64,000 nucleotides of DNA, taken from NCBI GenBank assembly GCA_964387845.1, contig CAYLXA010000003.1, positions 64,001 through 128,000 on the forward strand, written 5' to 3'. The translations under genes and the position numbers were made by a program. This document shows positions 1 to 64,000 of this stretch, piece after piece. Numbering within the stretch: the first letter of the stretch is position 1; every line of letters starts with the position of its first letter. Under the pieces are notes generated by a model. It was not told where the DNA came from. It saw only the letters and a list, made by a program, of their open reading frames with translations, and searched no databases. The DNA is from an uncultured bacterium (lineage in GTDB: Bacteria > Omnitrophota > Omnitrophia > Omnitrophales > Abzuiibacteriaceae).

Positions 1-48
1 TCAGGTTCGATTAACTTTACCTGACCGCTGAGCGCTGCACGCTGAACG

Positions 49-699
49 CTAATATCCCATTCTTTGATGCAAAAAGTTTTGTAAATTGCCTGCCTGTAAA
101 TACGGATTGTGTTTCCGCTCCTGATCAATCGTCGACGATGTCGCTTCATCCGAATAATTGTGGCCGGGAAATAAAATCGTACTGCCGTCCAGTTCCGACA
201 AACGTTTCAAGCTGTGATACATTTCCTCCGCGTTTCCGCCCGGAAGATCGCAGCGGCCGCAAGCATTGATAAAAAGTGTGTCGCCCGAAATTAACCGGTT
301 TTGAACCAAGAAACATTGCGAGCCCGGCGTGTGCCCAGGCGTATGAAGCAGCGTGATTTCCACATCGCCGACGTTAATTTTATCGCCGCCCTCAACTTTC
401 TTCAAATTGCCGCTCATGCCTTTTAAATAGGGCGCTTCGGATTTGTGAATATACGCAACGCCGTCTGTGGCATTCAGAAGTTCTTCCAAACCATTCACAT
501 GGTCAAAATGCGCATGCGTAATAAGAGCGCCTTTGATTTTAAGGTCTTCTTTTTTGGCCTCTTTTAAGATGGTATCCACCTGCCAGGCGGGATCAACCAC
601 AAAAACTTCGCGCATGTTTGGGTCACCCACAAAGTAGACGAAGTTTTGCATGGGCCCGACTTCCATTTGCTTCAAGTAAAGGGTTCCGGAGATTGCCAT
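49..699 (-). CDS. MBL-fold metallo-hydrolase (glyoxalase II-like)
   Basis: THAHFDHVNG = HxHxDH zinc-binding motif; further downstream His and Asp in MBL-like spacing. Confidence 0.7.
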   Translation of the reverse strand: MAISGTLYLKQMEVGPMQNFVYFVGDPNMREVFVVDPAWQVDTILKEAKKEDLKIKGALITHAHFDHVNGLEELLNATDGVAYIHKSEAPYLKGMSGNLKKVEGGDKINVGDVEITLLHTPGHTPGSQCFLVQNRLISGDTLFINACGRCDLPGGNAEEMYHSLKRLSELDGSTILFPGHNYSDEATSSTIDQERKHNPYLQAGNLQNFLHQRMGY

Positions 700-757
700 A
701 GCAGAACATCATAATATGTGAAGGATTTACGGTCAATAAGGCGGCAAATGGGCAGAA

Positions 758-800
758 AAAAACCGCCCCGTTTAAGCTAAAAACAGGGCGGTTTTTTGTT
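758..800. terminator. bidirectional intrinsic terminator
   Basis: GC hairpin aaccgcccc...gggcggtt followed by a T-run; the reverse strand also ends in a T-run. Confidence 0.6.
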
Positions 801-1212
801 AAATTTTTTCGTACAAATATCCCGTCAGCGCACCGACTAAAATAAACTCGGCCATGCCCCAAACAAACCAGCTGAGCGCAAGCACGCCCGGAATCGGAAG
901 CACCACAAACCAAACCAAGTTCGGCATAATGGTCATCAGAAGCCCGACGAAAATACCGTAACACGCACCTTGCTGCACGGCTTCTTTTTTCGATTCGTGC
1001 CCCATTTCATAACCATAAACAAACACCGGCGCAAACAGCAAATAGCCAAGCCACATCATCCAGCAAACCTGTTTCATATTTTCCTGGGTCCGCCATATTG
1101 ATGCGGTTTGCTCGTACAGATCTTTCAAAACCATTCCGTGAACAAGATACTCAATCCCGGCCATGGCAATAAAAACGCCCACACTGATTTTCGCTAATTT
1201 ACCCAGCTTCAT
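799..1212 (-). CDS. hypothetical integral membrane protein
   Basis: 137 aa with several hydrophobic helices and no recognisable catalytic motif. Confidence 0.5.
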   Translation of the reverse strand: MKLGKLAKISVGVFIAMAGIEYLVHGMVLKDLYEQTASIWRTQENMKQVCWMMWLGYLLFAPVFVYGYEMGHESKKEAVQQGACYGIFVGLLMTIMPNLVWFVVLPIPGVLALSWFVWGMAEFILVGALTGYLYEKI

Positions 1213-1251
1213 TGGAGCCCCCCTGTTTTTGAAGTGATTGAGTATGAAATA

Positions 1252-1824
1252 TTAGGCAGAGATTGTTTGTTCTTTGAGGAGCTTCCGGTAGGAACGTTCT
1301 TCTTTGTGCTTGTCTTCGAACCCGAGTTTTTCCGCGATTGATTTAATACTTTTCGGAAACCCTTCGATTTCAACGAACCAACCGCAGGACGGCAAATGAT
1401 CGAGGCAAATCGTGGCGTCCTGCCATTTGAATTCTTCGCGGTTTTTCCCGTAAGATGCCGTCACTCGGAATCCCATTGCAACCAAAATCCGGCGCATACT
1501 TTCAAAATGAACCGGTGTTTCAATTTCGAGGCGGCGCTTATGCTCACCTTTCAGGCGTTTTCCTTTTAATGTGAGCCATGCCCCATAATCGCCGTGAAAC
1601 CGGAGCCGCACGATTTGTTTGCGCTTCCTGAATGTCTTTCCGATATCAAAAAGTTCGTTGTGTTCGTAGCCAACTTTGACGCGTTTAGCACCGAGTGCGC
1701 GAAGTGTTTTTCGGATTGAGTGAGGGTCTTCGACGCGGTATTTTTGCTCAACTTCAACATGCGTTGTGATCAGCCGTTCGTGAAGCTGTTCGGCCTGTAG
1801 TTCTTCAAATTTAGACTTTTTCAT
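1252..1824 (-). CDS. CYTH-domain protein (class IV adenylate cyclase CyaB-like / triphosphatase)
   Basis: N-terminal EVEQKYRV motif, interspersed acidic/basic residues and a C-terminal FVEIEG motif typical of CYTH. Confidence 0.6.
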   Translation of the reverse strand: MKKSKFEELQAEQLHERLITTHVEVEQKYRVEDPHSIRKTLRALGAKRVKVGYEHNELFDIGKTFRKRKQIVRLRFHGDYGAWLTLKGKRLKGEHKRRLEIETPVHFESMRRILVAMGFRVTASYGKNREEFKWQDATICLDHLPSCGWFVEIEGFPKSIKSIAEKLGFEDKHKEERSYRKLLKEQTISA

Positions 1825-1883
1825 CTTAAAAGAACTATCGGCAAAAGAAGAAAAGGAGTTAAGAAAGGGATTTCGAGAAGAAA

Positions 1884-1918
1884 TAAAAAAGGCAGCTTAT
1901 TGAAAGCTGCCTTTTTTA
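1884..1918. terminator. intrinsic terminator hairpin
   Basis: ggcagctt-attg-aagctgcc stem followed by tttttt; lies downstream of the minus-strand small ORF 1948..2118. Confidence 0.6.
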
Positions 1919-1947
1919 TTGTTACTAATCAATCTAAGTGCGGTGGT

Positions 1948-2118
1948 CTAGCCCTCTGCGCCGGATGTACCGTACGGTGTTTCAATGAGAGGTTCTTGGC
2001 CTTTCATATAAACCCACGCGCAATCAAGAAAAACTATTGGGTCGGTTGCCATTGCTGCTGATGGGGCTAAAGTCATAAATAATGACGCTGCAACAAAAAA
2101 CGCTGCGATTGTTTTCAT
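1948..2118 (-). CDS. small secreted peptide (56 aa), missed by the >=60 aa ORF track
   Basis: Strong SD gtGAGGAAtcc ATG. Signal peptide MKTIAAFFVAASLFMTLAPSAAMA with an AxA site. Mature 32 aa with a single Cys. The terminator lies directly downstream. Confidence 0.45.
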   Translation of the reverse strand: MKTIAAFFVAASLFMTLAPSAAMATDPIVFLDCAWVYMKGQEPLIETPYGTSGAEG

Positions 2119-2277
2119 GGATTCCTCACGGTTAATAAATGAACGGTTGCAAAATTCTTATACCGCCATAACTTGTGCTTGTCAACATTCAATTATCGGA
2201 CGCTGGCAGCTAGATATTGATCCAACAATACGCAACTGTCCTTATTTACGCATATTTCATGTTCGGCTTTTAAATGT

Positions 2278-2811
2278 TTAATTTTTTTCAAGAGCTTGAA
2301 GCTCACGGCCACAGTTCCTGGAAACCCGGACAAAATCGGATGCCTCGACCGGCAGCGTGACTATAATTTGGGGTTGGCCGATGTAGGCCTGATCGCCGTC
2401 AGTCAAAGCGTTTGACTGGGCATTGATTAGAAAATCGGCGTTGATGATAAAATTACCGCATTGTGGGACGATAACATTTTGCGCAACCGCAATCACGTTT
2501 GAGGAATGCGGCAGAACCGTTGCCCGGACCGCGTTAAGGTCAAATACGCCGTAGTTTCCGCTCGGTCCCGAGGCATCTTCGATGACCACTTGGCCGATTG
2601 TGTAACCCGGCGTCAGCTGAATACCGCTTTGATTTAAAATGTAGTTGCGGCCTGTGTCGTTATGCAATATGACAGTAACGACCGCCGGGCGATTGGCCGC
2701 TACGGGTTCTTCGATATTCACTTCGACTCTCAATCCATCGTACGCATAAGCTGAAACACTTGCCAAAAACAACAGGGCAAAACTAATGAACATTACATTT
2801 TTCGATTTCAT
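2278..2811 (-). CDS. secreted hypothetical protein
   Basis: N-terminal signal peptide (MKSKNVMFISFALLFLASVSAYA); no recognisable domain. Confidence 0.5.
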   Translation of the reverse strand: MKSKNVMFISFALLFLASVSAYAYDGLRVEVNIEEPVAANRPAVVTVILHNDTGRNYILNQSGIQLTPGYTIGQVVIEDASGPSGNYGVFDLNAVRATVLPHSSNVIAVAQNVIVPQCGNFIINADFLINAQSNALTDGDQAYIGQPQIIVTLPVEASDFVRVSRNCGRELQALEKN

Positions 2812-2893
2812 GATTTCTCCTTTGATGACTGAAATATCAACGAATCTGGGTTTAACTATCGGCTAAAAATGTAATTCTAAATAGAATTTTTGA

Positions 2894-3223
2894 CTACCAC
2901 TTTTTGAATACAAAGAAAACAGCGCCGGCCATGAGCGCAAATCCGACGAGATAATTCCAACGAAGCTCTTCTTTTAAATAAACGACGGAAAAAACGCAGA
3001 ACACGGCAAGCGTGATAACTTCCTGAATGGTCTTAAGCTGCGCCGTTGTAAAAGTTTCAGAACCAATGCGGTTGGCAGGCACTTGAAAGCAATACTCCAA
3101 AAAAGCAATTAGCCAACTAATGACGATCACGCGCCACAGTGCGACATTCTTAAATTTTAAATGGCCGTACCAGGCAAACGTCATGAAAATATTGGAAATC
3201 GTAAGAAGGATAATGGCTCTCAT
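2894..3223 (-). CDS. small membrane protein
   Basis: 109 aa with 3-4 hydrophobic helices; its start abuts the TfoX-like gene stop. Confidence 0.5.
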   Translation of the reverse strand: MRAIILLTISNIFMTFAWYGHLKFKNVALWRVIVISWLIAFLEYCFQVPANRIGSETFTTAQLKTIQEVITLAVFCVFSVVYLKEELRWNYLVGFALMAGAVFFVFKKW

Positions 3224-3529
3224 TTATAAAACCCTGGCTTTGTCAGCCCATTCAGTGAATAAATCTGAATTTTCGATGATATCGACCGGGACTTCGTAAT
3301 AATTCTTGAAGGTCGCGTCTTTGGAAGGCTTGAAAGGCTTCATGCCGTGCTCTTTGTGCCGCTTCTTTGCGGCGTCATCCGTCTTAAAATAAATCCGGCC
3401 ATTATAAATAATGCCGAAAAACTTGCCTTCCGAATAAACACCGTAACCGCCGAACATGCGCTTGGCTTCAATGTCCTTGACGCTGTGCAGTTGGTCTAAA
3501 ATAAAATCCTTAAACGTCTCGTCTTTCAC
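3224..3529 (-). CDS. TfoX N-terminal domain protein
   Basis: MFGGYGVYSEGKFFGII...YFK matches the TfoX_N signature. Confidence 0.6.
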   Translation of the reverse strand: MKDETFKDFILDQLHSVKDIEAKRMFGGYGVYSEGKFFGIIYNGRIYFKTDDAAKKRHKEHGMKPFKPSKDATFKNYYEVPVDIIENSDLFTEWADKARVL

Positions 3530-3551
3530 CGGTTTCAGCCGCCCAACTTAA

Positions 3552-5111
3552 TTAAAGTGTCCTAGCGTACTCATTCCGCTTGAGTTTCCAAACGGGGACG
3601 CCGCAGAAGCGGTCGCCTTCGGGGCAAAAGGGCTTAGTGCCGCCGCGCTCGCGAAGGCCGCAAGGCGGAAGAATGAATTGGGTGATGCGGGGATGGATTT
3701 TGGCGACTTCCTCGACTTCGTCCAAACACATGCGCCAAATTTCTTCCTGTGCTGTGTAACAAAGCCGCGTCGTCCATTTGTGGTGAAGGTTCAAAAGATC
3801 GCCCGATTCTTCGAAGCGAATCGGAAACGCGTTCGGCAGCAAATACATCGCAAATTCGGGCTTCACACCTTGCCCGAGCAAAATATTAATGTTCTGCCAA
3901 ATAACGGACATTGTTTTTACGTATAAATCGTTTGCTTCGGCGCATTCGGCAATTAATGGCGGCGTGATAAAATCAGGAATCTCGGCTTGGAAATGCGAAA
4001 ATAAAATCGGCCGCGAGCCGGGCGTCATGCGGTGGCGCTGGTCTTGAGAGTCAGCCGTATGTGAGAGTTTTTTCATGAATGTGTAATGCGGATGCGAAAG
4101 TGTGCGCGTGAGTTTCGATAAGGAAGACAAATTCAAAGCTTCTTTAAAATACGTATTTTTCTGCGGATCCAAAACCGCCAAAATCGCGTCCGAATCGCTC
4201 AAATCCCGCTTCGTTAAACCCAAAATGCTGCGGACCGACTGTGCCAGCACCGCTTCGGAATTTACTTTATAATCCACAAGTTTCGATGTTTTATTCCCGA
4301 GCCGTTCGTCAAATTCCTTCACAAACGCGTTTTCGGGAACTTCCGTGATGCTCCGCTCGTAAACGGAAAACATTTTGTATTCCGGCGTTTCCGTGAGAGG
4401 AATCGGGTCTTCGATATTTTTAAAGAAAAGCGGATCGATTTCGTTCACAGCATCGATCATTTTTCCGACGACGAGATTTTGTTCGTATGGCGTATCGAAA
4501 ACGTTCTTTAATTTATTGTAACGGTGCAAAGTCAAGCCGCTAATCGTGTGATACAAATGCGCATAAGTCGCGATCGGCAGAATGTAGCGCGCAACTTCCT
4601 GCACTTTTTTCTTGATGGGGCCTTTCCATTTTTCGGGATCTTTCGAACGCACCGGAAAGATTTTAAAATAGTGTTTCTCCGTATCCTTCCACAAAATTTC
4701 AATCAACTTGTGATACACATCCATCTGTAAATTGGCTGTTGCGTGATACGTCTCAAGCAAATGTTCCGGAAGAGGCGGCGTAAAATAAGTGCCGGGCTTT
4801 ACGGCCACATAGCGCTGGCTCACCTGTTCGGAATTATAGAAAGTGTGATTGTGAAGAAAGCTCCAGATAAACTGGCGTGAGATTTTCTCGAGCGTAAATT
4901 GAAATGTGGAGTGCTGAATCGTTGTGTGGTGACCGGCTTGATAAATGGATTCGGCGATTTTGTCGCGCAGAGCAACCGCTTTATCGTCTTTGTCGACTTC
5001 TTCCGTGGAAATCACGCGCGAAGAATAGCAAGTCCGCGCCGTTGCGACCGCGTTATTGAACGGCTCTTTGAAGGAATTGATAAGGGTTACGACAGGCTGT
5101 TCTGAATTCAT
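3552..5111 (-). CDS. tandem ThyX-like (FAD-dependent thymidylate synthase fold) protein
   Basis: First half (GHHTTIQHSTFQF...LHNHTF..SEQVSQRY) aligns to the ThyX core (GHETPFEHIVFTF...RHR..SGRY) but has HNH in place of RHR. Second half (HPHYTFM...QRHRMTPGS) keeps RHR but lacks S-x-RY. Confidence 0.5.
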   Translation of the reverse strand: MNSEQPVVTLINSFKEPFNNAVATARTCYSSRVISTEEVDKDDKAVALRDKIAESIYQAGHHTTIQHSTFQFTLEKISRQFIWSFLHNHTFYNSEQVSQRYVAVKPGTYFTPPLPEHLLETYHATANLQMDVYHKLIEILWKDTEKHYFKIFPVRSKDPEKWKGPIKKKVQEVARYILPIATYAHLYHTISGLTLHRYNKLKNVFDTPYEQNLVVGKMIDAVNEIDPLFFKNIEDPIPLTETPEYKMFSVYERSITEVPENAFVKEFDERLGNKTSKLVDYKVNSEAVLAQSVRSILGLTKRDLSDSDAILAVLDPQKNTYFKEALNLSSLSKLTRTLSHPHYTFMKKLSHTADSQDQRHRMTPGSRPILFSHFQAEIPDFITPPLIAECAEANDLYVKTMSVIWQNINILLGQGVKPEFAMYLLPNAFPIRFEESGDLLNLHHKWTTRLCYTAQEEIWRMCLDEVEEVAKIHPRITQFILPPCGLRERGGTKPFCPEGDRFCGVPVWKLKRNEYARTL

Positions 5112-5265
5112 TGGACGCGTATTATATCAGTATCTGGTATCTCGTATCTAGTATCTAGTCCACCGCACCTCCTCACCCTATCCCTCTCCCCCTCTAAGGG
5201 GGAGAGGGTAAAGGAGAGGGGGTTTGTAAAACGAGATACTAGATACCAGATACTAAATACGGAAG
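5110..5265. repeat. complex palindrome: GTATCT hexamer runs flanking a CCCTCTCCCCC-TCTAA-GGGGGAGAGGG hairpin (repeat family 2)
   Basis: gtatctggtatctcgtatctagtatctag ... agatactagataccagatactaaatac inverted arms around a GC-rich hairpin; it sits directly after the transketolase stop. Confidence 0.6.
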
Positions 5266-6228
5266 TTAGGATTTTTTTCGGGCAAGAACTTTTTCGACTG
5301 CTTTGAGGATACCGGCGGCGGTGAGGCCGTACTTTTCCATCAAACCATCCGGCGATCCGGATTCGGCGTAAGTGTCTTGAACGGCCACATATTCAATTGG
5401 TGTCGGACATTCCTCGGAAAGCACTTTCGCGACCACGCTTCCGAGGCCGCCGTAAATGGAATGTTCTTCTGCCGTCACAACGGCGCCGCATTTTTTGGCT
5501 TGAGCAACGACCAGCTCACGATCAAGCGGCTTAATGGTGTGAATGTCCACGACGGAAGCGTTAATTCCCTTTTCAGCCAATTTGTCCGCCGCAACAAGCG
5601 CTTCAAATACAAGAAGGCCGTTCGCAAAAATCGCGACGCTTGTGCCGTCTTTCAGCAAAACACCTTTTCCGATTTCAAATTTGGACACATCTGAGGCCGA
5701 ATAAACAAGCGGCGCTTTCGGACGCCCTGTGCGCATGAAAACCGGGCCTTTGTGTGCAACCATTTTCGCTGTGAGTCCCGCGGTTTCAAATTCATCGCAA
5801 GGGCCAAGCACAACAAAATTGGGCAAAGAAGCCGCGAGCGCGATATCTTCGATTGATTGCTGCGAAGCGCCGTCTTCGCCGATGGAAATACCGCAATGAG
5901 AACCGACGGCTTTTACATTTAATTCCGGAAATGCGACCGACATTCGAAGTTGGTCGTAAGTTTTACACATCAGAAACGTCGCGAAGCTGCTCATGCACGG
6001 AATAAATCCCGTAGTTGCAAGGCCTGAAGCGATACCCGCCATATTGGCTTCTTGAATGCCGCAATCAAAGAAACGATCCGGATGCGCTTTTGCGAAAACA
6101 TCGGTCTTTGTGGATTTTGCAAGATCGGCGTCCAGGACGATTACATTCGGGTTTGATTTGCCGACTTCGGCGATCGCCTTGCCGTACGCATCACGCGTTG
6201 CGGCGCCCATTTTACGTTCGCGGCTCAT
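5266..6228 (-). CDS. tktB: transketolase, C-terminal (pyrimidine-binding) subunit
   Basis: Transketolase Pyr and C-terminal domains; 4-nt overlap with the upstream N-terminal subunit gene. Confidence 0.85.
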   Translation of the reverse strand: MSRERKMGAATRDAYGKAIAEVGKSNPNVIVLDADLAKSTKTDVFAKAHPDRFFDCGIQEANMAGIASGLATTGFIPCMSSFATFLMCKTYDQLRMSVAFPELNVKAVGSHCGISIGEDGASQQSIEDIALAASLPNFVVLGPCDEFETAGLTAKMVAHKGPVFMRTGRPKAPLVYSASDVSKFEIGKGVLLKDGTSVAIFANGLLVFEALVAADKLAEKGINASVVDIHTIKPLDRELVVAQAKKCGAVVTAEEHSIYGGLGSVVAKVLSEECPTPIEYVAVQDTYAESGSPDGLMEKYGLTAAGILKAVEKVLARKKS

Positions 6229-7070
6229 AACTTCACCGCATTGAGTTCGGCTAAAGCTTTCTTTTCTTCTTCAGCCGTCGGCGCGACACCGTGGAAATGA
6301 TTGTTATTTTCCATAAACGAAACGCCCTTGCCTTTGACCGTATGCGCGATTAAGCAAATGGGTTTGCCTGATATTTTCTTCGCTGATTCCAAAGTTTTCA
6401 CAACTTCTTCCATGTTATGGCCGTCAAATTCGACGACATGCCAATTAAACGAGCGCCATTTGTCCGCGAGCGGTTCCATGTTGAGAATTTTCTCGGTAGA
6501 GTCCGAAAGCTGATATTTGTTGTAATCAATGATCAAAACCAAATGATCGATTTTGTGGTGCCACGCAAACGCAGCGCCTTCCCAGGTTTGGCCCTCGTCC
6601 ATTTCACCGTCCGACATCATGACGTAAGTCCAATAATCTTGCTTGCGAAGTTTTCGCGCAAGTGCCATTCCGATTCCGATCGATAAACCTTGGCCCAGCG
6701 AACCTGTGGATGCTTCAACGCCCGGCACGCGGCGGCGGTCCGGATGGCCCTGCATCGGGCTTCCGAGCTCGCGAAATGTCAAAAGCGTGTCGACTGAAAA
6801 ATATCCCGTACGCGCAAGAGCCGAATATAAAACCGGCGACGCATGGCCTTTGCTTAATATGAAGCGATCGCGGTCCGGCCATTCGGGATTTTTGGAATCA
6901 TGTTTGAGAATATTGAAATAGAGCGCGGTCAAAATATCAGTCGCAGAAAGCGAGCCGCCGGGATGTCCGGAGCCTGCTTTTGCCGTCATGCGGATGATGT
7001 CTTTTCGGATTTCGAGGGCGTGCTTTTTTAAATCCGGAATTGATACTTTTTGCATCTCTTTTGCTTGCAT
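6225..7070 (-). CDS. tktA: transketolase, N-terminal (TPP-binding) subunit
   Basis: GHPGGSLS...DGE..EG TPP-binding motifs; split-transketolase architecture. Confidence 0.85.
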   Translation of the reverse strand: MQAKEMQKVSIPDLKKHALEIRKDIIRMTAKAGSGHPGGSLSATDILTALYFNILKHDSKNPEWPDRDRFILSKGHASPVLYSALARTGYFSVDTLLTFRELGSPMQGHPDRRRVPGVEASTGSLGQGLSIGIGMALARKLRKQDYWTYVMMSDGEMDEGQTWEGAAFAWHHKIDHLVLIIDYNKYQLSDSTEKILNMEPLADKWRSFNWHVVEFDGHNMEEVVKTLESAKKISGKPICLIAHTVKGKGVSFMENNNHFHGVAPTAEEEKKALAELNAVKL

Positions 7071-7120
7071 ATAGTTACAGAAAAATATAAAAACGTTAAA
7101 TTGGCAAAAATTAGGTGATT

Positions 7121-7149
7121 AATATAGCTTTTTTTTATCTGCACGTCAA
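7121..7149 (-). promoter_or_regulatory. sigma70-like promoter for the transketolase operon
   Basis: Read on the minus strand: TTGACG - 17 nt - TATATT, about 50 nt upstream of the tkt N-subunit ATG. Confidence 0.45.
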
Positions 7150-7194
7150 CATTCTGTTTTTCCCTCCTCCACCTCCCCCTTTTCCGGCGCAATA

Positions 7195-7640
7195 ATTTCG
7201 CCGGATCTAAAATATATGCTGCTCTGCTTCGTTGCGCTCCGGCAATTCTAGGCGGAAGGCCTAAACAGAATTGCCGGTGCTCACTGTCCCAATTCTCATT
7301 GATTTTCCCGAAGCGCTTACTAATTGAAAATTGGGACTGCCCTCACTACCGATTAGAATACAATCGGGCTTTAATGAAAGTGATGGGCTGCTAGTTTCAC
7401 TACGAGCCGAGCTGGACTCTCCGTTCAACTAATGCCGCTCCGCAGCATATATTTCGACCCGGCGAAGAAAGTTGTTTCTCAAAGCGCCTTACGGAGCGAG
7501 GATTCAGGTCGAATCATCGCGGAGTCAGGACGAGCACGGCAAATCATTGGCCAGTTCGCCAATAGATTGCCGGCGGAGTGAAGCGGAGAGAAACAACTTT
7601 CTGAGCAATGCATGAATAAGGCTATATATTTTGCGGTGGG
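7195..7640. other. highly structured intergenic region (candidate ncRNA or MITE-like elements)
   Basis: Nested long-range inverted repeats: aaatatatgctgc (7213) pairs with gcagcatatattt (7443); agaaagttgtttctc (7470) pairs with gagaaacaactttct (7600); internal 9-13-bp stems. Confidence 0.3.
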
Positions 7641-7660
7641 GAACAGTATAATAGCGGGCT

Positions 7661-8788
7661 ATGAGCGAACAAAAGCAGGCGATTTTGATTATCGATGACA
7701 GCGAACGCAATGCAGACATGTATTACGCCACGAAATTTATTGCGCCGGATCCTTTCATCTTCATTCAAATCGACGGAAAAAAGACTTTGCTCGCAAGCGA
7801 CCTAGAGCTTGACCGTGCAAAAGATCAATCAATTGCCGATGAAGTGCTTTCCACTTCTGAAATCGCAAAAACCCTGAAAGCAAAAGGTATTGCGCCGAAC
7901 AGCATTGAAATCACCGATTGGGTTTTGAAAAACCGCGGGATTCAGAATATTTTGGTTCCGGCCAGCTTCCCCGTTCAATATGCCGACGCGCTCCGTAAAA
8001 AAAGTTACACGCTTGAATGGAAACGCGATCCTTTTTTTGATGCGCGCGTGATTAAAACAAAAGACGAGATCAAGGCCATCACACAAGCGCTGCGCCATAC
8101 CGAAAATGCGATTCACGCGGCTGTTGAAGTCCTCAAAAAATCCAAAATCAGCGGAAAATATTTGATGTACAAAGGCAAAAAACTGACTTCGGAAGATATT
8201 AAAAAAGTCATTAACGTCAAATTAATGGAAGCGGGCTGCATCGCGGCTCATACAATTATTTCCTGCTTCAATGATTGCGTCGACCCGCACAATCAAGGCT
8301 CGGGGCCTTTATTAGCCAATCAATCGATCATCATGGACGTGTTTCCGCATTCATCCGAAACACGCTATTTCGCGGATATCACACGGACATTCGTGCGCGG
8401 GAAAGCGTCTGATAAATTAAAGCAGATTTATAAGACGGTGAAAGAAGGCCAAGAGATCGCATTCCGCCAAGTGCGAAACGGCGCGGACGGCTCCAAAATT
8501 CATTCCGACATTATGAAATATTTTGAAAGTTTGGGATTCAAAACCGGTGTTCAAGACGGCCGCATGCAGGGATTTTTCCACGGAACGGGCCACGGCGTCG
8601 GAATCGAAATTCACGAGCCGCCGCGGATTTCCGTATCAAAAGACATTCTCAAAACCAACCAAGTCGTGACAGTCGAACCCGGGCTTTATTATTGGAATAC
8701 GGGCGGTGTCCGGCTGGAAGATATGGTTGTCGTTGATGAGAATGGATGTACGAACCTCACCAAATTTCCCAAACAACTTGAAATCTAG
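7661..8788 (+). CDS. pepP: M24 family Xaa-Pro aminopeptidase/dipeptidase
   Basis: Creatinase-like N-terminal domain plus HGTGHGVGIEIHEPP metal-binding motif. Confidence 0.8.
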   Translation: MSEQKQAILIIDDSERNADMYYATKFIAPDPFIFIQIDGKKTLLASDLELDRAKDQSIADEVLSTSEIAKTLKAKGIAPNSIEITDWVLKNRGIQNILVPASFPVQYADALRKKSYTLEWKRDPFFDARVIKTKDEIKAITQALRHTENAIHAAVEVLKKSKISGKYLMYKGKKLTSEDIKKVINVKLMEAGCIAAHTIISCFNDCVDPHNQGSGPLLANQSIIMDVFPHSSETRYFADITRTFVRGKASDKLKQIYKTVKEGQEIAFRQVRNGADGSKIHSDIMKYFESLGFKTGVQDGRMQGFFHGTGHGVGIEIHEPPRISVSKDILKTNQVVTVEPGLYYWNTGGVRLEDMVVVDENGCTNLTKFPKQLEI

Positions 8789-8866
8789 TGATAAGTTGTA
8801 AGTGGTAAGTGCTAAGTTGTTCGATTTTCACTTTCTTAACACTTACAACTTATCACTTAAAACTGA
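8789..8866. repeat. palindromic repeat family 1 (GTGATAAGTT/GGTAAGTG), terminator-like
   Basis: Perfect 17-bp inverted repeat gtgataagttgtaagtg...cacttacaacttatcac between convergent genes. Confidence 0.6.
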
Positions 8867-8867
8867 A

Positions 8868-9227
8868 TTAACGTCCTGTCCAGCCAAAATCCCCGAGCGT
8901 ACACTGACTCACCGGCTCTGTCGGTGACGGCGGGAGCCAAAACAAAATTACTTCCCCAGCGCCCTGGAATAATCTTAGGAAAAAATAGCCGAACCCTTTT
9001 CCGATTCCGCTTACAACATCCGGCTCTTTAAACGGCTGAACAAATATTTCCGCCCAGCTGAGACCGATATTGGTGATACCGCGCGTGAGTTTTCCCGGTG
9101 CGCTAACGGCCCAATTGCGCGATTCAGCGATATTGCAAACCCCGCAGCTTCCCTGAGGCGCAGCAAGTGCAACCCCGGAACCGGCGGCCAGAATTAAAAC
9201 CAAAGCAATGGCGATAACTTTTTTCAT
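8868..9227 (-). CDS. small secreted protein (possibly exosortase-associated TIGR04073-like)
   Basis: Signal peptide; KLTRGITNIGLSWAEI resembles the KLxRGxxNxxxGWxEIP motif of that family (recalled from memory, tentative). Confidence 0.4.
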   Translation of the reverse strand: MKKVIAIALVLILAAGSGVALAAPQGSCGVCNIAESRNWAVSAPGKLTRGITNIGLSWAEIFVQPFKEPDVVSGIGKGFGYFFLRLFQGAGEVILFWLPPSPTEPVSQCTLGDFGWTGR

Positions 9228-9345
9228 GTGACTTTCCTCCTCGTGTGTTTTCCTCTTATTTGTCGGCGCAGGCAGCTTTAAAGTTTAAATTGATAACACC
9301 GATACATCAACAATCGGAAATTCGCATCTTCGGGAGGATGTGACC

Positions 9346-9822
9346 ATGACGATTCTAAAGTTCGTCCGCCGAAAAAGATCAAGCGGCATATACGGAGGCC
9401 TCGAAAAACGCAGGCATGAGCGGTTTTCCTTCGAACTTCCGCTTCGTTTTCAATCCGCAGGGCCCGAATCTCACGGCCCGCTTCAAATGGGAAAAGCCAG
9501 AGACGTCAGCCAGGGCGGCATGTTGTTTAAGGCCGTTAATCCACTTGCCCGCAAAACAACCGTTTTAATTGACCCCAATACCAAGCTGCTTTCCAAATTA
9601 ATCCGGATCGAAAAGGAACTTGTCACAATCGGCGGGAAAATTTTGGCGCGCGTCATGCGCACACATCTGAATCTTAATAATGGCTTGTTCGAAATCGGTG
9701 TGGAGTTTGTGAAAGTTAATGCAAAAGAAAAGAAATTTGAAGAAGAATCTGTCCGGGAAATCGGACAAAAGTTAGAAACCAAGCACAACCGTTTAGACAA
9801 ACGACGGTTTGGGTTTGCCTGA
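9346..9822 (+). CDS. PilZ-domain protein (c-di-GMP effector)
   Basis: RRHERF...DVSQGGMLF matches the RxxxR...D/NxSxGG PilZ motifs; SD gggagga before the ATG at 9346. Confidence 0.6.
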   Translation: MTILKFVRRKRSSGIYGGLEKRRHERFSFELPLRFQSAGPESHGPLQMGKARDVSQGGMLFKAVNPLARKTTVLIDPNTKLLSKLIRIEKELVTIGGKILARVMRTHLNLNNGLFEIGVEFVKVNAKEKKFEEESVREIGQKLETKHNRLDKRRFGFA

Positions 9823-10632
9823 AATAATTTTGTTTTTCTGTGCCAGTTGAAATAGTTTTTTAATTGCCGCCTTGCCCTTCTTTCCCATTTCAACCGTATA
9901 ATCGTTCACATACATGCCGACAAACTTGTCGTTCAAATCCGGTTTTAAGCCGCGGCCGAACTTAATTGCGTAATCGAGTGCGGGTTTTCGGTTTTCAAGC
10001 CCGTGGACAATGCTTTCTTTAAAAATCTTCGATATCTTTTTTACTTTGTCTTTCCCGAGATTTTTCCGGACCACATCAACACCTAAAGGCAGAGGCAATT
10101 TGGTTTTCTTCCACCACCACTCGCCTAAATCGACGATTTTGTAGAGTTTTTTATCTTTATAAGTTAACTGGCCTTCATGAATTACAACGCCGGCATCGAC
10201 TTTGCCCTTCGCGACAAAATCCAAAATCTGGTCAAACGGAACAATCTGCGTTTCCACATCTTTTTTGAACAATTTGAGGACAAGTGCTGCGGTCGTGAGA
10301 ATCCCGGGAATCGCAACTATTTTTCCGGAAAGCTCGGATGGTTTCATGGGTTTTTTAGAAATTATGATGGGCCCGTATTTATCACCGATACTCGCTCCGG
10401 CACGCATAACGGAATAATGATTCGTCAGATAGGCATACGCGTGAACCGAAACGGCTGTGGCTTCAAGCTCGGCTTTGAGCGCGCGCTGATTCAGGGATTC
10501 GATATCTTCCACCACGTGATCAATTTGGAGGCCATGTGTATCGATCTTATCCTTCGCGATTGCGTAAAACATAAACGCATCGTCAGGATCCGGCGAATGG
10601 CCAAAGCGTATCTTGGTTTCAGCAATTTTCAT
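9793..10632 (-). CDS. mqnD: 1,4-dihydroxy-6-naphthoate synthase-like (futalosine pathway, MqnA/MqnD family)
   Basis: HSPDPDDAFMFYA (cf. SPCPNDTF), DIESLN and GDKYGPIII motifs of the VitK2_biosynth family. Confidence 0.6.
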   Translation of the reverse strand: MKIAETKIRFGHSPDPDDAFMFYAIAKDKIDTHGLQIDHVVEDIESLNQRALKAELEATAVSVHAYAYLTNHYSVMRAGASIGDKYGPIIISKKPMKPSELSGKIVAIPGILTTAALVLKLFKKDVETQIVPFDQILDFVAKGKVDAGVVIHEGQLTYKDKKLYKIVDLGEWWWKKTKLPLPLGVDVVRKNLGKDKVKKISKIFKESIVHGLENRKPALDYAIKFGRGLKPDLNDKFVGMYVNDYTVEMGKKGKAAIKKLFQLAQKNKIISGKPKPSFV

Positions 10633-10659
10633 AGGAGAGGCGTTATATCACGGTTTCCA

Positions 10660-10730
10660 TTTTCGATCTAGTGGTAAGTGATAAGTTGGTCGATTAACTT
10701 ATCACTTATGACTTAGCACTTACCACTGAA
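10660..10730. repeat. palindromic repeat family 1 copy, terminator-like, after the giant gene
   Basis: agtggtaagtgataagtt...aacttatcacttatgacttagcacttaccact; shares GGTAAGTG / GATAAGTT / TCGATT with 8789-8866. Confidence 0.55.
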
Positions 10731-10731
10731 A

Positions 10732-13700
10732 TTACGCCGCTTTTCCAAGTACGGCGCGGCTAAAGAGCGTATGCATGAGTGAGCTGATAAATTCCGAGCT
10801 CGGATCGATCACGTCGCCCAACGAACGGAAATTGAACGAATCATTATGAGCGATTAGAAGCTGCGCAGCCTCAACGGCTCCCGGTCGGCCCAAAACTTTT
10901 GGAATATCACGCCGCGTGAGTTTTGAGAATAAATCGTGCTCGCCAATGGCCACAATCCGAGTCGTATCGCCTTTTGCATTGAGTTCATGTTTTAAGCGGT
11001 CGATTAAAATATTGTACGCTTGATCCGCCGAAAGTTCGCGGCCGACACTCAAACGCTCGCGCGTATAAAGCTGCAAGCGCGATCTTTGCCCGCTTTGCTT
11101 GCCAAAAATGTCGGCGTTTGGAAATAACTCTTCAACAGCCCTTTCGGCAACAAATGTGTTATCAAATTCGGAAGCGACAACCGAAAATTCGATTTTTGAA
11201 CCGGGATTTGCACTCATATCCGCCAAAATCGCTTCGCGCAATTCCGAACGGTTCTTCAATTCCTCAAACGAGATTACAATATTCCCCTTCACGTTTGACG
11301 GAATGCTTGCTTGATTCGCTTCACGCCTCAATTCAGACCGGGATTCTTGAGTTTCACCAAAAACCGCCTTAAGTCGATCCAAATATTGTGTCCGGTAAGC
11401 GCCCTCCGGAAAGTCTTCCAACTCGTCGGGATGGCTGCGGGCGGCGTCTGCTTCCTGTTCGACCTCATCGCCAACCCGTTCATCCTCTAAATATTCTTTG
11501 ATCACCTTCGTGGCCGCTTCAAGCTGTGCTTGGGTAATTCCCAATCGTTTAGGTGCTTCCAAATAAATTGCGATCGGTGTTTCATATATTGTGAAAAGCG
11601 TGGTGGCGGTTATCCGGCTTGAAAAATGATTCGCCGGATTATTTTCTTCACCAATCCAATAACGGACACCTGCCTCGATCAAAGGCAGTGTCAAGCCGAG
11701 CAATATTCGGCTTGGGCCTTCATGCAAGCCGGCAGCGTGATTTAAAACTGCGTGTTCAAGATGAAAAGAACTGTTGTCCAAACGGCTTTCAAAATGATCT
11801 TTAAATTCATTCCGGATATGCTCGATCAATGCCTCATCGCTTGTGCGCAATTCAGAGCGGGATTCGTCCTTTCGTACAAGAGCGCTCTTCCAGCCTCTTG
11901 ATTTTTGGCCGTCAGCGCCAACCGCCATCAGCATGTTGCCAAGTTCGTACGTTTGTAAATTGGTCCTGCCAAATACAGCATTTGTTAAAATTTTTACTTG
12001 CACACTTTTATCTTCGATTTCTGAAATTACTTTTAAGATTGGATTAGCATTGGTTAAAGCATCTTTAATGATCCACCTCGCTAAATATTTTGGAAACTTT
12101 AAGAAAAATTCTTCTTGTTCCAGAAAAGTCAAATCAGAAAATTTTTCATCCAAAATTCTGATCAATTCATCCGTTGTTTTGACCTCGCCAAATCTTGGCC
12201 AAGCCGGGAAGTTTTCCTGAATAAATTCTTGTATTTTTAAAACTCTTTGTGCATCGTTAGAAAATTTTTGTCCTTTTGTTGCTTCTGAGATTAACTGATT
12301 TGTCAGAAGGCGTGGATTTTCTATTTGATATAAATTCGAAATTTGAATTCTTTCATCTTTGGATAATTCCGATATTTTCTGCCGAAGACGGCGTTCTAAA
12401 TCCATATCTTTTTCAGGATCAATAAAGGGCAATTCGTAGAATGAGGCGTCTGCTAAATCAGGATGATGACGGGTTAAATAAGTCAGTAAAATATCTTGGA
12501 TGCTTCTGTTTTCCAAAGGTACGTTGCCATCGCCAAATTCCCGCACTAAGAGTTCTTTTTTATTTGAATCACCAGATATTAATAATCTATTCGAGGCATC
12601 AATAAAAACTTCCGGAATAATTCCGGGGAATGCGAGAACAATCTCTCGTCCTTGCCGGAAACTATTCGGCTGAAATTTTTCCTGTGCCCAATCCGGAATA
12701 TCAGTTCTTCCCCAAAGTCCGCCTGCTTCACCCATAAAATCCCGTTTTAATTCTCTTTCTAAAGACTCAAATGAAACACCAGCGCGCAAAAGCCAGCTTA
12801 ATTTGGTCCGCGCTTTCGAGAAAGTCATGTGATAAGGAATATTAATGGCGCCTGATTGCGAAACATTTGAAACAACAGGGATTTTCTTCCTTTTCAAACT
12901 TTGAATAGTAGCCCTGATATATTCGATCTCGGGGTTCTTTGAAAAATCGCCCTGGATAACAAGTCCTGCCCGAACGCCGGCTTGCTCTGCGTGCCGCTCG
13001 ATTCGATTGCCGGCTTGAAAGAGCACCAGCGCAGGCGTTGTTTCATCTATAAGCAAATGCTCAACATAACCAAATTCTTCATTTTTATGAAACTTTGGTT
13101 GTTTTTCTAGATTGGCCAATTTGCTGCTTACTGTTTGTAAGAAATCCATATCGAAACTGATATTTCCCTTGGAATCAACGGCGCCGATTGCTTTTCCATA
13201 ACTAGCAAAAAGACTCCCTTTTGAAGACGAGTCCGTTCTGATCTTCGAAATAAGACTTCCGAGATAGATTTGACTGTCAATGACAACATAGACCAAATTT
13301 GGAATATCTGTACGTTTTGCAACTTCTTCAGCTGCTTTCAAATTTAATATCTTTTCCTTTTCATTAACCGTGGAAGATCCTGTTAAAACAATTCGTGTCG
13401 GTAATGATCCATCAAATTCAAGCGAAAGAACCAGGCCTGTTTCTGCCAAGGTGTCGGTTCCGTGCGTGAGGATAATTCCACCCATTTCTCTTTGAGAAAC
13501 CTTGATCTCTTCGGCTAATGTCGTCTTCCTCGAGATTTCATCTTTGATATGATCAATTATTTTTTCCCATTCTTTCGGGCCAATATTCGTACTATCCGGA
13601 TTTTTATCGAAAACACTTTTGTAAAAAACAGTATTCTTTAAATGCGTTAATAAAACTCTTACCGCATCAACAGTCTTCCGCGCAAATTCGCCGATCATAT

Positions 13701-16700
13701 CAATCGTTCCGCCGGCATTTAAGATTGAAACGCCGGACAATTCTTTCTGAAGTTCTGCAATACTTTGCCCGCTGCGCAATTCGGATCTCACGTTTTCTTC
13801 AACCGGCTCTTCGGCATTCGGCTCATCGAGCTGTTTCAAGACGCGGTTTGTGGTAGCAATCGAATCTTCAAAAACGCCCAGCTCTTCCTTCGCTTTTTTC
13901 AATTCTAATAATTCCCTTGCCTGATCTTCAGGAAGTTCGACAATCCGGTCTTTGATTTCCAAAATCTTTTCAAGTCTGTCCGGACTAACGCCCAGCGCTT
14001 TCCTTAAAAATGCGGAATCTTTTAAATAATCAAAGAGCTTTTCGACCGCTTTGGCCATATCAAAAGGAGGAAGGATTTTGATGTATTGATCAATGTCGGG
14101 TGTTTTGTTTTCCCATGCATCTTTCAAGATCGTCACATTCTGGACTATTTTTTTCTTCGTTCCCTTTCCTCCCTTCACCGGAGCATCCACAATCTTGGGT
14201 GCCAATTCGATGCCGGTTAAACGAGCTATTTCCGGCATCCTGGATTCTTTGTTATAAAGCTCTTTTCTAACCCGGTAAGGCAGCCGCATAACCAGATCTG
14301 CATGAATACGAGCTCTTAATAGTGCTTTATACTCAGGGCTTCCGAATTCAATCGGTTTTTCGGGTTCAGGCTCTTGCGTGACAGAGGAATTTTCGAATGA
14401 ATCGACTAATGGGGTTTTTCCTATGATCGCCCGGGGTATCTCCAAACGCCTATTCGTTACCGCTGCCTGGCGAGCGTTTTTAGGTAAAAATTTATCGGCG
14501 AAATGCGGCGGATACGGATCCGCATTAAGTTCTAGAACCGTTTCGCGCCTAATCCCATAAATTAAATCTGAAGTCACATTCAATATTCTCGCCAACTTGC
14601 CCACTAATCTAGTAACTTCGGTGAATTTGACTTGTTTACTCCCGGAAAGCACTGCGTGAACATGCCCATAGGTTTCTTGTATTTGATTAAAAAGCTCGCT
14701 GGTAGTGATATGAGTAATGCCTCTTGCTTCAACAATGATTCTAATTCTGTCCCAATATGTCAAACTTGGATCAAACAAAGATTCGATAATGGCTGGCGTA
14801 AGAGCATAAATCGTCCATTGATCAACCGGAGATGCTCTTTCAATTTCCGAGACAAATGGTGGTTGCTGTTCTGGTTGGGGCGCTTCGGAAGCAGTTTCTG
14901 GAGTACTATCAATGTTTTTTAGCATTTCCGACAATCTAAGCGGCAACATTTCTTCTGCAGTTTCTTCTATCGTACCCGTCAGGGGTTGTTCTTCTGTTTC
15001 TGAGGGTTTAGCTTCAGTCAAAACTTCTTGTTTTACCAACTCAAGTTCTTGCTCGGTAGTCAAACCCAATCGTATGGAAAACTGTTCAAAGAGCATGATT
15101 TCTGGCCCTAAGATCCTTCTGATTTCTTTACCCTCTTCGCTTTCAGGAGTGTGGAGCAATTGTGCAAACTCCAAAGTATCTACTAACACTTCCCGGCTGG
15201 CAATACGCGGCCCCCCAAATGCGGGGTTGGTCGGCGGTACAAACAATAAACCTCGGTCAATCATATGCTGCAATGCTTCACCCATACGGGCTCCGCCGAT
15301 CGTGGTACCGAGCCGCGGATGCCAAACGACGTCCTGCGATTGGCCTTCCGATTTCGTATAAATTTCTTCCCAAAGAATCAATGCAATCAAGAGAGGCGCC
15401 ATTATCCTGCCTTTGTTCGGCCCGCTTTTGTATTTGAAAAGAACGTCGGGATCCTTCAGTAAAGTATCGGGAAGCAGATATTCTTTCACTGAAAATTTCA
15501 AATATTCTTTCAATGCGGCTTGATCCACGGAAAGATTTTCAAACGGTTGGTCTGGATTTCTGTTTAAGATTGCTTCTTCAATTTTTTTGCGAACCTCCGC
15601 ACCCATTTCATGATCAACTTCGAGCTGATTTTTGCTGTTAAACAATGATTCAAAATCCAACCCCACATGATTCGTGTATTCAGACATAGCTTCTACTTGC
15701 CATGGCTCTAGCTTTTCTGAAAGCCATTCGTGCACTTGCCCTACTCGAATGGTAACGTCCCGGTATTTTTCATCAGAATAAATTTGGTCAACTAATTTGC
15801 TAATTTCTTGAGGGTCTTCTTCTTTGATTGTCTTGAAAAATAAGTTTTCAAGATCGGCATCTCCCGTCAAATGATGAAGCAGCATATACCGAAGAATTGT
15901 TTTTTGCGTATTGCCTGCAAACCGCATTCCTCTCACAGTATCTGAATCCCTCATCTTAGTAATCGCTTTCATGGAGGAGCGCCGGATATTACCATGCATG
16001 CGCTCGACTGCCTGGCGATTAAGTCCGAAAATCAAATAAAGATCGATGATCATAAGCTGGGTTTCAACTGGAAGAGCTCCGCTTTGCTCGAAGCTTCTCT
16101 CAACAGCTTTATCAATCAATCCAATTTGACCTTCAATCAACAAATGTGTACGCCGGCTCGAATCCATCATCGATTTCAAAAGCTTCAATCGGTGGCCTTC
16201 GGCTAACGCTAAATCACGAAATTCGATCTGAAGCGTTGTGCTGCGATTCATTTCTATCTGGCGTGAAAAAACTTTGTCCAGTTTTTCAAACGCTTTTTCC
16301 AAGTCTATCTTTGCCTGGCCGATCAACTCTTCCGCAAGCTCCGGTTCGACTTGATCCACCAAGTGATCGGCTTGGTTTAGTTTTGCTTTTGCCTGGCCTA
16401 AATAATATTTAAACCATTGCTTATAAACTTGGGTTGAAATGTCTTCATAGATAGAACGTAAACGCCAATAAGCTTCTCCCCATTTGCTGGATGTTTGGCT
16501 CTCTTTAAATGAATCATCGTCCAAGAATGTTTTTACGGTTACGGCAACCTTCATCATGGTTTCGTAAAATAAATTAATTCTTGCTTGTTGAATGGAAATA
16601 TCCGATGCGCCGGATAGTGACTTGAAGTCTTTGTGCAAACGCCCGTAAACAGGAGATGTTCTGCTTTCAAAAAATATAGACTCTTTATTTTTAATATCCA

Positions 16701-19700
16701 AAAGAGAAAGCAAAACATCCAACTTTTTTAAGACGGTGTTGAGATGTCTGTTTTGAAGAATGGGCGGGATTCTGGCCGTTAAAGCATGGGCGCCTTCCAA
16801 CCATGAATAAAACGCATTCCGCTCATCAGAAGTTCCCATTAAATCGATAAATTCATCTAATTCCTTTTTTAACTTTACCAAGCTATCAAAGTGGCGAACC
16901 AGGTCGGAATTCTTCAAATCCGAAAGAAATGCATCTAGAAAAGCAGATGATTGAGACGCTATTTTCAACTGCTCTTCAAGTTTCGCCCGGCTTTCGGCAG
17001 TATTTTCGGAGGCCAATGCAGTCAAGGCAGTTTGGCGTAAAGCAGAAATGGATTCTACCTCGATAAACTTTTTGGCCAACTCGTCAATTTTCTGGATTCT
17101 CTGAATAATTTTTTCACTGCGGGTTTTCCGAACAAAAGAAACGGTTTCATTTTCATTTGATTTAACAATCAAATTTAAAATTAACGGCAGGGCTTCCTTT
17201 CTGAAGAATTTGCCCACGATTTTCCGGATCTCATCCAGTTTTTCTGACCGTCCTTTTTCCGGATTATTGGCAAGTTGATTAATGCTCAAAATTCCTTCGT
17301 CAACTTCAAGAAGCCACGAAAATACAGTTTCTATTTCACTTGCGGTGCCTAGATCAGAAATAAATTTTTCAAACCGGCTTTGGATTTCTCTCAGTTTGTG
17401 ATAAGCATCCCTGTTCTCACTTTCGGTAAGACCGTCAAATATTTTTTTCAGAATTTCAAAAGATTTTCTTGCTTCCGATCCAATATTTTTAAGATCTTCA
17501 AACCCTGCAAACGCCGTTTCGATGTCGAATTCCCCGTCACTTGAAGCAGGAATTAATTTGGATAAAACAAATGAGTCTAGATCGGAAAACCATGCGTCTG
17601 AAAAAAATGCTGCATATTGGGGCGCTGCGGCCGCATAAGTAGTTTTGCTGCGTGTGATTTGAGACAGTAATAAATTCCCGCGGCTATTCGCTGATTTCCA
17701 GCTGTTCATATTCATGCTTTCAAGCGAACGCAATTCTGATTTCTTGCTTTCAGCCGCATTCAACGTTTCGGCAATGAACGTTTTCATTACGCGATAGACA
17801 TATTCGGTTTGCTCTTGGGTAGGTTCGCTATTAAGAAAACGATCATAGAATTTGGCGGGATCCGAACCGCGCGGGTAAGCCTGTGAATAAGACAAAAGCC
17901 AGGCGCCAATAATAGATTGTCTAAACGTTGGAAGAGGAAGTTTTTTTAATTGTACGCCGCGGAGGCCGATGTTGACGAAAATAGCCGGCACATTTGCATC
18001 AAATTCTTTCCAACGGCGAAGGCGATGAATCGGCGCAAACCGGTCAAGCTCGCCCTTCCAAGGAATATAATCAATCTTCAAATCCTGCCCGTCGACCGTA
18101 ATTTTTTTCAAATCTTTGAGCAATTCCATAGCTTTAGAAGTGGCAATAATGCGGATCGGAGCGCGCGTTTCGCGAGGGCGTCTTTCCATAAACGTGATAT
18201 GCCAATCCATCATAAACGGAATATCGGGAAATTTTTGATGCAGGACCTGCATGAATTTTTCTCCGATTGGCGCCGGAATAGATTCAAAATTAGGCTGTGA
18301 ATCCGGTTTAATCTCGGCTATCAATTCTTCCGAAAATGCAGCCAACATTTTTTTGAATAACTTGTCCCGCTCTCCATGAAATTCGAGACGTTTTTGAAAA
18401 TCTGCGGCGCCTGCCGACATTTTTCGTTTCGTGCTCAAGCGCCGCTTTTTTCTTTCAGAAGGCCAATCTTTTTCTGCGTCATTTGTGATACGCTTTTGAA
18501 CAATATGCAGCAAGCGACTATTGATTTCATTACCGATTAAACCTTCCCGATCGGAAGCTTTGCTGAAATGAAAGTCGATCAAATTTAAACTGCTCTGGTC
18601 ATCACTTGTTTCAATTGCACGATCAATATCTTCTATCACTTTTTCCAATGTTTCAACAAACCACCGTTCTTTATCTTTGGAATATCGCTTTGACGCGGCC
18701 CCGTGCTCAAAAATTCTTCTCCCTTCTCTTCTATAAGCTTCGAGCATCCGCATAACACCCCGGTAAATCAAGTTGGTCTCGCCGACCGGCGTAAAAGACG
18801 ATCTCCACCTGCCGATTGCAGCATACCCGCCAAATTCTTGTTTCAAATCACGAATCATTGCTGCCGTGCGCTCCAAAGGATAATCACGATCAGTCAAGAT
18901 AAGCGGTGCTGTTCCTTCGGAGGATTTGACCGATTCCAGCAATTGAATTGCAGAACCAATGCTTTCCGGGAACAAATCTTCCGGAGCAAGCAGGCCCAGC
19001 TCAAACATGATTTGATTAAAAATGGTGCGCTGAGGGCCTCTCAGGCCTTTTATCCATGGATCTTTTTCGTAAATGGGCCGGATGCTTTTTGCGGTGATAT
19101 TGCCGTCTTCATCGCGATATTGATTGAATATATCGTTTTCGATTAAATATTCGATCGTGTTGTTTAAATAATCATACTGACGTAGCGTATCGGTCCATAA
19201 CAATAGAAGAAAAACAAGTTCGGGAGCCGGTTTTTGAAAGGGCATGAGCTGCTCGATTAATTCGTCGGATTCAAGAACTTTTCGGTAATAATCGACTAAA
19301 TTTTCAAATTTGGGATCTTTTATTTTATATTCTCCGCGATCAAACTTGCGAATAACTCTCCTAAGCACTATTCGAACGTCGTGCTTGAGCAGGGCTTCAT
19401 ACGCATACAACACACGTGATATTTTGTTGTCATAATCCCACGACGGATTTTTAGCAAAATCACTCTCGATCGCGATAAGGGTCCTAGCAATCAAACTTGC
19501 TGCATACATATTAGACCCCGGCAGCGGGTTGCCATACATGAGATCGGTTACATTTGGATGGACAATGTTTCCTGCGCGATCTGTCTCATCATTGGAAACA
19601 ACTTCATTGGGGAACACCTGATCCATAATAGCTTCACGGCTTCGAGTCCTCCGGTATTCTTCCCGTGCCCATTCTAAACGTTTTTTAAGTTGCCACCCTT

Positions 19701-22700
19701 TCGACCCTATTCCCAAAACAGACAACAACATCGCAATTGCATAATCCCGATAACCGACGTTTCCGACCATTTCAAACCGCAGCCTTGGATTGATTGCACG
19801 ATTCAGCCGGCGTACTACTTTTCGAAGAGAATGTTCATTTGCGTATTGAAACGCCGGAATTTTAAGTGCGATCGTGCTTGGAAGGCCCGCCTTCTCTTTA
19901 ATAGCACGCTCGTAATGATTTTCTTGCTCGTTTTCCGCTAATCCTGATAAAGCATGAAATATTTTCCTTTCGGCAGAATCCTCAGACTCCAAATAAGCAT
20001 GCCAAGCACGAGATTCAAATCGCCCCCACAAGTTTCCAAGTCCATGAAATTGGCTTTGAAATGCAAAAACCTGGCTTGCGCTCGCCATTTTATTTAGATG
20101 ATAACTGGCTTCGACAAGTTGACGATAAATATCGGGCAGGCCTTTTGAAGGCGTCATTTTGTACCGTTCTAGAGTTTCAAATGCGGCGTTCTTATGATAA
20201 TCAAAATAGAATTCGTGAATGCTTATGATTAACTCTCTGGTTTTTTCTTTAAAAACATCAATGGCGTGCGATTTCCCAAGCCCCATTGCGAGATCATAAA
20301 ACGATTGGAAGTACCGCGATAACCCCTCTGAGACTGCAAACCGGAGTCTCGCGTCGGTCTTGGATTTTTCGAGCAACGTATTTGTTATATCGCGAACAGG
20401 TTCAAAGAACACTTCCAACTTTGATTCGACGTTACTCTTTTTATTTCTTTTTGTACTGCCCTTTTTGATGTTGGCTGTCGCCAAACTAATTAAAAATTCT
20501 TGTGCGGTCTTTTGAGAAAAAGAATTGATGATGTGTTCCCACAAAAATATTGGTACTTTGATTTTAGATTTTGCACTCTGCACTAAATCTAAAAACATCC
20601 TTTCGGTCATTCTTTTATGATTGAAATTTTTTACGGGCAATACACGCACGCCGGGAATCGACTGAATTAAGAAATAGCTTTCTCTTTGGTCCTTATCTCC
20701 GCTTGTTTCTAACTTGCGGCTCGTAATGAGTTTGACTCTCGCAATAATTTTTAAGTCTGTTTGTTCTCCTCCGCGTGCAATCAAGAAACCATCTTCACGG
20801 CTTGGATTTAGTTTTATATCAAATTTTAAATCGTTTTGATTCTTTTCGCCGATGATCTGTTGGATTTTGTCCAAATCTTTCTGCCGATGCCATGCGGATC
20901 TGATTCCGACAAGAGAACCGCCCACCGATTCAACTCGCACTCTTGATATTTGTTTAGGGACAGATTCAACACGAATATGCATTGATTCGGTATTGCCATC
21001 CTCGTCAAAAACAACTGTAAATGTGCGACCGTGGCCAACTGAAACTAACTGCCGACCCACAAATCTTTTGGTACCAATCCGCTTCGCTTGAGAGATCAAT
21101 GCATCATCCGATCTGAGTTCAGACTTTTTTGTGGCCTGTCTTATTTCAAAATACTGCTGATAAAGTTCCTGAAAACTCGGCGTTTCCTGGATTTCAAGTT
21201 CGATTTCTCTAGCCATGTCCACTGCAGTGTCATTCAGAATATTTTCGTATGCACCAGCATCATAAGCTTTCTGTGAATCCTTACCGATTTCGTCCAGCCA
21301 TTTCCTCTCTGCCGGAATCCAGTCTTTATAATCATAAAAAATACTTTCGACATCCTCATAGGCCGTGAAGCGGATTAATTGTTTAAGAATAGCTAAAACC
21401 GCAGGGCTTACCGCAACGCTAATTGGAACATTGGCGTATTTACCTTTCATGTAGATTAAAAACAGCATGAACCGCCGCCAGCCAGCCATTTCGCCGCAGA
21501 TACTGACTTCCAACCCTGCCGCGCTCGCATGCTCAATGATTGTTTCGATCTTTTCAAGAAATGTGGAAAGCAATTCTGTGTACAATCTTCCGCCATATTC
21601 ACGGTCCCGGCCGAATGTTTGTTGCAATAAATCATTGGTGCCGATAGAAATAAAATCGACGTATTTCTTCTGTGCGATCACCGGAAGATTTTCAATGGCT
21701 TTGTTGGTTTCGATCATAATTCCGAACGGAATTTTGATCCGGAAGCGATTAAGATCGTGACGAAATTTTTCTAACTCCTGATCAAAGATAGTCCGGACAA
21801 ATATTACGTCATCCTCAGTTTGAACCATCGGTACAAATACTTTGACCGCAGATTCTCTTCCGGTTTCTCCTTCGGCGTGAAAATGCTCTGCAGCCATAAT
21901 GCTCGCGCGAATTGCCGCTCGAATTTGAGCTCTCAAGATCGGTTCGCCTTCCGTAGGATCCCTGTAAAGATCGAACCCGATTTTTGTATTCGTTTCTGAA
22001 ATGGCTGAAACAGGCTTGTCCAGCTGACGGTCTAACGTTCTTACCGCAAATGCGCCACGTAAGATAATCCTGCCCTGAGATAATATTTGAGTAAGATCGT
22101 CTTCATATTCTTTTATATTTGCTTCCCAGGATTCGTGGCGGTAGAAATGCGTAGGGAAATTGACTTCGGTTCGATAGAGCCGCACACCATCCGTATCTGC
22201 GGAAAGCTCTTGAATATGTTCAAGCGCATCCGCACTTCCGCTAACTTCCATCAACAGTGAAGCAACGCTGTCTTTCTTTGCAAACACAGGTTCTAGTGCG
22301 AGGGTTTTTGCCAATTGCAAATACGCTTCTTCCTTGACGATTTTCTGTTCATATTCGGCAGCATCTTTTTGTGAAGGATTGGCATGCAGCATTCCGTTTT
22401 CCCCGTCCGCATAAATGATTTGCCCTGACTTGATATCTGCAAACTTACCTAGTTTGGCCTTGAGCGCGGTAAGAACTAAGATCCCGTAATTAGCGCCGAC
22501 AATAACCCAATGTTCGGTGGGAGATCCAAACTCGGCTACAACCGCACCCAAATTTGGGTAAGCTTTTTTTAGACTTAAGAGAGTCGGCGCATTCATCGCT
22601 CCTGCCAAATACGGCTGTTCTTTTGAGACTTTTAAAATAACCACCAAATGATCAACTTTATCCGTCGTAAATTGCTGATCCGACACCAATTGCCGCGCCA

Positions 22701-25700
22701 TTTTTTCGTTTAGAATCAAAACTGCGTCTTTTAAAAGAACTAAAATATTTAGCAGCGTTTTCTCCTGAAGATCGGATGTGTCTTCAGAACTCATCTTGGT
22801 GCCGATATCCAAAATCAACTTTTGATAAGCATATTGGAGCGCAACATCAGGATACACATTTTTTGTATTGATTAACCAGCTGGTTTCTTCTTGAAATCGA
22901 TCAAGAAGCTCTTGAAATGAATACTTATCCGGCATGTTGTCGACAGGCGCTTGATCAACTAATTGGTCAGCCGCTGATTGAAATGCGCTTGCTATTTGAT
23001 CGTTGTATTCTTTGATTTTCTCTTGATAGAGTTCCTCGGACATTCCTTCCATTTTAAAAGACTCGCCATAGCTCAAAAAACTCATCATCCGGTAGAGCGT
23101 GGAAAGGATTTCCCTATTTCGAGCCTTGATCTGTTTTTCTTCATCCGTGCCCTCGGTTCCCTTGAGAGATTCGATGGCATTATGGATATCTTTAACAATT
23201 CTAGGAATTGGCTGGCCGGCTTTTTCAAGCTGTGTATAAGCATTGGGGTGCGCATACAACTTAAACGCATCGAAATATGAGATTTTTTTGTCCTTCAAAG
23301 ATTCCATCACTAATTTTATTGAATCGGTGTTATATTTAAAAAATTGCCATGTGATTTCTAATGCTTTTGCATCACGCAGACGCCCTTTTTGCTTTAGATC
23401 CCGAATTCTAATTTGAAAATCGAAATTAAAAATATCTAGAATCGCTTTAAAATGTTGCACATCACGTTCGGCAGCTTCAGGGCTAAGAATGGCAGGCTGT
23501 TTAAATTTGCTGCTAAATTTTTCCAAACTCTCTCCTAGCGCTCTGCTCGACCACAAATAGTAAATCTGAAAACCAACGCTATTCACTTTTGATTTAATTT
23601 CTTCTTCAAGAAGATGATCCGCTCTTTTCCCTTCGCTTTCTATTTTTTCCAGAACAGAATCTTTCAATTCGTCTAAAACTTGCAGTAAATTTTTGTTCGA
23701 TTGGTCTTCTTCCAAAATCATCCTGTCTATCTTTTCTGAAAATTTTACCTTTTCGATTCTTATCTTTTCTTGAACATCTGGTTCTTCATCCAAATTCGAT
23801 CTCAACGAATAAGCAGCTGTAAAAAAGTCGTCTGCCTGGAAAAGCATCGTGGTGCCTCGAAATACACGCCGGGCCTGATTTTTATTGCCCTGCATCAGAA
23901 CGGTTCGAAGTTCTGATCTTTTTTCCGATTCGCCTTCGGCATCACTTGTTTTGCTTTTGGATTTTTTCTCTTCGATCATTTCTTCAATGAGATCCAGCAG
24001 ATCTGTTAGTTGAGGGGGCAAAACTCCTTCGATTGCGTCCATGCTCAGCCCTGTATTCGCAATCACTCTTGCGATTATTTCGAGAGCGCTGTTTCCTGTA
24101 GAAACCGGATTTGCATTTATAATTGCCGCTATTTCCTCGTCATTTACTGATTCTTCTTTCGGGTCAAAATAAGAAGCGATTCCGGATTGCGCAGCAGGTT
24201 TTTCGGATTTGTTTTCTGCTGCTTGAGGTTGGGTTTGCGGCTCTGCCGGCTGTGCTGATTTGGCTTTTTCAATGACGAGTTGAAAAAAAGCGTCTCTCTG
24301 GTTTTGCTTTATCGATTTGAATTGATCATTTATAAACTTAGCGAAGGTCGATCCTGCTCTTAAGGGAAATTTATTCACGCTCGGATTCCCTTGTTTATAT
24401 TCGCTTGCCAATGCGCCACTCTTGTTAGCGTCTGTGATAATTGTCCGCTCAATTTCTGTTAGGTTGCCTTCCTTCCCCTCGGCAAGTTTCACAACGCCGG
24501 AAAAAAATGCTTCCACGTTTGCCTGCTGCGTCATATCTGCCGGAACTCCCGCCGCCCAATCGATCAATTTTTGGATTTGCGAATTGACAGCCCGCAATTC
24601 AGAACGATCGTTCTTCTCAGATTGTTGAGAAGGTTGTATAGAAACTGCATACGAGGCCAATTTCGAATCATCAAAATATGCCCTATCAATAAACTTTTCA
24701 AAAGTGGCTTGCCAACCGTCAGGGTTGTAGTAATACTCGGGCAACGATTTTCCTGATTTTGCTTGCACTTCGGATGCAAACCTGAGCAAAGCTTGTTGGA
24801 TAGGAACAAGAAACCGGTTATCAAAATTCTCCGCCGCTGTCCCCGGATTATTTTTGTTGATCAACGCACGCGTATATCCCAATTGCAGCGTCATTAGTTT
24901 CAAAATGTATCTTGATTTTTTCCAGTTCTTATCATTTGCGGCATCACGAAATCTCGATGAATCATAATGAAGGCGCGTTAATGTTGCCGCAAGTGATTCC
25001 GGATATTGATCCCTGGAGACATAGCGGACTTTAAGCCAATCAGATGCAACATCATCTAAAAATACCGAAACAACTCTGTGGGGAGTTTGTTCAATAACAA
25101 CCGACTCTGGATCCTTGAAACCAACCACCCCATTCTCATAAGCAAGATGGCCGACTTCGTGATACACATGATAATCGCTTACCCATTCAAATAACCGTGC
25201 CCTGTCTTCCTTATTTCCAATCTCACCGTGGTGGATAATTTGATGCTGGAGCATTGCCATTCTGAGTGAAATTCGGAGTCTGCGATAAGTTTCGTCATAA
25301 ATTAACGAAAATCCTGTATTGTCAGCCATAGATTCCGAATCTTTCATTTCAGCCGAAAAATTGATAGAGGGTGTCTCTAAAAATTTCTTCAACTCTGCCG
25401 GTAACTTTTCATAACTCTCAGAGGTTCGGCTTATCATCAAAAACGAATCCAAAATCTCTTCCATACTTAAATTGAGCTTCTTGAGTTCGCGATAAATCAT
25501 GATTAGCATAGAAAAAATATTTTGGCTTAATTTGTCAGGAAATTTACTTGTTGAAGATGGGATATAAAGGAATGATGATTGACCGCCTCGATAGGCCGAA
25601 ATAATAACATCAATTGGCCTTGCAAAAAGCCATCTTGAAAAGTAAATAAGCATCACTTGTGTAAGTTTTTTGATTTGAGACAGGTTGGGAAATTCTGGTT

Positions 25701-27243
25701 GTAAACGCAATTCCGATCTGTGTGAAATTGGATCTGCAGAATTAAAATATTCCTGCGGATTAAAATCCGAATTAAAAACTTGAAGCGGATTTGAGATGGC
25801 GGAAGATTTTAGAAACTCTTCGAACTTGGGTTTTAGTTTCTCAAAAGTTGGTGTTTCACCGTTCATGCGTTCGTAATAGCGGTCGTAATCCGTTTCCGGA
25901 GAAACTTGCGGCGAAATCAAAACAAACGGAATGTTTTCCTTTCGGAATTTTTCGGTTAGGTCTTCGGCATGAAAACCGCCGGTGACGAGGATAATGCCGG
26001 AGCCCGGCGGTAAAGGGTAAGCGTTAGGCGTTAAGTCTGACTTATCGCTTAACGCGTAACGCTTAACGCTATTTAAGAATGCTTCATCGCGTCTTTTGCT
26101 GGTGGTATAAAACTGTTCAGCAACATTGAGTTTTTTCGGATCTAGTTTTCCTTTGAGAAATTTTGTAATTTCTTTTTTGTGCTGTTGGTAAAATAGAAAG
26201 TCTTCCGGAGTTGCCTGCAGCGAAACGAGCGCTTTAACGGATTTTAAATATTCGCCTTCTTCATGAAGCCCTTCCTCACCTTTTCCGGAAAACAAACGCT
26301 CACGGACACGGTCTTTGAAAAGACTAATTTCACGAAACAAATTTACAGCACCGATTTCGCGGCTGATTCTTTCAAATTCTTTCTTCTCATCTATTTTTTC
26401 GCCGGCTTTCACACCCGTTAAACTGCGCTCCAATAGAACAAGCGATATTAATTTCTCAATCTCATACAAATCCGAGCGCTTGACGCCTTCGTTGCGCCCA
26501 ATATTCGCTAAATGAGAGATCAGCGAAATTAATTCGCCGCGCTGTTCGTATAAGCCCGTTTTTGTTTCGAATTCGAGCAAGCGCTTGTTGTACGTTTTCT
26601 CTTTCGCTTCCTGATTTTCTTTAAAAAGAAAATGGACGGCGGGCAAAAGTTCTTTTTGCACTTCAAGTGCTTTTAAAAATTCCTTCCGGTTTGAATCATA
26701 AAGTGCCGCATCTTCGGCCCCGATTAACTCATAGGACTTGGGGTTTAAAACGGCTTCTGCTTCAATGCCGGTTAAAATAACCTGCTCAAGCCAAAATCGG
26801 GTGGCGAGTTCTTTTACTTTTTGGTTAGGATAATTACGAAATCTGAAAAGATCTGCAGTGCCGGATGCGCCCTCGGCTAAAATCGTGCGGACGCCGAATT
26901 TTTCCGATATAAGCCTTGCGATCTTCTGAATATTCTGCTGAGCGCCCAGGTTTGCGTGAGCATCTTGGATGTAAAAAACTATAGGGGCAAGGGTCATGGG
27001 TCCAGGGTCAAGGTTCGTTCCTTGACCCTTGCTACTTGCTACTTGACCCTTCGGAATAAAGACTTCCGAGACACGCCCCAGAGCTTCTGGAATTAAATTT
27101 CCAAAATCCTGTTGATTAGATATGGGTCTTTGGTAATCAAGAGGCGCTGCATGAGAGATGTCTGCCCAGATAAACGCCACGATTAGGACAAACGCAATAA
27201 TGCGGAGAGCCGGAGAATATTTTTTGTTTTGGGGGAAAAACAA
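10732..27243 (-). CDS. giant (5503 aa) membrane-anchored multidomain protein of unknown function
   Basis: Uninterrupted 16.5-kb ORF. TTG start preceded by SD gaggtg and an in-frame TGA just upstream. N-terminal hydrophobic anchor. Recognisable modules: PEP-utilizing phosphohistidine (GSPTEHWVIVGANYG) and TIM barrel (RTLD...ISIGTNDLLQQTFGRDREYGG...VSICGEMAG), asparaginase signature GGIILTHGTDTL, HEVGH, and tentative Tiki/ChaN-like N- and C-terminal domains. Confidence 0.8.
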   Translation of the reverse strand: MFFPQNKKYSPALRIIAFVLIVAFIWADISHAAPLDYQRPISNQQDFGNLIPEALGRVSEVFIPKGQVASSKGQGTNLDPGPMTLAPIVFYIQDAHANLGAQQNIQKIARLISEKFGVRTILAEGASGTADLFRFRNYPNQKVKELATRFWLEQVILTGIEAEAVLNPKSYELIGAEDAALYDSNRKEFLKALEVQKELLPAVHFLFKENQEAKEKTYNKRLLEFETKTGLYEQRGELISLISHLANIGRNEGVKRSDLYEIEKLISLVLLERSLTGVKAGEKIDEKKEFERISREIGAVNLFREISLFKDRVRERLFSGKGEEGLHEEGEYLKSVKALVSLQATPEDFLFYQQHKKEITKFLKGKLDPKKLNVAEQFYTTSKRRDEAFLNSVKRYALSDKSDLTPNAYPLPPGSGIILVTGGFHAEDLTEKFRKENIPFVLISPQVSPETDYDRYYERMNGETPTFEKLKPKFEEFLKSSAISNPLQVFNSDFNPQEYFNSADPISHRSELRLQPEFPNLSQIKKLTQVMLIYFSRWLFARPIDVIISAYRGGQSSFLYIPSSTSKFPDKLSQNIFSMLIMIYRELKKLNLSMEEILDSFLMISRTSESYEKLPAELKKFLETPSINFSAEMKDSESMADNTGFSLIYDETYRRLRISLRMAMLQHQIIHHGEIGNKEDRARLFEWVSDYHVYHEVGHLAYENGVVGFKDPESVVIEQTPHRVVSVFLDDVASDWLKVRYVSRDQYPESLAATLTRLHYDSSRFRDAANDKNWKKSRYILKLMTLQLGYTRALINKNNPGTAAENFDNRFLVPIQQALLRFASEVQAKSGKSLPEYYYNPDGWQATFEKFIDRAYFDDSKLASYAVSIQPSQQSEKNDRSELRAVNSQIQKLIDWAAGVPADMTQQANVEAFFSGVVKLAEGKEGNLTEIERTIITDANKSGALASEYKQGNPSVNKFPLRAGSTFAKFINDQFKSIKQNQRDAFFQLVIEKAKSAQPAEPQTQPQAAENKSEKPAAQSGIASYFDPKEESVNDEEIAAIINANPVSTGNSALEIIARVIANTGLSMDAIEGVLPPQLTDLLDLIEEMIEEKKSKSKTSDAEGESEKRSELRTVLMQGNKNQARRVFRGTTMLFQADDFFTAAYSLRSNLDEEPDVQEKIRIEKVKFSEKIDRMILEEDQSNKNLLQVLDELKDSVLEKIESEGKRADHLLEEEIKSKVNSVGFQIYYLWSSRALGESLEKFSSKFKQPAILSPEAAERDVQHFKAILDIFNFDFQIRIRDLKQKGRLRDAKALEITWQFFKYNTDSIKLVMESLKDKKISYFDAFKLYAHPNAYTQLEKAGQPIPRIVKDIHNAIESLKGTEGTDEEKQIKARNREILSTLYRMMSFLSYGESFKMEGMSEELYQEKIKEYNDQIASAFQSAADQLVDQAPVDNMPDKYSFQELLDRFQEETSWLINTKNVYPDVALQYAYQKLILDIGTKMSSEDTSDLQEKTLLNILVLLKDAVLILNEKMARQLVSDQQFTTDKVDHLVVILKVSKEQPYLAGAMNAPTLLSLKKAYPNLGAVVAEFGSPTEHWVIVGANYGILVLTALKAKLGKFADIKSGQIIYADGENGMLHANPSQKDAAEYEQKIVKEEAYLQLAKTLALEPVFAKKDSVASLLMEVSGSADALEHIQELSADTDGVRLYRTEVNFPTHFYRHESWEANIKEYEDDLTQILSQGRIILRGAFAVRTLDRQLDKPVSAISETNTKIGFDLYRDPTEGEPILRAQIRAAIRASIMAAEHFHAEGETGRESAVKVFVPMVQTEDDVIFVRTIFDQELEKFRHDLNRFRIKIPFGIMIETNKAIENLPVIAQKKYVDFISIGTNDLLQQTFGRDREYGGRLYTELLSTFLEKIETIIEHASAAGLEVSICGEMAGWRRFMLFLIYMKGKYANVPISVAVSPAVLAILKQLIRFTAYEDVESIFYDYKDWIPAERKWLDEIGKDSQKAYDAGAYENILNDTAVDMAREIELEIQETPSFQELYQQYFEIRQATKKSELRSDDALISQAKRIGTKRFVGRQLVSVGHGRTFTVVFDEDGNTESMHIRVESVPKQISRVRVESVGGSLVGIRSAWHRQKDLDKIQQIIGEKNQNDLKFDIKLNPSREDGFLIARGGEQTDLKIIARVKLITSRKLETSGDKDQRESYFLIQSIPGVRVLPVKNFNHKRMTERMFLDLVQSAKSKIKVPIFLWEHIINSFSQKTAQEFLISLATANIKKGSTKRNKKSNVESKLEVFFEPVRDITNTLLEKSKTDARLRFAVSEGLSRYFQSFYDLAMGLGKSHAIDVFKEKTRELIISIHEFYFDYHKNAAFETLERYKMTPSKGLPDIYRQLVEASYHLNKMASASQVFAFQSQFHGLGNLWGRFESRAWHAYLESEDSAERKIFHALSGLAENEQENHYERAIKEKAGLPSTIALKIPAFQYANEHSLRKVVRRLNRAINPRLRFEMVGNVGYRDYAIAMLLSVLGIGSKGWQLKKRLEWAREEYRRTRSREAIMDQVFPNEVVSNDETDRAGNIVHPNVTDLMYGNPLPGSNMYAASLIARTLIAIESDFAKNPSWDYDNKISRVLYAYEALLKHDVRIVLRRVIRKFDRGEYKIKDPKFENLVDYYRKVLESDELIEQLMPFQKPAPELVFLLLLWTDTLRQYDYLNNTIEYLIENDIFNQYRDEDGNITAKSIRPIYEKDPWIKGLRGPQRTIFNQIMFELGLLAPEDLFPESIGSAIQLLESVKSSEGTAPLILTDRDYPLERTAAMIRDLKQEFGGYAAIGRWRSSFTPVGETNLIYRGVMRMLEAYRREGRRIFEHGAASKRYSKDKERWFVETLEKVIEDIDRAIETSDDQSSLNLIDFHFSKASDREGLIGNEINSRLLHIVQKRITNDAEKDWPSERKKRRLSTKRKMSAGAADFQKRLEFHGERDKLFKKMLAAFSEELIAEIKPDSQPNFESIPAPIGEKFMQVLHQKFPDIPFMMDWHITFMERRPRETRAPIRIIATSKAMELLKDLKKITVDGQDLKIDYIPWKGELDRFAPIHRLRRWKEFDANVPAIFVNIGLRGVQLKKLPLPTFRQSIIGAWLLSYSQAYPRGSDPAKFYDRFLNSEPTQEQTEYVYRVMKTFIAETLNAAESKKSELRSLESMNMNSWKSANSRGNLLLSQITRSKTTYAAAAPQYAAFFSDAWFSDLDSFVLSKLIPASSDGEFDIETAFAGFEDLKNIGSEARKSFEILKKIFDGLTESENRDAYHKLREIQSRFEKFISDLGTASEIETVFSWLLEVDEGILSINQLANNPEKGRSEKLDEIRKIVGKFFRKEALPLILNLIVKSNENETVSFVRKTRSEKIIQRIQKIDELAKKFIEVESISALRQTALTALASENTAESRAKLEEQLKIASQSSAFLDAFLSDLKNSDLVRHFDSLVKLKKELDEFIDLMGTSDERNAFYSWLEGAHALTARIPPILQNRHLNTVLKKLDVLLSLLDIKNKESIFFESRTSPVYGRLHKDFKSLSGASDISIQQARINLFYETMMKVAVTVKTFLDDDSFKESQTSSKWGEAYWRLRSIYEDISTQVYKQWFKYYLGQAKAKLNQADHLVDQVEPELAEELIGQAKIDLEKAFEKLDKVFSRQIEMNRSTTLQIEFRDLALAEGHRLKLLKSMMDSSRRTHLLIEGQIGLIDKAVERSFEQSGALPVETQLMIIDLYLIFGLNRQAVERMHGNIRRSSMKAITKMRDSDTVRGMRFAGNTQKTILRYMLLHHLTGDADLENLFFKTIKEEDPQEISKLVDQIYSDEKYRDVTIRVGQVHEWLSEKLEPWQVEAMSEYTNHVGLDFESLFNSKNQLEVDHEMGAEVRKKIEEAILNRNPDQPFENLSVDQAALKEYLKFSVKEYLLPDTLLKDPDVLFKYKSGPNKGRIMAPLLIALILWEEIYTKSEGQSQDVVWHPRLGTTIGGARMGEALQHMIDRGLLFVPPTNPAFGGPRIASREVLVDTLEFAQLLHTPESEEGKEIRRILGPEIMLFEQFSIRLGLTTEQELELVKQEVLTEAKPSETEEQPLTGTIEETAEEMLPLRLSEMLKNIDSTPETASEAPQPEQQPPFVSEIERASPVDQWTIYALTPAIIESLFDPSLTYWDRIRIIVEARGITHITTSELFNQIQETYGHVHAVLSGSKQVKFTEVTRLVGKLARILNVTSDLIYGIRRETVLELNADPYPPHFADKFLPKNARQAAVTNRRLEIPRAIIGKTPLVDSFENSSVTQEPEPEKPIEFGSPEYKALLRARIHADLVMRLPYRVRKELYNKESRMPEIARLTGIELAPKIVDAPVKGGKGTKKKIVQNVTILKDAWENKTPDIDQYIKILPPFDMAKAVEKLFDYLKDSAFLRKALGVSPDRLEKILEIKDRIVELPEDQARELLELKKAKEELGVFEDSIATTNRVLKQLDEPNAEEPVEENVRSELRSGQSIAELQKELSGVSILNAGGTIDMIGEFARKTVDAVRVLLTHLKNTVFYKSVFDKNPDSTNIGPKEWEKIIDHIKDEISRKTTLAEEIKVSQREMGGIILTHGTDTLAETGLVLSLEFDGSLPTRIVLTGSSTVNEKEKILNLKAAEEVAKRTDIPNLVYVVIDSQIYLGSLISKIRTDSSSKGSLFASYGKAIGAVDSKGNISFDMDFLQTVSSKLANLEKQPKFHKNEEFGYVEHLLIDETTPALVLFQAGNRIERHAEQAGVRAGLVIQGDFSKNPEIEYIRATIQSLKRKKIPVVSNVSQSGAINIPYHMTFSKARTKLSWLLRAGVSFESLERELKRDFMGEAGGLWGRTDIPDWAQEKFQPNSFRQGREIVLAFPGIIPEVFIDASNRLLISGDSNKKELLVREFGDGNVPLENRSIQDILLTYLTRHHPDLADASFYELPFIDPEKDMDLERRLRQKISELSKDERIQISNLYQIENPRLLTNQLISEATKGQKFSNDAQRVLKIQEFIQENFPAWPRFGEVKTTDELIRILDEKFSDLTFLEQEEFFLKFPKYLARWIIKDALTNANPILKVISEIEDKSVQVKILTNAVFGRTNLQTYELGNMLMAVGADGQKSRGWKSALVRKDESRSELRTSDEALIEHIRNEFKDHFESRLDNSSFHLEHAVLNHAAGLHEGPSRILLGLTLPLIEAGVRYWIGEENNPANHFSSRITATTLFTIYETPIAIYLEAPKRLGITQAQLEAATKVIKEYLEDERVGDEVEQEADAARSHPDELEDFPEGAYRTQYLDRLKAVFGETQESRSELRREANQASIPSNVKGNIVISFEELKNRSELREAILADMSANPGSKIEFSVVASEFDNTFVAERAVEELFPNADIFGKQSGQRSRLQLYTRERLSVGRELSADQAYNILIDRLKHELNAKGDTTRIVAIGEHDLFSKLTRRDIPKVLGRPGAVEAAQLLIAHNDSFNFRSLGDVIDPSSEFISSLMHTLFSRAVLGKAA

Positions 27244-27252
27244 CCGCGCACC

Positions 27253-27313
27253 TCAAGATAAATTTAATAACCACAACTGCTAGTGGTTATTAGTACCAAA
27301 GTTTATCTTAAAG
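27253..27313. promoter_or_regulatory. nested palindrome in the giant-gene upstream / GH1 downstream region
   Basis: taataaccac-aactgcta-gtggttatta hairpin flanked by aagataaa/tttatctt arms; candidate terminator and/or operator. Confidence 0.3.
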
Positions 27314-27391
27314 TACCGGATATTTCAAGTTTATAACCGTTAATTTATTAGACTGTATAATAAAGATACAATTTTATCTGTAAAATATAGT

Positions 27392-28693
27392 CTATTTCGG
27401 GTCATTTAAGTTGATTTGATTAGATTGACACACTTTTGAATAATAACGGGCACTTTCGCGGATCCGGCGCTCTTGTGTCGTATAGTTCACATCGATCAAA
27501 CCAAAGCGCGGCCCGAAGCCATAAGCCCATTCAAAATTATCCAAAAGTGACCAATACAAATAACCGATTACCGGCACCTTTTTTTCGATAGCGCGCGAAA
27601 CTTCGACTAAATTGCGGTGAATAAAGAATTTCCTTTGCGTGTCATCATCCGTGCAAATTCCATTTTCCGTAACGATGACGGGAACTTCATAGCGCTTCAG
27701 CTGCAGCAGGATATCGAATAACCCTTTCGGATAAATTTCCCAACCCATTTTGTTCCGAGGGCCTGAAGATTCATGATGTTTAATCGAGCAGACATCCCCG
27801 AAAATTTCGGGGAAACCGAAACCGGCAAAGTGAACATAATCACGTGTGTAATAGTTAAGCCCCAGAAAATCAAAACTTTTCGGCAATGCAAGCGGCTCGC
27901 AATAAACCCCCGGGATAAATAAAAATCCGCGGTAAAGCGCGTCTGAGAACAAATGATTAAACATTTCGTTCCGGAGCCATGCGGATAACTTGTCGAACAT
28001 GGATTGAGGCCTGCACGGCGTCGCTACCATCATGTGCTGCGCAAAACCAACCTGCGGTTTTTTCATGCCGCGGCCTTTGGATGCTTCGTGAATTATTTTG
28101 TACGCACGCACATGCGCCAGCAGAAAATGTTTGAGGACTTTCAGCGCATTCCGGGATGAACGGCCTCCCGGCGGCCACTCACCGGTGATGTAGCTTAGAT
28201 AAATGTAAACCATCGGTTCGTTAATCGTAACCCAGTAAGTCACGTCTTTTCCGAATGCATGCACGCACCGCTTCACATATTCGCCGAAATAATCGACGGA
28301 ACGCGGATTCGTCCAGTCACCGATTTTGGAAAACCAGGTGGGATTCGTAAAATGATGCAGCGTCACGACGGGTTCGATGCCGCGGTCTTTGAGCGCTTTA
28401 ATCACTTGCGCATAGTGCGCAAATTCGGATTGATTCCAGTGGTGACGGGCAGGCTGCAGGCGGCTCCATTCGATAGAAAACCGGTGCGCATTGTGAGAAA
28501 TCTCTTTCGCCAGATCGAAATCGGATTCGAAGCGTGCGTAATGATCGCAGGCATCCAGCGAACGGGTTTTAACTTTATGCTCTTTTTCCCATTGCCACCA
28601 GTCGTTCAGGGTGTTATTGCCCTCAACCTGATGGGAAGAAGTGGCGGCGCCCCAGAGGAAATTTTTTGGAAATGTATAAACGTTTTCAGACAT
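27392..28693 (-). CDS. bglA: GH1 beta-glucosidase
   Basis: LWGAATSSHQVEGNN, TINEP acid/base and VTENG nucleophile motifs. Confidence 0.85.
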   Translation of the reverse strand: MSENVYTFPKNFLWGAATSSHQVEGNNTLNDWWQWEKEHKVKTRSLDACDHYARFESDFDLAKEISHNAHRFSIEWSRLQPARHHWNQSEFAHYAQVIKALKDRGIEPVVTLHHFTNPTWFSKIGDWTNPRSVDYFGEYVKRCVHAFGKDVTYWVTINEPMVYIYLSYITGEWPPGGRSSRNALKVLKHFLLAHVRAYKIIHEASKGRGMKKPQVGFAQHMMVATPCRPQSMFDKLSAWLRNEMFNHLFSDALYRGFLFIPGVYCEPLALPKSFDFLGLNYYTRDYVHFAGFGFPEIFGDVCSIKHHESSGPRNKMGWEIYPKGLFDILLQLKRYEVPVIVTENGICTDDDTQRKFFIHRNLVEVSRAIEKKVPVIGYLYWSLLDNFEWAYGFGPRFGLIDVNYTTQERRIRESARYYSKVCQSNQINLNDPK

Positions 28694-28760
28694 AGTGTGT
28701 GTTTCTCTATGGAGAAAACGGCTAAATGGGCCGGAAAATTAAGGGGTGATTCGCCGGGCG

Positions 28761-29108
28761 TTACCGGCTATGGCGGGCGTCTTCAATGCGCTGTTTCAGC
28801 ATGGTGTCGCTCGTCTGAAACTCTTCAAGCCGTTTGAGCCGTTGGATGCGGAAGTCTTCTAACAACTTGTCTTTCTCTTCCTGGCTGATCTCTGACCCCA
28901 TCTGTGCATGGACTTCTTTGCCTTCGTCGTACAATTCATCCAAAAACGATTTCCGGAGCTGGTCTTGTTCGGTTAACAGATCCTGAACTTCCTTTGGCTC
29001 CTGATTTCTGGGAACCGGCGCCGCATTTTCGGCCAAAAGAGGCGCGGGTAGCAAAAGGGCCGAAACAATCCATAGAACACTGATTTGCCTGAGGGTTATT
29101 TTTTTCAT
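28761..29108 (-). CDS. secreted coiled-coil protein, unknown function
   Basis: Signal peptide followed by a charged helical region. Confidence 0.4.
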   Translation of the reverse strand: MKKITLRQISVLWIVSALLLPAPLLAENAAPVPRNQEPKEVQDLLTEQDQLRKSFLDELYDEGKEVHAQMGSEISQEEKDKLLEDFRIQRLKRLEEFQTSDTMLKQRIEDARHSR

Positions 29109-29170
29109 AAACTTGCTACTATTCTAACTGATAACCCGCCTTTTGCAAGATTGCCAAAAATCACCGGATT

Positions 29171-29938
29171 GTGCTATATAAGTCAGCCATGATTATGCTT
29201 CGAGCCGTTTTCCTGACGTTTTTTTCATTTTTTACCTGGTTTTTGGTGGCGACTTGGACAATTTTGGTTTCCATTCCTATTGTTTTGATTTCACTTTTGC
29301 TTGCACCGATTGACCCGGACCGCCGAATTGCACACAGACTTGGCACAATCTGGGGCCAAGGTATTTTCTTGATGAATCCGCTTTGGAAATTAAAAATTTC
29401 TGGAAAAGGGTTTGTCCGGAAAAACAAAGCTTACGTTTTGGTCGCAAATCACCTGAGTCTTGCCGACATCATTTGCATTTATTGCCTGGACCGGCAGTTT
29501 AAATGGATCGCAAAAGAAAGTTTGTTCAAAATTCCGTTTTTCGGATGGGCGATGAGCGCCATGCGATATGTGCGTTTGCGTCGCGGCGAATTGGGAAGTA
29601 TTCGCGAAAGCTTTGACGAGTCATTCCGGTGGCTCAAGCGGGACATGTCTCTTTTGATTTTTCCGGAAGGAACCCGCAGCAAGAGCGGCCAGCTGGGCAC
29701 GTTTAAAAACGGGGCCTTTAAACTGGCGATCCGGGCCAAAAAACCTGTCGTCCCGATTGTATTGGCAGGGACCAATCGCGCAATCCAGAAAGGAAAGAAA
29801 GTAATGTCGACTGAGGTCAAATGCCGATTGAAAGTTTTAAAACCGATTCCGACGGATCAATATAAAGAGGAAGATTTTGCGAAACTTCGGGATTTGGTCC
29901 GGTCTAAAATGTCGGAAGCAATCGGACAACTAACATAA
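29171..29938 (+). CDS. plsC: 1-acyl-sn-glycerol-3-phosphate acyltransferase
   Basis: NHLSLAD (HxxxxD) and FPEGTRS acyltransferase motifs; N-terminal TM segments. Confidence 0.8.
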   Translation: MLYKSAMIMLRAVFLTFFSFFTWFLVATWTILVSIPIVLISLLLAPIDPDRRIAHRLGTIWGQGIFLMNPLWKLKISGKGFVRKNKAYVLVANHLSLADIICIYCLDRQFKWIAKESLFKIPFFGWAMSAMRYVRLRRGELGSIRESFDESFRWLKRDMSLLIFPEGTRSKSGQLGTFKNGAFKLAIRAKKPVVPIVLAGTNRAIQKGKKVMSTEVKCRLKVLKPIPTDQYKEEDFAKLRDLVRSKMSEAIGQLT

Positions 29939-29939
29939 A

Positions 29940-30000
29940 TTAAAATCTCAAATATCAAACTGGAAATATGATTTTGAATTTTGATATTTGAATTTATATT
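29940..30000. repeat. AT-rich palindromic repeat family 3 (CAAATATCAAAA)
   Basis: ctcaaatatcaaa...tttgatatttga between convergent genes. Confidence 0.55.
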
Positions 30001-31274
30001 AATTTTTTAATGACGGCTTCTTTTTGCCGTGCATCATCCGCCAACTCCGGTGGAAATTGCACTTTCTCAAGCGCCAAAAGCGCTTCCTGCCATTTTTTAT
30101 CCCGGATTGCCGCGATGGCTTTACTATATTCTTCCTGAATAACGCGCAAACTGGCCGGCAAATTTTGGCTCAAAACCTTTTTCTTGATCCGCAGGTCGGC
30201 CGCAACCGATGTCAGCTTCACCGAAACCGGCTCAAGTAATTCGTCTTGAATATCAATGCCGCGCCTAATATCGGAATCGATTTGTGCAACTTCAGGCGGA
30301 TAGTCGATTTGCACTTGCTTGGCTACATTGTTCGTGAGTTCAATATCTCTTTCGAGGGATTCCGCAAGCTGAAACGCCTCTTCTATTTTGTTGTCTTTCA
30401 CCAAATCAAACAATGTTCCATATTTTGTTTCCACCGGTTGCATGGAATTTCGGACACGCGCCATCAATAAATGCATATTGAGCTGGTGAATTTTGCCGAG
30501 CACATCATTGATATACGGCTGAAGCATCACCAGCGCTACGGCTTTGTGATGCAAAGGATTATTCGAATAAACCGGAAAAACGAGCGACTGAATAAACTCA
30601 TACCGAGCGGTTTCGTAATCATTTTTGGCAAGCGCTTCACCGGCCTTTAAATAATGCTCCTTGAAAAGCTGGATTAATTTGCGCTCATAGCCCCAACTAA
30701 AATAGATGCCTCTTGCTTTTTGCTGTTTCACCAAAAAAGCTTCAAAATCATCCTGTGTCCACATTTTTGACAGTTGGGGCTTTTCGGTTTGAAAAGGAAA
30801 ATCAACCCGTTGATTAAAAATTTGAAGCTCATCTTGCCCGAATGGCCGCGGAATCTCTAATTTGACTTCGCGCGCAAGAATTTGGGCTTCCGCATCGCTC
30901 AAAACAGGTTCTGCAGGCATCTCGGAAACAGGCGTCTTTTGCACATCCGGCTTCGGTTTGTCTTCTTCGGACAAACGGGTTTTCACATTGTCTACAATGC
31001 CGGAGGTTTGCTGTACGATGCTTTTTAAAACCCAAACAGCCGCAATAATAATTACGAGTGCTGTAATGATTTTGAAAATTTTTGGAGAAATATTCGGAGA
31101 TTTCAGCTTAGGCAGAGGCGGTTTTATGTCTTTTGTAAGATCAACTTTCTTGGGCGAATCCGGCTCACCCACCAAATGAACCGAAGTTGTCCAAAAACAG
31201 GACGGGCAGCGCTGGACAATCGTTTCGGGCGCATCAAATTTTTTACCGCAGTGTTCGCAATAATATTGAGCCAT
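29994..31274 (-). CDS. zinc-ribbon membrane-anchored protein, unknown function
   Basis: N-terminal CxxC...CxxC ribbon, one TM helix, C-terminal helical domain. Confidence 0.5.
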   Translation of the reverse strand: MAQYYCEHCGKKFDAPETIVQRCPSCFWTTSVHLVGEPDSPKKVDLTKDIKPPLPKLKSPNISPKIFKIITALVIIIAAVWVLKSIVQQTSGIVDNVKTRLSEEDKPKPDVQKTPVSEMPAEPVLSDAEAQILAREVKLEIPRPFGQDELQIFNQRVDFPFQTEKPQLSKMWTQDDFEAFLVKQQKARGIYFSWGYERKLIQLFKEHYLKAGEALAKNDYETARYEFIQSLVFPVYSNNPLHHKAVALVMLQPYINDVLGKIHQLNMHLLMARVRNSMQPVETKYGTLFDLVKDNKIEEAFQLAESLERDIELTNNVAKQVQIDYPPEVAQIDSDIRRGIDIQDELLEPVSVKLTSVAADLRIKKKVLSQNLPASLRVIQEEYSKAIAAIRDKKWQEALLALEKVQFPPELADDARQKEAVIKKLI

Positions 31275-31355
31275 AAAATCAAATTCAAAATCTAAATTTC
31301 AAATATCAAAACTGAAAATACGGTTGTTTTGAATTTTGATATTTGAGATTTGAAA
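31275..31355. repeat. AT-rich palindromic repeat family 3 copy
   Basis: tttcaaatatcaaaactg...gaattttgatatttgagatttgaaa. Confidence 0.55.
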
Positions 31356-31754
31356 TTAAACCGCAGGTTTTAAAAGCCGTTCGACTTCTTCGAGTAAAAC
31401 AGAAGTGTTAACCGGTTTTGGGATCAAAGAATACGGTGCGCTTTCCATTTGACGCGCAAAGGTTGGCGGAATTCCTTCTCCGAGTGCGGTAAAGAAAATA
31501 ACGGGGATTTTCGCCGTCGGTTTCTTAGATCTCAGGTCTTCATAGACGCTGACACCATCGAGATCCGGTAGAATAATATCGAGCATCACGAGATTAGGTT
31601 TGAATTGTTCGACCAATTTAAGCGCCGTACTTCCGGAATCTGCATCCTGAACTTCATAGCCGGAATCGCGGAGAAAATCCGCAAGCATGTCTCGGATGTC
31701 TTTTTCATCGTCGACAACGAGAATTTTAATTTGATTTTTTTTGGAAGACAGCAT
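31356..31754 (-). CDS. stand-alone response-regulator receiver (CheY-like)
   Basis: ILVVDDE...MLDIILPDLDG...K receiver motifs, 132 aa. Confidence 0.75.
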   Translation of the reverse strand: MLSSKKNQIKILVVDDEKDIRDMLADFLRDSGYEVQDADSGSTALKLVEQFKPNLVMLDIILPDLDGVSVYEDLRSKKPTAKIPVIFFTALGEGIPPTFARQMESAPYSLIPKPVNTSVLLEEVERLLKPAV

Positions 31755-32147
31755 TTATTTGGGCAGATGTTTTGAAATCGTTTTCCACAAACTCGATAAA
31801 TCGGATGATTTCACAACGTAATCCTGGATACCTTCTACATTAAACAAATCGCGCATTGGTTCATAAGAAGTTAAAACAATGACGGGAATTGTTTTGGTTT
31901 TGTCGTCATGCTTAAGCTCTCGGACAAACAAATAGCCGTCCATGCGCGGCATTTTGATATCAACCATGATTAAATCCGGCAGGATCGCCTTTGCTTTTTC
32001 AAGTCCGGCTTCGCCGTCGTTGGCGGTAATGAATTCGCAGTTTTCCTTTTCAAACCGATAACGCAACAACTCTAAAAAATCTTTGTCATCATCAATGGCC
32101 AAAACGCGGGAACGTTTTTTCTGCCCTTGCGGCGCGCCTGCTTCCAT
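31755..32147 (-). CDS. stand-alone response-regulator receiver (CheY-like)
   Basis: VLAIDDD...MVDIKMPRMDG; directly abuts the previous REC gene. Confidence 0.75.
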   Translation of the reverse strand: MEAGAPQGQKKRSRVLAIDDDKDFLELLRYRFEKENCEFITANDGEAGLEKAKAILPDLIMVDIKMPRMDGYLFVRELKHDDKTKTIPVIVLTSYEPMRDLFNVEGIQDYVVKSSDLSSLWKTISKHLPK

Positions 32148-32288
32148 GTAGATTCCTCCGGAAATATGGTTTAGTAACTACTTATGTATCGACTACGCGC
32201 GGAAAATCATTTACTCCAGATTTGAATTTGATACTTAACGGGGAGTATAGTATAGTACTTGACCAATTTCAATAAGGAGATCGGCCGC

Positions 32289-33236
32289 GTGGTTACACAG
32301 CAAAAAACGGGTTCGGTTTTTGACTTACTGGTTAAGAAAATCATGGGTCAATTGATTCAATCGAACTTTCTTAAAAAGCAATCGGTGATCTTGGTTAACG
32401 GGCTTGCCGAACAATACGAAAGCTGGTTTTTCAATGTTGGGCCTCTCGGAAAAGATTTTGTCGTTCATTGGCCGAATTTGTATTGGTACCAGAATGAGGC
32501 TTTTCATCAAGAGATCCGGCAAGTATCTGTCCCGTGGGTCGCTAAAAAACTCGAAAATTATTTAAACAATTACGTACAAACACCTCCTTACAATCTCGTC
32601 GGAAGTTCGAGCGGCTGTCAAACCATCGTTACTTACACGTCTCAAAACCCCCAGTTGGTTTCCAAGCTGATTTTAATATGCCCTTCGGGTTTAGGCGGTG
32701 AGGAAAATCTTCCGATGGTAGACGGTGTCGGCCGGCGCGATCTAGCAGCGCTGATTGGAGCCATTTTTTACGACAAAAAGTTTTATGTTCTGGATGAGAT
32801 CGTTCAGATTTTGAAGGAACGGTTTGACAATCGGAAATGGCGGCAGGGGTTCGTCCGGATGGCGCAAGTCACCAAGCGGAATTCTATTTTAGACAACCTT
32901 GTTCGATTAAAATGCCCGGTTTTATTTATTTGCGGTGAGGAAGACGAAATTGTGCCGACGTGGCAGGCTTACCGGGCCGTAAAAGCAATGCGCGATAACG
33001 GCTGCAATGTGCAAATGATCACATTCCCTAAATGCGGCCACGCACCGCAGATTGAGCGCGCGCAACTGACGAATAAATATATTGCCGATTTCTTGAGGGA
33101 TAAACTTCCAAAGCCGGGTGGGTTCTGGCGTCATCAAGCTGGCGGCCTTCGTCCGTTTGATTTGGATAAAATTGCTCGACAGCATTCCGAAAAACCCACA
33201 AAAACTGGTAAGTCCGCGCTGCCTGTTTTGGTTTAA
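32289..33236 (+). CDS. alpha/beta-fold hydrolase
   Basis: GSSSG nucleophile elbow and late CGHAPQIE His; probable GTG start after SD aaggaga (the track began at an upstream TTG). Confidence 0.7.
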   Translation: MVTQQKTGSVFDLLVKKIMGQLIQSNFLKKQSVILVNGLAEQYESWFFNVGPLGKDFVVHWPNLYWYQNEAFHQEIRQVSVPWVAKKLENYLNNYVQTPPYNLVGSSSGCQTIVTYTSQNPQLVSKLILICPSGLGGEENLPMVDGVGRRDLAALIGAIFYDKKFYVLDEIVQILKERFDNRKWRQGFVRMAQVTKRNSILDNLVRLKCPVLFICGEEDEIVPTWQAYRAVKAMRDNGCNVQMITFPKCGHAPQIERAQLTNKYIADFLRDKLPKPGGFWRHQAGGLRPFDLDKIARQHSEKPTKTGKSALPVLV

Positions 33237-33246
33237 CTTTCCCGCA

Positions 33247-34836
33247 CTACTTCTCAAGAACAGAAAAGCTGCTCAACATATCGGAAATCACTTCGCGGCT
33301 CGCGGAAATCCGCGGAACTTTATACTGTCCGCCGAGTTTTCCTTTTTTGCGCATCCATTCCTTAAAAAATCCGCTCTGTACCGCAATAATTTCCGGCTCA
33401 TCCATTCCAAAACCGCCCGAACGGTGCTGGGCGTAATCCTCGTTTAATCTTTGAAGCTCGGCGTCAAATTTCCCCGAAAATTCTTTTAAATTCTGCGGTT
33501 GTTTCGTGAATTCAATCAAATATTGATGTTTCCCTTTCGGATGGACGGAATCCGGGAAAATAGGCGCCGCGTGATAATCCGTATAGCCCGTACCAAACGC
33601 GAGGCACGTCTCGTGAAGCGCTTTTTCGATTTCTTCCTGGATTAAATGCTCGCCGAACGCGGACAAACAGTATTTCGTCCGGCCCGTGATTTTCAGAAGG
33701 AGCGGTTCCTTCGAAACAAACCGTACCGTGTCGCCCAAAATATAACTCCAGAGGCCGCCGTTCGTGGTTAAGACAATCGCATAATTTTTCCCGACTTCGA
33801 CATCGCGAACGGTGAGACGTGTCGGTGCTTTTGAGGAAATTTCTTCGACCGGCACAAATTCGTAAAACGTGCCGTAATCGGTCATGAGCCGGAGTTCGTT
33901 TTCGCGCGGGTCTTCAATTGCGATAAATGCCTCGGACGCCGGATAGACTTCAAGATAATCCGCATCCGGTCCCAACCATTCTTCGAATTGTTTTTGATAC
34001 GGCTCAAACGGAATGCCGCCGTGAACAAAGAGTTCGAAGTTGGGCCACAAGCTTTTAATATTGCCTTTGATTTTTTTCTTTTCGTTTAATTTTTCCAAAA
34101 ACAAAATCATCCAGGTCGGCACACCGCTCAAGATCGAAAGATTCTGGCTGAGCGCCGCTTCGGCGATGCGGTCGATTTTTTCTTCCCACTGCGGAATAGA
34201 CGCAAGTGCCATGCCCGGGAAATAAGAAGTACAGAAAAGAAACGGAAGGTGATGAATGATGACACCGCTTAAGTCACCGCTTTTGACGCTGCCTTTCCAG
34301 TCTTCCCTTAGAATTGGATTTCCGCCTAGAAGCAGTGTCCGGCCGGCCAGTATTTTGCTGTCGGCTTTTTGAATATAATGAAAAAGCGCGGCATCGACAG
34401 ATGCTTTCCGGTTGGATCTCAACAGTTCGCGCGTCATCGGGATAAATTTCGTGGTACCGCTCGTAGTCCCCGATGAAAGCGAAAAATAACGGATGAGGCC
34501 CGGCCAAATAATGTTGTCGAGATGAGGGCTGTTTAACTTCGGGTCATAATCCGACTTAACTTTCTTTGCGGCTTCAATACTTGAAGGCAAAAAATAATCG
34601 TTAAAAAAATCTTCGTAAGTCCTGAGTTTGACCCGTTTTTGATAGTCGGCGGCTCCGCGAATTTCGGAAAAACCGTGATCAACGCCGAATTTGGTTTTCC
34701 TGGCAGATTGAAGAAGAGAACTTAGCGTTTTTTCCTGCTCCCGCATGCTCTCATCGATATTCTTTAATCGATCGATCGCGGGCTTCCGGAATTTTTCAAG
34801 CGATGATTTGGCAATAGAATTAAAAAGACTCATGGC
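33247..34836 (-). CDS. GH3 auxin-responsive-promoter family (acyl-adenylate/amido synthetase-like) protein
   Basis: SSGTTSGTTKFIPMT adenylation motif. Start moved to the internal Met (MSLFNS...) to avoid a 125-nt overlap with the upstream gene. Confidence 0.65.
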   Translation of the reverse strand, partial: AMSLFNSIAKSSLEKFRKPAIDRLKNIDESMREQEKTLSSLLQSARKTKFGVDHGFSEIRGAADYQKRVKLRTYEDFFNDYFLPSSIEAAKKVKSDYDPKLNSPHLDNIIWPGLIRYFSLSSGTTSGTTKFIPMTRELLRSNRKASVDAALFHYIQKADSKILAGRTLLLGGNPILREDWKGSVKSGDLSGVIIHHLPFLFCTSYFPGMALASIPQWEEKIDRIAEAALSQNLSILSGVPTWMILFLEKLNEKKKIKGNIKSLWPNFELFVHGGIPFEPYQKQFEEWLGPDADYLEVYPASEAFIAIEDPRENELRLMTDYGTFYEFVPVEEISSKAPTRLTVRDVEVGKNYAIVLTTNGGLWSYILGDTVRFVSKEPLLLKITGRTKYCLSAFGEHLIQEEIEKALHETCLAFGTGYTDYHAAPIFPDSVHPKGKHQYLIEFTKQPQNLKEFSGKFDAELQRLNEDYAQHRSGGFGMDEPEIIAVQSGFFKEWMRKKGKLGGQYKVPRISASREVISDMLSSFSVLEK

Positions 34837-34840
34837 TCGA

Positions 34841-35818
34841 TTAAGCCGGAAATTTGATCCAGCCCTTCTCTTTTGCTTGCTTAAGCATAGCGTCTGTTTC
34901 TTTAAAAATGGTCTTACTGTCTTCGGCTGTGAGTTGATGCACCCATTGATTGCGCCATCTGGCATCCGCCGTTGCTTTCATTAAACCGGCAGTAGATTGA
35001 AATGCATCTTCCAAAATTGATTTTGAGATGACATCAAAAAAGTGAGTGCGCACATCAAGAACTTCCAGCTTCGATTTCACAAAACTCAAACCGTTTGTAA
35101 GCAAATTTCCCTTTTCGTCTTTCTTTTCTTCCTCTACCGGCGCTTTGATCGGAATAATTCCCGTGTTCGGCAAAGTAAACATACCGCCGACATAAAGCGT
35201 TTTTCCGTCATCAAGGCTTTGAATATATTCAAAACCTTCCATTTCCTGCATGATATCGCGAGCGCCGGCTTTTCCGCCATCGAGCATCAGACTGGAACGG
35301 GTTAACAGATATTTGCCGTCCTTGATTGTTATCTCGCTGCGGATTTTATAATCGGCATCTTTTAATCCGGCAAGAAGCGGCGGCATTTGGCGCTTTCGGT
35401 TAATGATGAGGGTCGATTTTTCGGGTGTTAGGCGTTTTCGCTCGATTATCTTCGTTTCAAGAAGGCCGGGCGTAAATTTTGAAGTGTCCTGGTAAGCCGA
35501 GAGCGCTTGTTGAACCCGGAAAAAAGGCGCATCTACCCGTACAAACGTGAAAAATCCGATATAGCTGGTGATTTTCGAAATGTCTGTATCTTTTACCCAC
35601 TGTTTCGGATCCAGCCACACAACTCTGACTTCGCGGTCCGGCGTTTTGGATATTGGAAACGAGAAAATTTTATCCGGATTTTCGCCGGATACCAATTCAT
35701 GCGTGATTTGATCAACTGTTTTGACGAGCGGCGATGCAGGTTCGGTGAAAGAATTCAAAGAAATAAAAAAATTGAATATAACAAAAAAGGATGTGATTCG
35801 GATAAAACGGGACGTCAT
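34841..35818 (-). CDS. secreted hypothetical protein
   Basis: Signal peptide; no recognised domain. Confidence 0.45.
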   Translation of the reverse strand: MTSRFIRITSFFVIFNFFISLNSFTEPASPLVKTVDQITHELVSGENPDKIFSFPISKTPDREVRVVWLDPKQWVKDTDISKITSYIGFFTFVRVDAPFFRVQQALSAYQDTSKFTPGLLETKIIERKRLTPEKSTLIINRKRQMPPLLAGLKDADYKIRSEITIKDGKYLLTRSSLMLDGGKAGARDIMQEMEGFEYIQSLDDGKTLYVGGMFTLPNTGIIPIKAPVEEEKKDEKGNLLTNGLSFVKSKLEVLDVRTHFFDVISKSILEDAFQSTAGLMKATADARWRNQWVHQLTAEDSKTIFKETDAMLKQAKEKGWIKFPA

Positions 35819-36939
35819 GACAATGTGCCGGATTCGCTCTCGATCGATTCTCTTTGCGCGGTTTCGCCTTTTTTGTAGCGTTCGATTTTATCGATTTTCG
35901 AGCTTATTTTCTGATAACTTGTTTTCGCAATTTTCTCGTAAGCTGTTTTTAAATGATCGATTGATTCGCCGAATTCTTCGAACCGCTCTTTAAAACGGAC
36001 CAGGTCTTCATCTAATTTTTCGATCAGCGCCACGATTTCCTGAATTTTTTCTTCAAAATGAAAATAACGGAACGACTGATAAATCACTTTCAAAATCGCA
36101 ATGAGGGAAAACGGCGCTGCTAAAACGACTTTTTTGGATTCCGCAATTTCAAAAAGTCGGCGGCAGTGCGTGAAGATAAGCGCATAAACGCTTTCGCTCG
36201 GCACAAACAAAATGGCGTAATCAAGCGTGTTTTCATCCGGATTGATATAATCCCGGCCCGCGACTTCATCAATGCGCCGCTTCACATCCTGCTCAAAATC
36301 AGTTAGAAATCTCTTTTGTTCTGCCTGATCCTGAGAATCCTGCGCTTTCATTAAATTTGCAATAGGAAATTTGACATCGAGACTGACTTTGTGCTGATCG
36401 GGAAGAAAGATCGTAAAGTCCGGGCGGTTGGCGCTCGTTTCCATTTGCTTGTTCTTTTGATAATGAAGCCCTTCGATCAGCCCGGAAGCTTTCAAAATAT
36501 CATCCGCGATCCGCTCGCCCCACTGTCCGCGCAGATTGTTGGTGTGAAGCACCTGATTTAATTTAGTTGCCGAATTGGTAAGGTTTGATACGGCTTGTTT
36601 TTGTTCGTTCAGAAGCGTTGAAAGTTCGCTGAACTTTCCGACCCGGTCTTTCTCGGTGGCTTTGATTTCCTGTTGATAAGTTTTGACGAGTGATTCAACG
36701 TTTGAGATCAGGGACTTAAAGGATTGTTCCTTGTCATTTAATGTTTCGTGAATTCGCGTGGTTTTCTCTTCAAGCGATTTCCCCGCGAGCGTCAGGATTG
36801 ACTCGAGGTTGTCTTTGACCATCTTCGCACTTGCCTGCTCCAGTTTTTGAGCCATCATGCGCTCAAAGGACTTTTGCAGCCAAAAACCGAAAATAACCAG
36901 GAATAAAAGCCCGATTAACAGATAAATAAGGGTTGCCAT
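35815..36939 (-). CDS. rmuC: DNA recombination protein RmuC
   Basis: N-terminal TM, long coiled coil, C-terminal RmuC nuclease-like region (RPDFTIFLPDQHKVSLDVKFP). Confidence 0.7.
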   Translation of the reverse strand: MATLIYLLIGLLFLVIFGFWLQKSFERMMAQKLEQASAKMVKDNLESILTLAGKSLEEKTTRIHETLNDKEQSFKSLISNVESLVKTYQQEIKATEKDRVGKFSELSTLLNEQKQAVSNLTNSATKLNQVLHTNNLRGQWGERIADDILKASGLIEGLHYQKNKQMETSANRPDFTIFLPDQHKVSLDVKFPIANLMKAQDSQDQAEQKRFLTDFEQDVKRRIDEVAGRDYINPDENTLDYAILFVPSESVYALIFTHCRRLFEIAESKKVVLAAPFSLIAILKVIYQSFRYFHFEEKIQEIVALIEKLDEDLVRFKERFEEFGESIDHLKTAYEKIAKTSYQKISSKIDKIERYKKGETAQRESIESESGTLS

Positions 36940-36999
36940 AGCACAAAAGTTTCTAACTTTTGAGTTCGAATGTCAAGAGCACTATGATAAAATTCCGCC

Positions 37000-37833
37000 A
37001 TGAGAAGTTCCTCTTTCGACTCGGTTATTTTTGATATCGATAACGTTTTAATCGATACACGCGCCTCTTACACCGACTGCATCCGCGAAACCGTCCGGCG
37101 CTATCTGGGCAAACACCTTAAGTTAAAGAATCAAAAGGACTTACTGCTTTCACGCGCGGATGTGGAGCAATTTAAACTCTTGGGCGGATTTAACGACGAT
37201 TGGGACACCTGTTACGGATTATTACTTTTTCTTTCTAGTTCAAAAGTAAAAACTAAAAATTTGAAAGCTTTTTCAAAAAAAGTCGGGAAACCTTTATTTG
37301 TGAAAGGGATTGAACGAATTTGCGGGAAAAATTCAAAAATAAACATGAAAAAAGTTGCCGCGATTTTTCAAAAACTTTATTGGACAAAATATATCAAGCG
37401 CGAAAAATTAATTGTTCCAAAAAATGTAATCCGGGATTTGGCGGAGTCAGGCATCAAAATCGGGATCGCAACAGGCCGAAACCGGAAAGAAGCTTACTAT
37501 GCGCTTAGAAAAGCCGGGATTTCGAAATATATGTCCAAAGTGATGACTTTGAACGATTTGCCGTCCGCGAAATTCAAAAAGCCGCATCCCTATTTGCTTG
37601 AGAAAATTTCTGAAAAATTCGGAAAGGATCTTCGGTATCTTTACGTCGGTGATTTGCCGGATGATATTCAAATGGCGCGGAATTTAGATTCCCGAATTAA
37701 AATATCCACGATCGGATTTTCTTACTCGGCTGTTTCGGAAAAGGATGCGAGGCGCGCTCTTTTAAAATCCGGCGCCGTTTGCGTGATACGCTCCGCCAAA
37801 TCACTTTCCACCTTCCTCCGTCATAATTTGTGA
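37000..37833 (+). CDS. HAD-superfamily hydrolase
   Basis: FDIDNVLIDT (DxD) and VGDLPDDI motifs. Confidence 0.7.
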   Translation: MRSSSFDSVIFDIDNVLIDTRASYTDCIRETVRRYLGKHLKLKNQKDLLLSRADVEQFKLLGGFNDDWDTCYGLLLFLSSSKVKTKNLKAFSKKVGKPLFVKGIERICGKNSKINMKKVAAIFQKLYWTKYIKREKLIVPKNVIRDLAESGIKIGIATGRNRKEAYYALRKAGISKYMSKVMTLNDLPSAKFKKPHPYLLEKISEKFGKDLRYLYVGDLPDDIQMARNLDSRIKISTIGFSYSAVSEKDARRALLKSGAVCVIRSAKSLSTFLRHNL

Positions 37834-37844
37834 CGGAAGATACC

Positions 37845-37900
37845 GTCATTCTGCCTCCGGCCTTTCAGGCCGATAGGCCCGGAGAGAGCGAAGCGAAGAA
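37845..37900. repeat. repeat family 2 copy (CTCCGGCC-TTTCA-GGCCGATAGGCCCGGAG)
   Basis: Near-identical to the core at 39598-39632; both are followed by gcgaagcgaa. Confidence 0.5.
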
Positions 37901-38084
37901 TCTCAGCTCAATTTATTTCTCTCCGCTTCCCTGCGCGCGTTGATTTTTAGCCGAGTGGGCTAAACAAAAATCATCGTGCTCGGCCCACGTCAAAAATTTG
38001 AGCCATTCAAATTTTTGCCGTGATGGCGCTCCGAGAAACAAATTGATCTTCGATTCTTCGTCAGTCTGACACCTTGTTATAGTG

Positions 38085-38627
38085 TTAATCGGTGTTTTTC
38101 AACTGAACAAATTCTTTCAAAAAGTCGGCAAGTTCGGCGTAAAAATCGGAAAAAAGCCCCGAGTATAACATGATGATTCTAACGTCCATGCCATCGTGAT
38201 TACCGAAAGCGCCAATCGATGCCTTTTTGCTTATGCAATATAAAGGGTTATTTAATGTAGATTTATCATTAACTTCTTTTGACCTCTTGAGTGAGTCATT
38301 CCATACCTCCATGTATTCAATCATTCTTATGTGATGCACGGCTATCGCGGCTGGAAATTGTTCCTTGGCAAATCTCTGATTTCTTAACCTACTATTTAAA
38401 TTGGAGCGAAATGTCTTAATAACAGATTCAAACTGACTTGGGAAAATCTCTTTAATAGCTAAATAAATTCCATACACATACAGGTGCGATAACTCTTCAA
38501 AGAATCTTCTCTTATCTATTTCAAAATCAATTTTAATAGATTTCTGCTCTTTAATTCGGCTTAGTAATGCTTCTATTAGGAAGTCAACTAATTCTGGTTT
38601 TGAATATTTATCACTGTCATTGGACAT
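38085..38627 (-). CDS. hypothetical protein in an AT-rich islet
   Basis: 180 aa, no recognised motifs; local composition is more AT-rich than flanking genes. Confidence 0.4.
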   Translation of the reverse strand: MSNDSDKYSKPELVDFLIEALLSRIKEQKSIKIDFEIDKRRFFEELSHLYVYGIYLAIKEIFPSQFESVIKTFRSNLNSRLRNQRFAKEQFPAAIAVHHIRMIEYMEVWNDSLKRSKEVNDKSTLNNPLYCISKKASIGAFGNHDGMDVRIIMLYSGLFSDFYAELADFLKEFVQLKNTD

Positions 38628-38751
38628 GATGATTAGCCATGATTTTACGCTTTGTTTACCGGATACCCTCCGGTTGGGAGAGATTAGCTCCTTAAAAATG
38701 ATGCATTTTATGCCTCAAATAAGGAAGTGTCTAGGGGAACGAAATTTGAAT

Positions 38752-39030
38752 TTAGAAGTTCTTAAGAAAGCGCTTCACGTCGTCGTGATTGCCGGCGAGG
38801 ACAAACTCGACCAAGTCGCCTGTCCATCTAAACAAAATGCGGGCTTTAATTCCCTTCCGGACTTCCCACAAATCTCCCGCGAGGCGCTTGAGGCCCAGGC
38901 CTTGGTAGATTTGTCTATCTTTAGAAAGTACATCGATCAATTGAGAAGCCGCATGCTTCACTTCGGATTTTTCAGATAGCGGCAACGACTTAATGGAACG
39001 TTCAAAGGATGGCTTGAATTCAAACCGCAT
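38752..39030 (-). CDS. type II toxin, RelE/ParE family
   Basis: IKSLP...LKRLAGDLWEVRKGIKARILFRW...VLAGNHDD matches the RelE/ParE fold pattern. Confidence 0.65.
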   Translation of the reverse strand: MRFEFKPSFERSIKSLPLSEKSEVKHAASQLIDVLSKDRQIYQGLGLKRLAGDLWEVRKGIKARILFRWTGDLVEFVLAGNHDDVKRFLKNF

Positions 39031-39138
39031 GAAAATACTTTCTAGTGGTAACCCCGCGTCGCCAAAAAGCGGCTCATGGGGCGACTATCTCCCTAGATAA
39101 ATAGCAACTTGAGTCTTCATAGGTAGGAGATAGTCGTC

Positions 39139-39408
39139 TCATAATCCGGCAAGGTGCTTTTTAGCAGCGACCTCGTCGGTGAAAGTTTTTCCTTTTTCAG
39201 ACGCCAGCTTCTCAATTTTTTTCCATTGTTTCGGGCTGTAAGGCAAACGGGCGGTCATTTCGCACGGCAAAAGAAGGATGCCTTCTTTGGTAACGCCGAA
39301 AGCGACAGCGGAGCCCGCTTCCAGATGAAGGAGCTTTCTCACACGATTTGGAATGGTCACTTGTCCTTTAGATGTCATTTTGGTTGTTTCAATAATGGTC
39401 ATGGCCAA
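39139..39408 (-). CDS. AbrB/MazE/SpoVT-family antitoxin
   Basis: SKGQVTIPNRVRKLLHLEAGSAV swapped-hairpin motif; sits upstream of the RelE-like gene. Confidence 0.6.
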   Translation of the reverse strand: MAMTIIETTKMTSKGQVTIPNRVRKLLHLEAGSAVAFGVTKEGILLLPCEMTARLPYSPKQWKKIEKLASEKGKTFTDEVAAKKHLAGL

Positions 39409-39584
39409 TCTCCTTTTGTATGCATTCCTTACTTCCTTACAAAAGGATAGCAGACGTACTACCAGAAATCAAGATTCAAGATAGGTTTTATCTGTTCATG
39501 AGCCGGTTACTAACGTGGAAGGCTTGGGTGGAGATTTGTATGACGATTATGATATTGGATTATTATTTTATGTCAATATAAATT

Positions 39585-39690
39585 ATCCCCCCTCACCCCC
39601 TCCGGGCCTAAGGCCCGATAGGGCCGGAGCCTGCCCTCTCCCAAAGGGAGAGGGGAAAAGCTTTGAAGAAGCACCGAAGCGAATTGGATT
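39585..39690. repeat. repeat family 2 copy (CTCCGGGCC...GGCCGGAG plus CCCTCTCCC-AAA-GGGAGAGGG hairpins)
   Basis: Shares both sub-motifs with 5110-5265 and 37845-37900. Confidence 0.55.
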
Positions 39691-39914
39691 CGCATATGAG
39701 AAATCATGTGCGGAAGCATTGGAAAGCCGATGGCCTGCAGCGATTTGTAGGGCAGGAACAGCGGAAGGTGTTCCAATGCCGGAGCGAATAGATTTCTTAC
39801 AATGAATCCACTGAGCGGAGGGCTTCTTCAAAGCTTTAAACGGAGATTGCTTCGACGACAAATAATGCGTCTTCCGCCAAAAAGCGCGGCGGACAGGCGC
39901 AATGACGGTAAATG

Positions 39915-40361
39915 TTAGTCCGCTAATTTGCCGTTTATTTTGACGCGCATCATCTGTCGCCCCCACCGGAGCGCGGCCTTGTGGCCGCCCATGGAATCGG
40001 GAATAAATAAATCAATGTGCCGGCCGCGGATTTTCCCGCCGCGGTCTTTGACCGTAAATTCCGTCCGGTTTTTTAGGATGCTATAAACTTTCCAGAATTC
40101 CCACGGCCACACGCGCATCAACTTGACTTCGGACCCGAACGGCACATTTTTGGAAGCTGCAATGCCGCCCCAGCTTACTTTTTCGCCGTTTGCAAATTTT
40201 CCGTCTCGAAATTCAGGCACATTAATGCAAATCGGGCAATTGCAATACGCTGTCACAATATAAAGATGTTTGCCCCAAAGTTCGTGATAAGAAACAGCGC
40301 CTACCAAAAAAATCAAAAGCCAAGTGATGATTTTGGCTTTCCACTTTTTAATAATGCCCAC
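39915..40361 (-). CDS. 3D-domain (MltA/YuiC-like) cell-wall-associated protein
   Basis: TAYCNCPIC...GGIAAS...KDRGGKIRGRHIDLF matches the 3D domain; N-terminal TM helix. Confidence 0.65.
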   Translation of the reverse strand: MGIIKKWKAKIITWLLIFLVGAVSYHELWGKHLYIVTAYCNCPICINVPEFRDGKFANGEKVSWGGIAASKNVPFGSEVKLMRVWPWEFWKVYSILKNRTEFTVKDRGGKIRGRHIDLFIPDSMGGHKAALRWGRQMMRVKINGKLAD

Positions 40362-40369
40362 GCTTTGCC

Positions 40370-40573
40370 CTATCCGCCGCGTTCTTCAAGCCACGCCATT
40401 TGGATGGCTTCCAGGATCTTTTCGTTGGAGTTTTTGGGATCATCTGAAAAATCGGCAAGCTCGGTGATCCATTTGTGCAAATCGGTAAAACGAACGGTTA
40501 GAGGGTCAATCTCCGGAAATTTCTCTGCCAGCTGGATGCCGATCTCTTCCGTGTCGGTCCATTTAAGTTTCAT
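40370..40573 (-). CDS. iscX: Fe-S assembly protein IscX
   Basis: 67 aa, [36 protein letters not shown]...[16 protein letters not shown] is near-collinear with IscX/YfhJ. Confidence 0.8.
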
Positions 40574-40938
40574 CAGTGCGACCCCGAAATTTGGTTGATT
40601 GTATATTTCGGAATTTCGACGATAATTTCACCGCCCTTAACGACCGACTGGCATGCAAGACGCGAAGACAGCGTGGCACCGGATGCTTTATCAACCAAAT
40701 CCGCTTCACGGTCTTCCATTTCGGTCAAATTCTCCATGCCTTTTTTGATAATGATGTGGCATGTGGTACAGGCACAATTGCCGCCGCAGGCGTGTTCTAA
40801 ATCGATGCCGTTTGCAAGCGCGATAGACAAAATGGAACCCGGCTCGCCATCGTGGCCTGTTACGGGGGTGTTGGAATCTACCTCGACGGTTTTATTGAGA
40901 GGAAGAAAAGTAACTTTTGCTTTAGCCATTTTGGTCAA
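40573..40938 (-). CDS. fdx: [2Fe-2S] ferredoxin of the ISC system
   Basis: [11 protein letters not shown]...C adrenodoxin-type cysteine motif; ATGA overlap with iscX. Confidence 0.85.
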
Positions 40939-42742
40939 TCCGTTTTCCGACGACCGACTTTTTCAATACGTCATTCATCACAATTTCGGCCAAATGTTCG
41001 GTAGTTTTATTTAAAATTTCGGTCGCGTCTTTGATTTTTTTCCGGTCATTGCCGGAAAGCTCTGTTTTTAAGACCTGAAGTGCATCTTCGATCTTTTTCT
41101 TTTCTTCTTTTGAAACTGCACTACCAGCCTGCACGAGTCCCTTTTCCGTCGCGCGGATAATCAAATCTGCTTCATTCTTAGCATCGATTAAAAGATGCGC
41201 GTCGAAATCTTCTTTGGCTTTCGAGTAAGATTCCTGAACGATATTCTGAATTTCCTGTTCTGTCAATCCATAGGTGGGTTTCACCTCGATCGACTGCTCC
41301 TTACCGTTTCGTTGGTCTTTTGCCTTCACCTGCAAAATTCCGTTTTCATCAATTAAAAACGTAACCTCAATGCGCGGCATACCGGCCTGCATCGGCTCAA
41401 TTCCCTTTAATTGAAACCGCGCAAGACTCCGGCAGTCCTTCGCCAGTTCGCGCTCGCCCTGAACAATGTGAATATCGACCGAAGTTTGGCCGTCTACGAA
41501 AGTTGTGAACACATCGTTGGCACGTGCCGGGATCGTTGAATTCCGCTCGATGATCCTTGCTACCGCACCGCCGTAAGTTTCGATTCCAAGACTGAGCGGG
41601 GTAACATCCAGCAGCAGCATGTCTTTCAGCTGCCCCGTTAAAATATGAGCTTGCACGGCAGCGCCCAAAGCCACAACTTCATCGGGATTCAAGTCGCAGT
41701 GCGGCTCTTTTTCGAATATTCCCTTTACGATTTCTCTGACGATCGGCATGCGCGTCGAGCCGCCGACTAAAATCACTTCATCAATGTCGCTTGCGGAAAG
41801 TTCGGCGTCTTTGAGCGCCTGCTTGCACGGCTTGACGGTCCGTTCCACAATCGGCCTGATGATGGTTTCGAATTCTTTGCGTGTGAGAAAATACTCAAAG
41901 CTCATTTCGGAATTTTTGATTTGAATCGTGGCTTTTTCTTTTATCGAAAGCTCTATTTTTGCCTTCTCGGCCGTTTCGACAATAAGTTGTGTTAACTCCG
42001 GGTTGCCGGCAGCTTTGCTTCCGATTTTTTCGATCAGCATTTGCGCAAGCTTCCAATCCACATCGTCACCGCCCAAATGCGTATCGCCTGCGGTGGCAAG
42101 GACTTCGAAAATTCCGTCATGCAGGTTTAAAATCGAAATATCAAACGTGCCACCGCCCAAATCGTAAACCGCGATTTTGCCGCGGTCTTTTTTATGAAGC
42201 CCGTAAGCAAGGCTCGCCGCGGTCGGTTCGTTAATGATCCGCATCACGTGAAACCCGGCAATTTTCCCCGCGTCTTTTGTGGCTTGCCGCTCTGAATCAT
42301 TAAAATAGGCCGGAACCGTAATGACGGCAGATTTAACGGGTGATTTGAAGAAGGTTTCTGCGCGGGTTTTCAAATTTTTAAGCACAAGCGCCGAAATTTC
42401 CGGAGGTGTTAAAAGCTGATCACCCAATTTGATTCGAATAATTTTTTCATCCGAAAGATCGACGGGATACGGAATGTATTCGGATTTCAAATCGACTTCG
42501 CGCGAGCCTTTTCCCATGAGACGTTTAACGCTCGAAATGGTTAAAGCCGGCTTCGAAACACGCTGATGTTTGGCTTCGTTACCAACCAAAATTTCGCCTT
42601 TCGCGCCGATCGAAACAACGGACGGCAGCAGGATGGTTTTCTTTGAATCCGGAATCGCTTTCGGTTTTCCGGATTCATCCACATAAGCTGCAACGCTAAA
42701 TGTTGTTCCTAAATCAATGCCGATGACTGGTTCCATAATCAA
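40922..42742 (-). CDS. hscA: Fe-S chaperone HscA (Hsp70 family)
   Basis: [29 protein letters not shown] Hsp70 motifs in an isc-operon context. Confidence 0.9.
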
Positions 42743-43311
42743 CTTTCAAGCGCGGTTTCAACCGTTTGGCGCGCCGTTTCTAAATATTTTCGCTCGTGAA
42801 TCAATTTTTGAATTTCTAACGCAAGATTTTCATGCTTCGACCCGCCGGAGTCCCATTCGCGGAATATATCCTGAAGTCTTTCTTCAACGTTTTTGATTTT
42901 ACCCTGCACGGTTTTAAGCGACTCGTTCAGTCCTTGCTCAATCGCTTTCAATTCCTCGGCAGAAACGTTGGATTGCTTTGCTTGCTTCAAGTTATCCACA
43001 TGCTCTTGAATTTCAAACATCTCCGCCAAAAGCTCGGGGGGTGTTTTTTGATCCGTATTCTTTTTGGAAAAACCCTCAATATCCATCATATAACCCGCAC
43101 GAAGCCAAGGATCTTTGATGGTTTCGTAGGCTTTGTTAAGGACGGATGACTGTTCAAGCGCGTTTTGCTTTTCCTGCGGCGTTGCCTGCTGATGATAATC
43201 GGGGTGAAGTTTTTTGGACAGTTCGTAGAATTTTTTTTCGAGCGATTTGGTATCGACCGTTAATTTTTTAGGAAAGCCGAAAAAAGTGAAATAATCCAAA
43301 GTTTTATCCAT
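42739..43311 (-). CDS. hscB: co-chaperone HscB
   Basis: J-domain with HPD (KKLHPDYH) plus a C-terminal helical domain. Confidence 0.8.
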
Positions 43312-43338
43312 GCGAATATCATAGAAAATTTGGGCAGA

Positions 43339-43686
43339 TTAAACCGAAAAGGACTCGCCGCAGCCGCAGCTTTTGGAGGCGTTTGGATTGACGAATTTAA
43401 ATCCGCGGCCTTCAAGGCCGTCTACGAAATCAAGATGAGTGCCGTTCAAATATAAATAGCTCTTAGGATCGACAAACACTTTGACGCCGTTGAAATCAAA
43501 TTCGTTATCGCCCTGCTGTTTCTTATCGAATGCCATATTGTAGGACAAGCCCGAACAGCCGCCGCCCTTGACGCCGAGTCTTAAGCCTAATTCGGCGTTA
43601 TTTTGCTTTTCGAGCAGCCGTTTTACTTCTGCTTGGGCAGATTCGGTGAGAACAACACTGCCCGATGTTTTTTCTGTTTTATCCAT
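43339..43686 (-). CDS. iscA: Fe-S carrier IscA (HesB family)
   Basis: GGGCSGLSY...GCGESF cysteine motifs; start set at MDKTEK. Confidence 0.85.
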   Translation of the reverse strand: MDKTEKTSGSVVLTESAQAEVKRLLEKQNNAELGLRLGVKGGGCSGLSYNMAFDKKQQGDNEFDFNGVKVFVDPKSYLYLNGTHLDFVDGLEGRGFKFVNPNASKSCGCGESFSV

Positions 43687-44089
43687 GAGACACCTTACTT
43701 TCCGCCTGCAAATCTGATTTCTTTTTATAGTCTGAAATGGCTGCTTTGATCGCATCTTCGGCCAAAACCGAACAATGGATCTTAATCGGAGGAAGCGACA
43801 ATTCCTTCACGATATCCGTATTCTTAATCTTGAGCGCATCCTCTACGGTTTTGCCCTTGATCCATTCCGTTGCAAGACTTGATGATGCGATCGCGGAACC
43901 GCAGCCGAACGTTTTGAACTTCGCATCTTCTATAATTCCCTTTTCGTTGACGCGGATCTGCAGTTTCATCACGTCACCGCACTCCGGAGCGCCAACCACA
44001 CCAGTGCCGACATCCTTCGACGTTTTTTCGAAACTCCCGACATTTCGCGGGTTATTGTAGTGATCTAAAACTTTGTCTGAATAAGCCAT
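43679..44089 (-). CDS. iscU: Fe-S scaffold IscU
   Basis: GAPECGDVM, FKTFGCGSAIASSS and HCSVLA motifs; SD gggaga before the MAYSDK start. Confidence 0.9.
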   Translation of the reverse strand: MAYSDKVLDHYNNPRNVGSFEKTSKDVGTGVVGAPECGDVMKLQIRVNEKGIIEDAKFKTFGCGSAIASSSLATEWIKGKTVEDALKIKNTDIVKELSLPPIKIHCSVLAEDAIKAAISDYKKKSDLQAESKVSHG

Positions 44090-44100
44090 TTTATTCTCCC

Positions 44101-45327
44101 TTAATGCGACCCGGTCCACTGGACCGATTTAATGTCTACGCCTTCTTTAAACATTTCATACAGCGGTGATAATTCGCGAAGCCGCGAAACCACTTTCACC
44201 ACTTTTTCAATCGTATAATCGACTTCTTCCTGAGTATTAAACCGGCCCAAGCCGAAACGAATCGATGTGTGCGCCAAATCTTCGCCGACACCGAGCGCTT
44301 TCAATACATAAGAAGGCTCGAGACTTGCTGATGTGCAAGCAGAGCCCGATGAAACCGCGATTTCTTCGTTGATGCCCATCAAGAGCGATTCGCCTTCCAC
44401 AAATGCGAAACTGATATTCAGATTTCCGGGAAGCCTTTTCTCTAAACTTCCGTTTAAATAAACTTCTTCCAACTTTGCGTTGATTCCGTTCCGCAAACGC
44501 TCACGCAATTCGAGTAATCTCTTCGATTCTTGCGGCATATCCTGAACCGCAATTTCGATCGCTTTTCCGAATCCGACAATTCCGGGAACATTCAAAGTGC
44601 CTGAGCGCATGCCTCGCTCATGGCCACCGCCGTGAATAATGGGCGACAATCTCACGCGCGGGTTCTTCTTTCTGACGTAAAGCGCCGCGATGCCTTTTGG
44701 GCCGTACATTTTATGCGCCGATACCGACAATAAATCAACGCCCATCGCTTGAACATCCACCGGGATTTTCCCGACGGCTTGCACGGCATCACAGTGAAAC
44801 AGAATTCCTTTTTCCTTCGCGATTTTCCCGATTTCTGCGACCGGCTGCACAACGCCGATTTCATTATTAGCATGCATAATCGAAATCAAAATTGTCTTGT
44901 CGGTAATCGCCGCTTTTAATTCATCCAACCGAATCAAACCGTCTTTTCCGACCGGCAAATAAGTAACCTGAATGCCTTGGCTTTCCAAATATTTACAGGT
45001 ATCAAGAACGCATTTATGTTCGATCACGCTCGTAATAATATGATTGCCGCGCTCCTTGTACATATCCGCGACACCCTTGATTGCAAGGTTGTTGGATTCT
45101 GTAGCGCCGCTCGTGAAAATAATTTCTTTCGCATCGATCGCGTTAATTGTTTTTGCGATTTTCTCGCGCGCAGCTTCAACAGCAGCCTCAGCGTGCCAGC
45201 CGAACGGATGATTGCGGCTTGCCGCATTTCCGAATTCATTTTTCAAATATGGGAGCATGGCTTCGAGCACACGCGGATCGACCGGCGTTGTTGCTTGATT
45301 GTCCATATAAATCGGTAATTTCACCAT
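44101..45327 (-). CDS. iscS: cysteine desulfurase IscS
   Basis: Class V aminotransferase; SGSACTS active-site Cys loop, SAHK PLP lysine. Confidence 0.9.
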
Positions 45328-45329
45328 GT

Positions 45330-45851
45330 TTACCCCTTCAAAGATTTTTTGGCCGATTTCACTGCGGTTTTGCTGCGGCCGTTATTTTCAACATCCAATA
45401 AATTAAAAGTTGATAAATTCCATTGCTTTTGCAAGTCATCCTCACCTTCGGCGAGCGACGCGAGCGTTACGCTGCTGCAAAAATCATCGATCAATTGCTT
45501 CAGCTTCCGCCAAAACGGCCGGACGCTACAGCTTGAGAAATGCTGGCAAACAATCCGTTCGCGAAGCCTCGGCGAACAAAACACTTCAAATATGTCGCCT
45601 TCTACCGATTCAATAACTTGCTTCAATGTGATTTGTTCGGGTTCTTTTGCAAGCACAAACCCGCCGTAAATTCCCTTAACACTTTTGATAATGCCGCCCT
45701 TGCGGAGCTTCACGAAAATCTGTTCTACATAATCCTTGGGCAGATGTTCGGCATCGGACACTTCCGAAACCGAAATCGGGTTGCCGTTTGCATGATCGCA
45801 AAGGTACTTTAAACTGACTAATGCGTATTCGCTTTTGGTGGTTAGCTTCAT
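45330..45851 (-). CDS. iscR: Rrf2-family regulator IscR
   Basis: Rrf2 HTH ([12 protein letters not shown]) and C-x-x-C/C spacing; SD aagga before MKLTT. Confidence 0.75.
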
Positions 45852-45981
45852 AGATTTATCCTTAAACCCGCAAAACCCACTAAAATTGTACAATATATGA
45901 CTGTTTTAATCAAGATTTATTAAAAAAGTCTCAAAATTTATCTTAAGTTGTTTAATTATAATAATTTATAACTATTACGAA

Positions 45982-46551
45982 TTATTCTAAAGCAGCTTCG
46001 ATTTGACGTTTTACAGAGAGAAAATCAGGATCCGAAATTTTCGCTGCCGGCTCGCGGACTTCTAAAAAACGGTCCAATTCTACCCATGATTTACAGCCGG
46101 CATACTGAGAAGTCATTGAAATAATGTGCGGGTACAAAAGCTCAAAAGTACGGACCAAAATCAGATAAATTCCCTTCTCTTTTCCATAATGAAAACGCTT
46201 TTCAATCTCCCGGTCAGACCAAATGTGAAACGGTGAAATGTGCGGAATTCGTTTTTCGTCCGAAACGCGGAATATTTTTTCAACTTTCACATAATACCGA
46301 AGCGCTGCCTGATCAGGCTCTCCTCGATTTTGGATTACCTGCTTCAAATCTTCATGAAATGCGGATTTCAAATCAGCCGGCTCCTGATGTTCATAAGTGG
46401 GAAACAGGAAAAACTCTTCGTGTTCTACGCGAAATTCTCTATTTTTTTCCTGAATGCCGCCCTTGCGCAAAATAATGCTTTGCTTGCCCTGTGCCAGCGC
46501 GTTGATCACAACGGCCCATTCTTTGAATGCGTTTTTGTTTTCGGCAAGCAT
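45982..46551 (-). CDS. hypothetical protein (DUF1802-like)
   Basis: KEWAVVINALAQGKQSIILRKGGI...FPTYEHQ resembles the DUF1802 N-terminus (recalled from memory). Confidence 0.4.
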   Translation of the reverse strand: MLAENKNAFKEWAVVINALAQGKQSIILRKGGIQEKNREFRVEHEEFFLFPTYEHQEPADLKSAFHEDLKQVIQNRGEPDQAALRYYVKVEKIFRVSDEKRIPHISPFHIWSDREIEKRFHYGKEKGIYLILVRTFELLYPHIISMTSQYAGCKSWVELDRFLEVREPAAKISDPDFLSVKRQIEAALE

Positions 46552-46555
46552 TGAT

Positions 46556-46918
46556 TTACTTCAAATATTTTTTAATGATTTTCGGAAGAGTTTTTGAAAA
46601 TGCGGATTTGGGAAGCACGGAATCACAGCCTGCGGATTCGGCACGGGCTTTTTCAGCTTCCATGACATGCGGAATAAATGCCACGATCGGAAAACTCGGG
46701 TCGCGGTCTTTGATGTCGCCGATGTGTTTATAAATCCACTCGGAATCGGTCCCCGACAAATCCAAAATCAAAAGGAAAGGTTTAAAATTACGGACAATCT
46801 GCGCCAAATGCTCGCCGCGCGTCACAAACTCGCACCGTGCACCTTCGGCTTTGGCGGCCAGTTCGATTTGGGATTGAAAAAAAAGATCATTGACTGCAAC
46901 CAGAACCAAATCATCCAT
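46556..46918 (-). CDS. atypical CheY-like receiver domain protein
   Basis: Receiver fold with LILDLS Asp and conserved Lys, but the acidic pocket reads ND instead of DD. Confidence 0.5.
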   Translation of the reverse strand: MDDLVLVAVNDLFFQSQIELAAKAEGARCEFVTRGEHLAQIVRNFKPFLLILDLSGTDSEWIYKHIGDIKDRDPSFPIVAFIPHVMEAEKARAESAGCDSVLPKSAFSKTLPKIIKKYLK

Positions 46919-46936
46919 CTCGGCACCCGATAAGCG

Positions 46937-47533
46937 TCAAAACAAACTGGTAGGAAATGCGGTTTCTTTCTTGGCCGTTTCAGCTTCCGACCAATTCACG
47001 GGAACTTCATACTTTTGCCAATCGCGCGTCGAAATAAAGTACACTTTGTTTTTCTTTTTCCCGTACTCGTACAAATCTTTTGTGATCCGGACGTCATCCA
47101 GGCAATATTTTTTGAGCAGATCCATCTGACCTCGCTTGTACATTTCAACCGCATCAATACCTTGCCCGCTTTTGCTGATTTCGAGGCTCGCTTGCGCCAA
47201 ACTCTGAAGACTGACGCGATGGCCCCGGACCCGCTCGATCTCATCCAGCAAATCCAAGACCGGAATAGAGTCGGCTTGTGTAAACAGATAAGGCTGCAGG
47301 ACAGGCAAATCAAACCGACGGATATTAAACCCGATAAGAAGGTCGCAAGATTTTAGCCGTTCTTCCAATTGATGAATTTCCCGCTCTTCGTAGCAGACAT
47401 ATTCATCCGTCAGATAATCGTAAGTGCCCACTACCGACACTTTGAGCTTATGAAGATTTTGCCTTCCGACTTCGTCGAAGGTTTTTTGGGTTTCCAGATC
47501 GAGAACTAAAATATTAGGGCGATGTTTAGACAT
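46937..47533 (-). CDS. RNase H-like 3'-5' exonuclease (PolB-exo-like, PF10108-type)
   Basis: ILVLDLETQ (DxE) motif plus downstream acidic residues; start taken at the internal MSKHRP. Confidence 0.5.
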   Translation of the reverse strand: MSKHRPNILVLDLETQKTFDEVGRQNLHKLKVSVVGTYDYLTDEYVCYEEREIHQLEERLKSCDLLIGFNIRRFDLPVLQPYLFTQADSIPVLDLLDEIERVRGHRVSLQSLAQASLEISKSGQGIDAVEMYKRGQMDLLKKYCLDDVRITKDLYEYGKKKNKVYFISTRDWQKYEVPVNWSEAETAKKETAFPTSLF

Positions 47534-47598
47534 GAATAACGGATAGTGTTGCAAAAAAAATCTCAAAACTCAAGTATAAATTCGGGAAATTACGGCGA

Positions 47599-47627
47599 TT
47601 GACAAAAAAGCTTTGCTTCATTATATT
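47599..47627 (+). promoter_or_regulatory. sigma70 promoter for the S-box leader
   Basis: TTGACA - 17 nt - TATATT immediately upstream of the riboswitch. Confidence 0.55.
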
Positions 47628-47635
47628 ATCCGCTC

Positions 47636-47806
47636 GTATATCTTCTTATTGCGAGCGGTTGTCTCCATGAAATGCGTGATTTGGAGGCATCTTCGCCCAA
47701 AAGGCGGAGAAATTGAGGGACAGGCCCTATGAAACCGCGGCAACCAATTCGCTCAAAAGCAGGCGAATCCGGTGCCAACTCCTGAGAGCTGATGATTACT
47801 AGAAGC
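47636..47806 (+). ncRNA. SAM-I (S-box) riboswitch
   Basis: cttcttat... ggcggag...gagggacaggccctatgaaaccgcggcaacc...ggtgccaactcctgagagc...agaag matches the SAM-I conserved core (GGNGGAGGGACUGGCCCGAUGAAACCCGGCAACC...GGUGCCAAUUCCUGCA). Confidence 0.75.
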
Positions 47807-47841
47807 CCGGCTCTAAAATAAGGGGAGGAAAAGTTTTGATT

Positions 47842-47880
47842 AAACCTCTTCTTGAATGCTCAAGAAAGAGGTTTTTTTAT
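47842..47880 (+). terminator. riboswitch expression-platform intrinsic terminator
   Basis: aaacctcttcttg-aatgct-caagaaagaggttt followed by tttttatttt, then RBS taggggg and the ATG at 47899. Confidence 0.7.
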
Positions 47881-47898
47881 TTTTAGGGGGTTTTACAA

Positions 47899-49128
47899 AT
47901 GAGTTTTGTCAGAGGCCTTAAGTGCCGCGAATGCGGAAAAATTTACCCGAAGCAGGCGCTCTATGTTTGCGAATTTTGCTTTGGTTCTTTGGAAGTTGAC
48001 TACGATTACGACGCGATTAAAAAAGCCGTCACACGTGAAAAAATCGAAAAAGGCCCCAGGAGCCTTTGGCGCTACAAAGCGCTTCTTCCCATAGACAACG
48101 AACCGACGGTCGGATTTCATTCGGGATTTACGCCGCTCGTGAAAGCCAACCAACTTGCCAAAACTTTGGGTGTTTCCGAGCTGTATATTAAAGACGATAC
48201 CGTTTGCCATCCGACATTTTCATTCAAAGACCGCGTCGTATCCGTTGCGCTCTCGAAAGCCCGCGAGCTCGGTTTCGATACGGTTTCCTGCGCTTCGACC
48301 GGAAACTTGGCGAACTCGGTTGCGGCCCACGCCGCCGCCGCAGGATTGAAGCGCTACATCTTTATCCCTCACGATTTGGAATACGCCAAAGTGCTCGGCA
48401 GTTTGATTTATCAGCCCAATTTAATTGCCGTGAAAGGCAATTATGACGACGTGAACCGGCTTTGTTCTGAAATCGCAGGCAAATACAAATGGGCTTTTGT
48501 GAACGTCAATATTCGCCCTTACTACGCGGAAGGTTCCAAAACTTTCGGATATGAAATAGCCGAACAGCTCGGCTGGAAAACGCCGAAGCATTTAGTCTGC
48601 CCGGCCGCAAGCGGTTCGCTGCTCACCAAAATCTGGAAAGCGTTTAAAGAATTTCACAAACTGGGATTCATCGAAAAACCGGAAACGAAGCTTTATTGCG
48701 CGCAGCCCGAAGGCTGTTCGCCGATTTCGGCTGCGATTAAAAATAAATCGGATGCGATCAAGCCTGTCAAGCCGAACACGATCGCCAAGTCGCTTGCGAT
48801 CGGAAATCCGGCGGATGGTTATTATGCCAAAGATGCCGTTTTGGAATCAGGCGGCGCTTCGATGATCGCCACAGACGATGAAATCCGGGAAGCGATTAAA
48901 CTGCTGGCGCAAACCGAAGGCATTTTCACGGAAACCGCGGGCGGCGTTACGGTTGCGTGCGCGAAAAAATTGATCGAACAGGGCGTCATTCCAAAAAATG
49001 AATCCATTGTGATTTCAATCACCGGAAACGGGCTCAAAACACAAGGCGCCATCCGGGATTCTGTCGGAGAGCCATCAATGATCGAGCCGAACTTAAAATC
49101 ATTTGAATCGATTCTGAACAAAAAATAA
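47899..49128 (+). CDS. threonine-synthase-family PLP enzyme with N-terminal zinc ribbon (ThrC, or MetM-like homocysteine synthase)
   Basis: CRECG...CEFCFGSL ribbon; SFKDR PLP-lysine motif; fold-type II PLP core. Confidence 0.8.
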   Translation: MSFVRGLKCRECGKIYPKQALYVCEFCFGSLEVDYDYDAIKKAVTREKIEKGPRSLWRYKALLPIDNEPTVGFHSGFTPLVKANQLAKTLGVSELYIKDDTVCHPTFSFKDRVVSVALSKARELGFDTVSCASTGNLANSVAAHAAAAGLKRYIFIPHDLEYAKVLGSLIYQPNLIAVKGNYDDVNRLCSEIAGKYKWAFVNVNIRPYYAEGSKTFGYEIAEQLGWKTPKHLVCPAASGSLLTKIWKAFKEFHKLGFIEKPETKLYCAQPEGCSPISAAIKNKSDAIKPVKPNTIAKSLAIGNPADGYYAKDAVLESGGASMIATDDEIREAIKLLAQTEGIFTETAGGVTVACAKKLIEQGVIPKNESIVISITGNGLKTQGAIRDSVGEPSMIEPNLKSFESILNKK

Positions 49129-49165
49129 CGTATACTATCCAGACTTCACAAGGAGACAATAAATC

Positions 49166-49447
49166 ATGGCTGTCAAAGTAAGAATCCCGACACCTTTGCA
49201 AAAACTCACCAAAGATCAAGAAGAAGTAGAGTTAAAAGCAGCTTCTATTAAAGAAATGATTAACAGCCTTGAAAAACAATTCCCCGGAATCAAAGACCGG
49301 CTTTGTGATGAATCCGGCAACATCCGCCGCTTCGTCAACATTTTCCTCAACGAAGAAGACATTCGCTTCTTGAATAAAGAAGAAACTGTTTTGAAAGACG
49401 GCGATGAAGTTTCGATTGTCCCCGCAATTGCCGGAGGCGCAAGGTAA
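49166..49447 (+). CDS. MoaD/ThiS-family sulfur-carrier protein with GG-AR C-terminus
   Basis: 93 aa beta-grasp-like; ends ...SIVPAIAGGAR, i.e. Gly-Gly plus two extra residues. Confidence 0.6.
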   Translation: MAVKVRIPTPLQKLTKDQEEVELKAASIKEMINSLEKQFPGIKDRLCDESGNIRRFVNIFLNEEDIRFLNKEETVLKDGDEVSIVPAIAGGAR

Positions 49448-50430
49448 TGACGGTCACCACAAGCTTGATCGGTGACTTACGGGACCGCGTGCTGTTGGGC
49501 GGTGAAATTACGCGCGAAGAAGCGTGTTCATTAATTGAAATTCAGGATGAACAGCTTTTAAACGAACTCGTCAACGCCGCTCACGAAATTACGGTTTTCT
49601 TCAATTCCGAGCAGGCTCACCTTTGCTCGCTCATCAACGCAAAAAGCTATCTTTGCAGTGAAGACTGCGGATTTTGTTCCCAATCGACTCATTTTAAAAC
49701 CGAAGCCTCGCGCTACGAATTGCTCTCGGCAGATGAGATCGTCAAATCCGCGAAAAATGTAGAAGCACAAGGGATCGAAAATTTCTGTATCGTGACAAGC
49801 GGCGGTTCTTTAAATGAAAAGGAGTTTGAGCATATCATCGAAGCGGTTAAACGCTTGAAAGCCGAAACCAAACTCAACATTGACGGCTCGCTTGGTTTTC
49901 TGACGCCTGAACGCGTCGAAAAATTGAAAGAAGCCGGTATGCGGCGCTTCAACGATAATTTACAGTCCTCACGCGAATTTTATAACAAGATCGTTTCCAC
50001 ACATTCCTATGATAAACGTCTTGAGACCTTGGATTTCCTGCGCCAGGGTGATATGGATTTGTGTTCGGGCGGTATTTTCGGCATGGGCGAAACACGCGAA
50101 GACCGCGTGAATATGGCATTTGAACTAAAACGTTTTACGCCCGAATGCGTTCCGGTTAATATTTTAAATCCCCGGCCCGGGACACCGCTTGAGAATGCGC
50201 CCAAAATTGACCCGATGGAAGTTGTCAAAGCCATCGCGGTTTACCGCTTCATCCTTCCTAAATCCAATATTAAACTCGCCGGCGGCCGCGAAATTAATTT
50301 GGGTGAATTTCAAAAACTTGCTTTAAAAGCCGGTGCCAATGGCCTTGTCTCGGGCGGTTACCTCACAACAGGCGGAAACTCCTTCGACACCGACAAGGCC
50401 ATGCTCAAAGAAGCCGGTTACGACGTTTAG
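49447..50430 (+). CDS. bioB: biotin synthase
   Basis: CSEDCGFCSQS radical-SAM triad; YNHNL-like, CSGGI.G.GET and NILNPRPGTPLE blocks collinear with E. coli BioB; TAATG start/stop overlap with the carrier gene. Confidence 0.85.
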   Translation: MTVTTSLIGDLRDRVLLGGEITREEACSLIEIQDEQLLNELVNAAHEITVFFNSEQAHLCSLINAKSYLCSEDCGFCSQSTHFKTEASRYELLSADEIVKSAKNVEAQGIENFCIVTSGGSLNEKEFEHIIEAVKRLKAETKLNIDGSLGFLTPERVEKLKEAGMRRFNDNLQSSREFYNKIVSTHSYDKRLETLDFLRQGDMDLCSGGIFGMGETREDRVNMAFELKRFTPECVPVNILNPRPGTPLENAPKIDPMEVVKAIAVYRFILPKSNIKLAGGREINLGEFQKLALKAGANGLVSGGYLTTGGNSFDTDKAMLKEAGYDV

Positions 50431-50441
50431 CTTTCCTTTCG

Positions 50442-51170
50442 ATGGAAGTTTCTCTCGCTGGAAAAACCATTTTAATCACCGGCGGAACAAGCGCGCTGGG
50501 ATCCGAATTCGTTAAACGAGCGCTCAAAGAAAATGCCAAAATTTTCTTCACCTACTACACGAATGAAACCAAAGCCCGCGAACTTTCGGATTTGGGCGCA
50601 ATTGGTTTTAAAATCGACCTGTCAAAAATTGCTGAAATCAAATCTCTGGCTGCACAACTAAAAGCCCATACAAACGCGCTTGATGGCTTAATCAACAATG
50701 CTGCGTCCGTTAAAGACAGGACGGTTCAAAATATGTCGGATGAAGAATGGGATGAAGTGTTAAACACCGATCTAAAAGCAGCTGCTTTTATGGTCAAAGA
50801 AATGCTCCGATTTTTATTTAAAAAGAAACCGAGCAAAATTTTAAATGTGATCAGCCGCGTCGGTGTTCAAGGCGCTTTCGGCCAGGCCAATTACGCGGCG
50901 GCAAAAGGCGGACTGATTTTGCTCACGAAAAGCCTGGCCAAAGAACTCGGGAAAAAGAAAATTCTGATCAATGCTCTCAATCCCGGATTCATGAAATCCA
51001 AAATGACAGACGTGCTGCCTGCTGAGGTTATTGAGCGCAACCGACATGAAAGCGTCTTGGATGAAATCTCGAATCCTGAAGAAGCCGCGGATTTTATGAT
51101 TTATTTAATGTCGGACAAAATGACGCTTGTGAGCGGCCAAATTTTTAACATCGAGTCGAGATTGCGATGA
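50442..51170 (+). CDS. SDR-family 3-oxoacyl-ACP reductase-like
   Basis: ITGGTSALG Rossmann motif, NYAAAKGG (YxxxK). Confidence 0.75.
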   Translation: MEVSLAGKTILITGGTSALGSEFVKRALKENAKIFFTYYTNETKARELSDLGAIGFKIDLSKIAEIKSLAAQLKAHTNALDGLINNAASVKDRTVQNMSDEEWDEVLNTDLKAAAFMVKEMLRFLFKKKPSKILNVISRVGVQGAFGQANYAAAKGGLILLTKSLAKELGKKKILINALNPGFMKSKMTDVLPAEVIERNRHESVLDEISNPEEAADFMIYLMSDKMTLVSGQIFNIESRLR

Positions 51171-52363
51171 ATCGTGTTGTGGTTACCGGCATCGGCTGCG
51201 TAGCGCCCATCGGAAATAATCAAAAAGAGTTCGCCAAAAACCTGAGCGAAGGAAAATCGGGAGCTGGGCCAATTTCAAAATTTGACACGTCAAACTTCCC
51301 CGTTAAAAAAGCGTTTGAAGTCCGTTCGTTCTCACCTGTGCCCGCTTCTAAAGCGCTCGATCCTTTCATTCAATACGGCCTCACAGCCGCTGAAGAAGCG
51401 ATTCGGGACAGCAAGCTCGATATTCCATCGATGGACCCTTATCGAGTTGGAATCGCGGTTAGTTCCAGCAAAGGCGGCATGACAACGCTCGAAAAATTCC
51501 GTGATCGATTCTTGAAACGGCCAAGCGCGCTTCTCGGAGCCCGGATTTACGCCAATACCGTTCCGAATATTTTGTCGCAGTGGATCGCGAGGCGTTGGGA
51601 ACTCAAAGGCCCCGCAAAACCTGCCGTGGCAGCCTGCGCAACCGGAACTTACGCAATTATTGAGGGCATCCGGATGATCGAGGATGATGAAACGGATGTC
51701 TGCATCGCCGGCGCAAGCGATGCGTCGATCACCAAACTAATGCTTGCCGGATATCACCAAATGGGCGTTCTTTCACCGAACGGTGTTTCTCCGTTTGATA
51801 AAACGCGCGGCGGATTTTTGGTCGGTGAAGGCGCGGGTGTTGTTATTTTAGAAAAGGAAAACCACGCGAAAGCCAGACATGCACAAATTTACGGGCGGAT
51901 TTTGAGCCATACATACGGAAATGAATGCCGGCACTTAATTTCGTTTCCGGTTGAAAGCGACGGCCTTTCATCGACGCTTATGCGGTCTATCAAAAGTGCT
52001 AATATTACGCCTTGTGACATTGATTCGCTTCAACTCCACGGAACCGCAACAGTTTCCGGTGATTTATATGAAACCGCCCAAATTAAAAAAGCATTTGGCA
52101 AGGATGCTTACAAGATTTCGATGAGCGCCATCAAATCCATGATCGGACACACGGCCGGTGCGGCAGGCGCTTTTTCATTTATCGCAAACTTGCTTTCGCT
52201 GCGCGACCAAATCATTCACCCGACGATTAATTTGAATTCGCCGGATGCCGAATGCGATTTAGACTATACGCCTTGTTATTCTAAAAAGAAAAAAATTAAA
52301 GTCGCCGGTTCGATCAGCATGGGTTTCGGCGGCCACATTGGGGCTATTTTGGTGGGAAAATGA
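51167..52363 (+). CDS. beta-ketoacyl-ACP synthase I/II-like
   Basis: Active-site Cys (AACATG), HGTAT and IGHTAGAAGA His motifs. Confidence 0.8.
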   Translation: MNRVVVTGIGCVAPIGNNQKEFAKNLSEGKSGAGPISKFDTSNFPVKKAFEVRSFSPVPASKALDPFIQYGLTAAEEAIRDSKLDIPSMDPYRVGIAVSSSKGGMTTLEKFRDRFLKRPSALLGARIYANTVPNILSQWIARRWELKGPAKPAVAACATGTYAIIEGIRMIEDDETDVCIAGASDASITKLMLAGYHQMGVLSPNGVSPFDKTRGGFLVGEGAGVVILEKENHAKARHAQIYGRILSHTYGNECRHLISFPVESDGLSSTLMRSIKSANITPCDIDSLQLHGTATVSGDLYETAQIKKAFGKDAYKISMSAIKSMIGHTAGAAGAFSFIANLLSLRDQIIHPTINLNSPDAECDLDYTPCYSKKKKIKVAGSISMGFGGHIGAILVGK

Positions 52364-53508
52364 AAACCGATCAGGAATTTTCCAGTATTTCAGAAGAACT
52401 TCAATTCTTAAAAGATAGTCATCTGTTCCGAAAATTAAGAACCCTGGAAAGCATTGACTCGACTCATGTGTTATTAAATGGGAAAAAGGTTTCTTTGTTT
52501 TGTCATAACGACTACCTGGGCCTAAGCAAACACCCTGATGTTGCAGAAGCCTTCTCACAAGGTGTCCGTGATTTTGGCGCCGGCTCGGGCGCTGCGCGGC
52601 TCATCACCGGCAATACAACCGTATTTGAAAAATTAGAAGAGCGTCTCGCCCAGTTTAAGAAAAAAGAACGCGCACTTCTGTTTTCGACCGGTTATTTGGC
52701 TAATCTCGGCATCATCTCGGCCTTTTGCGAGAAAGAGGATGTTGTGATTGTCGATAAGCTTAATCACGCTTCAATCATTGATGCCTGCAAGCTTTCGGGC
52801 GCAACCATTCGTGTTTATCCGCACAAAGATTTGGATTATTTGGAGAAAATTCTCAAGCAATCTGATCGATTCCGAAGAAAATTAATCGTTACGGATTCTG
52901 TTTTCAGCATGGACGGCGACTTGGCCCCGCTGCCTGAAATTGTAAAGCTTAAGAACCGCTACGGCGCTTATTTAATGATTGATGAAGCGCATGGAACCGG
53001 CGTTTTTGGAAAGTCAGGACGCGGAGCAGCGGAATATTTGAACGTAGAGGATGAAATCGACATTTCGATGGGAACTTTGTCAAAAGCGTTTGGGACGCAC
53101 GGCGGATTTGTGGCGGGGAGTTCTGAGCTCATCGAATTTTTAATCAACCGGAGCCGTAGTTTTATATTCTCAACCGCCCTTCCGCCCGCGGTTTGCGCGG
53201 CAAGCTTGAAATCGTTGGAATTAATCGAACAAAAGCCGGAGCTAAGAGATCGTTTGTGGAAAAATATTAAAAGCACGGTAGACAACCTAAAACTTTCCGG
53301 CACTTCACCGATTATCCCTGTCATGATTGGCGATGAGCAAAAAGCGATGAATTTATCCGAAAAACTACTCGAAAACAGCATTTTGATCCCGGCAGTTCGG
53401 TATCCGACAGTCCCTAAAAAATCCGCGCGTCTTCGCTTAACTGTTTCGGCTGCTCACAGCCAAAGCGACCTGGAAACCCTGATTTCTACACTTAAAAAAC
53501 ACCTTTAA
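52360..53508 (+). CDS. bioF: 8-amino-7-oxononanoate synthase (alpha-oxoamine synthase family)
   Basis: Class II aminotransferase; GTLSKAFG PLP lysine; in the bioB cluster. Confidence 0.7.
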   Translation: MKTDQEFSSISEELQFLKDSHLFRKLRTLESIDSTHVLLNGKKVSLFCHNDYLGLSKHPDVAEAFSQGVRDFGAGSGAARLITGNTTVFEKLEERLAQFKKKERALLFSTGYLANLGIISAFCEKEDVVIVDKLNHASIIDACKLSGATIRVYPHKDLDYLEKILKQSDRFRRKLIVTDSVFSMDGDLAPLPEIVKLKNRYGAYLMIDEAHGTGVFGKSGRGAAEYLNVEDEIDISMGTLSKAFGTHGGFVAGSSELIEFLINRSRSFIFSTALPPAVCAASLKSLELIEQKPELRDRLWKNIKSTVDNLKLSGTSPIIPVMIGDEQKAMNLSEKLLENSILIPAVRYPTVPKKSARLRLTVSAAHSQSDLETLISTLKKHL

Positions 53509-53520
53509 CCCCTAATTTTC

Positions 53521-53549
53521 TCGACATTCGTTTTTTGCATCGATATAAT
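53521..53549 (+). promoter_or_regulatory. sigma70-like promoter
   Basis: TCGACA - 17 nt - TATAAT upstream of the small secreted protein gene. Confidence 0.4.
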
Positions 53550-53606
53550 GACGTCCTTGCTTCACATAACTCTCAAGAGATTCCACGCAGAAGACGAAAC
53601 TTACTC

Positions 53607-53975
53607 ATGATGACAAAACGATTTTGGATTAGCTTAACTGCATCTATTTTCTTATTCGCAAGCATCCCTGCTTCGGCAAATCCTGTCCTGCAAACCTTAA
53701 GCGGACTTGTGCTTTCGGTCAATTTAAATACCAGCCAGCTTCATGTCAAATTCGAACATCCTGTGACCGGTGAAAGCGAATTGAAAATTTTTGATGTCGA
53801 CAATAGGACCGGATTTAAACATGTGAAGGGTCTTAATCAAATCAAGCCGCAAGATCCGGTGAGTATTGATTACGAAGAAAAAACGCCGGATCAATTAAAA
53901 GCCGTTTACATCGAAGTTGTCCGTCTCAATGATGTTCCTTTTACCAAGGAACAAATTCAAAAAGCAATTCTTTAA
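53607..53975 (+). CDS. small secreted protein
   Basis: Signal peptide MMTKRFWISLTASIFLFASIPASA; start moved to the internal Met. Confidence 0.4.
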   Translation: MMTKRFWISLTASIFLFASIPASANPVLQTLSGLVLSVNLNTSQLHVKFEHPVTGESELKIFDVDNRTGFKHVKGLNQIKPQDPVSIDYEEKTPDQLKAVYIEVVRLNDVPFTKEQIQKAIL

Positions 53976-53999
53976 TCTTCCGCTGTACTTGAAATATCC

Positions 54000-54863
54000 A
54001 TGAAGTGTTTTCTGGTTTTTTTTCTAGCTTTCCTTCTTCTGAATACACCGCTCGGATTTTCCGAATCAAATCCCGATACCGAAGCCGATGCTTTGATTCA
54101 AGAGGCAAACCGCTTGATGGCTGAGCGGCAATGGGACACTTCGGCTGAAAAATATGAAGAAGCGCTTAAACTGAACCCTGATTTGACCGAAGCGTTGTTT
54201 GGTTTGGGGTTAATTGCCGAAACAGAAAATGATTTCAACGCAGCGCATGATTATTTTCGCTCTGTCATTCAGCGGAATCCAAGGCATGTAGATTCGCTTT
54301 TTCATTTGGGCGCTATCGCTTATTCACGCGAGCAGCCCTCCGAAGCGCGCGATTATTTCCGGCTCGCAGCCGAATCCAGCCCGAATATGATTCCCGCCCA
54401 TTACAATTTGGGCCTTTGTTATACTGAACTTTATGAACTTGAAAAAGCCCGCGAATCTTTTAAGCAGGCTATTATTTTGGACGCTAAAAATCCGTGGCCT
54501 TTTTACCAAATCGGAAGGACTTACGAAATGCAGGGTTTTGCGCGGGAAGCCAGAATGGGATATGAGGAAGCGTTGAAATTAAACCCAAATTTTCCCGAAG
54601 CACGGGAAGGTTTTGAACGGCTCTCCGGCATCAATCCGGCAAGAGGAGAAGATTCAATCGGTGAAATGCGGCAGAAAGCCAATCGGCAGGTTTCATTGAT
54701 CGGCGGGTCTTTCGGAAGCGGGGGTTTTAAACCGGTGACGCCCCTTGATTCATTCCGCGATTTGGCTTACCCGGCTCAATCTACCAACAACAAGGCAATG
54801 CTCATGCAGCTTGGCGCTCAACTTGTCCAAGGATTTGTAAACTCCCGGCGCCAGCAAAGTTAA
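54000..54863 (+). CDS. secreted TPR-repeat protein
   Basis: Signal peptide plus 5-6 TPR units (W-LG-Y-A-F-A-P spacing). Confidence 0.7.
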   Translation: MKCFLVFFLAFLLLNTPLGFSESNPDTEADALIQEANRLMAERQWDTSAEKYEEALKLNPDLTEALFGLGLIAETENDFNAAHDYFRSVIQRNPRHVDSLFHLGAIAYSREQPSEARDYFRLAAESSPNMIPAHYNLGLCYTELYELEKARESFKQAIILDAKNPWPFYQIGRTYEMQGFAREARMGYEEALKLNPNFPEAREGFERLSGINPARGEDSIGEMRQKANRQVSLIGGSFGSGGFKPVTPLDSFRDLAYPAQSTNNKAMLMQLGAQLVQGFVNSRRQQS

Positions 54864-54865
54864 AT

Positions 54866-54960
54866 TTCAAATATCAAAATCTAAATATCAAAACAAATTC
54901 AAAAGTTCAATATTAAATACTTTTGAATTTTGATATTTGAGTTTTGAATTTAAACTTACA
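54866..54960. repeat. AT-rich palindromic repeat family 3 copy (bidirectional terminator-like)
   Basis: tcaaatatcaaaatctaaatatcaaaa...ttttgaattttgatatttgagttttga between convergent TPR and fabI genes. Confidence 0.55.
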
Positions 54961-55771
54961 TGCCCATTATTCTATAACCGGCATCCACATAAATAATTTC
55001 GCCGGTAATACCGCTTGAAAGCGGGCTTAGAAGAAAAAGCGCCGTGTTCCCCACTTCTTCGACCTCGATATTCCGGCCAAGCGCAGCTTTTTGGCGGTGA
55101 ATTTCGAGCATTTTCGTAAATCCCGAAATACCGCGCGCCGCCAGCGTATTGACAGGCCCTGCGGAAACTGCATTCACACGGATATTTTTTTTACCAAGCT
55201 CGGAAGCTAAATAACGAACGCCGGATTCGAGGCTTGCTTTTGCCATTCCCATCACGTTGTAATGCGGAACGGCTTTTTCAGAGCCCAAATACGTGAGTGC
55301 TAAAATACTGCCGCCTTCCTTCTCCATCAAAGGCTCAGCTGCCTTTGCAAGCGCCAAAAGCGAATAGGCGCTTACATCTTGCGCAAGATGAAACCCTTCG
55401 CGGGAAGTGTCAATGGTGCGGCCTTCCAAGTCTTCTTTTTTGGCAAACGCGATGCAATGTACCAAAAAATGCAGCGCGCCGAATTCTTCTCCGATGCGGC
55501 CGAAAACATTCTTAATTTCGTCATCTTTTGTCGCATCACAAGGAAGAACCAGCGATTTTTGAGACAAAGTCGCGGTCAACTCTTCGACGCCTTCTTTCAA
55601 GCGCTCGCCCTGGTACGTAAATGCCAATTGTGCGCCGTGATTGGCAAGCGCTTGCGAAATCGCCCACGCGATGCTGCGTTTATTGGCAACGCCGACAACC
55701 AATCCCTTTTTCCCGGCCAAAAGATTGGAGGTGAACGCCGGTTTTTTGTTTTCGGTTTGTGGTAATGACAT
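54956..55771 (-). CDS. fabI: enoyl-ACP reductase (NADH)
   Basis: LAGKKGLVVGVANKRSIAWAI N-terminus and Y-x6-K catalytic spacing of FabI. Confidence 0.8.
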   Translation of the reverse strand: MSLPQTENKKPAFTSNLLAGKKGLVVGVANKRSIAWAISQALANHGAQLAFTYQGERLKEGVEELTATLSQKSLVLPCDATKDDEIKNVFGRIGEEFGALHFLVHCIAFAKKEDLEGRTIDTSREGFHLAQDVSAYSLLALAKAAEPLMEKEGGSILALTYLGSEKAVPHYNVMGMAKASLESGVRYLASELGKKNIRVNAVSAGPVNTLAARGISGFTKMLEIHRQKAALGRNIEVEEVGNTALFLLSPLSSGITGEIIYVDAGYRIMGM

Positions 55772-55870
55772 AAATTAATTCCTCCTATTTTATAGATCCT
55801 TTCCGCCACAAAACTTTGGCGGACCTGCCGCGATTTATGGCGGGCGCTACGCTCTCAGAATGACAGTAAA

Positions 55871-57049
55871 TTACGACGTCACTTTCGACCGCATAGCTTC
55901 GATTAAAATTTCAGCAACTTCGGGCCGCGTGATTTCAATCGGCGGAATTTCACCGTTCCGAAGCATTTCGCGAAGCTTTGTGCCCGAAACGTTAAAAGCA
56001 TCTGCATTCGGCGGCGCGGTTTTAAAACTTACCATTCCGCCTGTCTTTTTATCAAAAAATGTGTGTTCAAATTTGAAAAGCTCGATTCCGATATCCTTCG
56101 GATCAAACTTATCGAAAATAAGCTGCGCATCATAGGAACCATAATAAGACTTTCCGTCCGGTTTGCTTGCGCCTGCGTGGTCACGGCCGACGATAAAATG
56201 CGTGCAGCCGTAGTTTTTACGCACAATCGCGTGCCACACGGCTTCGCGCGGCCCCGCGTAACGCATCGCGGCAGGAAATACGGCTAGTATTGAGCGGTCT
56301 TTCGGATAATATTTGTCGAGAAGCACTTGATAACATTTCATACGCACATCGGCCGGAACATCGTCGCCTTTTGTCTGCCCGACCAGCGGATGAATTAAGA
56401 GGCCGTCTACACATTCAAGCGCCACTTTTGTTAAATATTCATGCGCGCGATGAATCGGATTACGCGTTTGGAAAGCAACAATAGTGCGCCAATTGCGTTT
56501 CTTGAATTCTTCACGGGTTTCGGCGGGGCTTAAACGATATTCCGTAAAATCTTTGTGTTTCGGCTGATTAAATAACGAAACCTTGCCCCCGACAAGCCAG
56601 TTGCCCATGAGCCCGATTTGGACATTGCCGGGATGTGCAGCATCATCCGTTCCGTAGAGCAGCATTGAATGTTTCTGCTTGTCGTGTTTATAAATACCTT
56701 CGATTTCTAAAATCGCAAGCGGGTGGCCTGAAGCATCTTTCAGCGCAACTTCCTTTTGGTTTGCCACTTTTGATTTTTCATCATCCGTCAGAGACTTGAC
56801 GACCGGAATTGTCCAAGGAAGACCGCTTGTTAAAACTAAATTATCCAGACAGGAATTAAAATCATCTTCACTCATGAAGCCATCCAACGGACTCATGGCG
56901 CCGGATGCGATCATTTCAAGATCACAGAGTTCGCGCTCAGATAGCGCAAGCGCAACTAGCTTGCTTGCTTTGCTTTCCGCTTCGTCGCGTTTCTTGCCTT
57001 TTAATTCACGGTTAATTAAGGTTCCGCCGTGTGCTGCAATGCTACTCAT
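55871..57049 (-). CDS. sat: sulfate adenylyltransferase (homo-oligomeric Sat type)
   Basis: QTRNPIHRAHE and HFIVGRDHAG motifs. Confidence 0.85.
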   Translation of the reverse strand: MSSIAAHGGTLINRELKGKKRDEAESKASKLVALALSERELCDLEMIASGAMSPLDGFMSEDDFNSCLDNLVLTSGLPWTIPVVKSLTDDEKSKVANQKEVALKDASGHPLAILEIEGIYKHDKQKHSMLLYGTDDAAHPGNVQIGLMGNWLVGGKVSLFNQPKHKDFTEYRLSPAETREEFKKRNWRTIVAFQTRNPIHRAHEYLTKVALECVDGLLIHPLVGQTKGDDVPADVRMKCYQVLLDKYYPKDRSILAVFPAAMRYAGPREAVWHAIVRKNYGCTHFIVGRDHAGASKPDGKSYYGSYDAQLIFDKFDPKDIGIELFKFEHTFFDKKTGGMVSFKTAPPNADAFNVSGTKLREMLRNGEIPPIEITRPEVAEILIEAMRSKVTS

Positions 57050-57819
57050 ATATCACTTCCCCCGTCTGTTGATTTGTCTGCTTTTTCTGTTTTTGCCGAA
57101 GGTTTCGGTTTCATGAATGTATGAAGGCCGCATTCGGTTTTATCTTTGCCTGCCCAGCGGCCCGAACGTTCGTCATCGCCCGGCTGAACTGGTTTCGTGC
57201 ACGGCCAGCAGCCGATGCTTAAATATCCTTTTTCAAAAAGCGCGTGAATCGGCAGTTTGTGCTCTTTGATGTACCACCAAATGTCGCCTGAGGTGACATT
57301 GGCAAATGGGTTGATTTTATAAAGACCGCCTTCATATTCTTCAACAATCTGGATTTCTTTGCGTGTCTTGGATTGTGAGCGGCGGATCCCGGAAATCCAG
57401 GCATCGAGGCCCTTCAAAGCTTCCTGCATAGGCTCTACTTTGTTAATTTGGCAGCAAAGATCCGGATTTTTTTCGTAGGGTTTCCCGTCATAATCCTTCA
57501 CCAATTGTTCCCGGCGCTTGGGGTCCGCTCTTAAGTCAACCACGTTGGTCAATTTGAGCCTGTCTGTAACCAATTTTTTGAAATCAAGCGTTTCCTGAAA
57601 ATGAAAACCGGTCTCAAGAAAGAAGATTTTAATCACGGGATCAATTTTGGAAACCATGTCGAGAAGGACGATGCTTTCGGTCTGAAATGAGGAGCTCACG
57701 GCAATCTTTGGGCGAAATTCTTCAATCGCCCAGCGCAGAATCACCTGCGGCTGTTCTTTTTCAAACTTTTCGTTTAATGCCGCTAAATCCAGCTTTTTAC
57801 TCACCAGCATGCCTTTCAA
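57046..57819 (-). CDS. cysH: adenylylsulfate/phosphoadenylylsulfate reductase
   Basis: PAPS-reductase fold, ECGLH C-terminal motif, plus a CC...CxxC cluster (SIGCWPCT) typical of APS reductases. Confidence 0.8.
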   Translation of the reverse strand: MKGMLVSKKLDLAALNEKFEKEQPQVILRWAIEEFRPKIAVSSSFQTESIVLLDMVSKIDPVIKIFFLETGFHFQETLDFKKLVTDRLKLTNVVDLRADPKRREQLVKDYDGKPYEKNPDLCCQINKVEPMQEALKGLDAWISGIRRSQSKTRKEIQIVEEYEGGLYKINPFANVTSGDIWWYIKEHKLPIHALFEKGYLSIGCWPCTKPVQPGDDERSGRWAGKDKTECGLHTFMKPKPSAKTEKADKSTDGGSDI

Positions 57820-58697
57820 GATTCCTTCGTGTTTAACCGCAAACGCAAACGATCGATCGTGTCATAATACAAACAAGCGCCTTCGCCCATCCAGCCCAAA
57901 TCAACATTGGGCCGGTTATCGCCGTGAAAATCGCTGCCGCCGGTTGTAATGAGACTGAATCGATCCGCTACTTTCTTATAATAAGAAGCTTCTTCCCTGG
58001 ACTGGCAGCTCGAAAATACTTCCATGCCGTCTAGGCCTTGATCGACAAGCTTTGAAATTTCCGTTTCAAATTCCTTTTCGCCTTTTAATTTCAGCTGCTT
58101 CGGATGCGCCAAAGAAGCCACACCGCCTGCCGCATGAATCATCCGGATCGCGGTTTCGCTTGTGATGTTGCGCTTATCCACATAAGCCGGGGCGCCTTTT
58201 GCCAAAAAGCGGTTGAACGCATCCTGCGAATCTTGCGCGTAGCCTTTTTTGACCAGCACGCGCGCAAAATGCGGCCGGCCGATTTGATCACCGCCCGACT
58301 CTGCGGCAACTTCATCCAGCGTGATTTTAACGCCAAGCTTGCCCAATTTTTCAATGATCTGCGGATTGCGCTTTGAGCGCGCATCCTGAACTAATTTCAA
58401 ACCACTCAACAACTCTTGATTCGCCGTGTTGATGAAATAGCCGAGAATATGCATCGTACCCGGCGGAAAAATGACGCTGATCTCAACGCCGGCAATTACT
58501 TCAACGCCCAGCTTTGCGCCGGCGTCTTTCGCTTCGCGCACGCCGCTCACCGTATCATGATCGGTAAGCGCGATGCAATCTACCCGGCGCGACTTTGCAC
58601 GCGCAACCAGCTGTTCGGGCGTTAAGGTGCCGTCTGAATGCGTGGTATGCATATGCAAATCCACGCGCTTCAGAAATTTTTCTTCGGAAGAAATCAC
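57816..58697 (-). CDS. PHP-family phosphoesterase, probable 3',5'-bisphosphate nucleotidase (pAp phosphatase)
   Basis: [12 protein letters not shown]...ALTDHDT PHP motifs; embedded in the sulfate-activation operon with 4-nt overlaps. Confidence 0.55.
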
Positions 58698-59245
58698 TTT
58701 GCGGCTGCCAATTCGTCCTGTGTCACAAACCCAAGCTCTTCTAACTTCTGGAGAACTCTTTCGGCGGATTGTTCCGGCGTTTCTTTGTGAGTTTCACAAA
58801 CCACTTCGGCACTCAGCGGCTCTTCGTAAGGATCGTCAACACCTGTGAAACCTTTTATTTCTCCGGCCATGGCTTTTTTATAAAGCCCTTTGGTATCGCG
58901 CTCTGCGCAAGTCTCAAGCGGGCATTTCGCGTAAACCTCGATAAAATTTCCGATCAAAGAACGGTTATAATCGCGCACTTCGCGGTACGGCGAAATCGCG
59001 GCCGACAAAACAATGACGTCGTTGCGCGTGAGCAAATCGCAAACAAAACCGATGCGCTTGATATTGGTATCGCGGTCTTCTTTTGAAAACCCGAGCCCTT
59101 TGCTAAGATTGGTACGGACAACATCGCCGTCCAAAATTTCCACTTTACGGCCTGCTTTTTTGAGCCGTTTCTCAACAATTCGAGCGATGGTTGACTTGCC
59201 AGAACCCGATAAACCGGTAAACCATACTGTGACACCTTTTGACAT
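58694..59245 (-). CDS. cysC: adenylylsulfate kinase
   Basis: [17 protein letters not shown]-loop and the APS kinase core. Confidence 0.85.
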
Positions 59246-59338
59246 TCTAAAATCCTCCTAACCTTATATTTGACAATTAGTTACATAAAATTTAATTCGG
59301 CGGCGAAATATTGATTATAGCCCTAAAAATTCCGAACG

Positions 59339-60076
59339 TCAATCACGCTTCCGGTCAACCAAACGCGAAACCAGCAAGCTGATTTCAAACAAAATCCATA
59401 GCGGAACCGCAAGCGCGCATTGGCTGAAAGGGTCCGGCGACGGTGTCACCACGGCAGCAAAAATAAAAATGACGACAATGGCATATTTCCGCAATGATTG
59501 AAGCTGACCTGACTTCAGAACACCAAGATGCACCAGACCGACCAAAAGTACCGGCATCTGAAATGCGATGCCAAAACTAAGCGACATCCAGACAACAAAA
59601 TTAAAATATTTTTCGACGGACAAAAGCGGCTGCAAAACAGGGCTCGAAAAACTCAGGAAAAAAGAAAGTGCGGCCGGTACAATCCAAAATAACGAGAGTG
59701 CTACGCCGGTTAAAAAAAGTACAATCACCGGGAATAAAATCATTAAAAAAACGGCTCTTTCCTTTTTATACAGCCCGGGCGCAATAAAAAACCAAAACTC
59801 CGTTAAAAGCAGGGGGCTGGTAATAAAAATCGCGCTCCAAAACGAAACTTGCAGCTTAATCACAAAAGCGTCGTACGGTGAGGTGAAATAAACTTTCTGG
59901 GAAAGCTTTTCGAGAGGACTCGTAATCACCAAAAGAATCGTGTCAGAAAAAAAATAACAGCCGACGGAAGCTGCGATTAAAACAAAAATCGTCAAAAGAA
60001 GCCGGTTCCTGAGCTCATCGACATGATCCCACACCGAAGATCCCTGGTTGTAGAAATCAGAAATTTGTTTAAGCAT
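59339..60076 (-). CDS. tatC: twin-arginine translocase subunit TatC
   Basis: Six TM helices, HVDELRNRLL N-terminal motif. Confidence 0.85.
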   Translation of the reverse strand: MLKQISDFYNQGSSVWDHVDELRNRLLLTIFVLIAASVGCYFFSDTILLVITSPLEKLSQKVYFTSPYDAFVIKLQVSFWSAIFITSPLLLTEFWFFIAPGLYKKERAVFLMILFPVIVLFLTGVALSLFWIVPAALSFFLSFSSPVLQPLLSVEKYFNFVVWMSLSFGIAFQMPVLLVGLVHLGVLKSGQLQSLRKYAIVVIFIFAAVVTPSPDPFSQCALAVPLWILFEISLLVSRLVDRKRD

Positions 60077-60143
60077 GGTTGAATAAAAAAGCCCTCAATC
60101 GTGGCGACTGAGGGCTTTGGTTTGATAAATTAACGAGTTAAAC

Positions 60144-61436
60144 TTACGCTTGCGCAAAAACTTCGCGTGCAACAATGCCGACAACGCCGAGCGCGACCGC
60201 ATTTTCACCGAAAGCAGACGGAATAATCTTCACCTGGCTCGAAGCTTCTTCGACCGACCACTCTTTAACAGATGCCTTAATCGCATCCAAAAGCGGCGCG
60301 CCGCAGTCCTCGATACCGCCGCCGATCACGACAATTTCGGGGTTAAATAAATTGACGAGAAACGCTACTTTTTTCCCAAAAAGATTCGCATGCTCTTCCA
60401 CCAATTTAAGCGCAAGCGGGTCTTTGTCCTTGGTTGCACGAACTACTTCTCTAAATGTAACTTTCGATAAATCTCCCGAAACATAATCCTTAATGAGCGA
60501 TGAAGATCCCTTCTTGATCATTTCAACCGCATGCGCGGTCATGCCGAGGTCCATTTCCCAACGGCCGATCCCAGTCGACATTTCCAGAATTTCTTCTTTA
60601 GACGCTTTCATGCTGGAGATGCCGAGTTCGCCGGCTGCGCCGGTTGCGCCGCGGTAAATTTCGCTGTTAATCAAAATGCCGGAACCGACGCCCGAGAACA
60701 TATAAATCATGTGCCGGACATCGCGGTCAAGGCCGAGCCACTTCTCGCCCAATACGGCTGCGTTCGCATCATTTTCCACAAACGTCGGAATATTAAGGCG
60801 CTTTTCAAAGGTATCTTTAATAGAAAGACAAACTGAAATATCTTTTTCGCCGAGACTTTGCGGCCATCGGATAGTCCTTCCTTTTTCGTCGATAATTCCC
60901 GGCACACCGACGCCTGCGCCTAAAATTTTTGATTTATCAATTTCTGATTTTTCGATAATTTCAACCGCCAAATCCACCATTTTTTGAATCATGGCTTCGG
61001 AGTTTTCAGGGATGCGTTCGCGCTTAATTTCGGAAATCACGTTAATTTCCAAATCTACGAGCACTGCAACCGTGCTGAGCATGTTAAGCCCGACGCCGAC
61101 GATATAACCGGCTTTGGGGTTCAATTCAACCAGGACCGGCTTACGGCCGCCCGTCGATTCATCCAGCTCGCCTTCTACAACCAATCCTTTTTTGATGTAG
61201 TGGCTGACATAGTTGGATACCGTGACAATGTTGAGCTCTGTGATTTTTGAAATATCGGTTCTTGAAATCGGGCCATTTTTCCGGATGACTTCAAGAATCG
61301 CAAGGTTTTTGCGCTCCTTGTCCGTCAAAATCCGATCTTTCAACATCTGCTTAATCACGGTAGCCTCCTTTGCAATAAATTTTTTGACAACATCTGCGTT
61401 CTGTTTTTCCAAACTTTCCACTATCTTCACCCTCAA
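60144..61436 (-). CDS. ROK-family transcriptional regulator / sugar kinase-like
   Basis: N-terminal winged HTH plus ROK domain (GVGVPGIID, CxCGxxGC-like region). Confidence 0.75.
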   Translation of the reverse strand: MRVKIVESLEKQNADVVKKFIAKEATVIKQMLKDRILTDKERKNLAILEVIRKNGPISRTDISKITELNIVTVSNYVSHYIKKGLVVEGELDESTGGRKPVLVELNPKAGYIVGVGLNMLSTVAVLVDLEINVISEIKRERIPENSEAMIQKMVDLAVEIIEKSEIDKSKILGAGVGVPGIIDEKGRTIRWPQSLGEKDISVCLSIKDTFEKRLNIPTFVENDANAAVLGEKWLGLDRDVRHMIYMFSGVGSGILINSEIYRGATGAAGELGISSMKASKEEILEMSTGIGRWEMDLGMTAHAVEMIKKGSSSLIKDYVSGDLSKVTFREVVRATKDKDPLALKLVEEHANLFGKKVAFLVNLFNPEIVVIGGGIEDCGAPLLDAIKASVKEWSVEEASSQVKIIPSAFGENAVALGVVGIVAREVFAQA

Positions 61437-61490
61437 AACAAACGCCTAAAGATTTAAGCCGATTAAATCTAGAAGCGCAATGATTCGGTC

Positions 61491-62132
61491 TTATTCCGCA
61501 GAAACGCTGACGTTATCCAAATAAACCGAGCCGGCTTTTGGATTGCTGTTGATGTCGTCAAAAACAAGCACAAACTCTGTAAGCTGTTTCCAGTCACTGA
61601 TTTTTCTAAATTTTTCAAACGGAATCGAAAACTTCTGCCACTGATCCGTAATACCGTTCAAAATGTACGGCGAAGACCCCTTTGAATCTTTCACTTCCAC
61701 TTTTATCCTTTTCGTGAAACCTTTCTCAGCGTCACCTTTCAAATAAAAGTTTAGTGTGTTGTAGGATGTTGCATCCAGATTATTGAAACGCATCCAAAAT
61801 CCGTTGTAAGCCGGATTCGGAGAATCAACGTCATAGTCAAACCGAAGCGCGTATCCTGTCTTATCGCCCAAAGCATCGTCAGATTCAAAACTCATGCGGC
61901 AGCCTTGTGTTTCGTCATTGGGGTCCTTGTCCCATGAGCCAAAATCGCCGCCTAAATTGTTTGGCTTGTCCCCTGTATCAAAATCCGCCACCATCAACTC
62001 ATCGCTTCCTGAAGCAGCTTCTGCTCCGGATCCCGTTGAATCGCCATATTCCACTGCAAAAACAGACGCTGGGCCTGCAATGCAAAACAGAAAAATAAAT
62101 GCCGTAACCATCAACAAAGCTAACTTTTTCAT
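61491..62132 (-). CDS. secreted beta-sandwich (CBM-like) protein
   Basis: Signal peptide; YLDNVSV C-terminal strand reminiscent of carbohydrate-binding modules. Confidence 0.4.
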   Translation of the reverse strand: MKKLALLMVTAFIFLFCIAGPASVFAVEYGDSTGSGAEAASGSDELMVADFDTGDKPNNLGGDFGSWDKDPNDETQGCRMSFESDDALGDKTGYALRFDYDVDSPNPAYNGFWMRFNNLDATSYNTLNFYLKGDAEKGFTKRIKVEVKDSKGSSPYILNGITDQWQKFSIPFEKFRKISDWKQLTEFVLVFDDINSNPKAGSVYLDNVSVSAE

Positions 62133-62524
62133 ATTGCCTCTCCTTTACGTTATTTGAATGACGCCAGCAAATTTGAAAATGCGACTGACTTCTTCGTTAT
62201 CAAGGTAACGCTTCTATTTAAATTGATGTGTATTAATTGATTAATTGAATGCAGGAATTTTTTGAAATGATTTAATTGGGATAAGGCAACGGAAGCACTC
62301 GAAACTTTTTCCACGGGACTCCAGGACTCACTTGGTTTTTTAGAACACTTGAACAATTTACCGCCCCCAGGTTAAAGCTAAGGAAAATATGCGGTTTAAA
62401 ACCACGTACAATCGGGACCAAAAAAAAGTCTTTAAAAAGCACTAAAAATTATATGCCTCTCAAAATTTGAAGTCAATAGAAAATTGATTAAAAAACTTTC
62501 TTAAAGCTTTTTGGGCAAAAAACA

Positions 62525-62566
62525 ACCCAAGGCAAATATTTAAAATTCACCTTGGGTTGTTATAAC
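62525..62566. terminator. intrinsic terminator after the GH94 gene
   Basis: aacaacccaagg...ccttgggttgtt hairpin in an A/T context. Confidence 0.55.
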
Positions 62567-62569
62567 TGC

Positions 62570-64000
62570 TTAACCTAAAACAACTTCGACAACATGAGGT
62601 CCTTTTCCTTTTTGAGGAGGAATCACATTGCCGTCTATTTTTTTGCCATTTACCTTAAGTACCCGGACTCCCGAAGACACGCCATCAGGGTTCTTGACCT
62701 TAATATCGTAAGTTGCCCCTCTGAAAAGACGGCGCATTCTGAAACCATCCCATTTTCTTGGGATAACCGGGTTAATTTTAAGGCCTTTCACGCTCGGTTG
62801 AACGCCTAAAACATAATTGAGTGCGACCCGGTAATTCCAGCCGGCGGCGCCGGTATACCAAGTCCAAGCAGCACGGCCCGGATGTGGGGATTCGGGGCCG
62901 TCTACGTTGCCGGGAAGTACATAAGGCTCGCCGTAGTAGCTATCGGCATCTTTGCCGCGAATTGCCGGCGAAAAGCTTTGATAGCATTTATGGGCCTTAT
63001 CACCTTCGCCCATAATGGCAAGTGCTTGAATCGCCCAATTGCCTGCATGTGTATACAAACCGCCGTTTTCACGAACCGCCGGCGCGTAGCGCGTAATATA
63101 GCCGATGGTCGGATCTGTTTTTGTGTAAGCCGGCGTTAACAGCAATGGGCCGTACGGCTTAAATAATTTGTGCTCCGCGGACTTCATGCAGATCTTTGCG
63201 CGTTCAGGCGTTGCAACGTCATTGATAACTGCCCAAGTCTGCGTATTCAGGAAGATCTGCCCTTCACCGCTCGTTTTGCTTCCAAGCGGACGGCCGTCGT
63301 CGCGTGTCGCGCCAATGTACCATTCGCCGTCCCAACCGTGCTTGTTGATGGCTTCTTTAAGCGCGGCGGCACGTTTTGCATAATACTTGGTACGCTTCGA
63401 GTCTTTCTTGTTCGGGCAAACCGTATCGGAGAAGCGCATTAAAATTCCGTAAAGGAATTGGCCCAACCAAACTGATTCACCTTTCCATTTAAGACCAACG
63501 TGGCTCAAGCCGTCGTTCCAATCGCCTTCGCCGATCAGCGGCAATCCGCGCTTCGACCAACGAGAGAAAACTTTGTCAATCGCACGGTTGCAATGATCAT
63601 ACAAAGTGCCTTTTGTGACTTTTTTGGTTTTGGGATCCGGCAAAAATTCGACAACTTGATTCAAAATCGAAAAATCGGCCGTTTCATCAATATAGTGGAC
63701 CGTTAAAAACGCAAGCCACAACAAATCGTCCGTCATGTGCGTAATAGCGCCCATGCTGGTTCCCGGATGCCACCAGTGATACACGGTTCCGTCCGGAAAT
63801 TGCTGTGAAGCGTGAAGCAAGATCTGCTTTTTGGTCAGTTCCGGCTTGATCGGTAAGAAAACGTGGCTGTCTTGCAGCTGATCTCTGAATCCGATTCCGC
63901 CTGAGGATTGATAGTAACCGCATTTTGCCCACAACCGGCCCGAAATGGCTTGGTACTTCAGCCAAATATTGGTGAAGAAGTTCATCGCATCGTCCGGCGT
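62570..64000 (-). CDS. GH94 glycoside phosphorylase (cellobiose/chitobiose phosphorylase-like), 5'-partial at the window edge
   Basis: GIGFRDQLQD motif and (alpha/alpha)6 catalytic domain; the ORF runs off the window end, so the N-terminus is missing. Confidence 0.7.
   Translation of the reverse strand, partial: TPDDAMNFFTNIWLKYQAISGRLWAKCGYYQSSGGIGFRDQLQDSHVFLPIKPELTKKQILLHASQQFPDGTVYHWWHPGTSMGAITHMTDDLLWLAFLTVHYIDETADFSILNQVVEFLPDPKTKKVTKGTLYDHCNRAIDKVFSRWSKRGLPLIGEGDWNDGLSHVGLKWKGESVWLGQFLYGILMRFSDTVCPNKKDSKRTKYYAKRAAALKEAINKHGWDGEWYIGATRDDGRPLGSKTSGEGQIFLNTQTWAVINDVATPERAKICMKSAEHKLFKPYGPLLLTPAYTKTDPTIGYITRYAPAVRENGGLYTHAGNWAIQALAIMGEGDKAHKCYQSFSPAIRGKDADSYYGEPYVLPGNVDGPESPHPGRAAWTWYTGAAGWNYRVALNYVLGVQPSVKGLKINPVIPRKWDGFRMRRLFRGATYDIKVKNPDGVSSGVRVLKVNGKKIDGNVIPPQKGKGPHVVEVVLG

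What the first reader, a model, noticed from the sequence alone, without database searches (positions are those of the whole stretch)
3552..5111. Tandem-duplicated ThyX-like protein with complementary loss of motifs in each half
A 519-aa protein contains two ThyX-fold repeats. In repeat 1 the dUMP-binding RHR is replaced by HNH but the S-x-RY motif is intact (SQRY). Repeat 2 keeps RHR but lacks the S-x-RY motif. A C-terminal Cys-rich tail (PPCGLRERGGTKPFCPEGDRFCG) follows. Canonical ThyX is about 220-250 aa and forms homotetramers with inter-subunit active sites. This looks like a pseudo-dimeric single-chain version with asymmetric sites, possibly a ThyX paralog acting on a different nucleotide or nucleic-acid substrate.
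Basis: partly seen in the sequence, partly recalled or inferred. Interest (0 to 1): 0.5.

Follow-up and report, generated by a model that had tools for sequence, protein, structure and literature searches.

The report
Two-domain flavin thymidylate synthase (tandem ThyX)
This gene encodes an ordinary member of a very large, already annotated but never structurally solved class of double-length ThyX thymidylate synthases, in which the catalytic residues are split between the two halves so that probably only half of the usual active sites remain.

Summary
A 519-aa ORF lies on the minus strand at 3552-5111. Both halves match the Pfam Thy1/ThyX domain over its full length. Residues 87-89 are HNH where RHR is expected, SQRY is at 98-101, RHR is at 359-361, and a Cys-rich tail is at 482-504.

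It is not an oddity of this genome. Thousands of ~520-aa homologues exist in at least 581 GTDB species, and sources name them FAD-dependent thymidylate synthase. The motif split is near-invariant in 306 members. The N-domain keeps the T. maritima H53, S88, R90, Y91, E144 and R147 equivalents. The C-domain keeps the Q75, R78-H79-R80, R174 and Q180 equivalents. In canonical ThyX these two sets come from different subunits of one active site, so one composite site per chain is predicted and the reciprocal site is dead.

In distant members the gene sits in dUTPase/dCTP-deaminase, thyX, tmk, tdk, folD and glyA operons, which argues for true dTMP synthesis and against a new substrate.

Four family-specific, near-invariant cysteines (C451, C484, C496, C503) suggest an uncharacterised metal site.

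Verdict: a new member of a known kind, of modest interest.

The parts
3552..5111 (-). Complete ORF of 519 aa plus stop codon: a tandem (two-domain) ThyX flavin-dependent thymidylate synthase.
   Evidence: ORF list. Pfam Thy1 matched twice. TIGR02170 thyX scores 98.6 bits against a cut-off of 87.9. The same gene is called on an independent assembly.
4431..5087 (-). N-terminal ThyX domain (residues 9-227). It plays the 'monomer B' role and supplies the H53, S88, R90, Y91, E144 and R147 equivalents: H61, S98, R100, Y101, E172 and R175.
   Evidence: Pfam stretch 9-227. hhalign to T. maritima ThyX gives probability 97%. HMM alignment to M. tuberculosis ThyX chains. Conservation in 306 homologues.
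4809..4856 (-). N-domain motif L86-H-N-H-T-F-Y-N-S-E-Q-V-S-Q-R-Y101. The RHR arginines are lost (L/F at 86; S/A/N at 88). S98-Q99-R100-Y101 are retained.
   Evidence: In homologues an intein is inserted between N93 and S94 of this motif.
4587..4598 (-). E172-V-A-R175, the equivalents of T. maritima E144 and R147 (R147 is the dUMP phosphate ligand; recalled, not tested here). R175 is present in 307 of 307 sequences and E172 in 306 of 307.
4284..4430 (-). Inter-domain linker (residues 228-276), predicted to contain two helices.
   Evidence: Secondary structure of the AF2 model. The region lies outside both Pfam stretches.
3690..4283 (-). C-terminal ThyX domain (residues 277-474). It plays the 'monomer A' role and supplies the Q75, R78, H79, R80, R174 and Q180 equivalents: Q356, R359, H360, R361, R449 and Q455.
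   Evidence: Pfam match of the C-half, residues 22-219 of that half. hhalign to T. maritima ThyX gives probability 92%. HMM alignment to M. tuberculosis ThyX places R449 on R199. Conservation.
4011..4064 (-). C-domain motif S350-H-T-A-D-S-Q-D-Q-R-H-R-M-T-P-G-S-R367. It contains the only RHR of the protein. The canonical S-x-R-Y that should follow is absent.
3747..3767 (-). R449-L-C451-Y-T-A-Q455. R449 is the equivalent of the dUMP-activating R174. C451 is a family-specific cysteine. Q455 is the Q180 equivalent.
   Evidence: The role of R174 is taken from PMC8316439.
3555..3689 (-). C-terminal extension (residues 475-519) outside the ThyX domain. It contains P-P-C484-x11-C496-P-E-G-x-R-F-C503-G (residues 482-504, window 3600-3668). 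Together with C451 these form four near-invariant cysteines and a putative metal site.
   Evidence: The region is not covered by Pfam. Each of the four cysteines is present in 301-302 of 307 sequences. The AF2 model has low confidence for residues 497-519.

Best explanation
The gene encodes a genuine flavin-dependent thymidylate synthase (ThyX/FDTS; dUMP + CH2-THF + NADPH gives dTMP) of the two-domain ('tandem') class. An ancient internal duplication produced two ThyX folds in one chain, and these then specialised. The N-domain kept the residues that a canonical subunit uses to bind and react with its own dUMP: H61, S98, R100, Y101, E172 and R175, which correspond to T. maritima H53, S88, R90, Y91, E144 and R147. 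The C-domain kept the residues that a neighbouring canonical subunit donates in trans: Q356, R359-H360-R361, R449 and Q455, which correspond to Q75, R78-H79-R80, R174 and Q180. One complete composite active site can therefore form per N/C pair, while the reciprocal site has lost all of its key residues. I infer that the protein assembles as a homodimer that mimics the canonical homotetramer and carries two catalytic sites instead of four. A family-specific C-terminal extension with three cysteines, plus C451 next to the catalytic R449, probably binds a metal with a structural or possibly redox role. What is shown: the two domains, the residue partition and its near-invariance, the family's size, and the dTMP-pathway operon context in distant members. 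What is inferred: the oligomeric state, the number of sites, and the metal site.
For: Both halves are full-length Thy1 domains. The thyX equivalog model is passed. All PDB fold matches are ThyX enzymes. The residue mapping comes from hhalign to T. maritima ThyX and from HMM alignment to real M. tuberculosis and C. glutamicum ThyX chains. The partition is near-invariant in 306 homologues: S98 306/307, R100 306, R175 307, Q356 304, R359 304, R361 305, R449 304. The 'dead' positions are variable (88 S/A/N, 202 C/S/A/M/V, 371 A/H/S/F/E, 422 L/M/S/Q). The PBCV-1 ThyX structure paper assigns Q75 and R182 (=R174) to monomer A, assigns S88 and Q89 to monomer B (R90 lines the same pocket), and places the site at an interface of three monomers (PMC3498832). 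The catalytic roles of R174, S88, R90 and Y91 are taken from PMC8316439. Operon context of family members carrying the same 13-residue signature: MazG-DCD/dUTPase-thyX-tmk-tdk-SHMT...FolD (L083); thyX-DCD-tmk-tdk-FolD (L089); dUTPase-thyX-tmk-tdk-FolD (L090); dCMP deaminase and thyX-tmk (L082). Inteins are inserted inside the N-domain motif in three homologues, which is typical of essential nucleotide-metabolism enzymes (general knowledge of intein distribution). The duplicated ThyX is reported as the only thymidylate synthase in most Chloroflexi (PMC3224940).
Against: No enzyme assay, FAD stoichiometry or oligomer data exist for this protein, and I could not verify that any tandem member has been characterised. 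The window's own gene neighbourhood (transketolase subunits, TfoX_N, DMT_6) is uninformative, and 80 closer loci share no conserved neighbour. The active-site loops and the tail have low pLDDT. H87 and H89 in the 'dead' N-domain motif and R367 in the C-domain are conserved without an assigned role, so the second site may not be entirely inert. The absence of thyA was checked only over 64 kb.
Confidence: 0.75

Rival explanations
1. This is a ThyX-derived paralog that methylates or modifies a different nucleotide or a nucleic acid. The model would be ThyX-like enzymes of nucleoside-antibiotic pathways, an example I recall rather than tested.
For: Neither domain carries the classical contiguous RHRxxSxxxxSxR motif. 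There is a family-specific Cys-rich extension. Sequence identity to solved ThyX enzymes is low, at 14-20%.
Against: Every residue known to bind or activate dUMP is conserved when the two domains are taken together. The thyX equivalog threshold is passed. The gene is embedded in dUTPase/DCD-tmk-tdk-folD-glyA operons in three Patescibacteria-type loci and sits next to dCMP deaminase and tmk in another lineage. The family is present in at least 581 species across many phyla, as a housekeeping enzyme would be.
Confidence: 0.06
2. The C-terminal half is a degenerate, purely structural or regulatory pseudo-enzyme domain, and catalysis rests on the N-domains alone.
For: The C-domain scores lower against Thy1 (74.5 bits against 100.4) and lacks the S88, R90, R147 and H53 equivalents.
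Against: The N-domain lacks R78, R80 and R174, which canonical sites need from a partner subunit. The C-domain keeps exactly those residues at 304-305 of 307 sequences, and its stretch 350-361 is fully invariant among the 26 sequences of alignment A1.
Confidence: 0.05
3. It is a thymidylate synthase as in the best explanation, but the four conserved cysteines hold a redox-active Fe-S cluster. The tandem class would then use a different electron route (for example ferredoxin or a flavin reductase) from the NADPH route of canonical ThyX.
For: C451, C484, C496 and C503 are each present in 301-302 of 307 sequences and are absent from solved ThyX enzymes (C451 aligns with Ser in M. tuberculosis ThyX). 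The 'CP' and C-x6-C spacing is reminiscent of Fe-S ligation, which is my own knowledge and only a lead. C451 lies two residues from the catalytic R449. In one thaumarchaeal locus a Flavin_Reduct gene lies next door.
Against: No Fe-S or zinc family matches the tail in Pfam or NCBIfam. A structural zinc site explains four cysteines equally well. The AF2 model does not fold the tail confidently. No distances could be measured.
Confidence: 0.15

Closest known systems
Canonical single-domain ThyX / FDTS (T. maritima TM0449, M. tuberculosis ThyX, PBCV-1 A674R; Pfam PF02511, TIGR02170)
   Same: It has the same fold, twice over. It has the same catalytic residue set and the same logic of active sites built from several subunits. 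The expected chemistry is the same.
   Different: Two fused, diverged domains (about 17-23% identity to each other) replace identical subunits. The ThyX motif is split, with RHR only in the C-domain and SxRY only in the N-domain. Two sites are predicted instead of four per tetramer-equivalent. There is an extra 45-residue Cys-rich tail. No solved structure of this class appeared among the PDB matches.
'ThyX with a domain duplication' noted in Chloroflexi and a few other species (Valas & Bourne 2009, PMC3224940)
   Same: The architecture described is the same. It is stated to be the only thymidylate synthase in most Chloroflexi and to be uncharacterised.
   Different: I could not confirm by sequence that the Chloroflexi proteins belong to the same family as this ORF. 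The present data show the class is far more widespread than 'a few species': at least 581 GTDB species and 308 clusters at 50% identity with E<=1e-30.
Chlamydia trachomatis ThyX (Griffin et al. 2005, J Biol Chem 280:5456) and the Trichodesmium erythraeum intein-containing ThyX with 'distinctive ThyX motifs' (Liu & Yang 2004, J Bacteriol 186:6316)
   Same: From memory only, chlamydial ThyX is about 529 aa and may be of this tandem type. Chlamydial ThyX was left out of the first ThyX tree for lack of sequence identity (PMC6171736). C. trachomatis ThyX is active in NADPH-oxidase assays (PMC3498832). Chlamydiae MAG proteins are 58% identical to this ORF. Homologues of this ORF carry an intein in the ThyX motif.
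   Different: If it is confirmed, the enzymatic activity of the class is already established.

Membership tests
ThyX / flavin-dependent thymidylate synthase (Pfam PF02511, TIGR02170) | ThyX (Thy1) fold detectable by the family profile above the curated threshold | tested here: met
   PF02511 gives 170.4 bits for the whole protein, 100.4 bits for the N-half and 74.5 bits for the C-half, against a cut-off of 24.8. TIGR02170 gives 98.6 bits against 87.9. All Foldseek PDB hits shown are ThyX enzymes, with probability 1.00.
ThyX / flavin-dependent thymidylate synthase (Pfam PF02511, TIGR02170) | Contiguous ThyX motif RHRxxSxxxxSxR(Y) within one domain | tested here: not met
   The N-domain has LHNH...SQRY, with the RHR arginines lost. 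The C-domain has RHR but no S-x-R-Y at the aligned positions. The motif is complete only when the two domains are combined.
ThyX / flavin-dependent thymidylate synthase (Pfam PF02511, TIGR02170) | Full set of dUMP-binding and catalytic residues (T. maritima H53, Q75, R78, R80, S88, R90, Y91, R147, R174) | tested here: met
   All are present once per chain: H61, S98, R100, Y101 and R175 in the N-domain, and Q356, R359, R361 and R449 in the C-domain. Each is conserved in at least 282 of 307 family members. The T. maritima sequence was recalled from memory. Its numbering reproduces the published residue names, and part of it matches the alignment printed.
ThyX / flavin-dependent thymidylate synthase (Pfam PF02511, TIGR02170) | Homotetramer with four FAD sites at three-subunit interfaces | not testable with these tools
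A dimer with two sites is inferred from the residue partition.
ThyX / flavin-dependent thymidylate synthase (Pfam PF02511, TIGR02170) | Functional link to dTMP synthesis (pathway context, or being the sole thymidylate synthase) | tested here: met
   This holds for distant family members carrying the same residue signature: operons with dUTPase/DCD, tmk, tdk, folD and glyA and dCMP deaminase plus tmk. It is not shown for this window's own locus. Sole-enzyme status is reported for Chloroflexi in PMC3224940.
ThyX / flavin-dependent thymidylate synthase (Pfam PF02511, TIGR02170) | FAD binding and dUMP-, CH2-THF- and NADPH-dependent dTMP formation; thyA complementation | not testable with these tools
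   This needs an experiment.
Tandem (domain-duplicated) ThyX class | About 500-560 aa with two Thy1 domains and the 13-residue signature C28, H87, S98, R100, R175, Q356, R359, R361, R449, C451, C484, C496, C503 | tested here: met
   The query carries all 13 residues. Of the 306 retrieved homologues, 293 carry the identical pattern, and the exceptions are mostly truncated sequences.

The most novel reading that the evidence does not exclude
The tandem ThyX class is an obligate half-of-the-sites thymidylate synthase, with two composite sites per dimer. Its family-specific, near-invariant Cys4 motif (C451 next to the catalytic R449, plus C484, C496 and C503 in the tail) binds a metal centre, possibly a redox-active Fe-S cluster. 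That would give this very widespread but structurally and biochemically undescribed class a cofactor or electron route that canonical ThyX lacks.
Probability: 0.2. Interest if true: 0.6.

Novelty: new member of a known kind. Interest (0 to 1): 0.3.

Why it matters
ThyX is an antibacterial drug target and a textbook case of an enzyme whose active sites are shared between subunits. The tandem class appears to have hard-wired a division of labour between the two halves of that shared site. It is a natural experiment in subfunctionalisation after internal duplication, and it predicts half the number of sites. The class is present in at least 581 species, including Omnitrophota, Planctomycetota, Elusimicrobiota, Myxococcota, Patescibacteria, Acidobacteriota, chlamydial MAGs and archaeal MAGs. 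Even so, no tandem-class structure appeared among the PDB matches, and the accessible literature barely mentions it. The conserved four-cysteine motif is a concrete, testable unknown. For this particular window the gene is simply the organism's housekeeping thymidylate synthase.

Tried and rejected
1. I tried to show that the biochemically characterised C. trachomatis ThyX is of the tandem type, and none of the following routes reached a named Chlamydia sequence:
- A second homologue search seeded with a Chlamydiae MAG protein.
- Three cluster look-ups of 30 representatives, which added Patescibacteria, Acidobacteriota, Thaumarchaeota and Nanoarchaeota names.
- A ranking of representatives by similarity to the Chlamydiae MAG proteins.
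- Ten literature searches.
- Attempts to open Griffin 2005, Leduc 2004, Koehn 2009, Koehn & Kohen 2010 and Liu & Yang 2004, none of which is held.
- The afdb50 fold library, which was not available.

2. I looked for a conserved gene neighbourhood in 80 GTDB loci. Nothing turned up beyond lineage-specific neighbours and a spurious antisense ORF. tblastn with the tmk, dcd and HD proteins of L082 found nothing in those loci.

3. I looked for thyA, folA or a second thyX in the 64-kb window using sequences recalled from memory. None was found, but 64 kb says little about the genome.

4. Direct BLASTP of the two halves is only marginal (E=0.09). Profile methods were needed to show the duplication.

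5. The first attempt to scan genome contigs with the diverse alignment A2 failed because it had no conserved stretch. A1 worked.

6. I considered and rejected three alternatives. A gene fusion or assembly artefact is ruled out by thousands of full-length homologues and an identical gene on an independent assembly. A wrong start codon is ruled out because homologues align from residue 1-5. I first considered C28 part of a five-cysteine cluster, but it aligns with a cysteine of M. tuberculosis and C. glutamicum ThyX, so it is not specific to the tandem class.

Full report
**1. The observation**

The window has a 519-aa ORF at 3552..5111 on the minus strand, starting with ATG. The identical protein is called on an independent 12.7-kb assembly with the same neighbours. 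Pfam Thy1 (PF02511) matches it in two stretches.
- Scanned separately, residues 1-255 give E=1.5e-28 and residues 256-519 give E=1.2e-20. Each covers positions 1-190 of the 191-position profile.
- The halves are only about 17-23% identical. BLASTP gives E=0.09, and profile-profile comparison gives probability 94% with E=1e-7. The duplication is therefore ancient.

**2. How common it is**

The protein is one of a very large family.
- A word-indexed search returned more than 6,700 hits. The best 120 are nearly all of about the same length (487-549 aa), 57-95% identical, and named 'FAD-dependent thymidylate synthase' or 'thymidylate synthase ThyX' wherever a source names them (one is 'hypothetical protein'). 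They come from Omnitrophica, Planctomycetes, Eisenbacteria and Chlamydiae MAGs.
- An exhaustive HMMER scan of 1.84 billion cluster representatives found 308 clusters at 50% identity with E<=1e-30.
They are spread over Omnitrophota, Planctomycetota, Elusimicrobiota, Myxococcota, Bradymonadia and others.
- Cluster look-ups add Patescibacteria, Acidobacteriota, Thaumarchaeota and Nanoarchaeota MAGs.

NCBI's thyX equivalog model is passed, at 98.6 bits against a cut-off of 87.9. All PDB fold matches to an AlphaFold2 model (mean pLDDT 76.5, pTM 0.77) are single-domain ThyX enzymes. No tandem ThyX appears to have been solved.

**3. Anatomy of the split**

I aligned each half-family (50 sequences at 30-57% identity, alignment A2) to T. 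maritima ThyX. That sequence was recalled from memory. Its numbering reproduces the published residue names, and part of it matches the 4gtl alignment printed. I also aligned the whole-family profile to real PDB sequences of M. tuberculosis and C. glutamicum ThyX.

| Domain | T. maritima residues retained (residue in this protein) | T. maritima residues lost (residue in this protein) |
|---|---|---|
| N-domain | H53 (H61), N85 (N93), S88 (S98), R90 (R100), Y91 (Y101), E144 (E172), R147 (R175) | R78 (L86), R80 (N88), R174 (K202), Q180 (P208) |
| C-domain | Q75 (Q356), R78-H79-R80 (R359-H360-R361), R174 (R449), Q180 (Q455) | the GH(E)T segment with H53, S88 (F371), R90 (H373), R147 (M422) |

In 306 homologues the retained residues are essentially invariant: S98 306/307, R100 306, R175 307, Q356 304, R359 304, R361 305 and R449 304. 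The lost positions are variable. A 13-residue signature is identical in 293 of the 306 homologues, and the exceptions are mostly truncated proteins.

**4. Why the split makes sense**

- In canonical ThyX the active site lies at an interface of three monomers. In the PBCV-1 structure, Gln-75 and the strictly conserved Arg-182 (the R174 equivalent) come from monomer A. Ser-88 and Gln-89 come from monomer B, and Arg-90 lines the same pocket (PMC3498832).
- R174 activates dUMP. S88, R90 and Y91 assist methylene transfer (PMC8316439).
- The tandem protein has kept the 'monomer A' set only in its C-domain and the 'monomer B' set only in its N-domain.
- One composite site can therefore be built per N/C pair, and the reciprocal site lacks every key residue.
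- I infer a homodimer that mimics the canonical tetramer but has two catalytic sites.

**5. Function**

The window's own neighbourhood is uninformative: transketolase N and C subunits upstream, TfoX_N and DMT_6 downstream. Eighty closer loci share no conserved neighbour. Distant members carrying the same signature do have informative contexts.

| Locus | Source | Gene order around the tandem thyX |
|---|---|---|
| L083 | Patescibacteria chromosome, 810 kb | MazG, dCTP deaminase/dUTPase, thyX, thymidylate kinase, thymidine kinase, SHMT, then FolD nearby |
| L089 | unnamed contig with the same layout | thyX, DCD, tmk, tdk, FolD |
| L090 | unnamed contig with the same layout | dUTPase, thyX, tmk, tdk, FolD |
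| L082 | a different lineage | thyX followed by tmk, with a dCMP deaminase gene upstream |

Together these genes make the substrate dUMP, consume the product dTMP and regenerate methylene-THF. In addition, three homologues carry an HNH-endonuclease intein inserted exactly inside the N-domain motif (FYN|intein|SEQVSQRY). Inteins typically sit in conserved sites of essential replication and nucleotide-metabolism enzymes; this is general knowledge, not a test made here. A 2009 paper states that most Chloroflexi have only a ThyX 'with a domain duplication', calls it uncharacterised, and says it occurs in a few other species (PMC3224940). Together this argues strongly for a bona fide thymidylate synthase and against a new substrate.

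**6. What remains unexplained**

- Four family-specific cysteines are near-invariant: C451, two residues after the catalytic R449, and C484, C496 and C503 in a 45-residue tail outside the Pfam domain. Each is present in 301-302 of 307 sequences.
- C451 aligns with a serine in M. tuberculosis ThyX.
- C28 is also conserved, but it aligns with a cysteine of actinobacterial ThyX and so is not class-specific.
- The tail is modelled with low confidence (pLDDT 35-52), and no profile family matches it.
- A structural zinc site is the conservative reading. An Fe-S cluster is the more novel one. Neither could be tested here.
- H87 and H89 in the 'dead' N-domain motif and R367 after the C-domain RHR are also conserved without an assigned role.

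**7. Comparison with what is known, and limits**

The protein works like, and is best filed as, a ThyX/FDTS. It fails only the classical contiguous-motif criterion, which it meets in trans. The architecture has been noted in print. From memory, it may include the kinetically characterised C. trachomatis enzyme and the Trichodesmium intein-containing ThyX 'with distinctive ThyX motifs'. I could not verify either point. The literature I could read says only two things. Chlamydial ThyX was too divergent for the first ThyX phylogeny (PMC6171736). The C. trachomatis enzyme is active in NADPH-oxidase assays (PMC3498832).

**8. Verdict**

- This gene is a routine member of a large, annotated class, so it is a new member of a known kind.
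- The explicit residue partition, the half-of-the-sites prediction and the conserved Cys4 motif are worth a structural biologist's attention. That is why interest is 0.3 rather than lower.

Noticed in passing
window 10732-27243 (- strand): A giant 5,503-aa ORF contains nine copies of the motif [KR]SELR, at residues 510, 881, 1110, 2041, 3169, 4487, 5130, 5303 and 5333. Composition predicts 0.24 copies. The motif looks like a recurring module boundary or a processing site of a polyprotein. By eye, some segments resemble PEP-utilising enzymes and asparaginase.
   Followed up: no
window 5121-5157 (- strand), just upstream of the thyX ATG at 5111: Four tandem heptamers of the form NAGATAC (TAGATAC TAGATAC GAGATAC CAGATAC) are followed directly by TGATATAAT, which looks like an extended -10 element. 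This ends only 9 nt before the start codon, and no Shine-Dalgarno sequence is obvious (sequence printed). It may be an operator together with the promoter of a leaderless or short-leader transcript.
   Followed up: no
homologues P0334, P0136, P0164 (no window coordinates); insertion point corresponds to window ~4830-4835: Homologues of 820-850 aa carry an intein with an HNH-type endonuclease. It is inserted between the N93 and S94 equivalents of the N-domain motif (FYN|C...HN|SEQVSQRY).
   Followed up: partly
L087 5655-6218 and L088 5655-5930 (Thaumarchaeota MAG loci): A Flavin_Reduct (PF01613) gene lies immediately downstream of the tandem thyX, in convergent orientation. This may hint at how the flavin is reduced in that lineage.
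   Followed up: no
L083 3103-9638; L089 4001-8343; L090 3504-7903: Three contigs, one from a named Patescibacteria chromosome, carry compact dTMP operons: MazG and/or dUTPase/DCD, tandem thyX, tmk, tdk and FolD, plus SHMT in L083. In L083, L089 and L090 the cluster follows a topoisomerase I gene.
   Followed up: partly

Follow-up and report, generated by a model that had tools for sequence, protein, structure and literature searches.

What is the block of about 450 nt that fills the spacer between two divergently transcribed genes near the left end of the 64-kb window, i.e. the whole stretch of DNA analysed here? To its left, on the minus strand, is a split transketolase (6225–7070 plus 5266–6228), and to its right, on the plus strand, is the M24 Xaa-Pro aminopeptidase gene pepP (7661–8788). 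Homologues of the M24 peptidase are nearly all found in Candidatus Omnitrophota. The window also contains a 16.5-kb open reading frame (10732–27243), which is in keeping with that phylum. A first-pass annotation read the spacer as two consecutive domains, each closed by a long perfect stem, and offered two possibilities: a sizeable structured non-coding RNA, or two tandem MITE-like elements with terminal inverted repeats inserted into a promoter region. The promoter-like site of the transketolase and the bordering polypyrimidine tract that it named are both present (Table 1). The TATAAT sequence that stands close to the peptidase start is not peculiar to the window, as TATAAT is found 7–8 nt before the peptidase ATG also in three relatives (L002, L003 and L006).

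The two perfect inverted repeats are real. One is of 13 nt, with AAATATATGCTGC pairing with GCAGCATATATTT, and the other is of 15 nt, with AGAAAGTTGTTTCTC pairing with GAGAAACAACTTTCT; they enclose segments of 219 and 107 bp, respectively. Among 1000 dinucleotide shuffles of the sequence 7195–7640, a single one had a perfect inverted repeat as long as 13 nt and none had one of 15 nt. When the block is folded, the z-score is −6.7 (plus strand) or −9.5 (minus strand); none of the shuffles folds equally well. As both the repeats and the folding exceed what is found in the shuffles, the observation is not due to chance. The perfect stems of the first-pass annotation therefore exist, but their coordinates needed correction by 1–12 nt. 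Two of the internal hairpins it described are also found (7233–7249/7267–7283 and 7286–7298/7325–7337), whereas a third, ggcaaatcattgg/ccaatagattgcc, is imperfect and has three central mismatches.

When the spacer is compared with the window by blastn, another intergenic region, at about 37.9 kb, shows weak matches. Alignment of 7440–7640 (plus strand) with 37840–38084 (minus strand) reveals three identical blocks, TTGTTTCTCnnAGCGCC, CGAGCACG and GAAGCGGAGAGAAA, and the hairpins between these blocks are unrelated in sequence and equal in size and position. These two copies, termed type A, are only 56% identical, and therefore they do not represent recent transpositions. A covariance model made from four copies (R1) matches the first domain of the spacer on the opposite strand, at 7223–7344 minus (E 5e-8), and a model made from 13 copies (R2) gives 65 bits at this domain (E 1e-15). 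An unfiltered model scan finds exactly three copies in the 64-kb window, and the antisense strand of the 7466–7602 copy attains only 11.5–15.8 bits. The spacer consists of two diverged, inverted copies with adjacent 5′ ends, type B (minus strand) and type A (plus strand) (Table 1). The type B copy in the window is expanded and has three hairpins in place of the single P2. The domains are separate modules on opposite strands, each a member of a multi-copy family, and thus they are not one RNA. The proposal of one sizeable structured RNA is not supported. The tandem arrangement is not upheld either, since the two copies belong to one family and are inverted head-to-head.

Table 1. Coordinates of repeat copies, their parts and the flanking features in the window (arrows give the 5′ to 3′ direction on the minus strand)
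Feature	Position	Strand	Remarks
Transketolase promoter-like site, TTGACG-17-TATATT	7149→7121	−	10 of 12 consensus positions; kept in closest relative (L002); outside the inserted block
Left border of inserted block	7162–7207		Polypyrimidine tract 7162–7183 and small hairpin CCGGCG..CGCCGG 7184–7205; absent from L002
Type B copy, expanded (first domain)	7197–7466	−	Model matches of 40.9 bits (E 5e-8) and 65.4 bits (E 1e-15)
Type B, P1	7210–7222/7442–7454	−	Perfect core; extends to 25 pairs, 7197–7222/7442–7466
Type B, block GGAGCGGC	7441→7434	−	
Type B, GUGAGCAC and hairpin P3 with UUGUU bulge	7283→7233	−	
Type B, GAAGCAGA	7230→7223	−	
Type A copy (second domain)	7466–7602	+	Model matches of 130 bits (E 4e-30) and 111 bits
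Type A, P1	7466–7480/7588–7602	+	Perfect 15-nt closing stem
Type A, block AAAGCGCC	7481–7488	+	
Type A, hairpin P2	~7487–7529	+	
Type A, core CGAGCACG	7531–7538	+	
Type A, hairpin P3	~7529–7578	+	
Type A, 3′ block GAAGCGGAGAGAAA	7580–7593	+	
Right border of extra sequence	7603–7642		Ends at conserved CAGTATAAT; from alignment of window with L002
TATAAT ahead of M24 peptidase	7647–7663	+	8 nt ahead of the ATG; leaderless-like arrangement
Third window copy, type A	37908–38046	−	151 and 143 bits; at one edge of a 2.07-kb block missing from relatives

The repeat unit is 137–270 nt in length and has no conserved open reading frame. Its fold shows a closing stem (P1), a purine-rich internal loop, a helix of 2–3 bp and a compact three-way junction with two hairpins, P2 and P3. 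P1 has 14–25 bp. The inner UUUCUC/GAGAAA of this stem is conserved and is usually preceded by cAAGnn/nnCUUG, but in the outer part the sequence varies while complementarity is kept, and it differs even between near-identical copies. Conservation is thus limited to the inner 6–13 bp (cAAGnnrUUUCUC/GAGAAAynnCUUG), and the outermost ends are not the same from copy to copy and covary, which agrees only in part with the terminal inverted repeats of the earlier description. The internal loop is 3×3 (nnA/GGA) and the short helix is GC(G)/(C)GC. The three-way junction is nearly without unpaired residues and has a G on one side and GAA on the other.

Of the two hairpins, P2 starts with CCUU...rrGG and is a hypervariable stem capped by UUC..GAA. 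P3 reads yC-GA-GC-A-CG on its 5′ side and CG-C-GC-GSA-Gr on its 3′ side; it contains a conserved 2×3 loop and an A/C mismatch, which are followed by a hairpin whose 5′ bulge, UUGYU, is conserved. The conserved nucleotides are those of the junction and bulge, i.e. AGCGCC, YGAGCACG, the UUGYU bulge and CGCGCGCAG-GAAGCGGA, and stem sequences vary freely. In the first four type A copies the spacing between blocks is 42–44 and 42–47 nt. Type B copies have the blocks GAGCGGC and GU(A/C)(G/C)CG(G/A)A, and they tolerate insertions in P2.

Comparisons with relatives provide filled and empty sites. The same organism has also been assembled independently (L001), with a spacer identical to that of the window. 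In the closest relative found (L002, with a peptidase that is 92% identical at the amino acid level), the spacer is 137 nt vs 590 nt in the window; the two sequences are collinear to approximately 7162 and again from 7643, and 28 nt in L002 replaces ~480 nt. Spacers of more distant relatives are 288 nt (L003 and L004) and 147 nt (L006) in length and have no trace of the element. Two inverted family members were gained between both promoters in this lineage. The small hairpin at the left border overlaps the outer P1 of copy B and resembles the pepP coding sequence at 7734–7751. At the right border, the part at ~7616–7642 may be ancestral spacer.

The site at 37.9 kb is also found empty. In L036 (92% amino acid identity) a HAD gene abuts a 148-aa gene and the whole 37834–39908 block is missing, and in L037 and L040 a P-II gene is present instead and the element is absent. 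An unfiltered search of the far end of this 2-kb island for a type B partner found none. Outside the window, the type A copy of L044, together with a 104-aa open reading frame, is absent from a relative of at least 90% (L045), where a rearranged B-like remnant is left. A total of ~125 kb of sequence from relatives with 71–92% protein identity has zero copies.

These sites bear on the possibility that the spacer encodes a single ncRNA of ~450 nt, or a riboswitch-like leader that regulates the aminopeptidase or transketolase genes. The folding energy is very low on both strands and each module points to the gene it faces. However, there are two modules, on opposite strands; they are absent from the equivalent spacer in four relatives, they are positioned upstream of the conserved core promoters, and the same module is found beside unrelated genes and has no Rfam match. 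A leader would be expected in the sense orientation in the 5′ UTR of related genes, but the copies are found next to unrelated genes and in either orientation. We consider a single RNA of this type extremely improbable.

How widespread is the element? Fifteen copies were found by the covariance model (14 aligned and a duplicate view), and these come from the window, the unclassified MAG CAYJWM01, the Omnitrophota MAG JACQQP01 and two metagenome contigs, a sample of five genomes or contigs that was mostly ascertained with a family-derived pattern. CAYJWM01 has seven copies in the ~55 kb examined. A block-based pattern found the metagenome contigs L007 and L008, and a strict pattern, TTGTTTCTCNNAGCGCC..GAAGCGGAGAGAAA, gave zero matches in genome contigs. 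A relaxed pattern gave 27 loci among GTDB genomes. Five of these are true (four in CAYJWM01 and one in JACQQP01); the other 22 are chance matches in GC-rich genomes and were rejected by the model. Viral contigs, phage records and plasmid records gave no match, and a ~4 kb extension of the window's own contig (L043) has no further copy. Copies within a genome are 68–81% identical, vs 45–69% between genomes.

Every copy is intergenic and many are within housekeeping operons, but the gene contexts are unrelated and the orientation is mixed. An A-B pair is found between nuoH and nuoI (L025) and a B-A pair between genes for an FGGY kinase and a glutaredoxin (L007). Single type A copies are present between sdhC and sdhA (L023), between metG and tatD (L042) and, in antisense orientation, between the aconitase gene acn and sdhC (L031); a type B copy is antisense between ispDF and gltX (L042), and there are copies between heptosyltransferase genes (L017/L044). 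Five or six of the eight type A copies are in sense orientation to the surrounding operon. Head-to-head A/B doublets with units 0–12 nt apart are found three times (window, L007 and L025), and a fourth A/B pair of this arrangement (L017/L044) has 440 nt between units. The A and B partners of doublets are not mutually complementary. Gene callers make spurious small open reading frames of the copies, e.g. 62–63-aa ‘genes’ in L044 and L045 and a 193-aa open reading frame in L007.

The first-pass annotation had named an Rfam scan, and a BLAST-type search for extra copies with target-site duplications, as ways to check its readings. With Rfam 15 no family overlaps the elements, and this holds for the whole window at the gathering threshold, for 6500–8500 at E ≤ 1, and for L031 and L008 at E ≤ 10. 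ARAGORN found no tRNA or tmRNA. In the searchable literature on Omnitrophota RNA motifs, non-coding RNA and inverted repeats, and on intergenic three-way-junction repeats, the element is undescribed. Extra copies were found, as described above, but duplications were not: none flank P1 in eight type A copies. The two spacer copies belong to an uncatalogued family of structured intergenic repeats and are not one large RNA gene. The element is multi-copy, lineage-restricted, intergenic and structured in a strand-specific manner, and it is probably mobile.

It should be pointed out what the case for mobility consists of. No transposase, reverse transcriptase or integrase was found among the checked open reading frames of the 64-kb window or beside any copy. 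With no duplications, no nearby transposase and termini that vary between copies, mobility is indicated solely by presence/absence and copy number. One XerC/D-like integrase gene is found 8 kb from a copy in L044. The element resembles MITEs in that it is short, non-coding and multi-copy (three copies in 64 kb). Nevertheless, membership in the MITE class is not established, because neither target-site duplications nor a transposase were found, and the checked window open reading frames and the other loci retrieved contain no autonomous parent element; of the MITE-like reading, it is the insertion into a promoter region and the presence of extra copies that hold. Type A copies do not share a conserved promoter, as their upstream flanks show only inconsistent AT-rich hexamers, and no terminator was found to accompany the element.

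Two other types of genetic element come to mind. Perfect 13- and 15-bp inverted repeats that flank segments of 219 and 107 bp between divergent genes might point to an inverton, where inverted repeats flank an invertible promoter segment. An inverton, however, needs neither covarying internal helices nor conserved junctions; copies are also found inside operons, no recombinase is nearby, and the orientation is the same in two independent assemblies. An inverton is therefore hardly credible here. The layout is also similar to that of retron msr-msd template RNA, where several hairpins are enclosed by a terminal inverted repeat. In this reading the closing stem would represent the a1/a2 repeats, and the conserved AGC that comes right after the inverted repeat, ahead of the hairpins, would hold the branching G; AGC is the context of that G in retrons. 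But there is no reverse transcriptase beside any of the 15 copies or in the checked window open reading frames, and the element is present in many copies per genome, within operons and in both orientations. A retron-like RNA is very improbable.

Evidence for the importance of the fold comes from the aligned copies. Standard pairs make up 96.3% of cells in 13 copies, vs 71% in column shuffles and 38–49% in slid-partner controls, and double-sided changes are found in 34 of 43 pairs; these values overstate independence, because the alignment was fitted to the model and copies are related, and they come from a small sample ascertained with family-derived patterns. The pairs in 14 copies comprise 536 Watson–Crick, 19 G-U and five A-C pairs (p 0.007). 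The modelled strand folds better than its complement by 3.3 kcal/mol on average (p 0.04), and model scores are 111–143 bits for the sense strand and 11–21 bits for the antisense strand. In addition, the asymmetric UUGYU bulge, the A/C mismatch and the 2×3 loop of P3 are kept in every copy. Variable helices together with conserved junction and bulge nucleotides and strand asymmetry form the conservation pattern of a folded single strand that is functional.

The retention of asymmetric features is pertinent to a simpler explanation, i.e. that these are DNA palindromes with no sequence-specific function, whose arms are kept by replication template switching (quasipalindrome correction) and which represent nested junk between promoters. 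The window does have other nested palindromes or hairpin repeats (5130–5250, 37854–37884 and 39600–39655), a small part of the pepP coding sequence seems to have become palindromic at 7183–7207, and the variation of the outer P1 among near-identical copies would also be in keeping with such a process. Template correction, on the other hand, would erase asymmetric features, and yet the bulge, the mismatch and the 2×3 loop persist. Their presence in all copies argues against maintenance by template switching alone. Junctions are conserved across genomes despite an element identity of only 45–60%, and the strand asymmetry in G-U pairs and in model scores also does not agree with this explanation, which we consider improbable.

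A related idea, that the outer P1 stems from insertion into pre-existing palindromes, was rejected. Two conserved boxes, CAAG/CTTG and UUUCUC/GAGAAA, have covarying pairs between them, and in related B copies the P1 stems can be aligned and show compensatory changes.

Does the folded strand serve the host? The element could be a host-functional structured RNA instead of selfish DNA, where the long closing stem presents the conserved three-way-junction core. One form would be a multi-copy cis-acting module, a protein or nuclease binding site that shapes processing or stability of operon mRNAs; another would be a new self-cleaving or other catalytic RNA. Several properties agree with this: the near-invariant junction, internal-loop and bulge nucleotides with covarying helices, the constant block spacing, the excess of G-U over A-C pairs, the preponderance of operon-sense type A copies, and doublets that supply one sense copy for transcription of either strand. 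Moreover, unpaired nucleotides under strong purifying selection are more typical of an RNA that serves its host than of selfish DNA. However, five copies (L031, L025-A, L042-B, L007-B and L017-B) are antisense to the only plausible transcripts, and the window pair is upstream of the two core promoters. The element comes with neither a conserved promoter nor a conserved terminator, it is patchy among close relatives, and it shows no tie to any gene function. A host RNA is a possible but doubtful interpretation, and the main rival of the one that we place first.

One may also think of a new structured nucleic acid specific to Omnitrophota. This could be a ribozyme or an RNP scaffold, with AGCGCC, YGAGCACG and CGCGCGCAG-GAAGCGGA as the putative active or binding core, or it could be the substrate of an undescribed, structure-guided mobilisation of branched hairpins that would be duplication-free and would favour head-to-head doublets. 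We regard this as rather unlikely. Comparison by eye of the conserved loops with the known consensus sequences of the hammerhead, twister and k-turn led to rejection of all three: there is no CUGANGA, and a k-turn register breaks P1. Rfam agrees with this.

The interpretation we place first, with about even confidence, is that the family is a non-autonomous, structure-dependent interspersed repeat, similar to REP/REPIN, ERIC or BOX, that acts as a folded single strand. Such an element may spread, or be homogenised, within genomes. The folded single strand, be it ssDNA or RNA, might be recognised by a factor encoded elsewhere, as in REP/REPIN-RAYT systems and the palindromic elements derived from IS200/IS605, and copies could ride passively inside host transcripts, as do ERIC and BOX. 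A head-to-head doublet would then carry one copy in functional sense per strand. For the two flanking genes, the pair in the spacer probably does nothing specific other than to provide a longer non-transcribed spacer.

In behaviour, the ERIC, BOX, Correia and REPIN repeats are the closest known systems. ERIC/IRU, pneumococcal BOX and the Neisseria Correia elements are likewise ~100–250 nt, non-coding, multi-copy and intergenic, are often in operons and occur in either orientation. They also form stable stem-loops closed by terminal complementarity, and they show presence/absence polymorphism between close relatives. On the other hand, they are known by an overall sequence consensus and conserved terminal repeats, whereas the helices of the present element vary and covary. 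They have one long hairpin, but here there is a three-way junction in which only junction, loop and bulge nucleotides are conserved. Correia and RUP elements display TA duplications, and none were found here.

With REP/REPIN-RAYT (IS200/IS605-like Y1) and the IS200/IS605 palindromic elements, the family shares recurrent inverted doublets and the tolerance of G-T or G-U wobbles on one strand only, and would share structural recognition of one strand and a non-autonomous nature with the enzyme encoded elsewhere, the last two being properties that we propose here. REPs are simple hairpins of 20–40 nt with a conserved GTAG-type tetranucleotide, in contrast to the branched units of 137–270 nt, which in size and shape are not those of a REP. 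REPIN partners are mutually complementary, but the A and B partners are not, and no RAYT/TnpA gene is linked to the element.

Integron attC sites are similar in several ways. Structure is retained over sequence, a stem contains an unpaired internal spacer, there are conserved extrahelical features and a variable, sometimes branched terminus, and the function is strand-specific. But the attC R″/R′ consensus (RYYYAAC...GTTRRRY) is absent, the arms of the element being GTTTCTC...GAGAAAC, and there is neither a cassette array nor an integrase; the flanking genes are syntenic core or housekeeping genes.

The ncRNA motifs found by comparative genomics (HEARO/omega RNA, GOLLD and ROOL) were identified with the same type of evidence, i.e. 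covariation and conserved junctions. They too have several copies per genome, a patchy distribution and possible links to mobile DNA. The compensatory changes found here are those of a structured ncRNA, but the element matches no described family in Rfam 15, is not associated with an IscB/TnpB-type gene, and is far smaller than GOLLD or ROOL.

To our knowledge, the non-coding repertoire of the Omnitrophota, which are uncultured bacteria of ultra-small size and probably depend on a host, is essentially uncharted. For this abundant element, which is absent from Rfam, there is now a consensus, a covariance model and a set of documented filled and empty sites. If the family is a selfish repeat, it would be a marker of genome dynamics in Omnitrophota and a possible handle for strain typing; moreover, branched elements that are under structural selection and lack conventional transposon ends are rare, and it would be one of them. 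If the family is instead a functional RNA, it would, on account of its invariant junction nucleotides, be a candidate for a new class of ribozyme or protein-binding RNA.

The third repeat copy in the window, of type A, lies inside a 2.07-kb block (Table) that is missing from L036, a 92% relative at this site. Two other relatives, L037 and L040, have a P-II gene in its place. At the limits of the block there is a 9-nt inverted repeat, ACCGTCATT (37842-37850) and AATGACGGT (39901-39909). Judged by eye, the 92-aa ORF of the block looks like a candidate RelE/ParE toxin. Close to either end of the block is a copy of a different hairpin repeat, CTCCGGsCC...GGCCGATAGGsCCGGAG; the two copies are direct (37854-37884 and 39600-39629), and a CCCTCTCCC-AAA-GGGAGAGGG hairpin follows the latter.

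Features of the block around the third repeat copy, and the ORF between repeat copies at loci L017/L044
Feature	Coordinates	Pfam	Location
2.07-kb block	window 37834-39908		between HAD hydrolase gene and 148-aa gene
ORF, 180 aa	window 38085-38627	no match	in 2.07-kb block
ORF, 92 aa	window 38752-39030	no match	in 2.07-kb block
MazE/AbrB antitoxin	window 39139-39408	PF04014	in 2.07-kb block
ORF, 104 aa	L017 6341-6655 = L044 11324-11632		between A and B repeat copies

At the repeat-bearing loci L017/L044, the intervening 104-aa ORF shows by eye hydrophobic stretches and two CPKCG motifs, and the motifs suggest a candidate zinc ribbon. Adjoining this ORF, an inverted 18-nt piece of the 5′ block of type A copies (GTTTCTCGAAGCGCCTCG; L017 6716-6746) forms a hairpin of its own. 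The whole segment is absent from the relative L045, a hint that recombination took place at the conserved block. It should be pointed out that gene callers and ORF finders read repeat copies as spurious small proteins of 62-63 aa (L044 11041-11232, L045 10164-10352). Similarly, a 193-aa ORF in the metagenome contig L007 (1112-1693) is an 82-aa glutaredoxin gene prolonged through a repeat copy.

A nested palindrome is found at 5130-5250, with thyX on one side and the transketolase C-terminal gene on the other. It consists of a pyrimidine-rich hairpin (CACCTCCTCACCCTATCCCTCTCCCCCT..AGGGGGAGAGGG) enclosed by GTATCT-rich inverted repeats. MAG CAYJWM01 has a counterpart of the inner hairpin (L025 3119-3160) at 86-90% identity, and on this identity the two are assigned to a second family of shared repeats. 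At 7162-7183, the polypyrimidine tract is similar to the left half of this hairpin. The neighbouring ThyX (3552-5111) has 519 aa, and its Thy1 domain (profile length 191) is matched in two stretches; the protein appears to be a tandem-domain fusion. The relative L006 has a protein of similar size. The window also contains a giant ORF of 5503 aa (10732-27243), and syntenic giant ORFs of 5389-6402 aa are present in the relatives L004, L006 and L037; their domains include HAD, PEP-utilizer and metallo-beta-lactamase.

At the left border of the A/B insertion, the arms of a small hairpin (7183-7207) match the aminopeptidase coding sequence at 7734-7751 (AAATTTATTGCGCCGGATC) in 15/16 and 12/13 positions. 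The hairpin appears to derive from a short duplication of local sequence that turned palindromic. In all four genomes (the window, 7647-7663, L002, L003 and L006), the aminopeptidase start itself lacks a Shine-Dalgarno sequence and has a TATAAT 7-8 nt upstream of the ATG, which suggests that the mRNA is leaderless, a property conserved across these genomes.

Follow-up and report, generated by a model that had tools for sequence, protein, structure and literature searches.

Giant proteins are a hallmark of the Omnitrophota and other ultra-small symbionts, and the locus described here raises the question of whether such a chain works as one intact protein or is cut into several. Multi-enzyme giants of the Omnitrophota have been described in two studies (Nielsen & Lui 2026, bioRxiv 10.64898/2026.06.07.730766; West-Roberts et al. 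2023, bioRxiv 10.1101/2023.11.21.568195), in which they are long chains of unrelated enzyme domains of cytoplasmic type (starch synthase, GT1, REC, methyltransferase and others). Almost all of them have a signal peptide, transmembrane (TM) segments, or both; they are poorly conserved and are suspected of being cleaved. The points of cleavage were stated to be unknown, a gap said to block the analysis of such proteins (West-Roberts et al. 2023). The window analyzed here (the whole stretch of DNA, 64 kb in length) contains one gene for a protein of this kind, and all features discussed below lie on its minus strand.

The giant reading frame

The gene occupies positions 10732–27243 and encodes 5503 amino acids plus a stop codon. 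It was called as an ORF starting at a TTG codon, with a Shine-Dalgarno-like GAGGTG (27249–27254) located 5 nt upstream, and its product is identical to the public protein P0045 (NCBI and Logan; 228-kb contig). The single uninterrupted frame, the TTG start with its Shine-Dalgarno sequence, and all of the sequence strings quoted in the original prediction are borne out.

That the frame is an artefact, produced by the joining of separate genes through sequencing or assembly error or by a misreading of non-coding DNA, is vanishingly improbable. Its unusual length and a GC content of 0.40–0.43, compared with approximately 0.46 in the flanks, are the only points found in favor of this explanation. 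Against it stand the absence of any stop codon over 16.5 kb, the identical protein in public data, the shared architecture of positional orthologs, and the retention of catalytic residues in two enzyme modules. Furthermore, the ortholog L082 is a single unbroken frame of at least 3836 aa with 31–59% identity to the giant, which makes a frameshift or assembly artefact very unlikely. The splitting frameshifts that had been considered earlier thus find no sign in either the identical protein or the contiguous ortholog. No tRNA or Rfam features were found in the 64-kb window.

The N-terminus and the single cysteine

Residues 1–33 (27145–27243) resemble a Sec-type signal peptide or signal anchor, with a K/R-rich n-region, a hydrophobic core, and an ISHA|AP c-region. 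The hydrophobic anchor proposed previously is present at residues 9–35, where the AF2 model places a helix at residues 11–28. Topology was judged by hydrophobicity scales, on which this is the sole TM-grade segment in the giant; no other was detected in either the giant or L082. The N-termini of the motif-bearing relatives discussed below are all similar to Sec signal peptides, and the cargo of some of these relatives includes TM modules, which would flip the topology.

The giant contains a single cysteine where approximately 61 are expected (P ~ 3e-25), and the median cysteine content of motif-rich relatives is 0.0%. The near-total exclusion of cysteine and the Sec-type N-terminus together suggest that the chain is exported through Sec. 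The sole cysteine, Cys1916 (21496–21498), aligns with the cysteine of the CGE(M/L)AG motif of enzyme I, the catalytic Cys502 in E. coli numbering. The original prediction had missed both this residue and the nine [RK]SELR motifs.

A TIKI-superfamily head

The signal sequence is followed by a head (aa 34–508, 25720–27144) of approximately 450 aa that combines a TIKI/ChaN/TraB/EreA-superfamily fold with a long helical insert of approximately 220 aa. The core is a parallel β-sheet α/β fold common to ChaN, Ere, RRSP, and TraB. D94-x-H96, E124 (+28), R385, and TGGFH425 are the invariant features of the head, and an alignment of 11 sequences has D94-A-H96, E124, and H425 invariant or nearly so. The His-Glu spacing matches that of RRSP and Bcr135, and the first acidic residue of the catalytic set is Asp rather than Glu. 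The tentative Tiki/TraB/ChaN/EreA-like assignment made previously thus gains substance from both the superfamily fold and a 2His/2Glu-type residue set. Searches of the head against Pfam and NCBIfam gave no match at E values up to 0.1, and a precomputed PF04187 match was present only in a distant head relative, P0012.

More than 10,000 sequence clusters make up an unannotated family defined by this head, with a common layout of signal peptide, head, hypervariable cargo, and conserved C-terminal cap, in which the head is always N-terminal to the long variable body. The named head-bearing relatives all belong to the Omnitrophota, apart from a few in the Elusimicrobiota. The head shares its α/β core and His-Glu (+28)…His arrangement with the TIKI superfamily (Tiki1/2, TraB/PrgY, ChaN, erythromycin esterases, RRSP, and HopBA1), and Tiki, ChaN, and PrgY are extracytoplasmic, as is predicted for the head. 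It differs from these proteins in lacking a Pfam or NCBIfam match, in its helical insert, in its fixed position ahead of a variable body, and in the replacement of the first Glu by Asp. The head may be a hydrolase (peptidase or esterase).

Cargo modules and the C-terminal tail

The motifs divide the chain into ten segments that range from a 25-aa peptide to 1.3 kaa. In module 2 (aa 514–879), the original prediction placed a zincin near residue 690. The HEVGH string is indeed present (aa 695–699, 25147–25161), but the zincin assignment is not supported: 0.15 HExxH strings are expected by chance in the giant, which has one, module 2 has no Pfam or NCBIfam profile match for a zincin, and the region is not conserved in L082. 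The single-sequence AF2 model of the region (pLDDT 40) is unusable.

Module 4 (aa 1114–2039) contains a unit similar to enzyme I of the PTS (aa 1551–1968, 21340–22593), recognized by Pfam and NCBIfam profiles and by alignment to enzyme I, in which a mobile His domain is joined to a PEP-binding TIM barrel. The barrel matches PEP-utilizers_C (PF02896) with an E value of 5.6e-37, in support of the PEP-utilizing assignment, and the RTLD, IMIE, GTNDL, DR, and CGEMAG elements align to enzyme I. The mobile domain is more weakly matched (PF00391, E = 0.0025, 17.8 bits compared with a cut-off of 23.1); His1578 aligns with the phospho-His of enzyme I, with a divergent surrounding signature. The N-terminal HPr-binding domain is absent, the equivalog match beginning at model position 179 of 565 (133.8 bits compared with a cut-off of 341.7), and the unit is preceded by an unannotated 440-aa extension.

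The asparaginase assignment is likewise supported, with an L-asparaginase N-terminal domain at aa 4505–4673 (13225–13731; PF00710, E = 7e-20) in which the GGTIDM, THGTDT, and SKIR motifs align. The C-terminal domain falls below the cut-off (PF17763, 16.9 bits compared with 34.6), as does the family-level match (TIGR00519, 60.5 compared with 260.5). As judged by alignment, both enzyme-like modules keep their catalytic residues: the PEP-binding barrel, mobile His domain, and active-site Cys of enzyme I, and the Thr, Thr-Asp, and Lys motifs of L-asparaginase. Both differ from the known enzymes in scoring far below the equivalog cut-offs and in being embedded in an otherwise cysteine-free, putative polyprotein that is predicted to be exported.

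Two large unannotated modules (aa 2041–4486) gave no match when used as a search query, and it was by way of the head alone that orthologs were recovered. Within them, a module without assigned function (aa 2308–3164, 17752–20322) is conserved in L082 (approximately 31% identity) and in a second relative, L002 (27%). The tail (aa 5275–5503, 10735–11421) ends in SRAVLGKAA and represents a diverged version of the C-terminal cap found across the family, with 41% identity to L002, the only protein recovered by jackhmmer with the tail as query. A BLAST comparison of the last 171 aa with the tail of the relative P0001 was not significant. The second Tiki-like module that had been proposed for the C-terminus is not found in the tail, even at E values up to 1000. 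Taken as a whole, the earlier interpretation keeps its PEP-utilizing, asparaginase-like, and Tiki/ChaN-like modules, and finds no support for the zincin or the second Tiki-like module.

A pentapeptide between the modules

The string SELR occurs nine times across the six frames of the window, compared with approximately 0.1–0.2 occurrences expected from composition, and every occurrence lies in the giant ORF. These are seven RSELR and two KSELR sequences, each located between modules. Motif 1 (RSELR, aa 509–513, 25705–25719) separates the head from the cargo; its orthologs are the KSELR of L082 at 506 and the RSELR of L002 at 488. Motif 2 (RSELR, aa 880–884, 24592–24606) is seen in the giant sequence itself, and the next three have orthologs in L082: motif 3 (RSELR, aa 1109–1113, 23905–23919) corresponds to RSELR at 1040, motif 4 (KSELR, aa 2040–2044, 21112–21126) to KSELR at 2001, and motif 5 (KSELR, aa 3168–3172, 17728–17742) to RSELR at 3231. 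Motif 6 (RSELR, aa 4486–4490, 13774–13788) lies 18 residues before the asparaginase fold and, like motif 7 (RSELR, aa 5129–5133, 11845–11859), is read directly from the sequence. Motif 8 (RSELR, aa 5302–5306, 11326–11340) aligns with RSEFR at 2581 in L002, and together with motif 9 (RSELR, aa 5332–5336, 11236–11250) it flanks the 25-aa peptide at aa 5307–5331.

The motif recurs among relatives. Twenty-nine of 105 non-redundant head-bearing ORFs are motif-rich, and the pattern R.E.R was observed 155 times compared with 27.6 expected. The consensus in related Omnitrophota proteins is R-[SA]-E-[LVMI]-R, with each lineage having a preferred variant: RAEVR in L084 (10 copies) and L120 (7), RSEVR in L156 (6), RSEMR in L077 (4), and RAELR in L087 (6). 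Lineage-specific variants of this kind would be expected if a single reader co-evolved with all of a protein's sites. Outside these proteins SELR is rare, with approximately 5 occurrences in about 140 distant family members (approximately 350,000 aa) and 5 in the 131,650 aa of 76 motif-poor relatives. Enrichment of k-mers across proteins and of repeated k-mers within proteins revealed no comparable recurring sequence among the other members of the head family. Head residues that differ between motif-rich and motif-poor proteins, including E233 and E343, were also considered as a signature of a motif reader; these were dropped due to confounding with phylogeny.

The four motifs that align exactly between the giant and L082 are identical at 18 of 20 positions, compared with 38 of 200 in the 25-residue flanks on each side (90% versus 19%). 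The Arg codons of the giant's motifs include AGA, CGT, CGC, and CGG, and the Ser codons TCG, TCT, TCA, and TCC. Because the nucleotides vary while the amino acids are kept, selection on the motif at the peptide level is certain. The placement of the motifs is also regular. They occur in polar linkers, the first always directly after the head, and the median distance between them is 316 aa, with some pairs flanking peptides of 16–45 aa. In L084, the start of a REC domain follows RAEVR by 3 aa, and two motifs exactly enclose a 2-hydroxyacid dehydrogenase. Motifs also flank a TauE transporter module in L006, and the HPr domain of L002 is framed by RSELR (840) and HSELR (1050). The residue following the motif is Ser, Thr, or Ala at 44% of sites, and the next is acidic at 34%. 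The architecture of the giant and its interspersed motif are put forward with high confidence.

Turnover of cargo at a conserved locus

The cargo differs between positional orthologs at this locus, which range from 1837 to 5503 aa, with the breakpoints between modules at or near motifs. Across the syntenic locus, the neighboring proteins are 63–92% identical, compared with 59% for the head and 31% for the body. It had been suggested that recurrence of the same domain order be examined in relatives; the order of head, cargo, and cap does recur, but the content of the cargo does not. A cargo that is hypervariable at a conserved locus, evolving much faster than its neighbors, fits action at the cell surface or inside the cells of a host or prey, as would suit the episymbiotic or predatory lifestyle proposed for the Omnitrophota.

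Proposed processing and the alternatives to it

The reading preferred here, to which we give roughly an even chance on the sequence evidence, is that the giant is exported as a polyprotein and divided at its motifs, perhaps by the head itself. According to this mechanism, the chain would pass through Sec, and a dedicated endopeptidase would read the R-[SA]-E-[LVMI]-R sites and cut on the C-terminal side of the final Arg (P1 Arg, P3 Glu, and a small P1′ residue). The modules would then be released as separate proteins, as in a viral polyprotein or a MARTX toxin. We infer cleavage from sequence alone, and a role of the motif as a processing site is judged about evenly balanced. Among possible readers, the head is the foremost candidate, whether it would act in cis or between molecules, since it is the only part common to all motif-bearing proteins and since Tiki and RRSP, which are site-specific endopeptidases, have the TIKI fold. 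The narrower proposal that the head is a protease is tentative and seems rather unlikely.

Several observations fit this mechanism poorly. The head is found throughout its very large family but the motif in one clade only, so the head cannot be defined by the motif. The cargo of the giant and its relatives includes cytoplasm-type modules (a PEP-dependent phosphotransferase, HPr, sigma-70 regions, REC, and a pseudouridine synthase), which conflict with a simple periplasmic function because they have no obvious role outside a cytoplasm. Finally, the motif shows a synonymous-codon bias that would not be predicted for a cleavage site acting purely at the peptide level. Of 99 Leu/Val sites, 69 have NTG at codon 4, compared with a baseline of 32% (P ~ 1e-14), and other motif codons are also biased, with TCN used for Ser in 58 of 63 cases, CGG favored at the last Arg, and AGY at the following Ser. 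In L084 and L120, the sequence CGC GCS GAG GTG CGG hardly varies. The context of neighboring codons does not explain this bias.

The same codon bias is the main argument for a signal in the nucleotides, with a consensus of approximately 15 nt (CGC-KCN-GAR-NTG-CGG) acting as an in-frame cassette junction or recombination core for the gain and loss of modules, or as an RNA signal (a translational pause at module boundaries, an NTG start within the gene, or GAGGTG as an anti-SD-like element), and the peptide partly a by-product. The confinement of the nucleotide motif to these ORFs, always in frame, and the change of module content at or near motifs between positional orthologs also agree with such a signal. 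We nevertheless consider it distinctly unlikely, as the nucleotides change across lineages and within the gene while the amino acids stay. No Shine-Dalgarno sequence lies at the proper distance from the NTG, none of 2807 ORF fragments represents an internal start or split gene beginning at a motif, GAGGTG is limited to the RAEVR lineages while the giant's own motifs use GAATTG, and no recombinase was seen next to the gene. A second possibility is that the giant is an uncleaved scaffold, a multi-enzyme array tethered to the membrane, in which the pentapeptide is a docking or structural linear motif that binds the head, the cap, or a partner. Giant multi-enzyme proteins of the Omnitrophota have been discussed as intact membrane-associated arrays, polar linkers are typical locations for docking motifs, and a conserved head and a conserved cap could interact. 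Docking does not explain motifs placed around 16–45-aa peptides, a motif located 3 aa before a native-like response-regulator N-terminus, or the flanking of whole polytopic transporters, and the preference for a last-position Arg with a small residue behind it is reminiscent of protease subsites; an intact scaffold is considered unlikely.

The sites could also be processed by an unlinked protease (a periplasmic or host trypsin-like, kexin-like, or metacaspase-type Arg-specific enzyme), leaving the head with another job such as esterase activity, heme binding, or anchoring. Specificity for P1 Arg is typical of several other protease clans, some members of the TIKI superfamily are not proteases (ChaN and the erythromycin esterases), and the far wider distribution of the head than of the motif is easily accommodated. 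Against this explanation, which appears rather unlikely, no protease gene was found linked in the window or the syntenic loci, no protease module is shared among the motif-bearing bodies, and the first motif's position immediately after the head would be unaccounted for.

Comparison with known systems

The giant comes from the same phylum as the multi-enzyme proteins of the 2026 catalogue. It has a signal peptide, and two enzyme families plus unannotated sequence on one chain, and its length of 5.5 kAA is below the threshold of 10 kAA that the catalogues apply. The motif and the head are absent from that preprint's description of the giants (Nielsen & Lui 2026). Searches of both preprint texts for Tiki, ChaN/TraB, asparaginase, PEP-utilizing, and polyprotein found nothing relevant, and neither preprint was recovered in a literature search for the motif strings. 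That search, with RSELR, RAEVR, RAELR, and RSEVR, returned only an unrelated catalytic motif of PL7 alginate lyases, and no paper linking Omnitrophota with polyproteins was found.

MARTX toxins offer a parallel to the proposed processing. These toxins are 3.5–5.3 kaa in length, have effector modules that vary between strains, and are cleaved in inter-domain linkers; variable modules and a recurring linker motif are found among the giant's relatives, and RRSP, one of the MARTX effectors, shares the TIKI fold of the giant's head. In contrast to MARTX, the giant has no RtxA repeats and no cysteine protease domain, as judged by its one cysteine and by Pfam search. It has an N-terminal Sec signal where MARTX is exported by a T1SS without one, its site is an R-x-E-Φ-R pentapeptide rather than Leu-X, and its TIKI domain is a constant head and not cargo. 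The polyproteins of flaviviruses and picornaviruses share with the giant a single ORF for unrelated proteins, a short recurring site that varies between lineages, in the viruses in step with the protease, and short spacer peptides. Unlike these, the giant is a cellular chromosomal gene in a syntenic context, its cargo is metabolic and regulatory, and its protease is a candidate only.

Implications

The fullest form of the preferred reading, in which a clade translates an operon's worth of unrelated proteins, among them enzymes, regulators, and polytopic transporters, as one cysteine-free exported chain that would be self-cut at R-[SA]-E-[LVMI]-R by a TIKI-type head, with cassettes turning over rapidly at a fixed locus as effectors on or in a host or prey and the nucleotide form of the site also constrained, is speculative and probably not correct in all of its parts. 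The motif itself provides the first concrete candidate cleavage points for Omnitrophota giant proteins. Since it marks module boundaries, exact product boundaries can be predicted for proteomics and natural cut points become available for structure prediction, and a candidate protease with named catalytic residues is supplied. Additionally, the analysis exposes a large unannotated family built from a signal peptide, a TIKI head, a variable body, and a C-terminal cap. If the proposed processing is true, these proteins would represent a rare case of polyprotein-style gene expression in a cellular organism.

Gene and Locus

The giant protein is encoded, as the original prediction stated, by a single uninterrupted 16.5-kb ORF (10732..27243, minus strand; 5503 aa) that begins at a TTG codon with GAGGTG 5 nt upstream. 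Public collections already contain an identical protein, P0045 (NCBI and Logan; 228-kb contig), and the ortholog L082, on a 525-kb metagenome contig, keeps one frame over at least 3836 aa. The ORF is consequently genuine, with an assembly artefact excluded. The orthology of L082 is true: its upstream genes are syntenic with those of the window and 63–92% identical to them. The GC content of the giant gene is 0.40–0.43, below that of surrounding genes (~0.46–0.48), and no tRNA genes or Rfam matches were found in the 64-kb window.

The flanks of the gene (9340–10632 and 27392–34965) encode GH1, PlsC-like, two REC-only, alpha/beta-hydrolase, MqnA-like, PilZ, and Xaa-Pro peptidase proteins, and are syntenic and 40–92% identical in related genomes (L082, L002, L001). 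The arrangement GH1 ... gene ... MqnA-PilZ-XaaPro is conserved in four species, with head-bearing proteins of 5503, at least 3836, 2784, and 1837 aa whose cargo differs: enzyme-I-like and asparaginase-like modules in the giant, HPr and pseudouridine synthase in the positional ortholog L002, and a glycogen-phosphorylase/GT1 module in P0001. The heads of the giant and L082 are 59% identical and the bodies 31% over 2836 aa, while bodies have almost nothing in common between lineages. The giant is thus a hypervariable gene with species-specific cargo amid a stable neighbourhood. Elsewhere in the window (5266–7070), two adjoining ORFs resemble split N- and C-terminal transketolase halves, as judged by eye from the translation.

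Enzyme-Like Modules

Pfam and NCBIfam profile scans bear out the predicted PEP-utilizing unit (PF02896, E 5.6e-37), with a weak match to the mobile His domain. The best model is PTS enzyme I (EI), matched from model position 179 onward, and the unit accordingly lacks the HPr-binding domain. When aligned with solved EI structures, it retains the phospho-His as His1578, together with the RTLD, IMIE, GTNDL, DR, and CGEMAG motifs. PTS-type phosphotransfer parts are recurrent cargo: L002 carries an HPr domain (aa 884–954), and the giant has instead the EI-like unit lacking the HPr-binding domain (21340–22593). The predicted asparaginase-type domain also holds (PF00710 N-terminal domain, E 7e-20), retaining GGTIDM, HGTDT, and SKIR, with a weak match to the C-terminal domain. 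The scores of both units fall far under the family equivalog cut-offs, which makes them divergent relatives and not orthologs of the housekeeping enzymes.

Two further predicted modules are not supported. A single HEVGH (0.15 expected by chance) underlies the zincin call; it has no profile support and lies in a region not conserved in L082, for which the AF2 model was unusable; the supposed second GEHD/HND module near the C-terminus gives no head-like signal. The original observation is confirmed, and its interpretation is supported in part.

Head Domain and Its Family

The head (aa 34–508) has a TIKI/ChaN/TraB/EreA-superfamily fold. Its invariant residues (D94-x-H96, E124, R385, and H425) match the TIKI-superfamily catalytic set, with the 28-residue His-to-Glu spacing found in RRSP and Bcr135 (PMC6254334). 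A head profile search of 1.84 billion proteins returned 10,108 cluster representatives at E ≤1e-3 and 7,081 at E ≤1e-30. The matched head is always N-terminal, and the proteins bearing it measure 0.6 to 6.7 kaa; the N-termini resemble Sec signal peptides. Named sources are Omnitrophota and some Elusimicrobiota, with several head-bearing paralogs per genome. One Elusimicrobiota MAG, F1F2.bin.33, has at least six head-bearing loci (L052, L057, L060, L065, and L072 among them), and several Omnitrophota MAGs likewise have many paralogous genes.

At the other end, 122 of 157 head-family proteins (P0001–P0157) terminate in [SA][LAV]-COOH (SL 63, AL 31, AA 10), and just before this ending lies a conserved stretch of ~40 aa, ..L(R/K)I(R/K)P(I/V)(D/N)(W/Y/F)..I..(W/Y)..(A/S)Q(E/D)AV..(S/A)L. 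The giant ends in ...SRAVLGKAA, its last ~40 aa being encoded by window 10735–10860. This C-terminal cap could be a sorting signal, a PDZ/tail-specific-protease ligand, or a head-binding element.

A Recurrent Motif at Module Boundaries

The original prediction overlooked that the giant is punctuated by nine copies of [RK]SELR (aa 509, 880, 1109, 2040, 3168, 4486, 5129, 5302, and 5332), which occurs nowhere else in all six frames of the window. These sites delimit ten segments: the head, followed by 366, 224, 926, 1123, 1313, 638, 168, 25, and 167 aa. Codons for Arg and Ser vary among the nine copies, so selection acts on the peptide. Of 105 non-redundant ORFs with a head in the fetched loci, 29 are motif-rich, and R.E.R is found 155 times in them where 27.6 would be expected. 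In the remaining 76 (131,650 aa) the motif occurs 5 times, and ~140 distant family members (~350,000 aa) have ~5 in total. The closest relatives contain 5 (P0001), 6–7 (L004), 10 (L005/L087), 6 (L006), 12–13 (L084), 7 (L120), 8–10 (L156), 7 (L098), and 6 (L077) copies. The preferred variant differs by lineage: RSELR in the giant, RAEVR in L084, L120, and L098, RSEVR in L156, RSEMR in L077, RAELR in L087, and RTELR in L006. The residue directly after the last Arg is Ser, Thr, or Ala at 44% of sites and the second residue past the motif is acidic at 34%; the flanks are otherwise not conserved.

Four motifs of the giant align exactly with motifs of L082, with 18/20 residues identical in the motifs versus 38/200 in the flanks (25 residues each side), which are rich in indels. 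The asparaginase fold starts 18 residues past motif 6. In L084, 3 residues separate RAEVR from the start of a REC domain, a 2-hydroxyacid dehydrogenase occupies the whole stretch from one motif to another, and sigma-70 r3 and r4, HTH, and methyltransferase domains sit in other intervals. The HPr domain of L002 is enclosed by RSELR at 840 and HSELR at 1050, and in L006 a TauE/SafE-type exporter with ~7 TM segments (aa 2493–2797) is flanked by RTELR and RPELR. The median inter-motif distance is 316 aa, roughly the size of an ordinary bacterial protein. Together, these observations suggest that modules are delimited by the motif and that purifying selection maintains it. A minority of intervals span 16–45 aa (aa 5307–5331 in the giant, window 11251–11325; also L005, L003, P0001, and L084), and might serve as spacers or be set free as small peptides. 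Polytopic membrane modules are also bracketed by the motif in L004, L005, and L091, as in L006; such polyproteins would therefore combine soluble with membrane cargo, so that a uniform topology is impossible.

The survey of codon choice within the motif covered the nine copies in the giant plus 107 more from 19 related loci. At the hydrophobic position, 69 of 99 Leu/Val codons are NTG (baseline for the same genes, 32%; P about 1e-14), and a further 11 sites have ATG. The choice follows lineage: TTG in the giant (7/9), CTG in L087, GTG in L084 and L120, and ATG in L077. The Ser at position 2 is nearly always TCN and the Ser after the motif mostly AGY, CGG is preferred for the last Arg, and the 15-mer CGC GCS GAG GTG CGG is nearly invariant in L084 and L120. 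Neighbouring-codon context does not account for this bias. The nucleotide motif is confined to these head-bearing ORFs, is in frame every time, and in no case starts a gene. It may therefore have a nucleotide-level function (cassette junction, translational pause, or other) alongside the peptide signal.

Cysteine Exclusion and Topology

The giant contains one Cys, Cys1916 (window 21496–21498), versus ~61 expected from 30 other window ORFs (P about 3e-25); mean Cys content is 1.1% elsewhere in the window. In alignment, Cys1916 falls on the enzyme I cysteine of CGE(M/L)AG, which is catalytic in PEP enzymes. Median Cys content is 0.0% in motif-rich relatives versus 0.16% in the rest of the family. 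Hydrophobicity scans on simple scales identified no TM-grade segment beyond the N-terminus in the giant or L082. Cys exclusion and the signal peptide, with topology read from these scales, argue for an extracytoplasmic fate.

Proposed Polyprotein Mechanism

The best-supported mechanism, which we consider evenly balanced between right and wrong, is a polyprotein processed at the motifs. The chain would first be exported; cleavage at R-[SA]-E-[LVMI]-R, with Arg at P1, would then free protein-sized modules. All sites within one protein switch variant together, lineage-wide, as co-evolution with a single reader predicts. The TIKI-type head is the prime candidate reader, as it is the sole constant part and Tiki and RRSP, both sequence-specific endopeptidases, share its fold; that the head is itself the protease seems rather unlikely. 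Against this reading, the motif has a far narrower distribution than the head family, cleavage is deduced from sequence, and part of the cargo would make sense solely in a cytoplasm (enzyme I, HPr, sigma regions, REC, pseudouridine synthase). Either such cargo acts after delivery into another cell, or the topology assignment is wrong. Delivery into another cell would fit the fast evolution of the cargo and the episymbiotic lifestyle proposed for Omnitrophota (PMC10066038).

Giant genes of Omnitrophota are already known (West-Roberts 2023; Seymour 2023), and a June 2026 preprint describes multi-enzyme metabolic cluster giants of at least 10 kAA, almost all with SP and/or TM, of which the 5503-aa protein is a smaller example. 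A text search of two giant-protein preprints found nothing relevant on Tiki, ChaN or TraB, asparaginase, PEP-utilizing, or polyprotein; literature searches returned the motif strings in PL7 alginate lyase papers only, and no paper connecting Omnitrophota with polyproteins. West-Roberts et al. (bioRxiv 10.1101/2023.11.21.568195) explicitly describe the cleavage points of giants as unknown. Mechanistically, MARTX toxins and viral polyproteins come closest; the MARTX-defining Rtx repeats, CPD, and T1SS export are absent from the giant.

What the first reader, a model, noticed from the sequence alone, without database searches (positions are those of the whole stretch)
11238..24602. Eight copies of a [K/R]-S-E-L-R pentapeptide spaced along the giant protein at module boundaries, a candidate processing or docking motif
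SELR preceded by a basic residue occurs eight times in one protein: NDRSELR (~nt 24590, aa ~881), EKRSELR (~23930, aa ~1103), KKSELR (~21115, aa ~2040), KKSELR (~17730, aa ~3168), VRSELR (~13780, aa ~4485), SRSELR (~11850, aa ~5129), SRSELR (~11330, aa ~5301), NRSELR (~11245, aa ~5330). The random expectation for SELR alone in 5.5 kaa is about 0.1. Codons differ between copies, so conservation is at the peptide level, not from DNA repeats. Copies flank recognisable modules: the asparaginase-like domain begins about 15 aa after the aa-4485 copy, and the PEP-utilizing module ends just before the aa-2040 copy. This is what one would expect of protease cleavage sites in a polyprotein (cleavage after the basic residue), or of short linear sorting or docking motifs.
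Basis: seen in the sequence. Interest (0 to 1): 0.8.

Follow-up and report, generated by a model that had tools for sequence, protein, structure and literature searches.

The report
Junction motif punctuating Omnitrophota giant proteins
The repeated [K/R]SELR peptide is real (nine copies, not eight) and is the local form of a strictly conserved five-residue mark, R-[S/A]-E-[V/L/M]-R, that separates whole enzyme modules in a large, undescribed family of giant proteins of the bacterial phylum Omnitrophota; it is most likely a cutting site, and if so it gives the first concrete answer to whether and where these giant proteins are cleaved.

Summary
Confirmed and extended. The 5503-aa ORF (10732-27243, minus strand) holds nine [KR]SELR copies, against 0.03 expected (P~1e-19), and none occurs elsewhere in the window. 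A full HMMER scan found more than 5000 relatives sharing only the N-terminal ~470-aa domain. They are almost all from Candidatus Omnitrophota, and many are 2-8 kaa long. Across 150 representatives there are 378 copies of R-[SA]-E-[VLMAIT]-R, up to about 17 per protein, with uninformative flanks.

The motif is kept at equivalent junctions at 25-35% identity. It brackets modules that have changed order between paralogues. It never falls inside a Pfam domain in the proteins I scanned. Some clades use GFG[AT], G[AS]SLG or AARLA instead.

Best reading: processing sites of a secreted or anchored polyprotein, possibly cut by the TIKI-like domain. Cleavage itself is untested. One copy lies inside the C domain. 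Papers on Omnitrophota giant proteins state that cleavage points are unknown.

The parts
10732..27243 (-). Giant ORF, 5503 aa (TTG start as listed; the stop codon is included in the coordinates). It is a modular multi-enzyme protein of an Omnitrophota family.
27154..27210 (-). The only strongly hydrophobic segment (aa 12-30, ALRIIAFVLIVAFIWADIS), followed by SHA|AP. It is an N-terminal signal peptide or membrane anchor (inferred).
   Evidence: hydropathy scan; conserved h-region followed by [FW]S-AP in relatives
25801..27096 (-). Conserved N-terminal domain (about aa 50-481) with a TIKI/TraB/ChaN/Ere/RRSP-like fold. Invariant residues include D94, H96, E124, E177, R385 and G422-G-F-H425.
25705..25719 (-). 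Motif copy 1, RSELR (aa 509-513), at the junction after the N domain. It lies in a linker with AF2 pLDDT below 50.
24607..25704 (-). Module 2 (aa 514-879). It has no Pfam match and contains HEVGH at aa 695-699. A homologous module in P0009 is bracketed by the motif on both sides.
24592..24606 (-). Motif copy 2, RSELR (aa 880-884).
23905..23919 (-). Motif copy 3, RSELR (aa 1109-1113), at the start of the PEP-utilising module.
21343..22560 (-). Enzyme I / PEP synthase-like region (mobile His domain plus PEP-binding domain, about aa 1562-1967) inside module 4 (aa 1114-2039). It holds the protein's only Cys (C1916).
21112..21126 (-). Motif copy 4, KSELR (aa 2040-2044), at the end of module 4.
17728..17742 (-). 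Motif copy 5, KSELR (aa 3168-3172), at the end of module 5 (aa 2045-3167; no Pfam match).
13774..13788 (-). Motif copy 6, RSELR (aa 4486-4490), at the end of module 6 and 15 aa before the asparaginase-like domain.
12757..13731 (-). L-asparaginase-like domain (aa 4505-4829) with GGT and HGTDT signatures, inside module 7 (aa 4491-5128).
11845..11859 (-). Motif copy 7, RSELR (aa 5129-5133).
11326..11340 (-). Motif copy 8, RSELR (aa 5302-5306). This junction just before the C-terminal domain is present in relatives P0002, P0004, P0005, P0006, P0010 and P0012.
11236..11250 (-). Motif copy 9, RSELR (aa 5332-5336). It lies inside the C-terminal domain at the start of a helix, and close relatives do not have the motif there.
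10735..11325 (-). Conserved C-terminal domain (aa 5307-5503), a Rossmann/HAD-like alpha/beta fold in the model of a minimal relative. It ends in ...GKAA; the family C-terminus is [AS]A.

Best explanation
[KR]SELR is the local version of R-[SA]-E-[VLMAIT]-R, the inter-module junction signal of a large Omnitrophota protein family.

Shown: every family member has an N-terminal hydrophobic signal or anchor, a ~470-aa TIKI-superfamily hydrolase-like domain, and a ~170-200-aa Rossmann-like C domain ending in [AS]A. The 'minimal' ~700-aa members have only these parts. The giant members carry complete enzymes inserted between them, each set off by the motif.

Inferred: the giant protein is a polyprotein. 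After export or anchoring through the N-terminal signal, the exposed flexible linkers carrying the motif are cut by a site-specific endopeptidase, releasing the enzyme modules as separate proteins. The most economical candidate for that protease is the family's own TIKI/RRSP-like N domain, acting in cis or in trans (for example from the minimal paralogue). The side of the motif on which the bond is broken is unknown.

The confidence given (0.55) is for the cleavage-site reading. That the motif is a functional junction signal I put at about 0.95, and that the N domain is the protease at about 0.35.
For: Non-randomness: nine copies against 0.03 expected, none elsewhere in the window. About 1.2 copies per 1000 aa occur in family ORFs against about 0.03 per 1000 aa in other ORFs of the window and 78 related loci.

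Family-wide and strict: 378 copies in 150 representatives, up to about 17 per protein. Position 1 is R 337 / K 11; position 2 is S 257 / A 80; position 3 is E 337 / D 3; position 4 is V, L, M, A, I or T; position 5 is R 337 / K 1. The flanks carry no more than 0.3 bit.

Conserved at equivalent junctions at 25-35% identity, with unconserved flanks.

Modules behave as units. The PEP-utilising module and the module that follows it in the window protein occur in the opposite order in P0003, P0004 and P0005, and each stays bracketed by the motif. Ends of BLAST matches between paralogues fall within 40 aa of a motif in 46% of cases, against 24% for random sites (maximum 39% in 500 trials).

The motif never lies inside a Pfam domain in the window protein, P0065, P0006 or P0009. 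The delimited units are whole multi-domain enzymes, for example biotin carboxylase plus carboxyltransferase, or SBD_N + NBD_C + PdxA.

Other clades use different short words in the same role: GFG[AT], G[AS]SLG and AARLA. In the GFG[AT] proteins P0015 and P0019 a copy also lies immediately before the C domain. This is the pattern expected of cleavage sites that track a recognition factor.

The first junction lies in a linker with pLDDT below 50.

Published work suspects that Omnitrophota giant proteins are cleaved but has no cleavage points (10.1101/2023.11.21.568195).
Against: No experiment or dataset examined here shows cleavage.

AF2 does not dock the first motif into the N domain.

Copy 9 lies in a helix of the folded C domain. 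Eight of 84 full-length relatives have a motif copy within their last 14 residues, where cutting would release only a few residues. Both observations fit a binding motif at least as well as a cleavage site.

The N-domain catalytic residues are equally invariant in clades without any punctuation motif and in minimal forms without cargo. Proteins using G[AS]SLG have N domains close to those of proteins using R-S-E-x-R. So the N domain is not tied specifically to the motif.

Confidence: 0.55

Rival explanations
1. A non-cleaved short linear motif. The pentapeptide in each linker is a docking site for a partner, such as the family's own N or C domain, a chaperone, or an export or assembly factor. 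The giant protein stays intact as a membrane-tethered multi-enzyme scaffold.
For: The profile is very strict at both Arg and at Glu, and the flanks are uninformative. That is typical of binding motifs as well as of cleavage sites. Copies occur where cutting makes little sense: inside the C domain of the window protein and within the last 14 residues of 8 of 84 relatives. The catalytic residues of the N domain do not co-vary with presence of the motif.
Against: Delimited units correspond to complete stand-alone enzymes. Domains begin 8-20 aa after the motif, as at native N-termini. A docking role does not explain why every junction, and essentially only junctions, carries exactly one copy. No candidate partner was identified.
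Confidence: 0.25
2. A cleavage site for a different, trans-acting Omnitrophota protease (for example a trypsin-like, metacaspase-like, S8 or C39 peptidase). On this reading the TIKI-like N domain has an unrelated hydrolase function. This is a sub-case of the cleavage reading, so its confidence is included within the 0.55 given above.
For: P0009 has the motif and a C-terminal end of the family type (...RVLQSA), but it lacks the N domain, so recognition in trans must be possible. N-domain clades only partly track motif type. S8 and C39 domains have been reported on other Omnitrophota giant proteins.
Against: No such protease is encoded in the window or among conserved neighbours of the family genes. 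The one element common to all motif-bearing giants examined, apart from P0009, is the N domain with an intact catalytic set.
Confidence: 0.2
3. A nucleic-acid-level signal or evolutionary scar: a recombination joint left by module insertion, or an internal translation start (NTG at position 4), with no function as a peptide.
For: There is codon bias at the motif. In the window, Ser is always TCN and Leu is TTG in 7 of 9 copies. Across 218 sites in 33 genes, the position-1 Arg is CGY in 171 cases (expected 87), and the position-4 codons are enriched for NTG and GCG.
Against: Third positions vary. The position-5 Arg uses all six codons at background frequencies, and Glu uses GAA and GAG at background frequencies. 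Fewer than half of position-4 codons are possible start codons (97 of 218). The amino-acid pattern is held across proteins whose flanks are unalignable. The biases fit single-step codon neighbourhoods (S/A through TCN/GCN; L/V/M through NTG). There are no DNA repeats.
Confidence: 0.04
4. A chance or compositional artefact.
For: None beyond the general richness of the protein in E, L, R and S.
Against: P is about 1e-19. Shuffles gave at most 3 copies. The motif recurs family-wide.
Confidence: 0.001

Closest known systems
MARTX (multifunctional autoprocessing repeats-in-toxin) toxins
   Same: A single giant secreted bacterial protein carries an array of unrelated enzyme or effector modules separated by short recognition sites, and MARTX toxins have a built-in protease that releases the modules. 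RRSP, one MARTX effector, is a structural relative of the N domain found here.
   Different: MARTX toxins use a C80 cysteine protease domain and have RTX repeats. The window protein has one Cys in 5503 aa, no Peptidase_C80 or RTX match, a different site, and a TIKI-like candidate protease at the N-terminus. Cleavage is not shown here.
Viral polyproteins (for example picornavirus 3C or flavivirus NS3 sites)
   Same: One ORF holds gene-sized modules separated by a short consensus site in flexible linkers. The site consensus is lineage-specific.
   Different: This is a cellular, chromosomal gene family with a conserved genomic neighbourhood. The modules are metabolic enzymes. The protease class is different and unproven.
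TIKI / TraB / RRSP site-specific endopeptidases of the EreA/ChaN/TIKI superfamily
   Different: The first acidic residue is Asp rather than Glu. A helical insertion of about 250 aa is present. There is no Pfam match for the window sequence. The substrate and the activity are unknown.
Omnitrophota giant proteins ('Archaeovorins' and 'multi-enzyme metabolic cluster' proteins)
   Same: Same phylum. Multi-enzyme content includes PEP/pyruvate dikinase-type domains. N-terminal regions lack annotated domains, and post-translational cleavage is suspected.
   Different: The published sets were selected at >=10 kaa or >=30 kaa and describe C39, S8 and SecA-like domains and many transmembrane helices. 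None of the passages I searched for in these papers mentions the junction motif, the shared N and C domains, or the minimal ~700-aa form. I did not test whether the published giant proteins carry the motif.
Kex2/furin-processed repeat precursors and multi-core RiPP precursors
   Same: A short basic recognition motif is reiterated between cargo units.
   Different: Those cargo units are peptides, not enzymes. The furin/kexin pattern R-x-[KR]-R is not met, because position 4 here is hydrophobic.

Membership tests
EreA/ChaN/TIKI/TraB/RRSP superfamily (N-terminal domain) | Core fold: a parallel beta-sheet flanked by helices | tested here: met
EreA/ChaN/TIKI/TraB/RRSP superfamily (N-terminal domain) | 2His/2Glu (His-Glu pair) catalytic motif | tested here: inconclusive
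   D94-x-H96, E124 and H425 are invariant or nearly so in 72 giants and in 26- and 27-sequence alignments. They sit at strand ends as in RRSP's E3900, H3902, E3930 and H4030. No residue-level superposition was available, and the first acid is Asp.
EreA/ChaN/TIKI/TraB/RRSP superfamily (N-terminal domain) | Match to a curated sequence model (PF04187, PF01963 and similar) | tested here: not met
   No Pfam or NCBIfam hit at E<=1 for the window N domain or for four minimal forms. One relative (P0158) has a precomputed PF04187 match.
EreA/ChaN/TIKI/TraB/RRSP superfamily (N-terminal domain) | Peptidase activity | not testable with these tools
   Needs biochemistry.
Self-processing polyprotein | Several gene-sized functional modules in one ORF | tested here: met
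   An Enzyme I-like module, an asparaginase-like module and at least five further modules are present. Relatives carry acetyl-CoA carboxylase, HPr, pseudouridine synthase, PdxA and PCMT, among others.
Self-processing polyprotein | Conserved short site at inter-module junctions | tested here: met
Self-processing polyprotein | Embedded protease | tested here: inconclusive
   A TIKI-like N domain with an intact catalytic set is present. An HExxH occurs in module 2, but that module is absent from most relatives.
Self-processing polyprotein | Demonstrated cleavage products | not testable with these tools
   No proteomic data were accessible. The published de novo peptide mapping was too sparse.
MARTX toxin | C80 cysteine protease domain and RTX repeats | tested here: not met
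   No such Pfam hits. There is a single Cys, located in the PEP-binding domain.
Furin/kexin-type dibasic site | R-x-[KR]-R | tested here: not met
   Position 4 is V, L, M, A, I or T, and the basic residues are spaced i and i+4.
PL7 alginate lyase conserved region R[STN]E[LV]R | The catalytic motif occurs together with Q[IV]H and YFKAG[VI]YNQ in one jelly-roll domain | tested here: not met
   No YFKAG. There is a single unrelated QIH at aa 3836. The motif copies lie in linkers.
Omnitrophota giant proteins (Archaeovorin / multi-enzyme class) | Encoded in an Omnitrophota genome | tested here: met
   Nearly all of the 78 related loci are Candidatus Omnitrophota MAGs. The window's tkt, pepQ-like and mqnA-like neighbours are 52-69% identical to, and syntenic with, those loci. 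The window's own record name was not available.
Omnitrophota giant proteins (Archaeovorin / multi-enzyme class) | Length >=10 kaa (2026 catalogue) or >=30 kaa (2023 set) | tested here: not met
   5503 aa.

The most novel reading that the evidence does not exclude
Omnitrophota run a phylum-wide bacterial polyprotein system. Accessory enzymes are encoded as cysteine-free, signal-bearing giant precursors built on an ancestral 'TIKI-like protease + Rossmann-like C domain' protein. They are cut at R-[SA]-E-x-R (or, in other clades, at GFG[AT], G[AS]SLG or AARLA) by the TIKI-type domain. The motif therefore gives a rule for dividing Omnitrophota giant proteins of this family into their mature products.
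Probability: 0.35. Interest if true: 0.9.

Novelty: new variant of a known kind. Interest (0 to 1): 0.8.

Why it matters
Omnitrophota giant proteins are a recognised puzzle. [quoted passage not shown]

A strict, family-wide junction motif gives concrete, testable cut sites and a rule for dividing these proteins into modules for structure and function prediction. The shared TIKI-like N domain gives a candidate protease. The shared N and C domains and the ~700-aa minimal form define a large unannotated family: more than 5000 cluster representatives and no Pfam or NCBIfam model. They also suggest how the giants arose, by insertion of cargo between two ancestral domains.

If cleavage is confirmed, this would be a cellular bacterial counterpart of viral polyproteins, using a protease class not known to play that role.

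Tried and rejected
- The word-indexed homologue searches returned almost nothing: the protein itself, then 5 and 7 hits. Only the exhaustive HMMER scan revealed the family.
- Pfam and NCBIfam have no model for the N or C domains. A PDB profile search gave nothing, and Foldseek against the PDB gave nothing significant.
- Literature searches for RSELR, KSELR, RSEVR and similar strings returned only PL7 alginate-lyase papers and noise. The PL7 relation is rejected.
- The furin/kexin pattern is rejected.
- Internal protein or DNA repeats are rejected.
- The internal start codon or DNA-signal idea was tested on 218 sites and rejected as a general explanation.
- AF2 of the N domain plus the first junction did not dock the motif.
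- Comparing N-domain clades with motif type was only partly informative: the GFGA and AARLA users form their own clades, but the GASLG users mix with the R-S-E-x-R users.
- Conservation of the catalytic residues does not separate motif users from non-users.
- The window contains no tRNA gene and no Rfam family.
- Modules 2 and 8 have no PDB sequence relatives. My reading of module 8 as HPr-like rests only on LNHAAGLH and on homology to P0005; Pfam does not support it for the window or for P0005.

Full report
**Observation.** The finding lies in one ORF, 10732..27243 on the minus strand, of 5503 aa. SELR occurs nine times, always preceded by K or R: seven RSELR and two KSELR. From the protein's composition, 0.24 SELR and 0.032 [KR]SELR are expected. 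Poisson P(>=9) is 5e-12 and 1e-19, and 5000 shuffles never gave more than three copies. No other frame of the 64-kb window contains SELR. Self-BLASTP shows no internal repeats. Codons vary, so the conservation is at the peptide level. There are mild biases, though: Ser is always TCN and Leu is TTG in 7 of 9 copies.

**What the protein is.** Pfam recognises only a PEP-utilising enzyme (mobile plus PEP-binding domains, Enzyme I / PEP synthase-like) and an L-asparaginase-like domain. Both keep their catalytic signatures. There is a single strongly hydrophobic segment, at aa 12-30, followed by SHA|AP. I take it to be a signal peptide or anchor. The protein contains one cysteine in 5503 residues, against 1.12% in the other ORFs of the window (P~7e-26). 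That cysteine is the active-site Cys of the PEP-binding domain.

**The family.** Word-indexed searches failed. An exhaustive HMMER scan with aa 1-1200 gave 5463 representatives at E<=1e-3. In nearly all of the 150 listed, the match is only to the first ~500 aa, and many of them are 2-8 kaa long. Most full-length members also share a C-terminal domain of about 170-200 aa, and they end in [AS]A (84 of 155 sequences). 'Minimal' members of about 700 aa consist of signal, N domain, a short linker and C domain. A scan of species-representative genomes returned 78 loci, nearly all from Candidatus Omnitrophota MAGs, with several paralogues per genome. The window's neighbours (split transketolase, PepQ-like, MqnA-like) are 52-69% identical to, and in the same order as, the genes beside the minimal form in those MAGs. 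So the window is from an Omnitrophota genome. Neither Pfam nor NCBIfam has a model for the N or C domain.

**The motif in the family.** Among 150 representatives there are 378 matches to [KR][SA]E[LVIMAF]R. Forty-three proteins have three or more, with up to about 17 per protein against 0.3-0.6 expected. I relaxed one position at a time in the motif-using proteins. The profile is:
- position 1: R 337 / K 11
- position 2: S 257 / A 80
- position 3: E 337 / D 3
- position 4: V 122, L 113, M 40, A 36, I 26, T 17
- position 5: R 337 / K 1

The flanks carry no more than 0.3 bit, with small residues at -2, -1 and +1. In family ORFs the motif occurs about 1.2 times per 1000 aa. In other ORFs of the window plus the 78 loci it occurs about 0.03 times per 1000 aa, once misclassified family fragments are removed.

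**Junction behaviour.** In P0002 (35% identity over modules 4-6) the motif sits at positions equivalent to all four junctions of the window protein. In P0003, P0004 and P0005 the homologue of module 5 precedes the homologue of module 4, and both are still bracketed by the motif. Module 2 recurs in P0009 with the motif on both sides. The junctions after the N domain and before the C domain carry the motif in all close relatives. The residues around the motif are not conserved at any of these junctions. Across 40 motif-using proteins, 46% of the ends of BLAST matches between paralogues lie within 40 aa of a motif, against 24% for random sites (maximum 39% in 500 trials). Matches start 0-20 aa after a motif. 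In the window protein, P0065, P0006 and P0009, no motif falls inside a Pfam domain. The delimited units are whole enzymes, for example biotin carboxylase plus carboxyltransferase, O-methyltransferase with its dimerisation domain, and SBD_N + NBD_C + PdxA.

Exceptions:
- Copy 9 of the window protein lies inside the C domain, at the start of a helix, where relatives have KSVLD, ADELF or SDELR.
- Eight of 84 relatives have a copy in their last 14 residues, for example ...ARAEIRKSA.

**Other clades.** Some giant members lack the motif and show other over-represented short words in variable contexts: GFG[AT] (P0015, P0019), G[AS]SLG (P0035, P0053) and AARLA (P0142, P0091). In P0015 and P0019 a GFGA copy lies immediately before the C domain. 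The GFGA and AARLA users form their own N-domain clades. The GASLG users mix with the R-S-E-x-R users. One Cys-richer clade has no detectable punctuation.

**Interpretation.** Shown: [KR]SELR is a real, selected, family-wide delimiter of enzyme-sized modules. Inferred: the delimiter is a processing site, and the giant is a polyprotein. The arguments for this are the one-site-per-junction pattern, the exposed linkers, domains that start a native-like 8-20 aa after the site, the lineage-specific replacement of the site, and a hydrolase domain of an endopeptidase-containing superfamily in every member examined except P0009. The arguments against are listed above: the in-domain and C-terminal copies, the absence of a predicted docking, and catalytic conservation that does not depend on the motif. 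These keep a non-cleaved docking motif alive as an alternative.

My estimates are:
- about 0.95 that the motif is a functional junction signal
- about 0.55 that it is cleaved
- about 0.35 that the N domain is the protease

A DNA-level or internal-start explanation is unlikely. At 218 sites in 33 genes, the position-5 Arg and the Glu use codons at background frequencies, and fewer than half of the position-4 codons could serve as start codons. There is, however, an unexplained CGY preference at position 1.

**Relation to the literature.** Text searches for the motif strings found nothing relevant. Three papers on Omnitrophota giant proteins describe multi-enzyme giants, including pyruvate/PEP dikinase domains, and N-terminal regions without annotated domains. 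They speculate on cleavage by C39 or S8 domains. They state that cleavage points are unknown or do not mention cleavage, and in my term searches none mentions linker motifs or the shared N and C domains. I did not test whether the published proteins of more than 10 kaa carry the motif.

**Verdict.** The thing itself appears undescribed and makes an open question directly testable.

Noticed in passing
window 10732-27243 (-): There is near-total absence of cysteine: 1 Cys in 5503 aa (C1916, the active-site Cys of the PEP-binding domain), against 1.12% in the other ORFs of the window (P~7e-26). Relatives that use the motif have a median of 0.05% Cys, while a motif-free clade has 0.3-1%.
   Followed up: partly
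window 25147-25161 (-), module aa 514-879: The only HExxH of the protein (HEVGH, aa 695-699) lies in module 2. That module has no Pfam or PDB match but has a 38%-identical homologue in P0009. It may be an unrecognised zinc peptidase carried as cargo.
   Followed up: partly
family C-termini; window 10735-10746: Full-length family members end in [AS]A-COOH (84 of 155; the window protein ends ...GKAA). Eight of the 84 carry a motif copy in their last 14 residues, for example ARAEIRKSA. The function is unknown.
   Followed up: partly
218 motif sites in 33 family genes of the window and loci L002-L079: Codon bias at the motif: the position-1 Arg is CGY in 171 of 218 sites (expected 87), Ser is AGY in only 11 of 182 (expected 62), and position 4 is enriched for TTG, GTG and GCG. 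The position-5 Arg and the Glu are unbiased. The CGY preference is unexplained.
   Followed up: partly
loci L002-L054 (for example L007 9959-12091): A ~700-aa 'minimal' form (signal + TIKI-like N domain + C domain) is present in most of the Omnitrophota MAGs sampled. It often lies divergently next to a giant paralogue and beside mqnA-like, pepQ-like and split tkt genes. Its N-C linker carries a QTLSE[LV]RN-like segment that resembles the junction motif.
   Followed up: partly
window 11644-11766 (-), aa ~5160-5200: Module 8 contains LNHAAGLHEGPS, which resembles the HPr phosphorylation-site motif (GLHARPA). The relative P0006 has a Pfam PTS-HPr match, but neither the window module nor P0005 reaches any threshold. 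Together with the Enzyme I-like module this hints at a PTS-like phosphorelay within the protein.
   Followed up: partly
window 3552-5111 (-): The ThyX (FAD-dependent thymidylate synthase) ORF is 519 aa, about twice the usual length, and matches the model in two stretches.
   Followed up: no
window 38752-39408 (-): A small pair of ORFs looks, by my reading of the translations only, like a RelE/ParE-type toxin and an AbrB/SpoVT-type antitoxin. It lies beside an isc-type cluster that I read as hscB, hscA, fdx and iscX (40370-43311).
   Followed up: no
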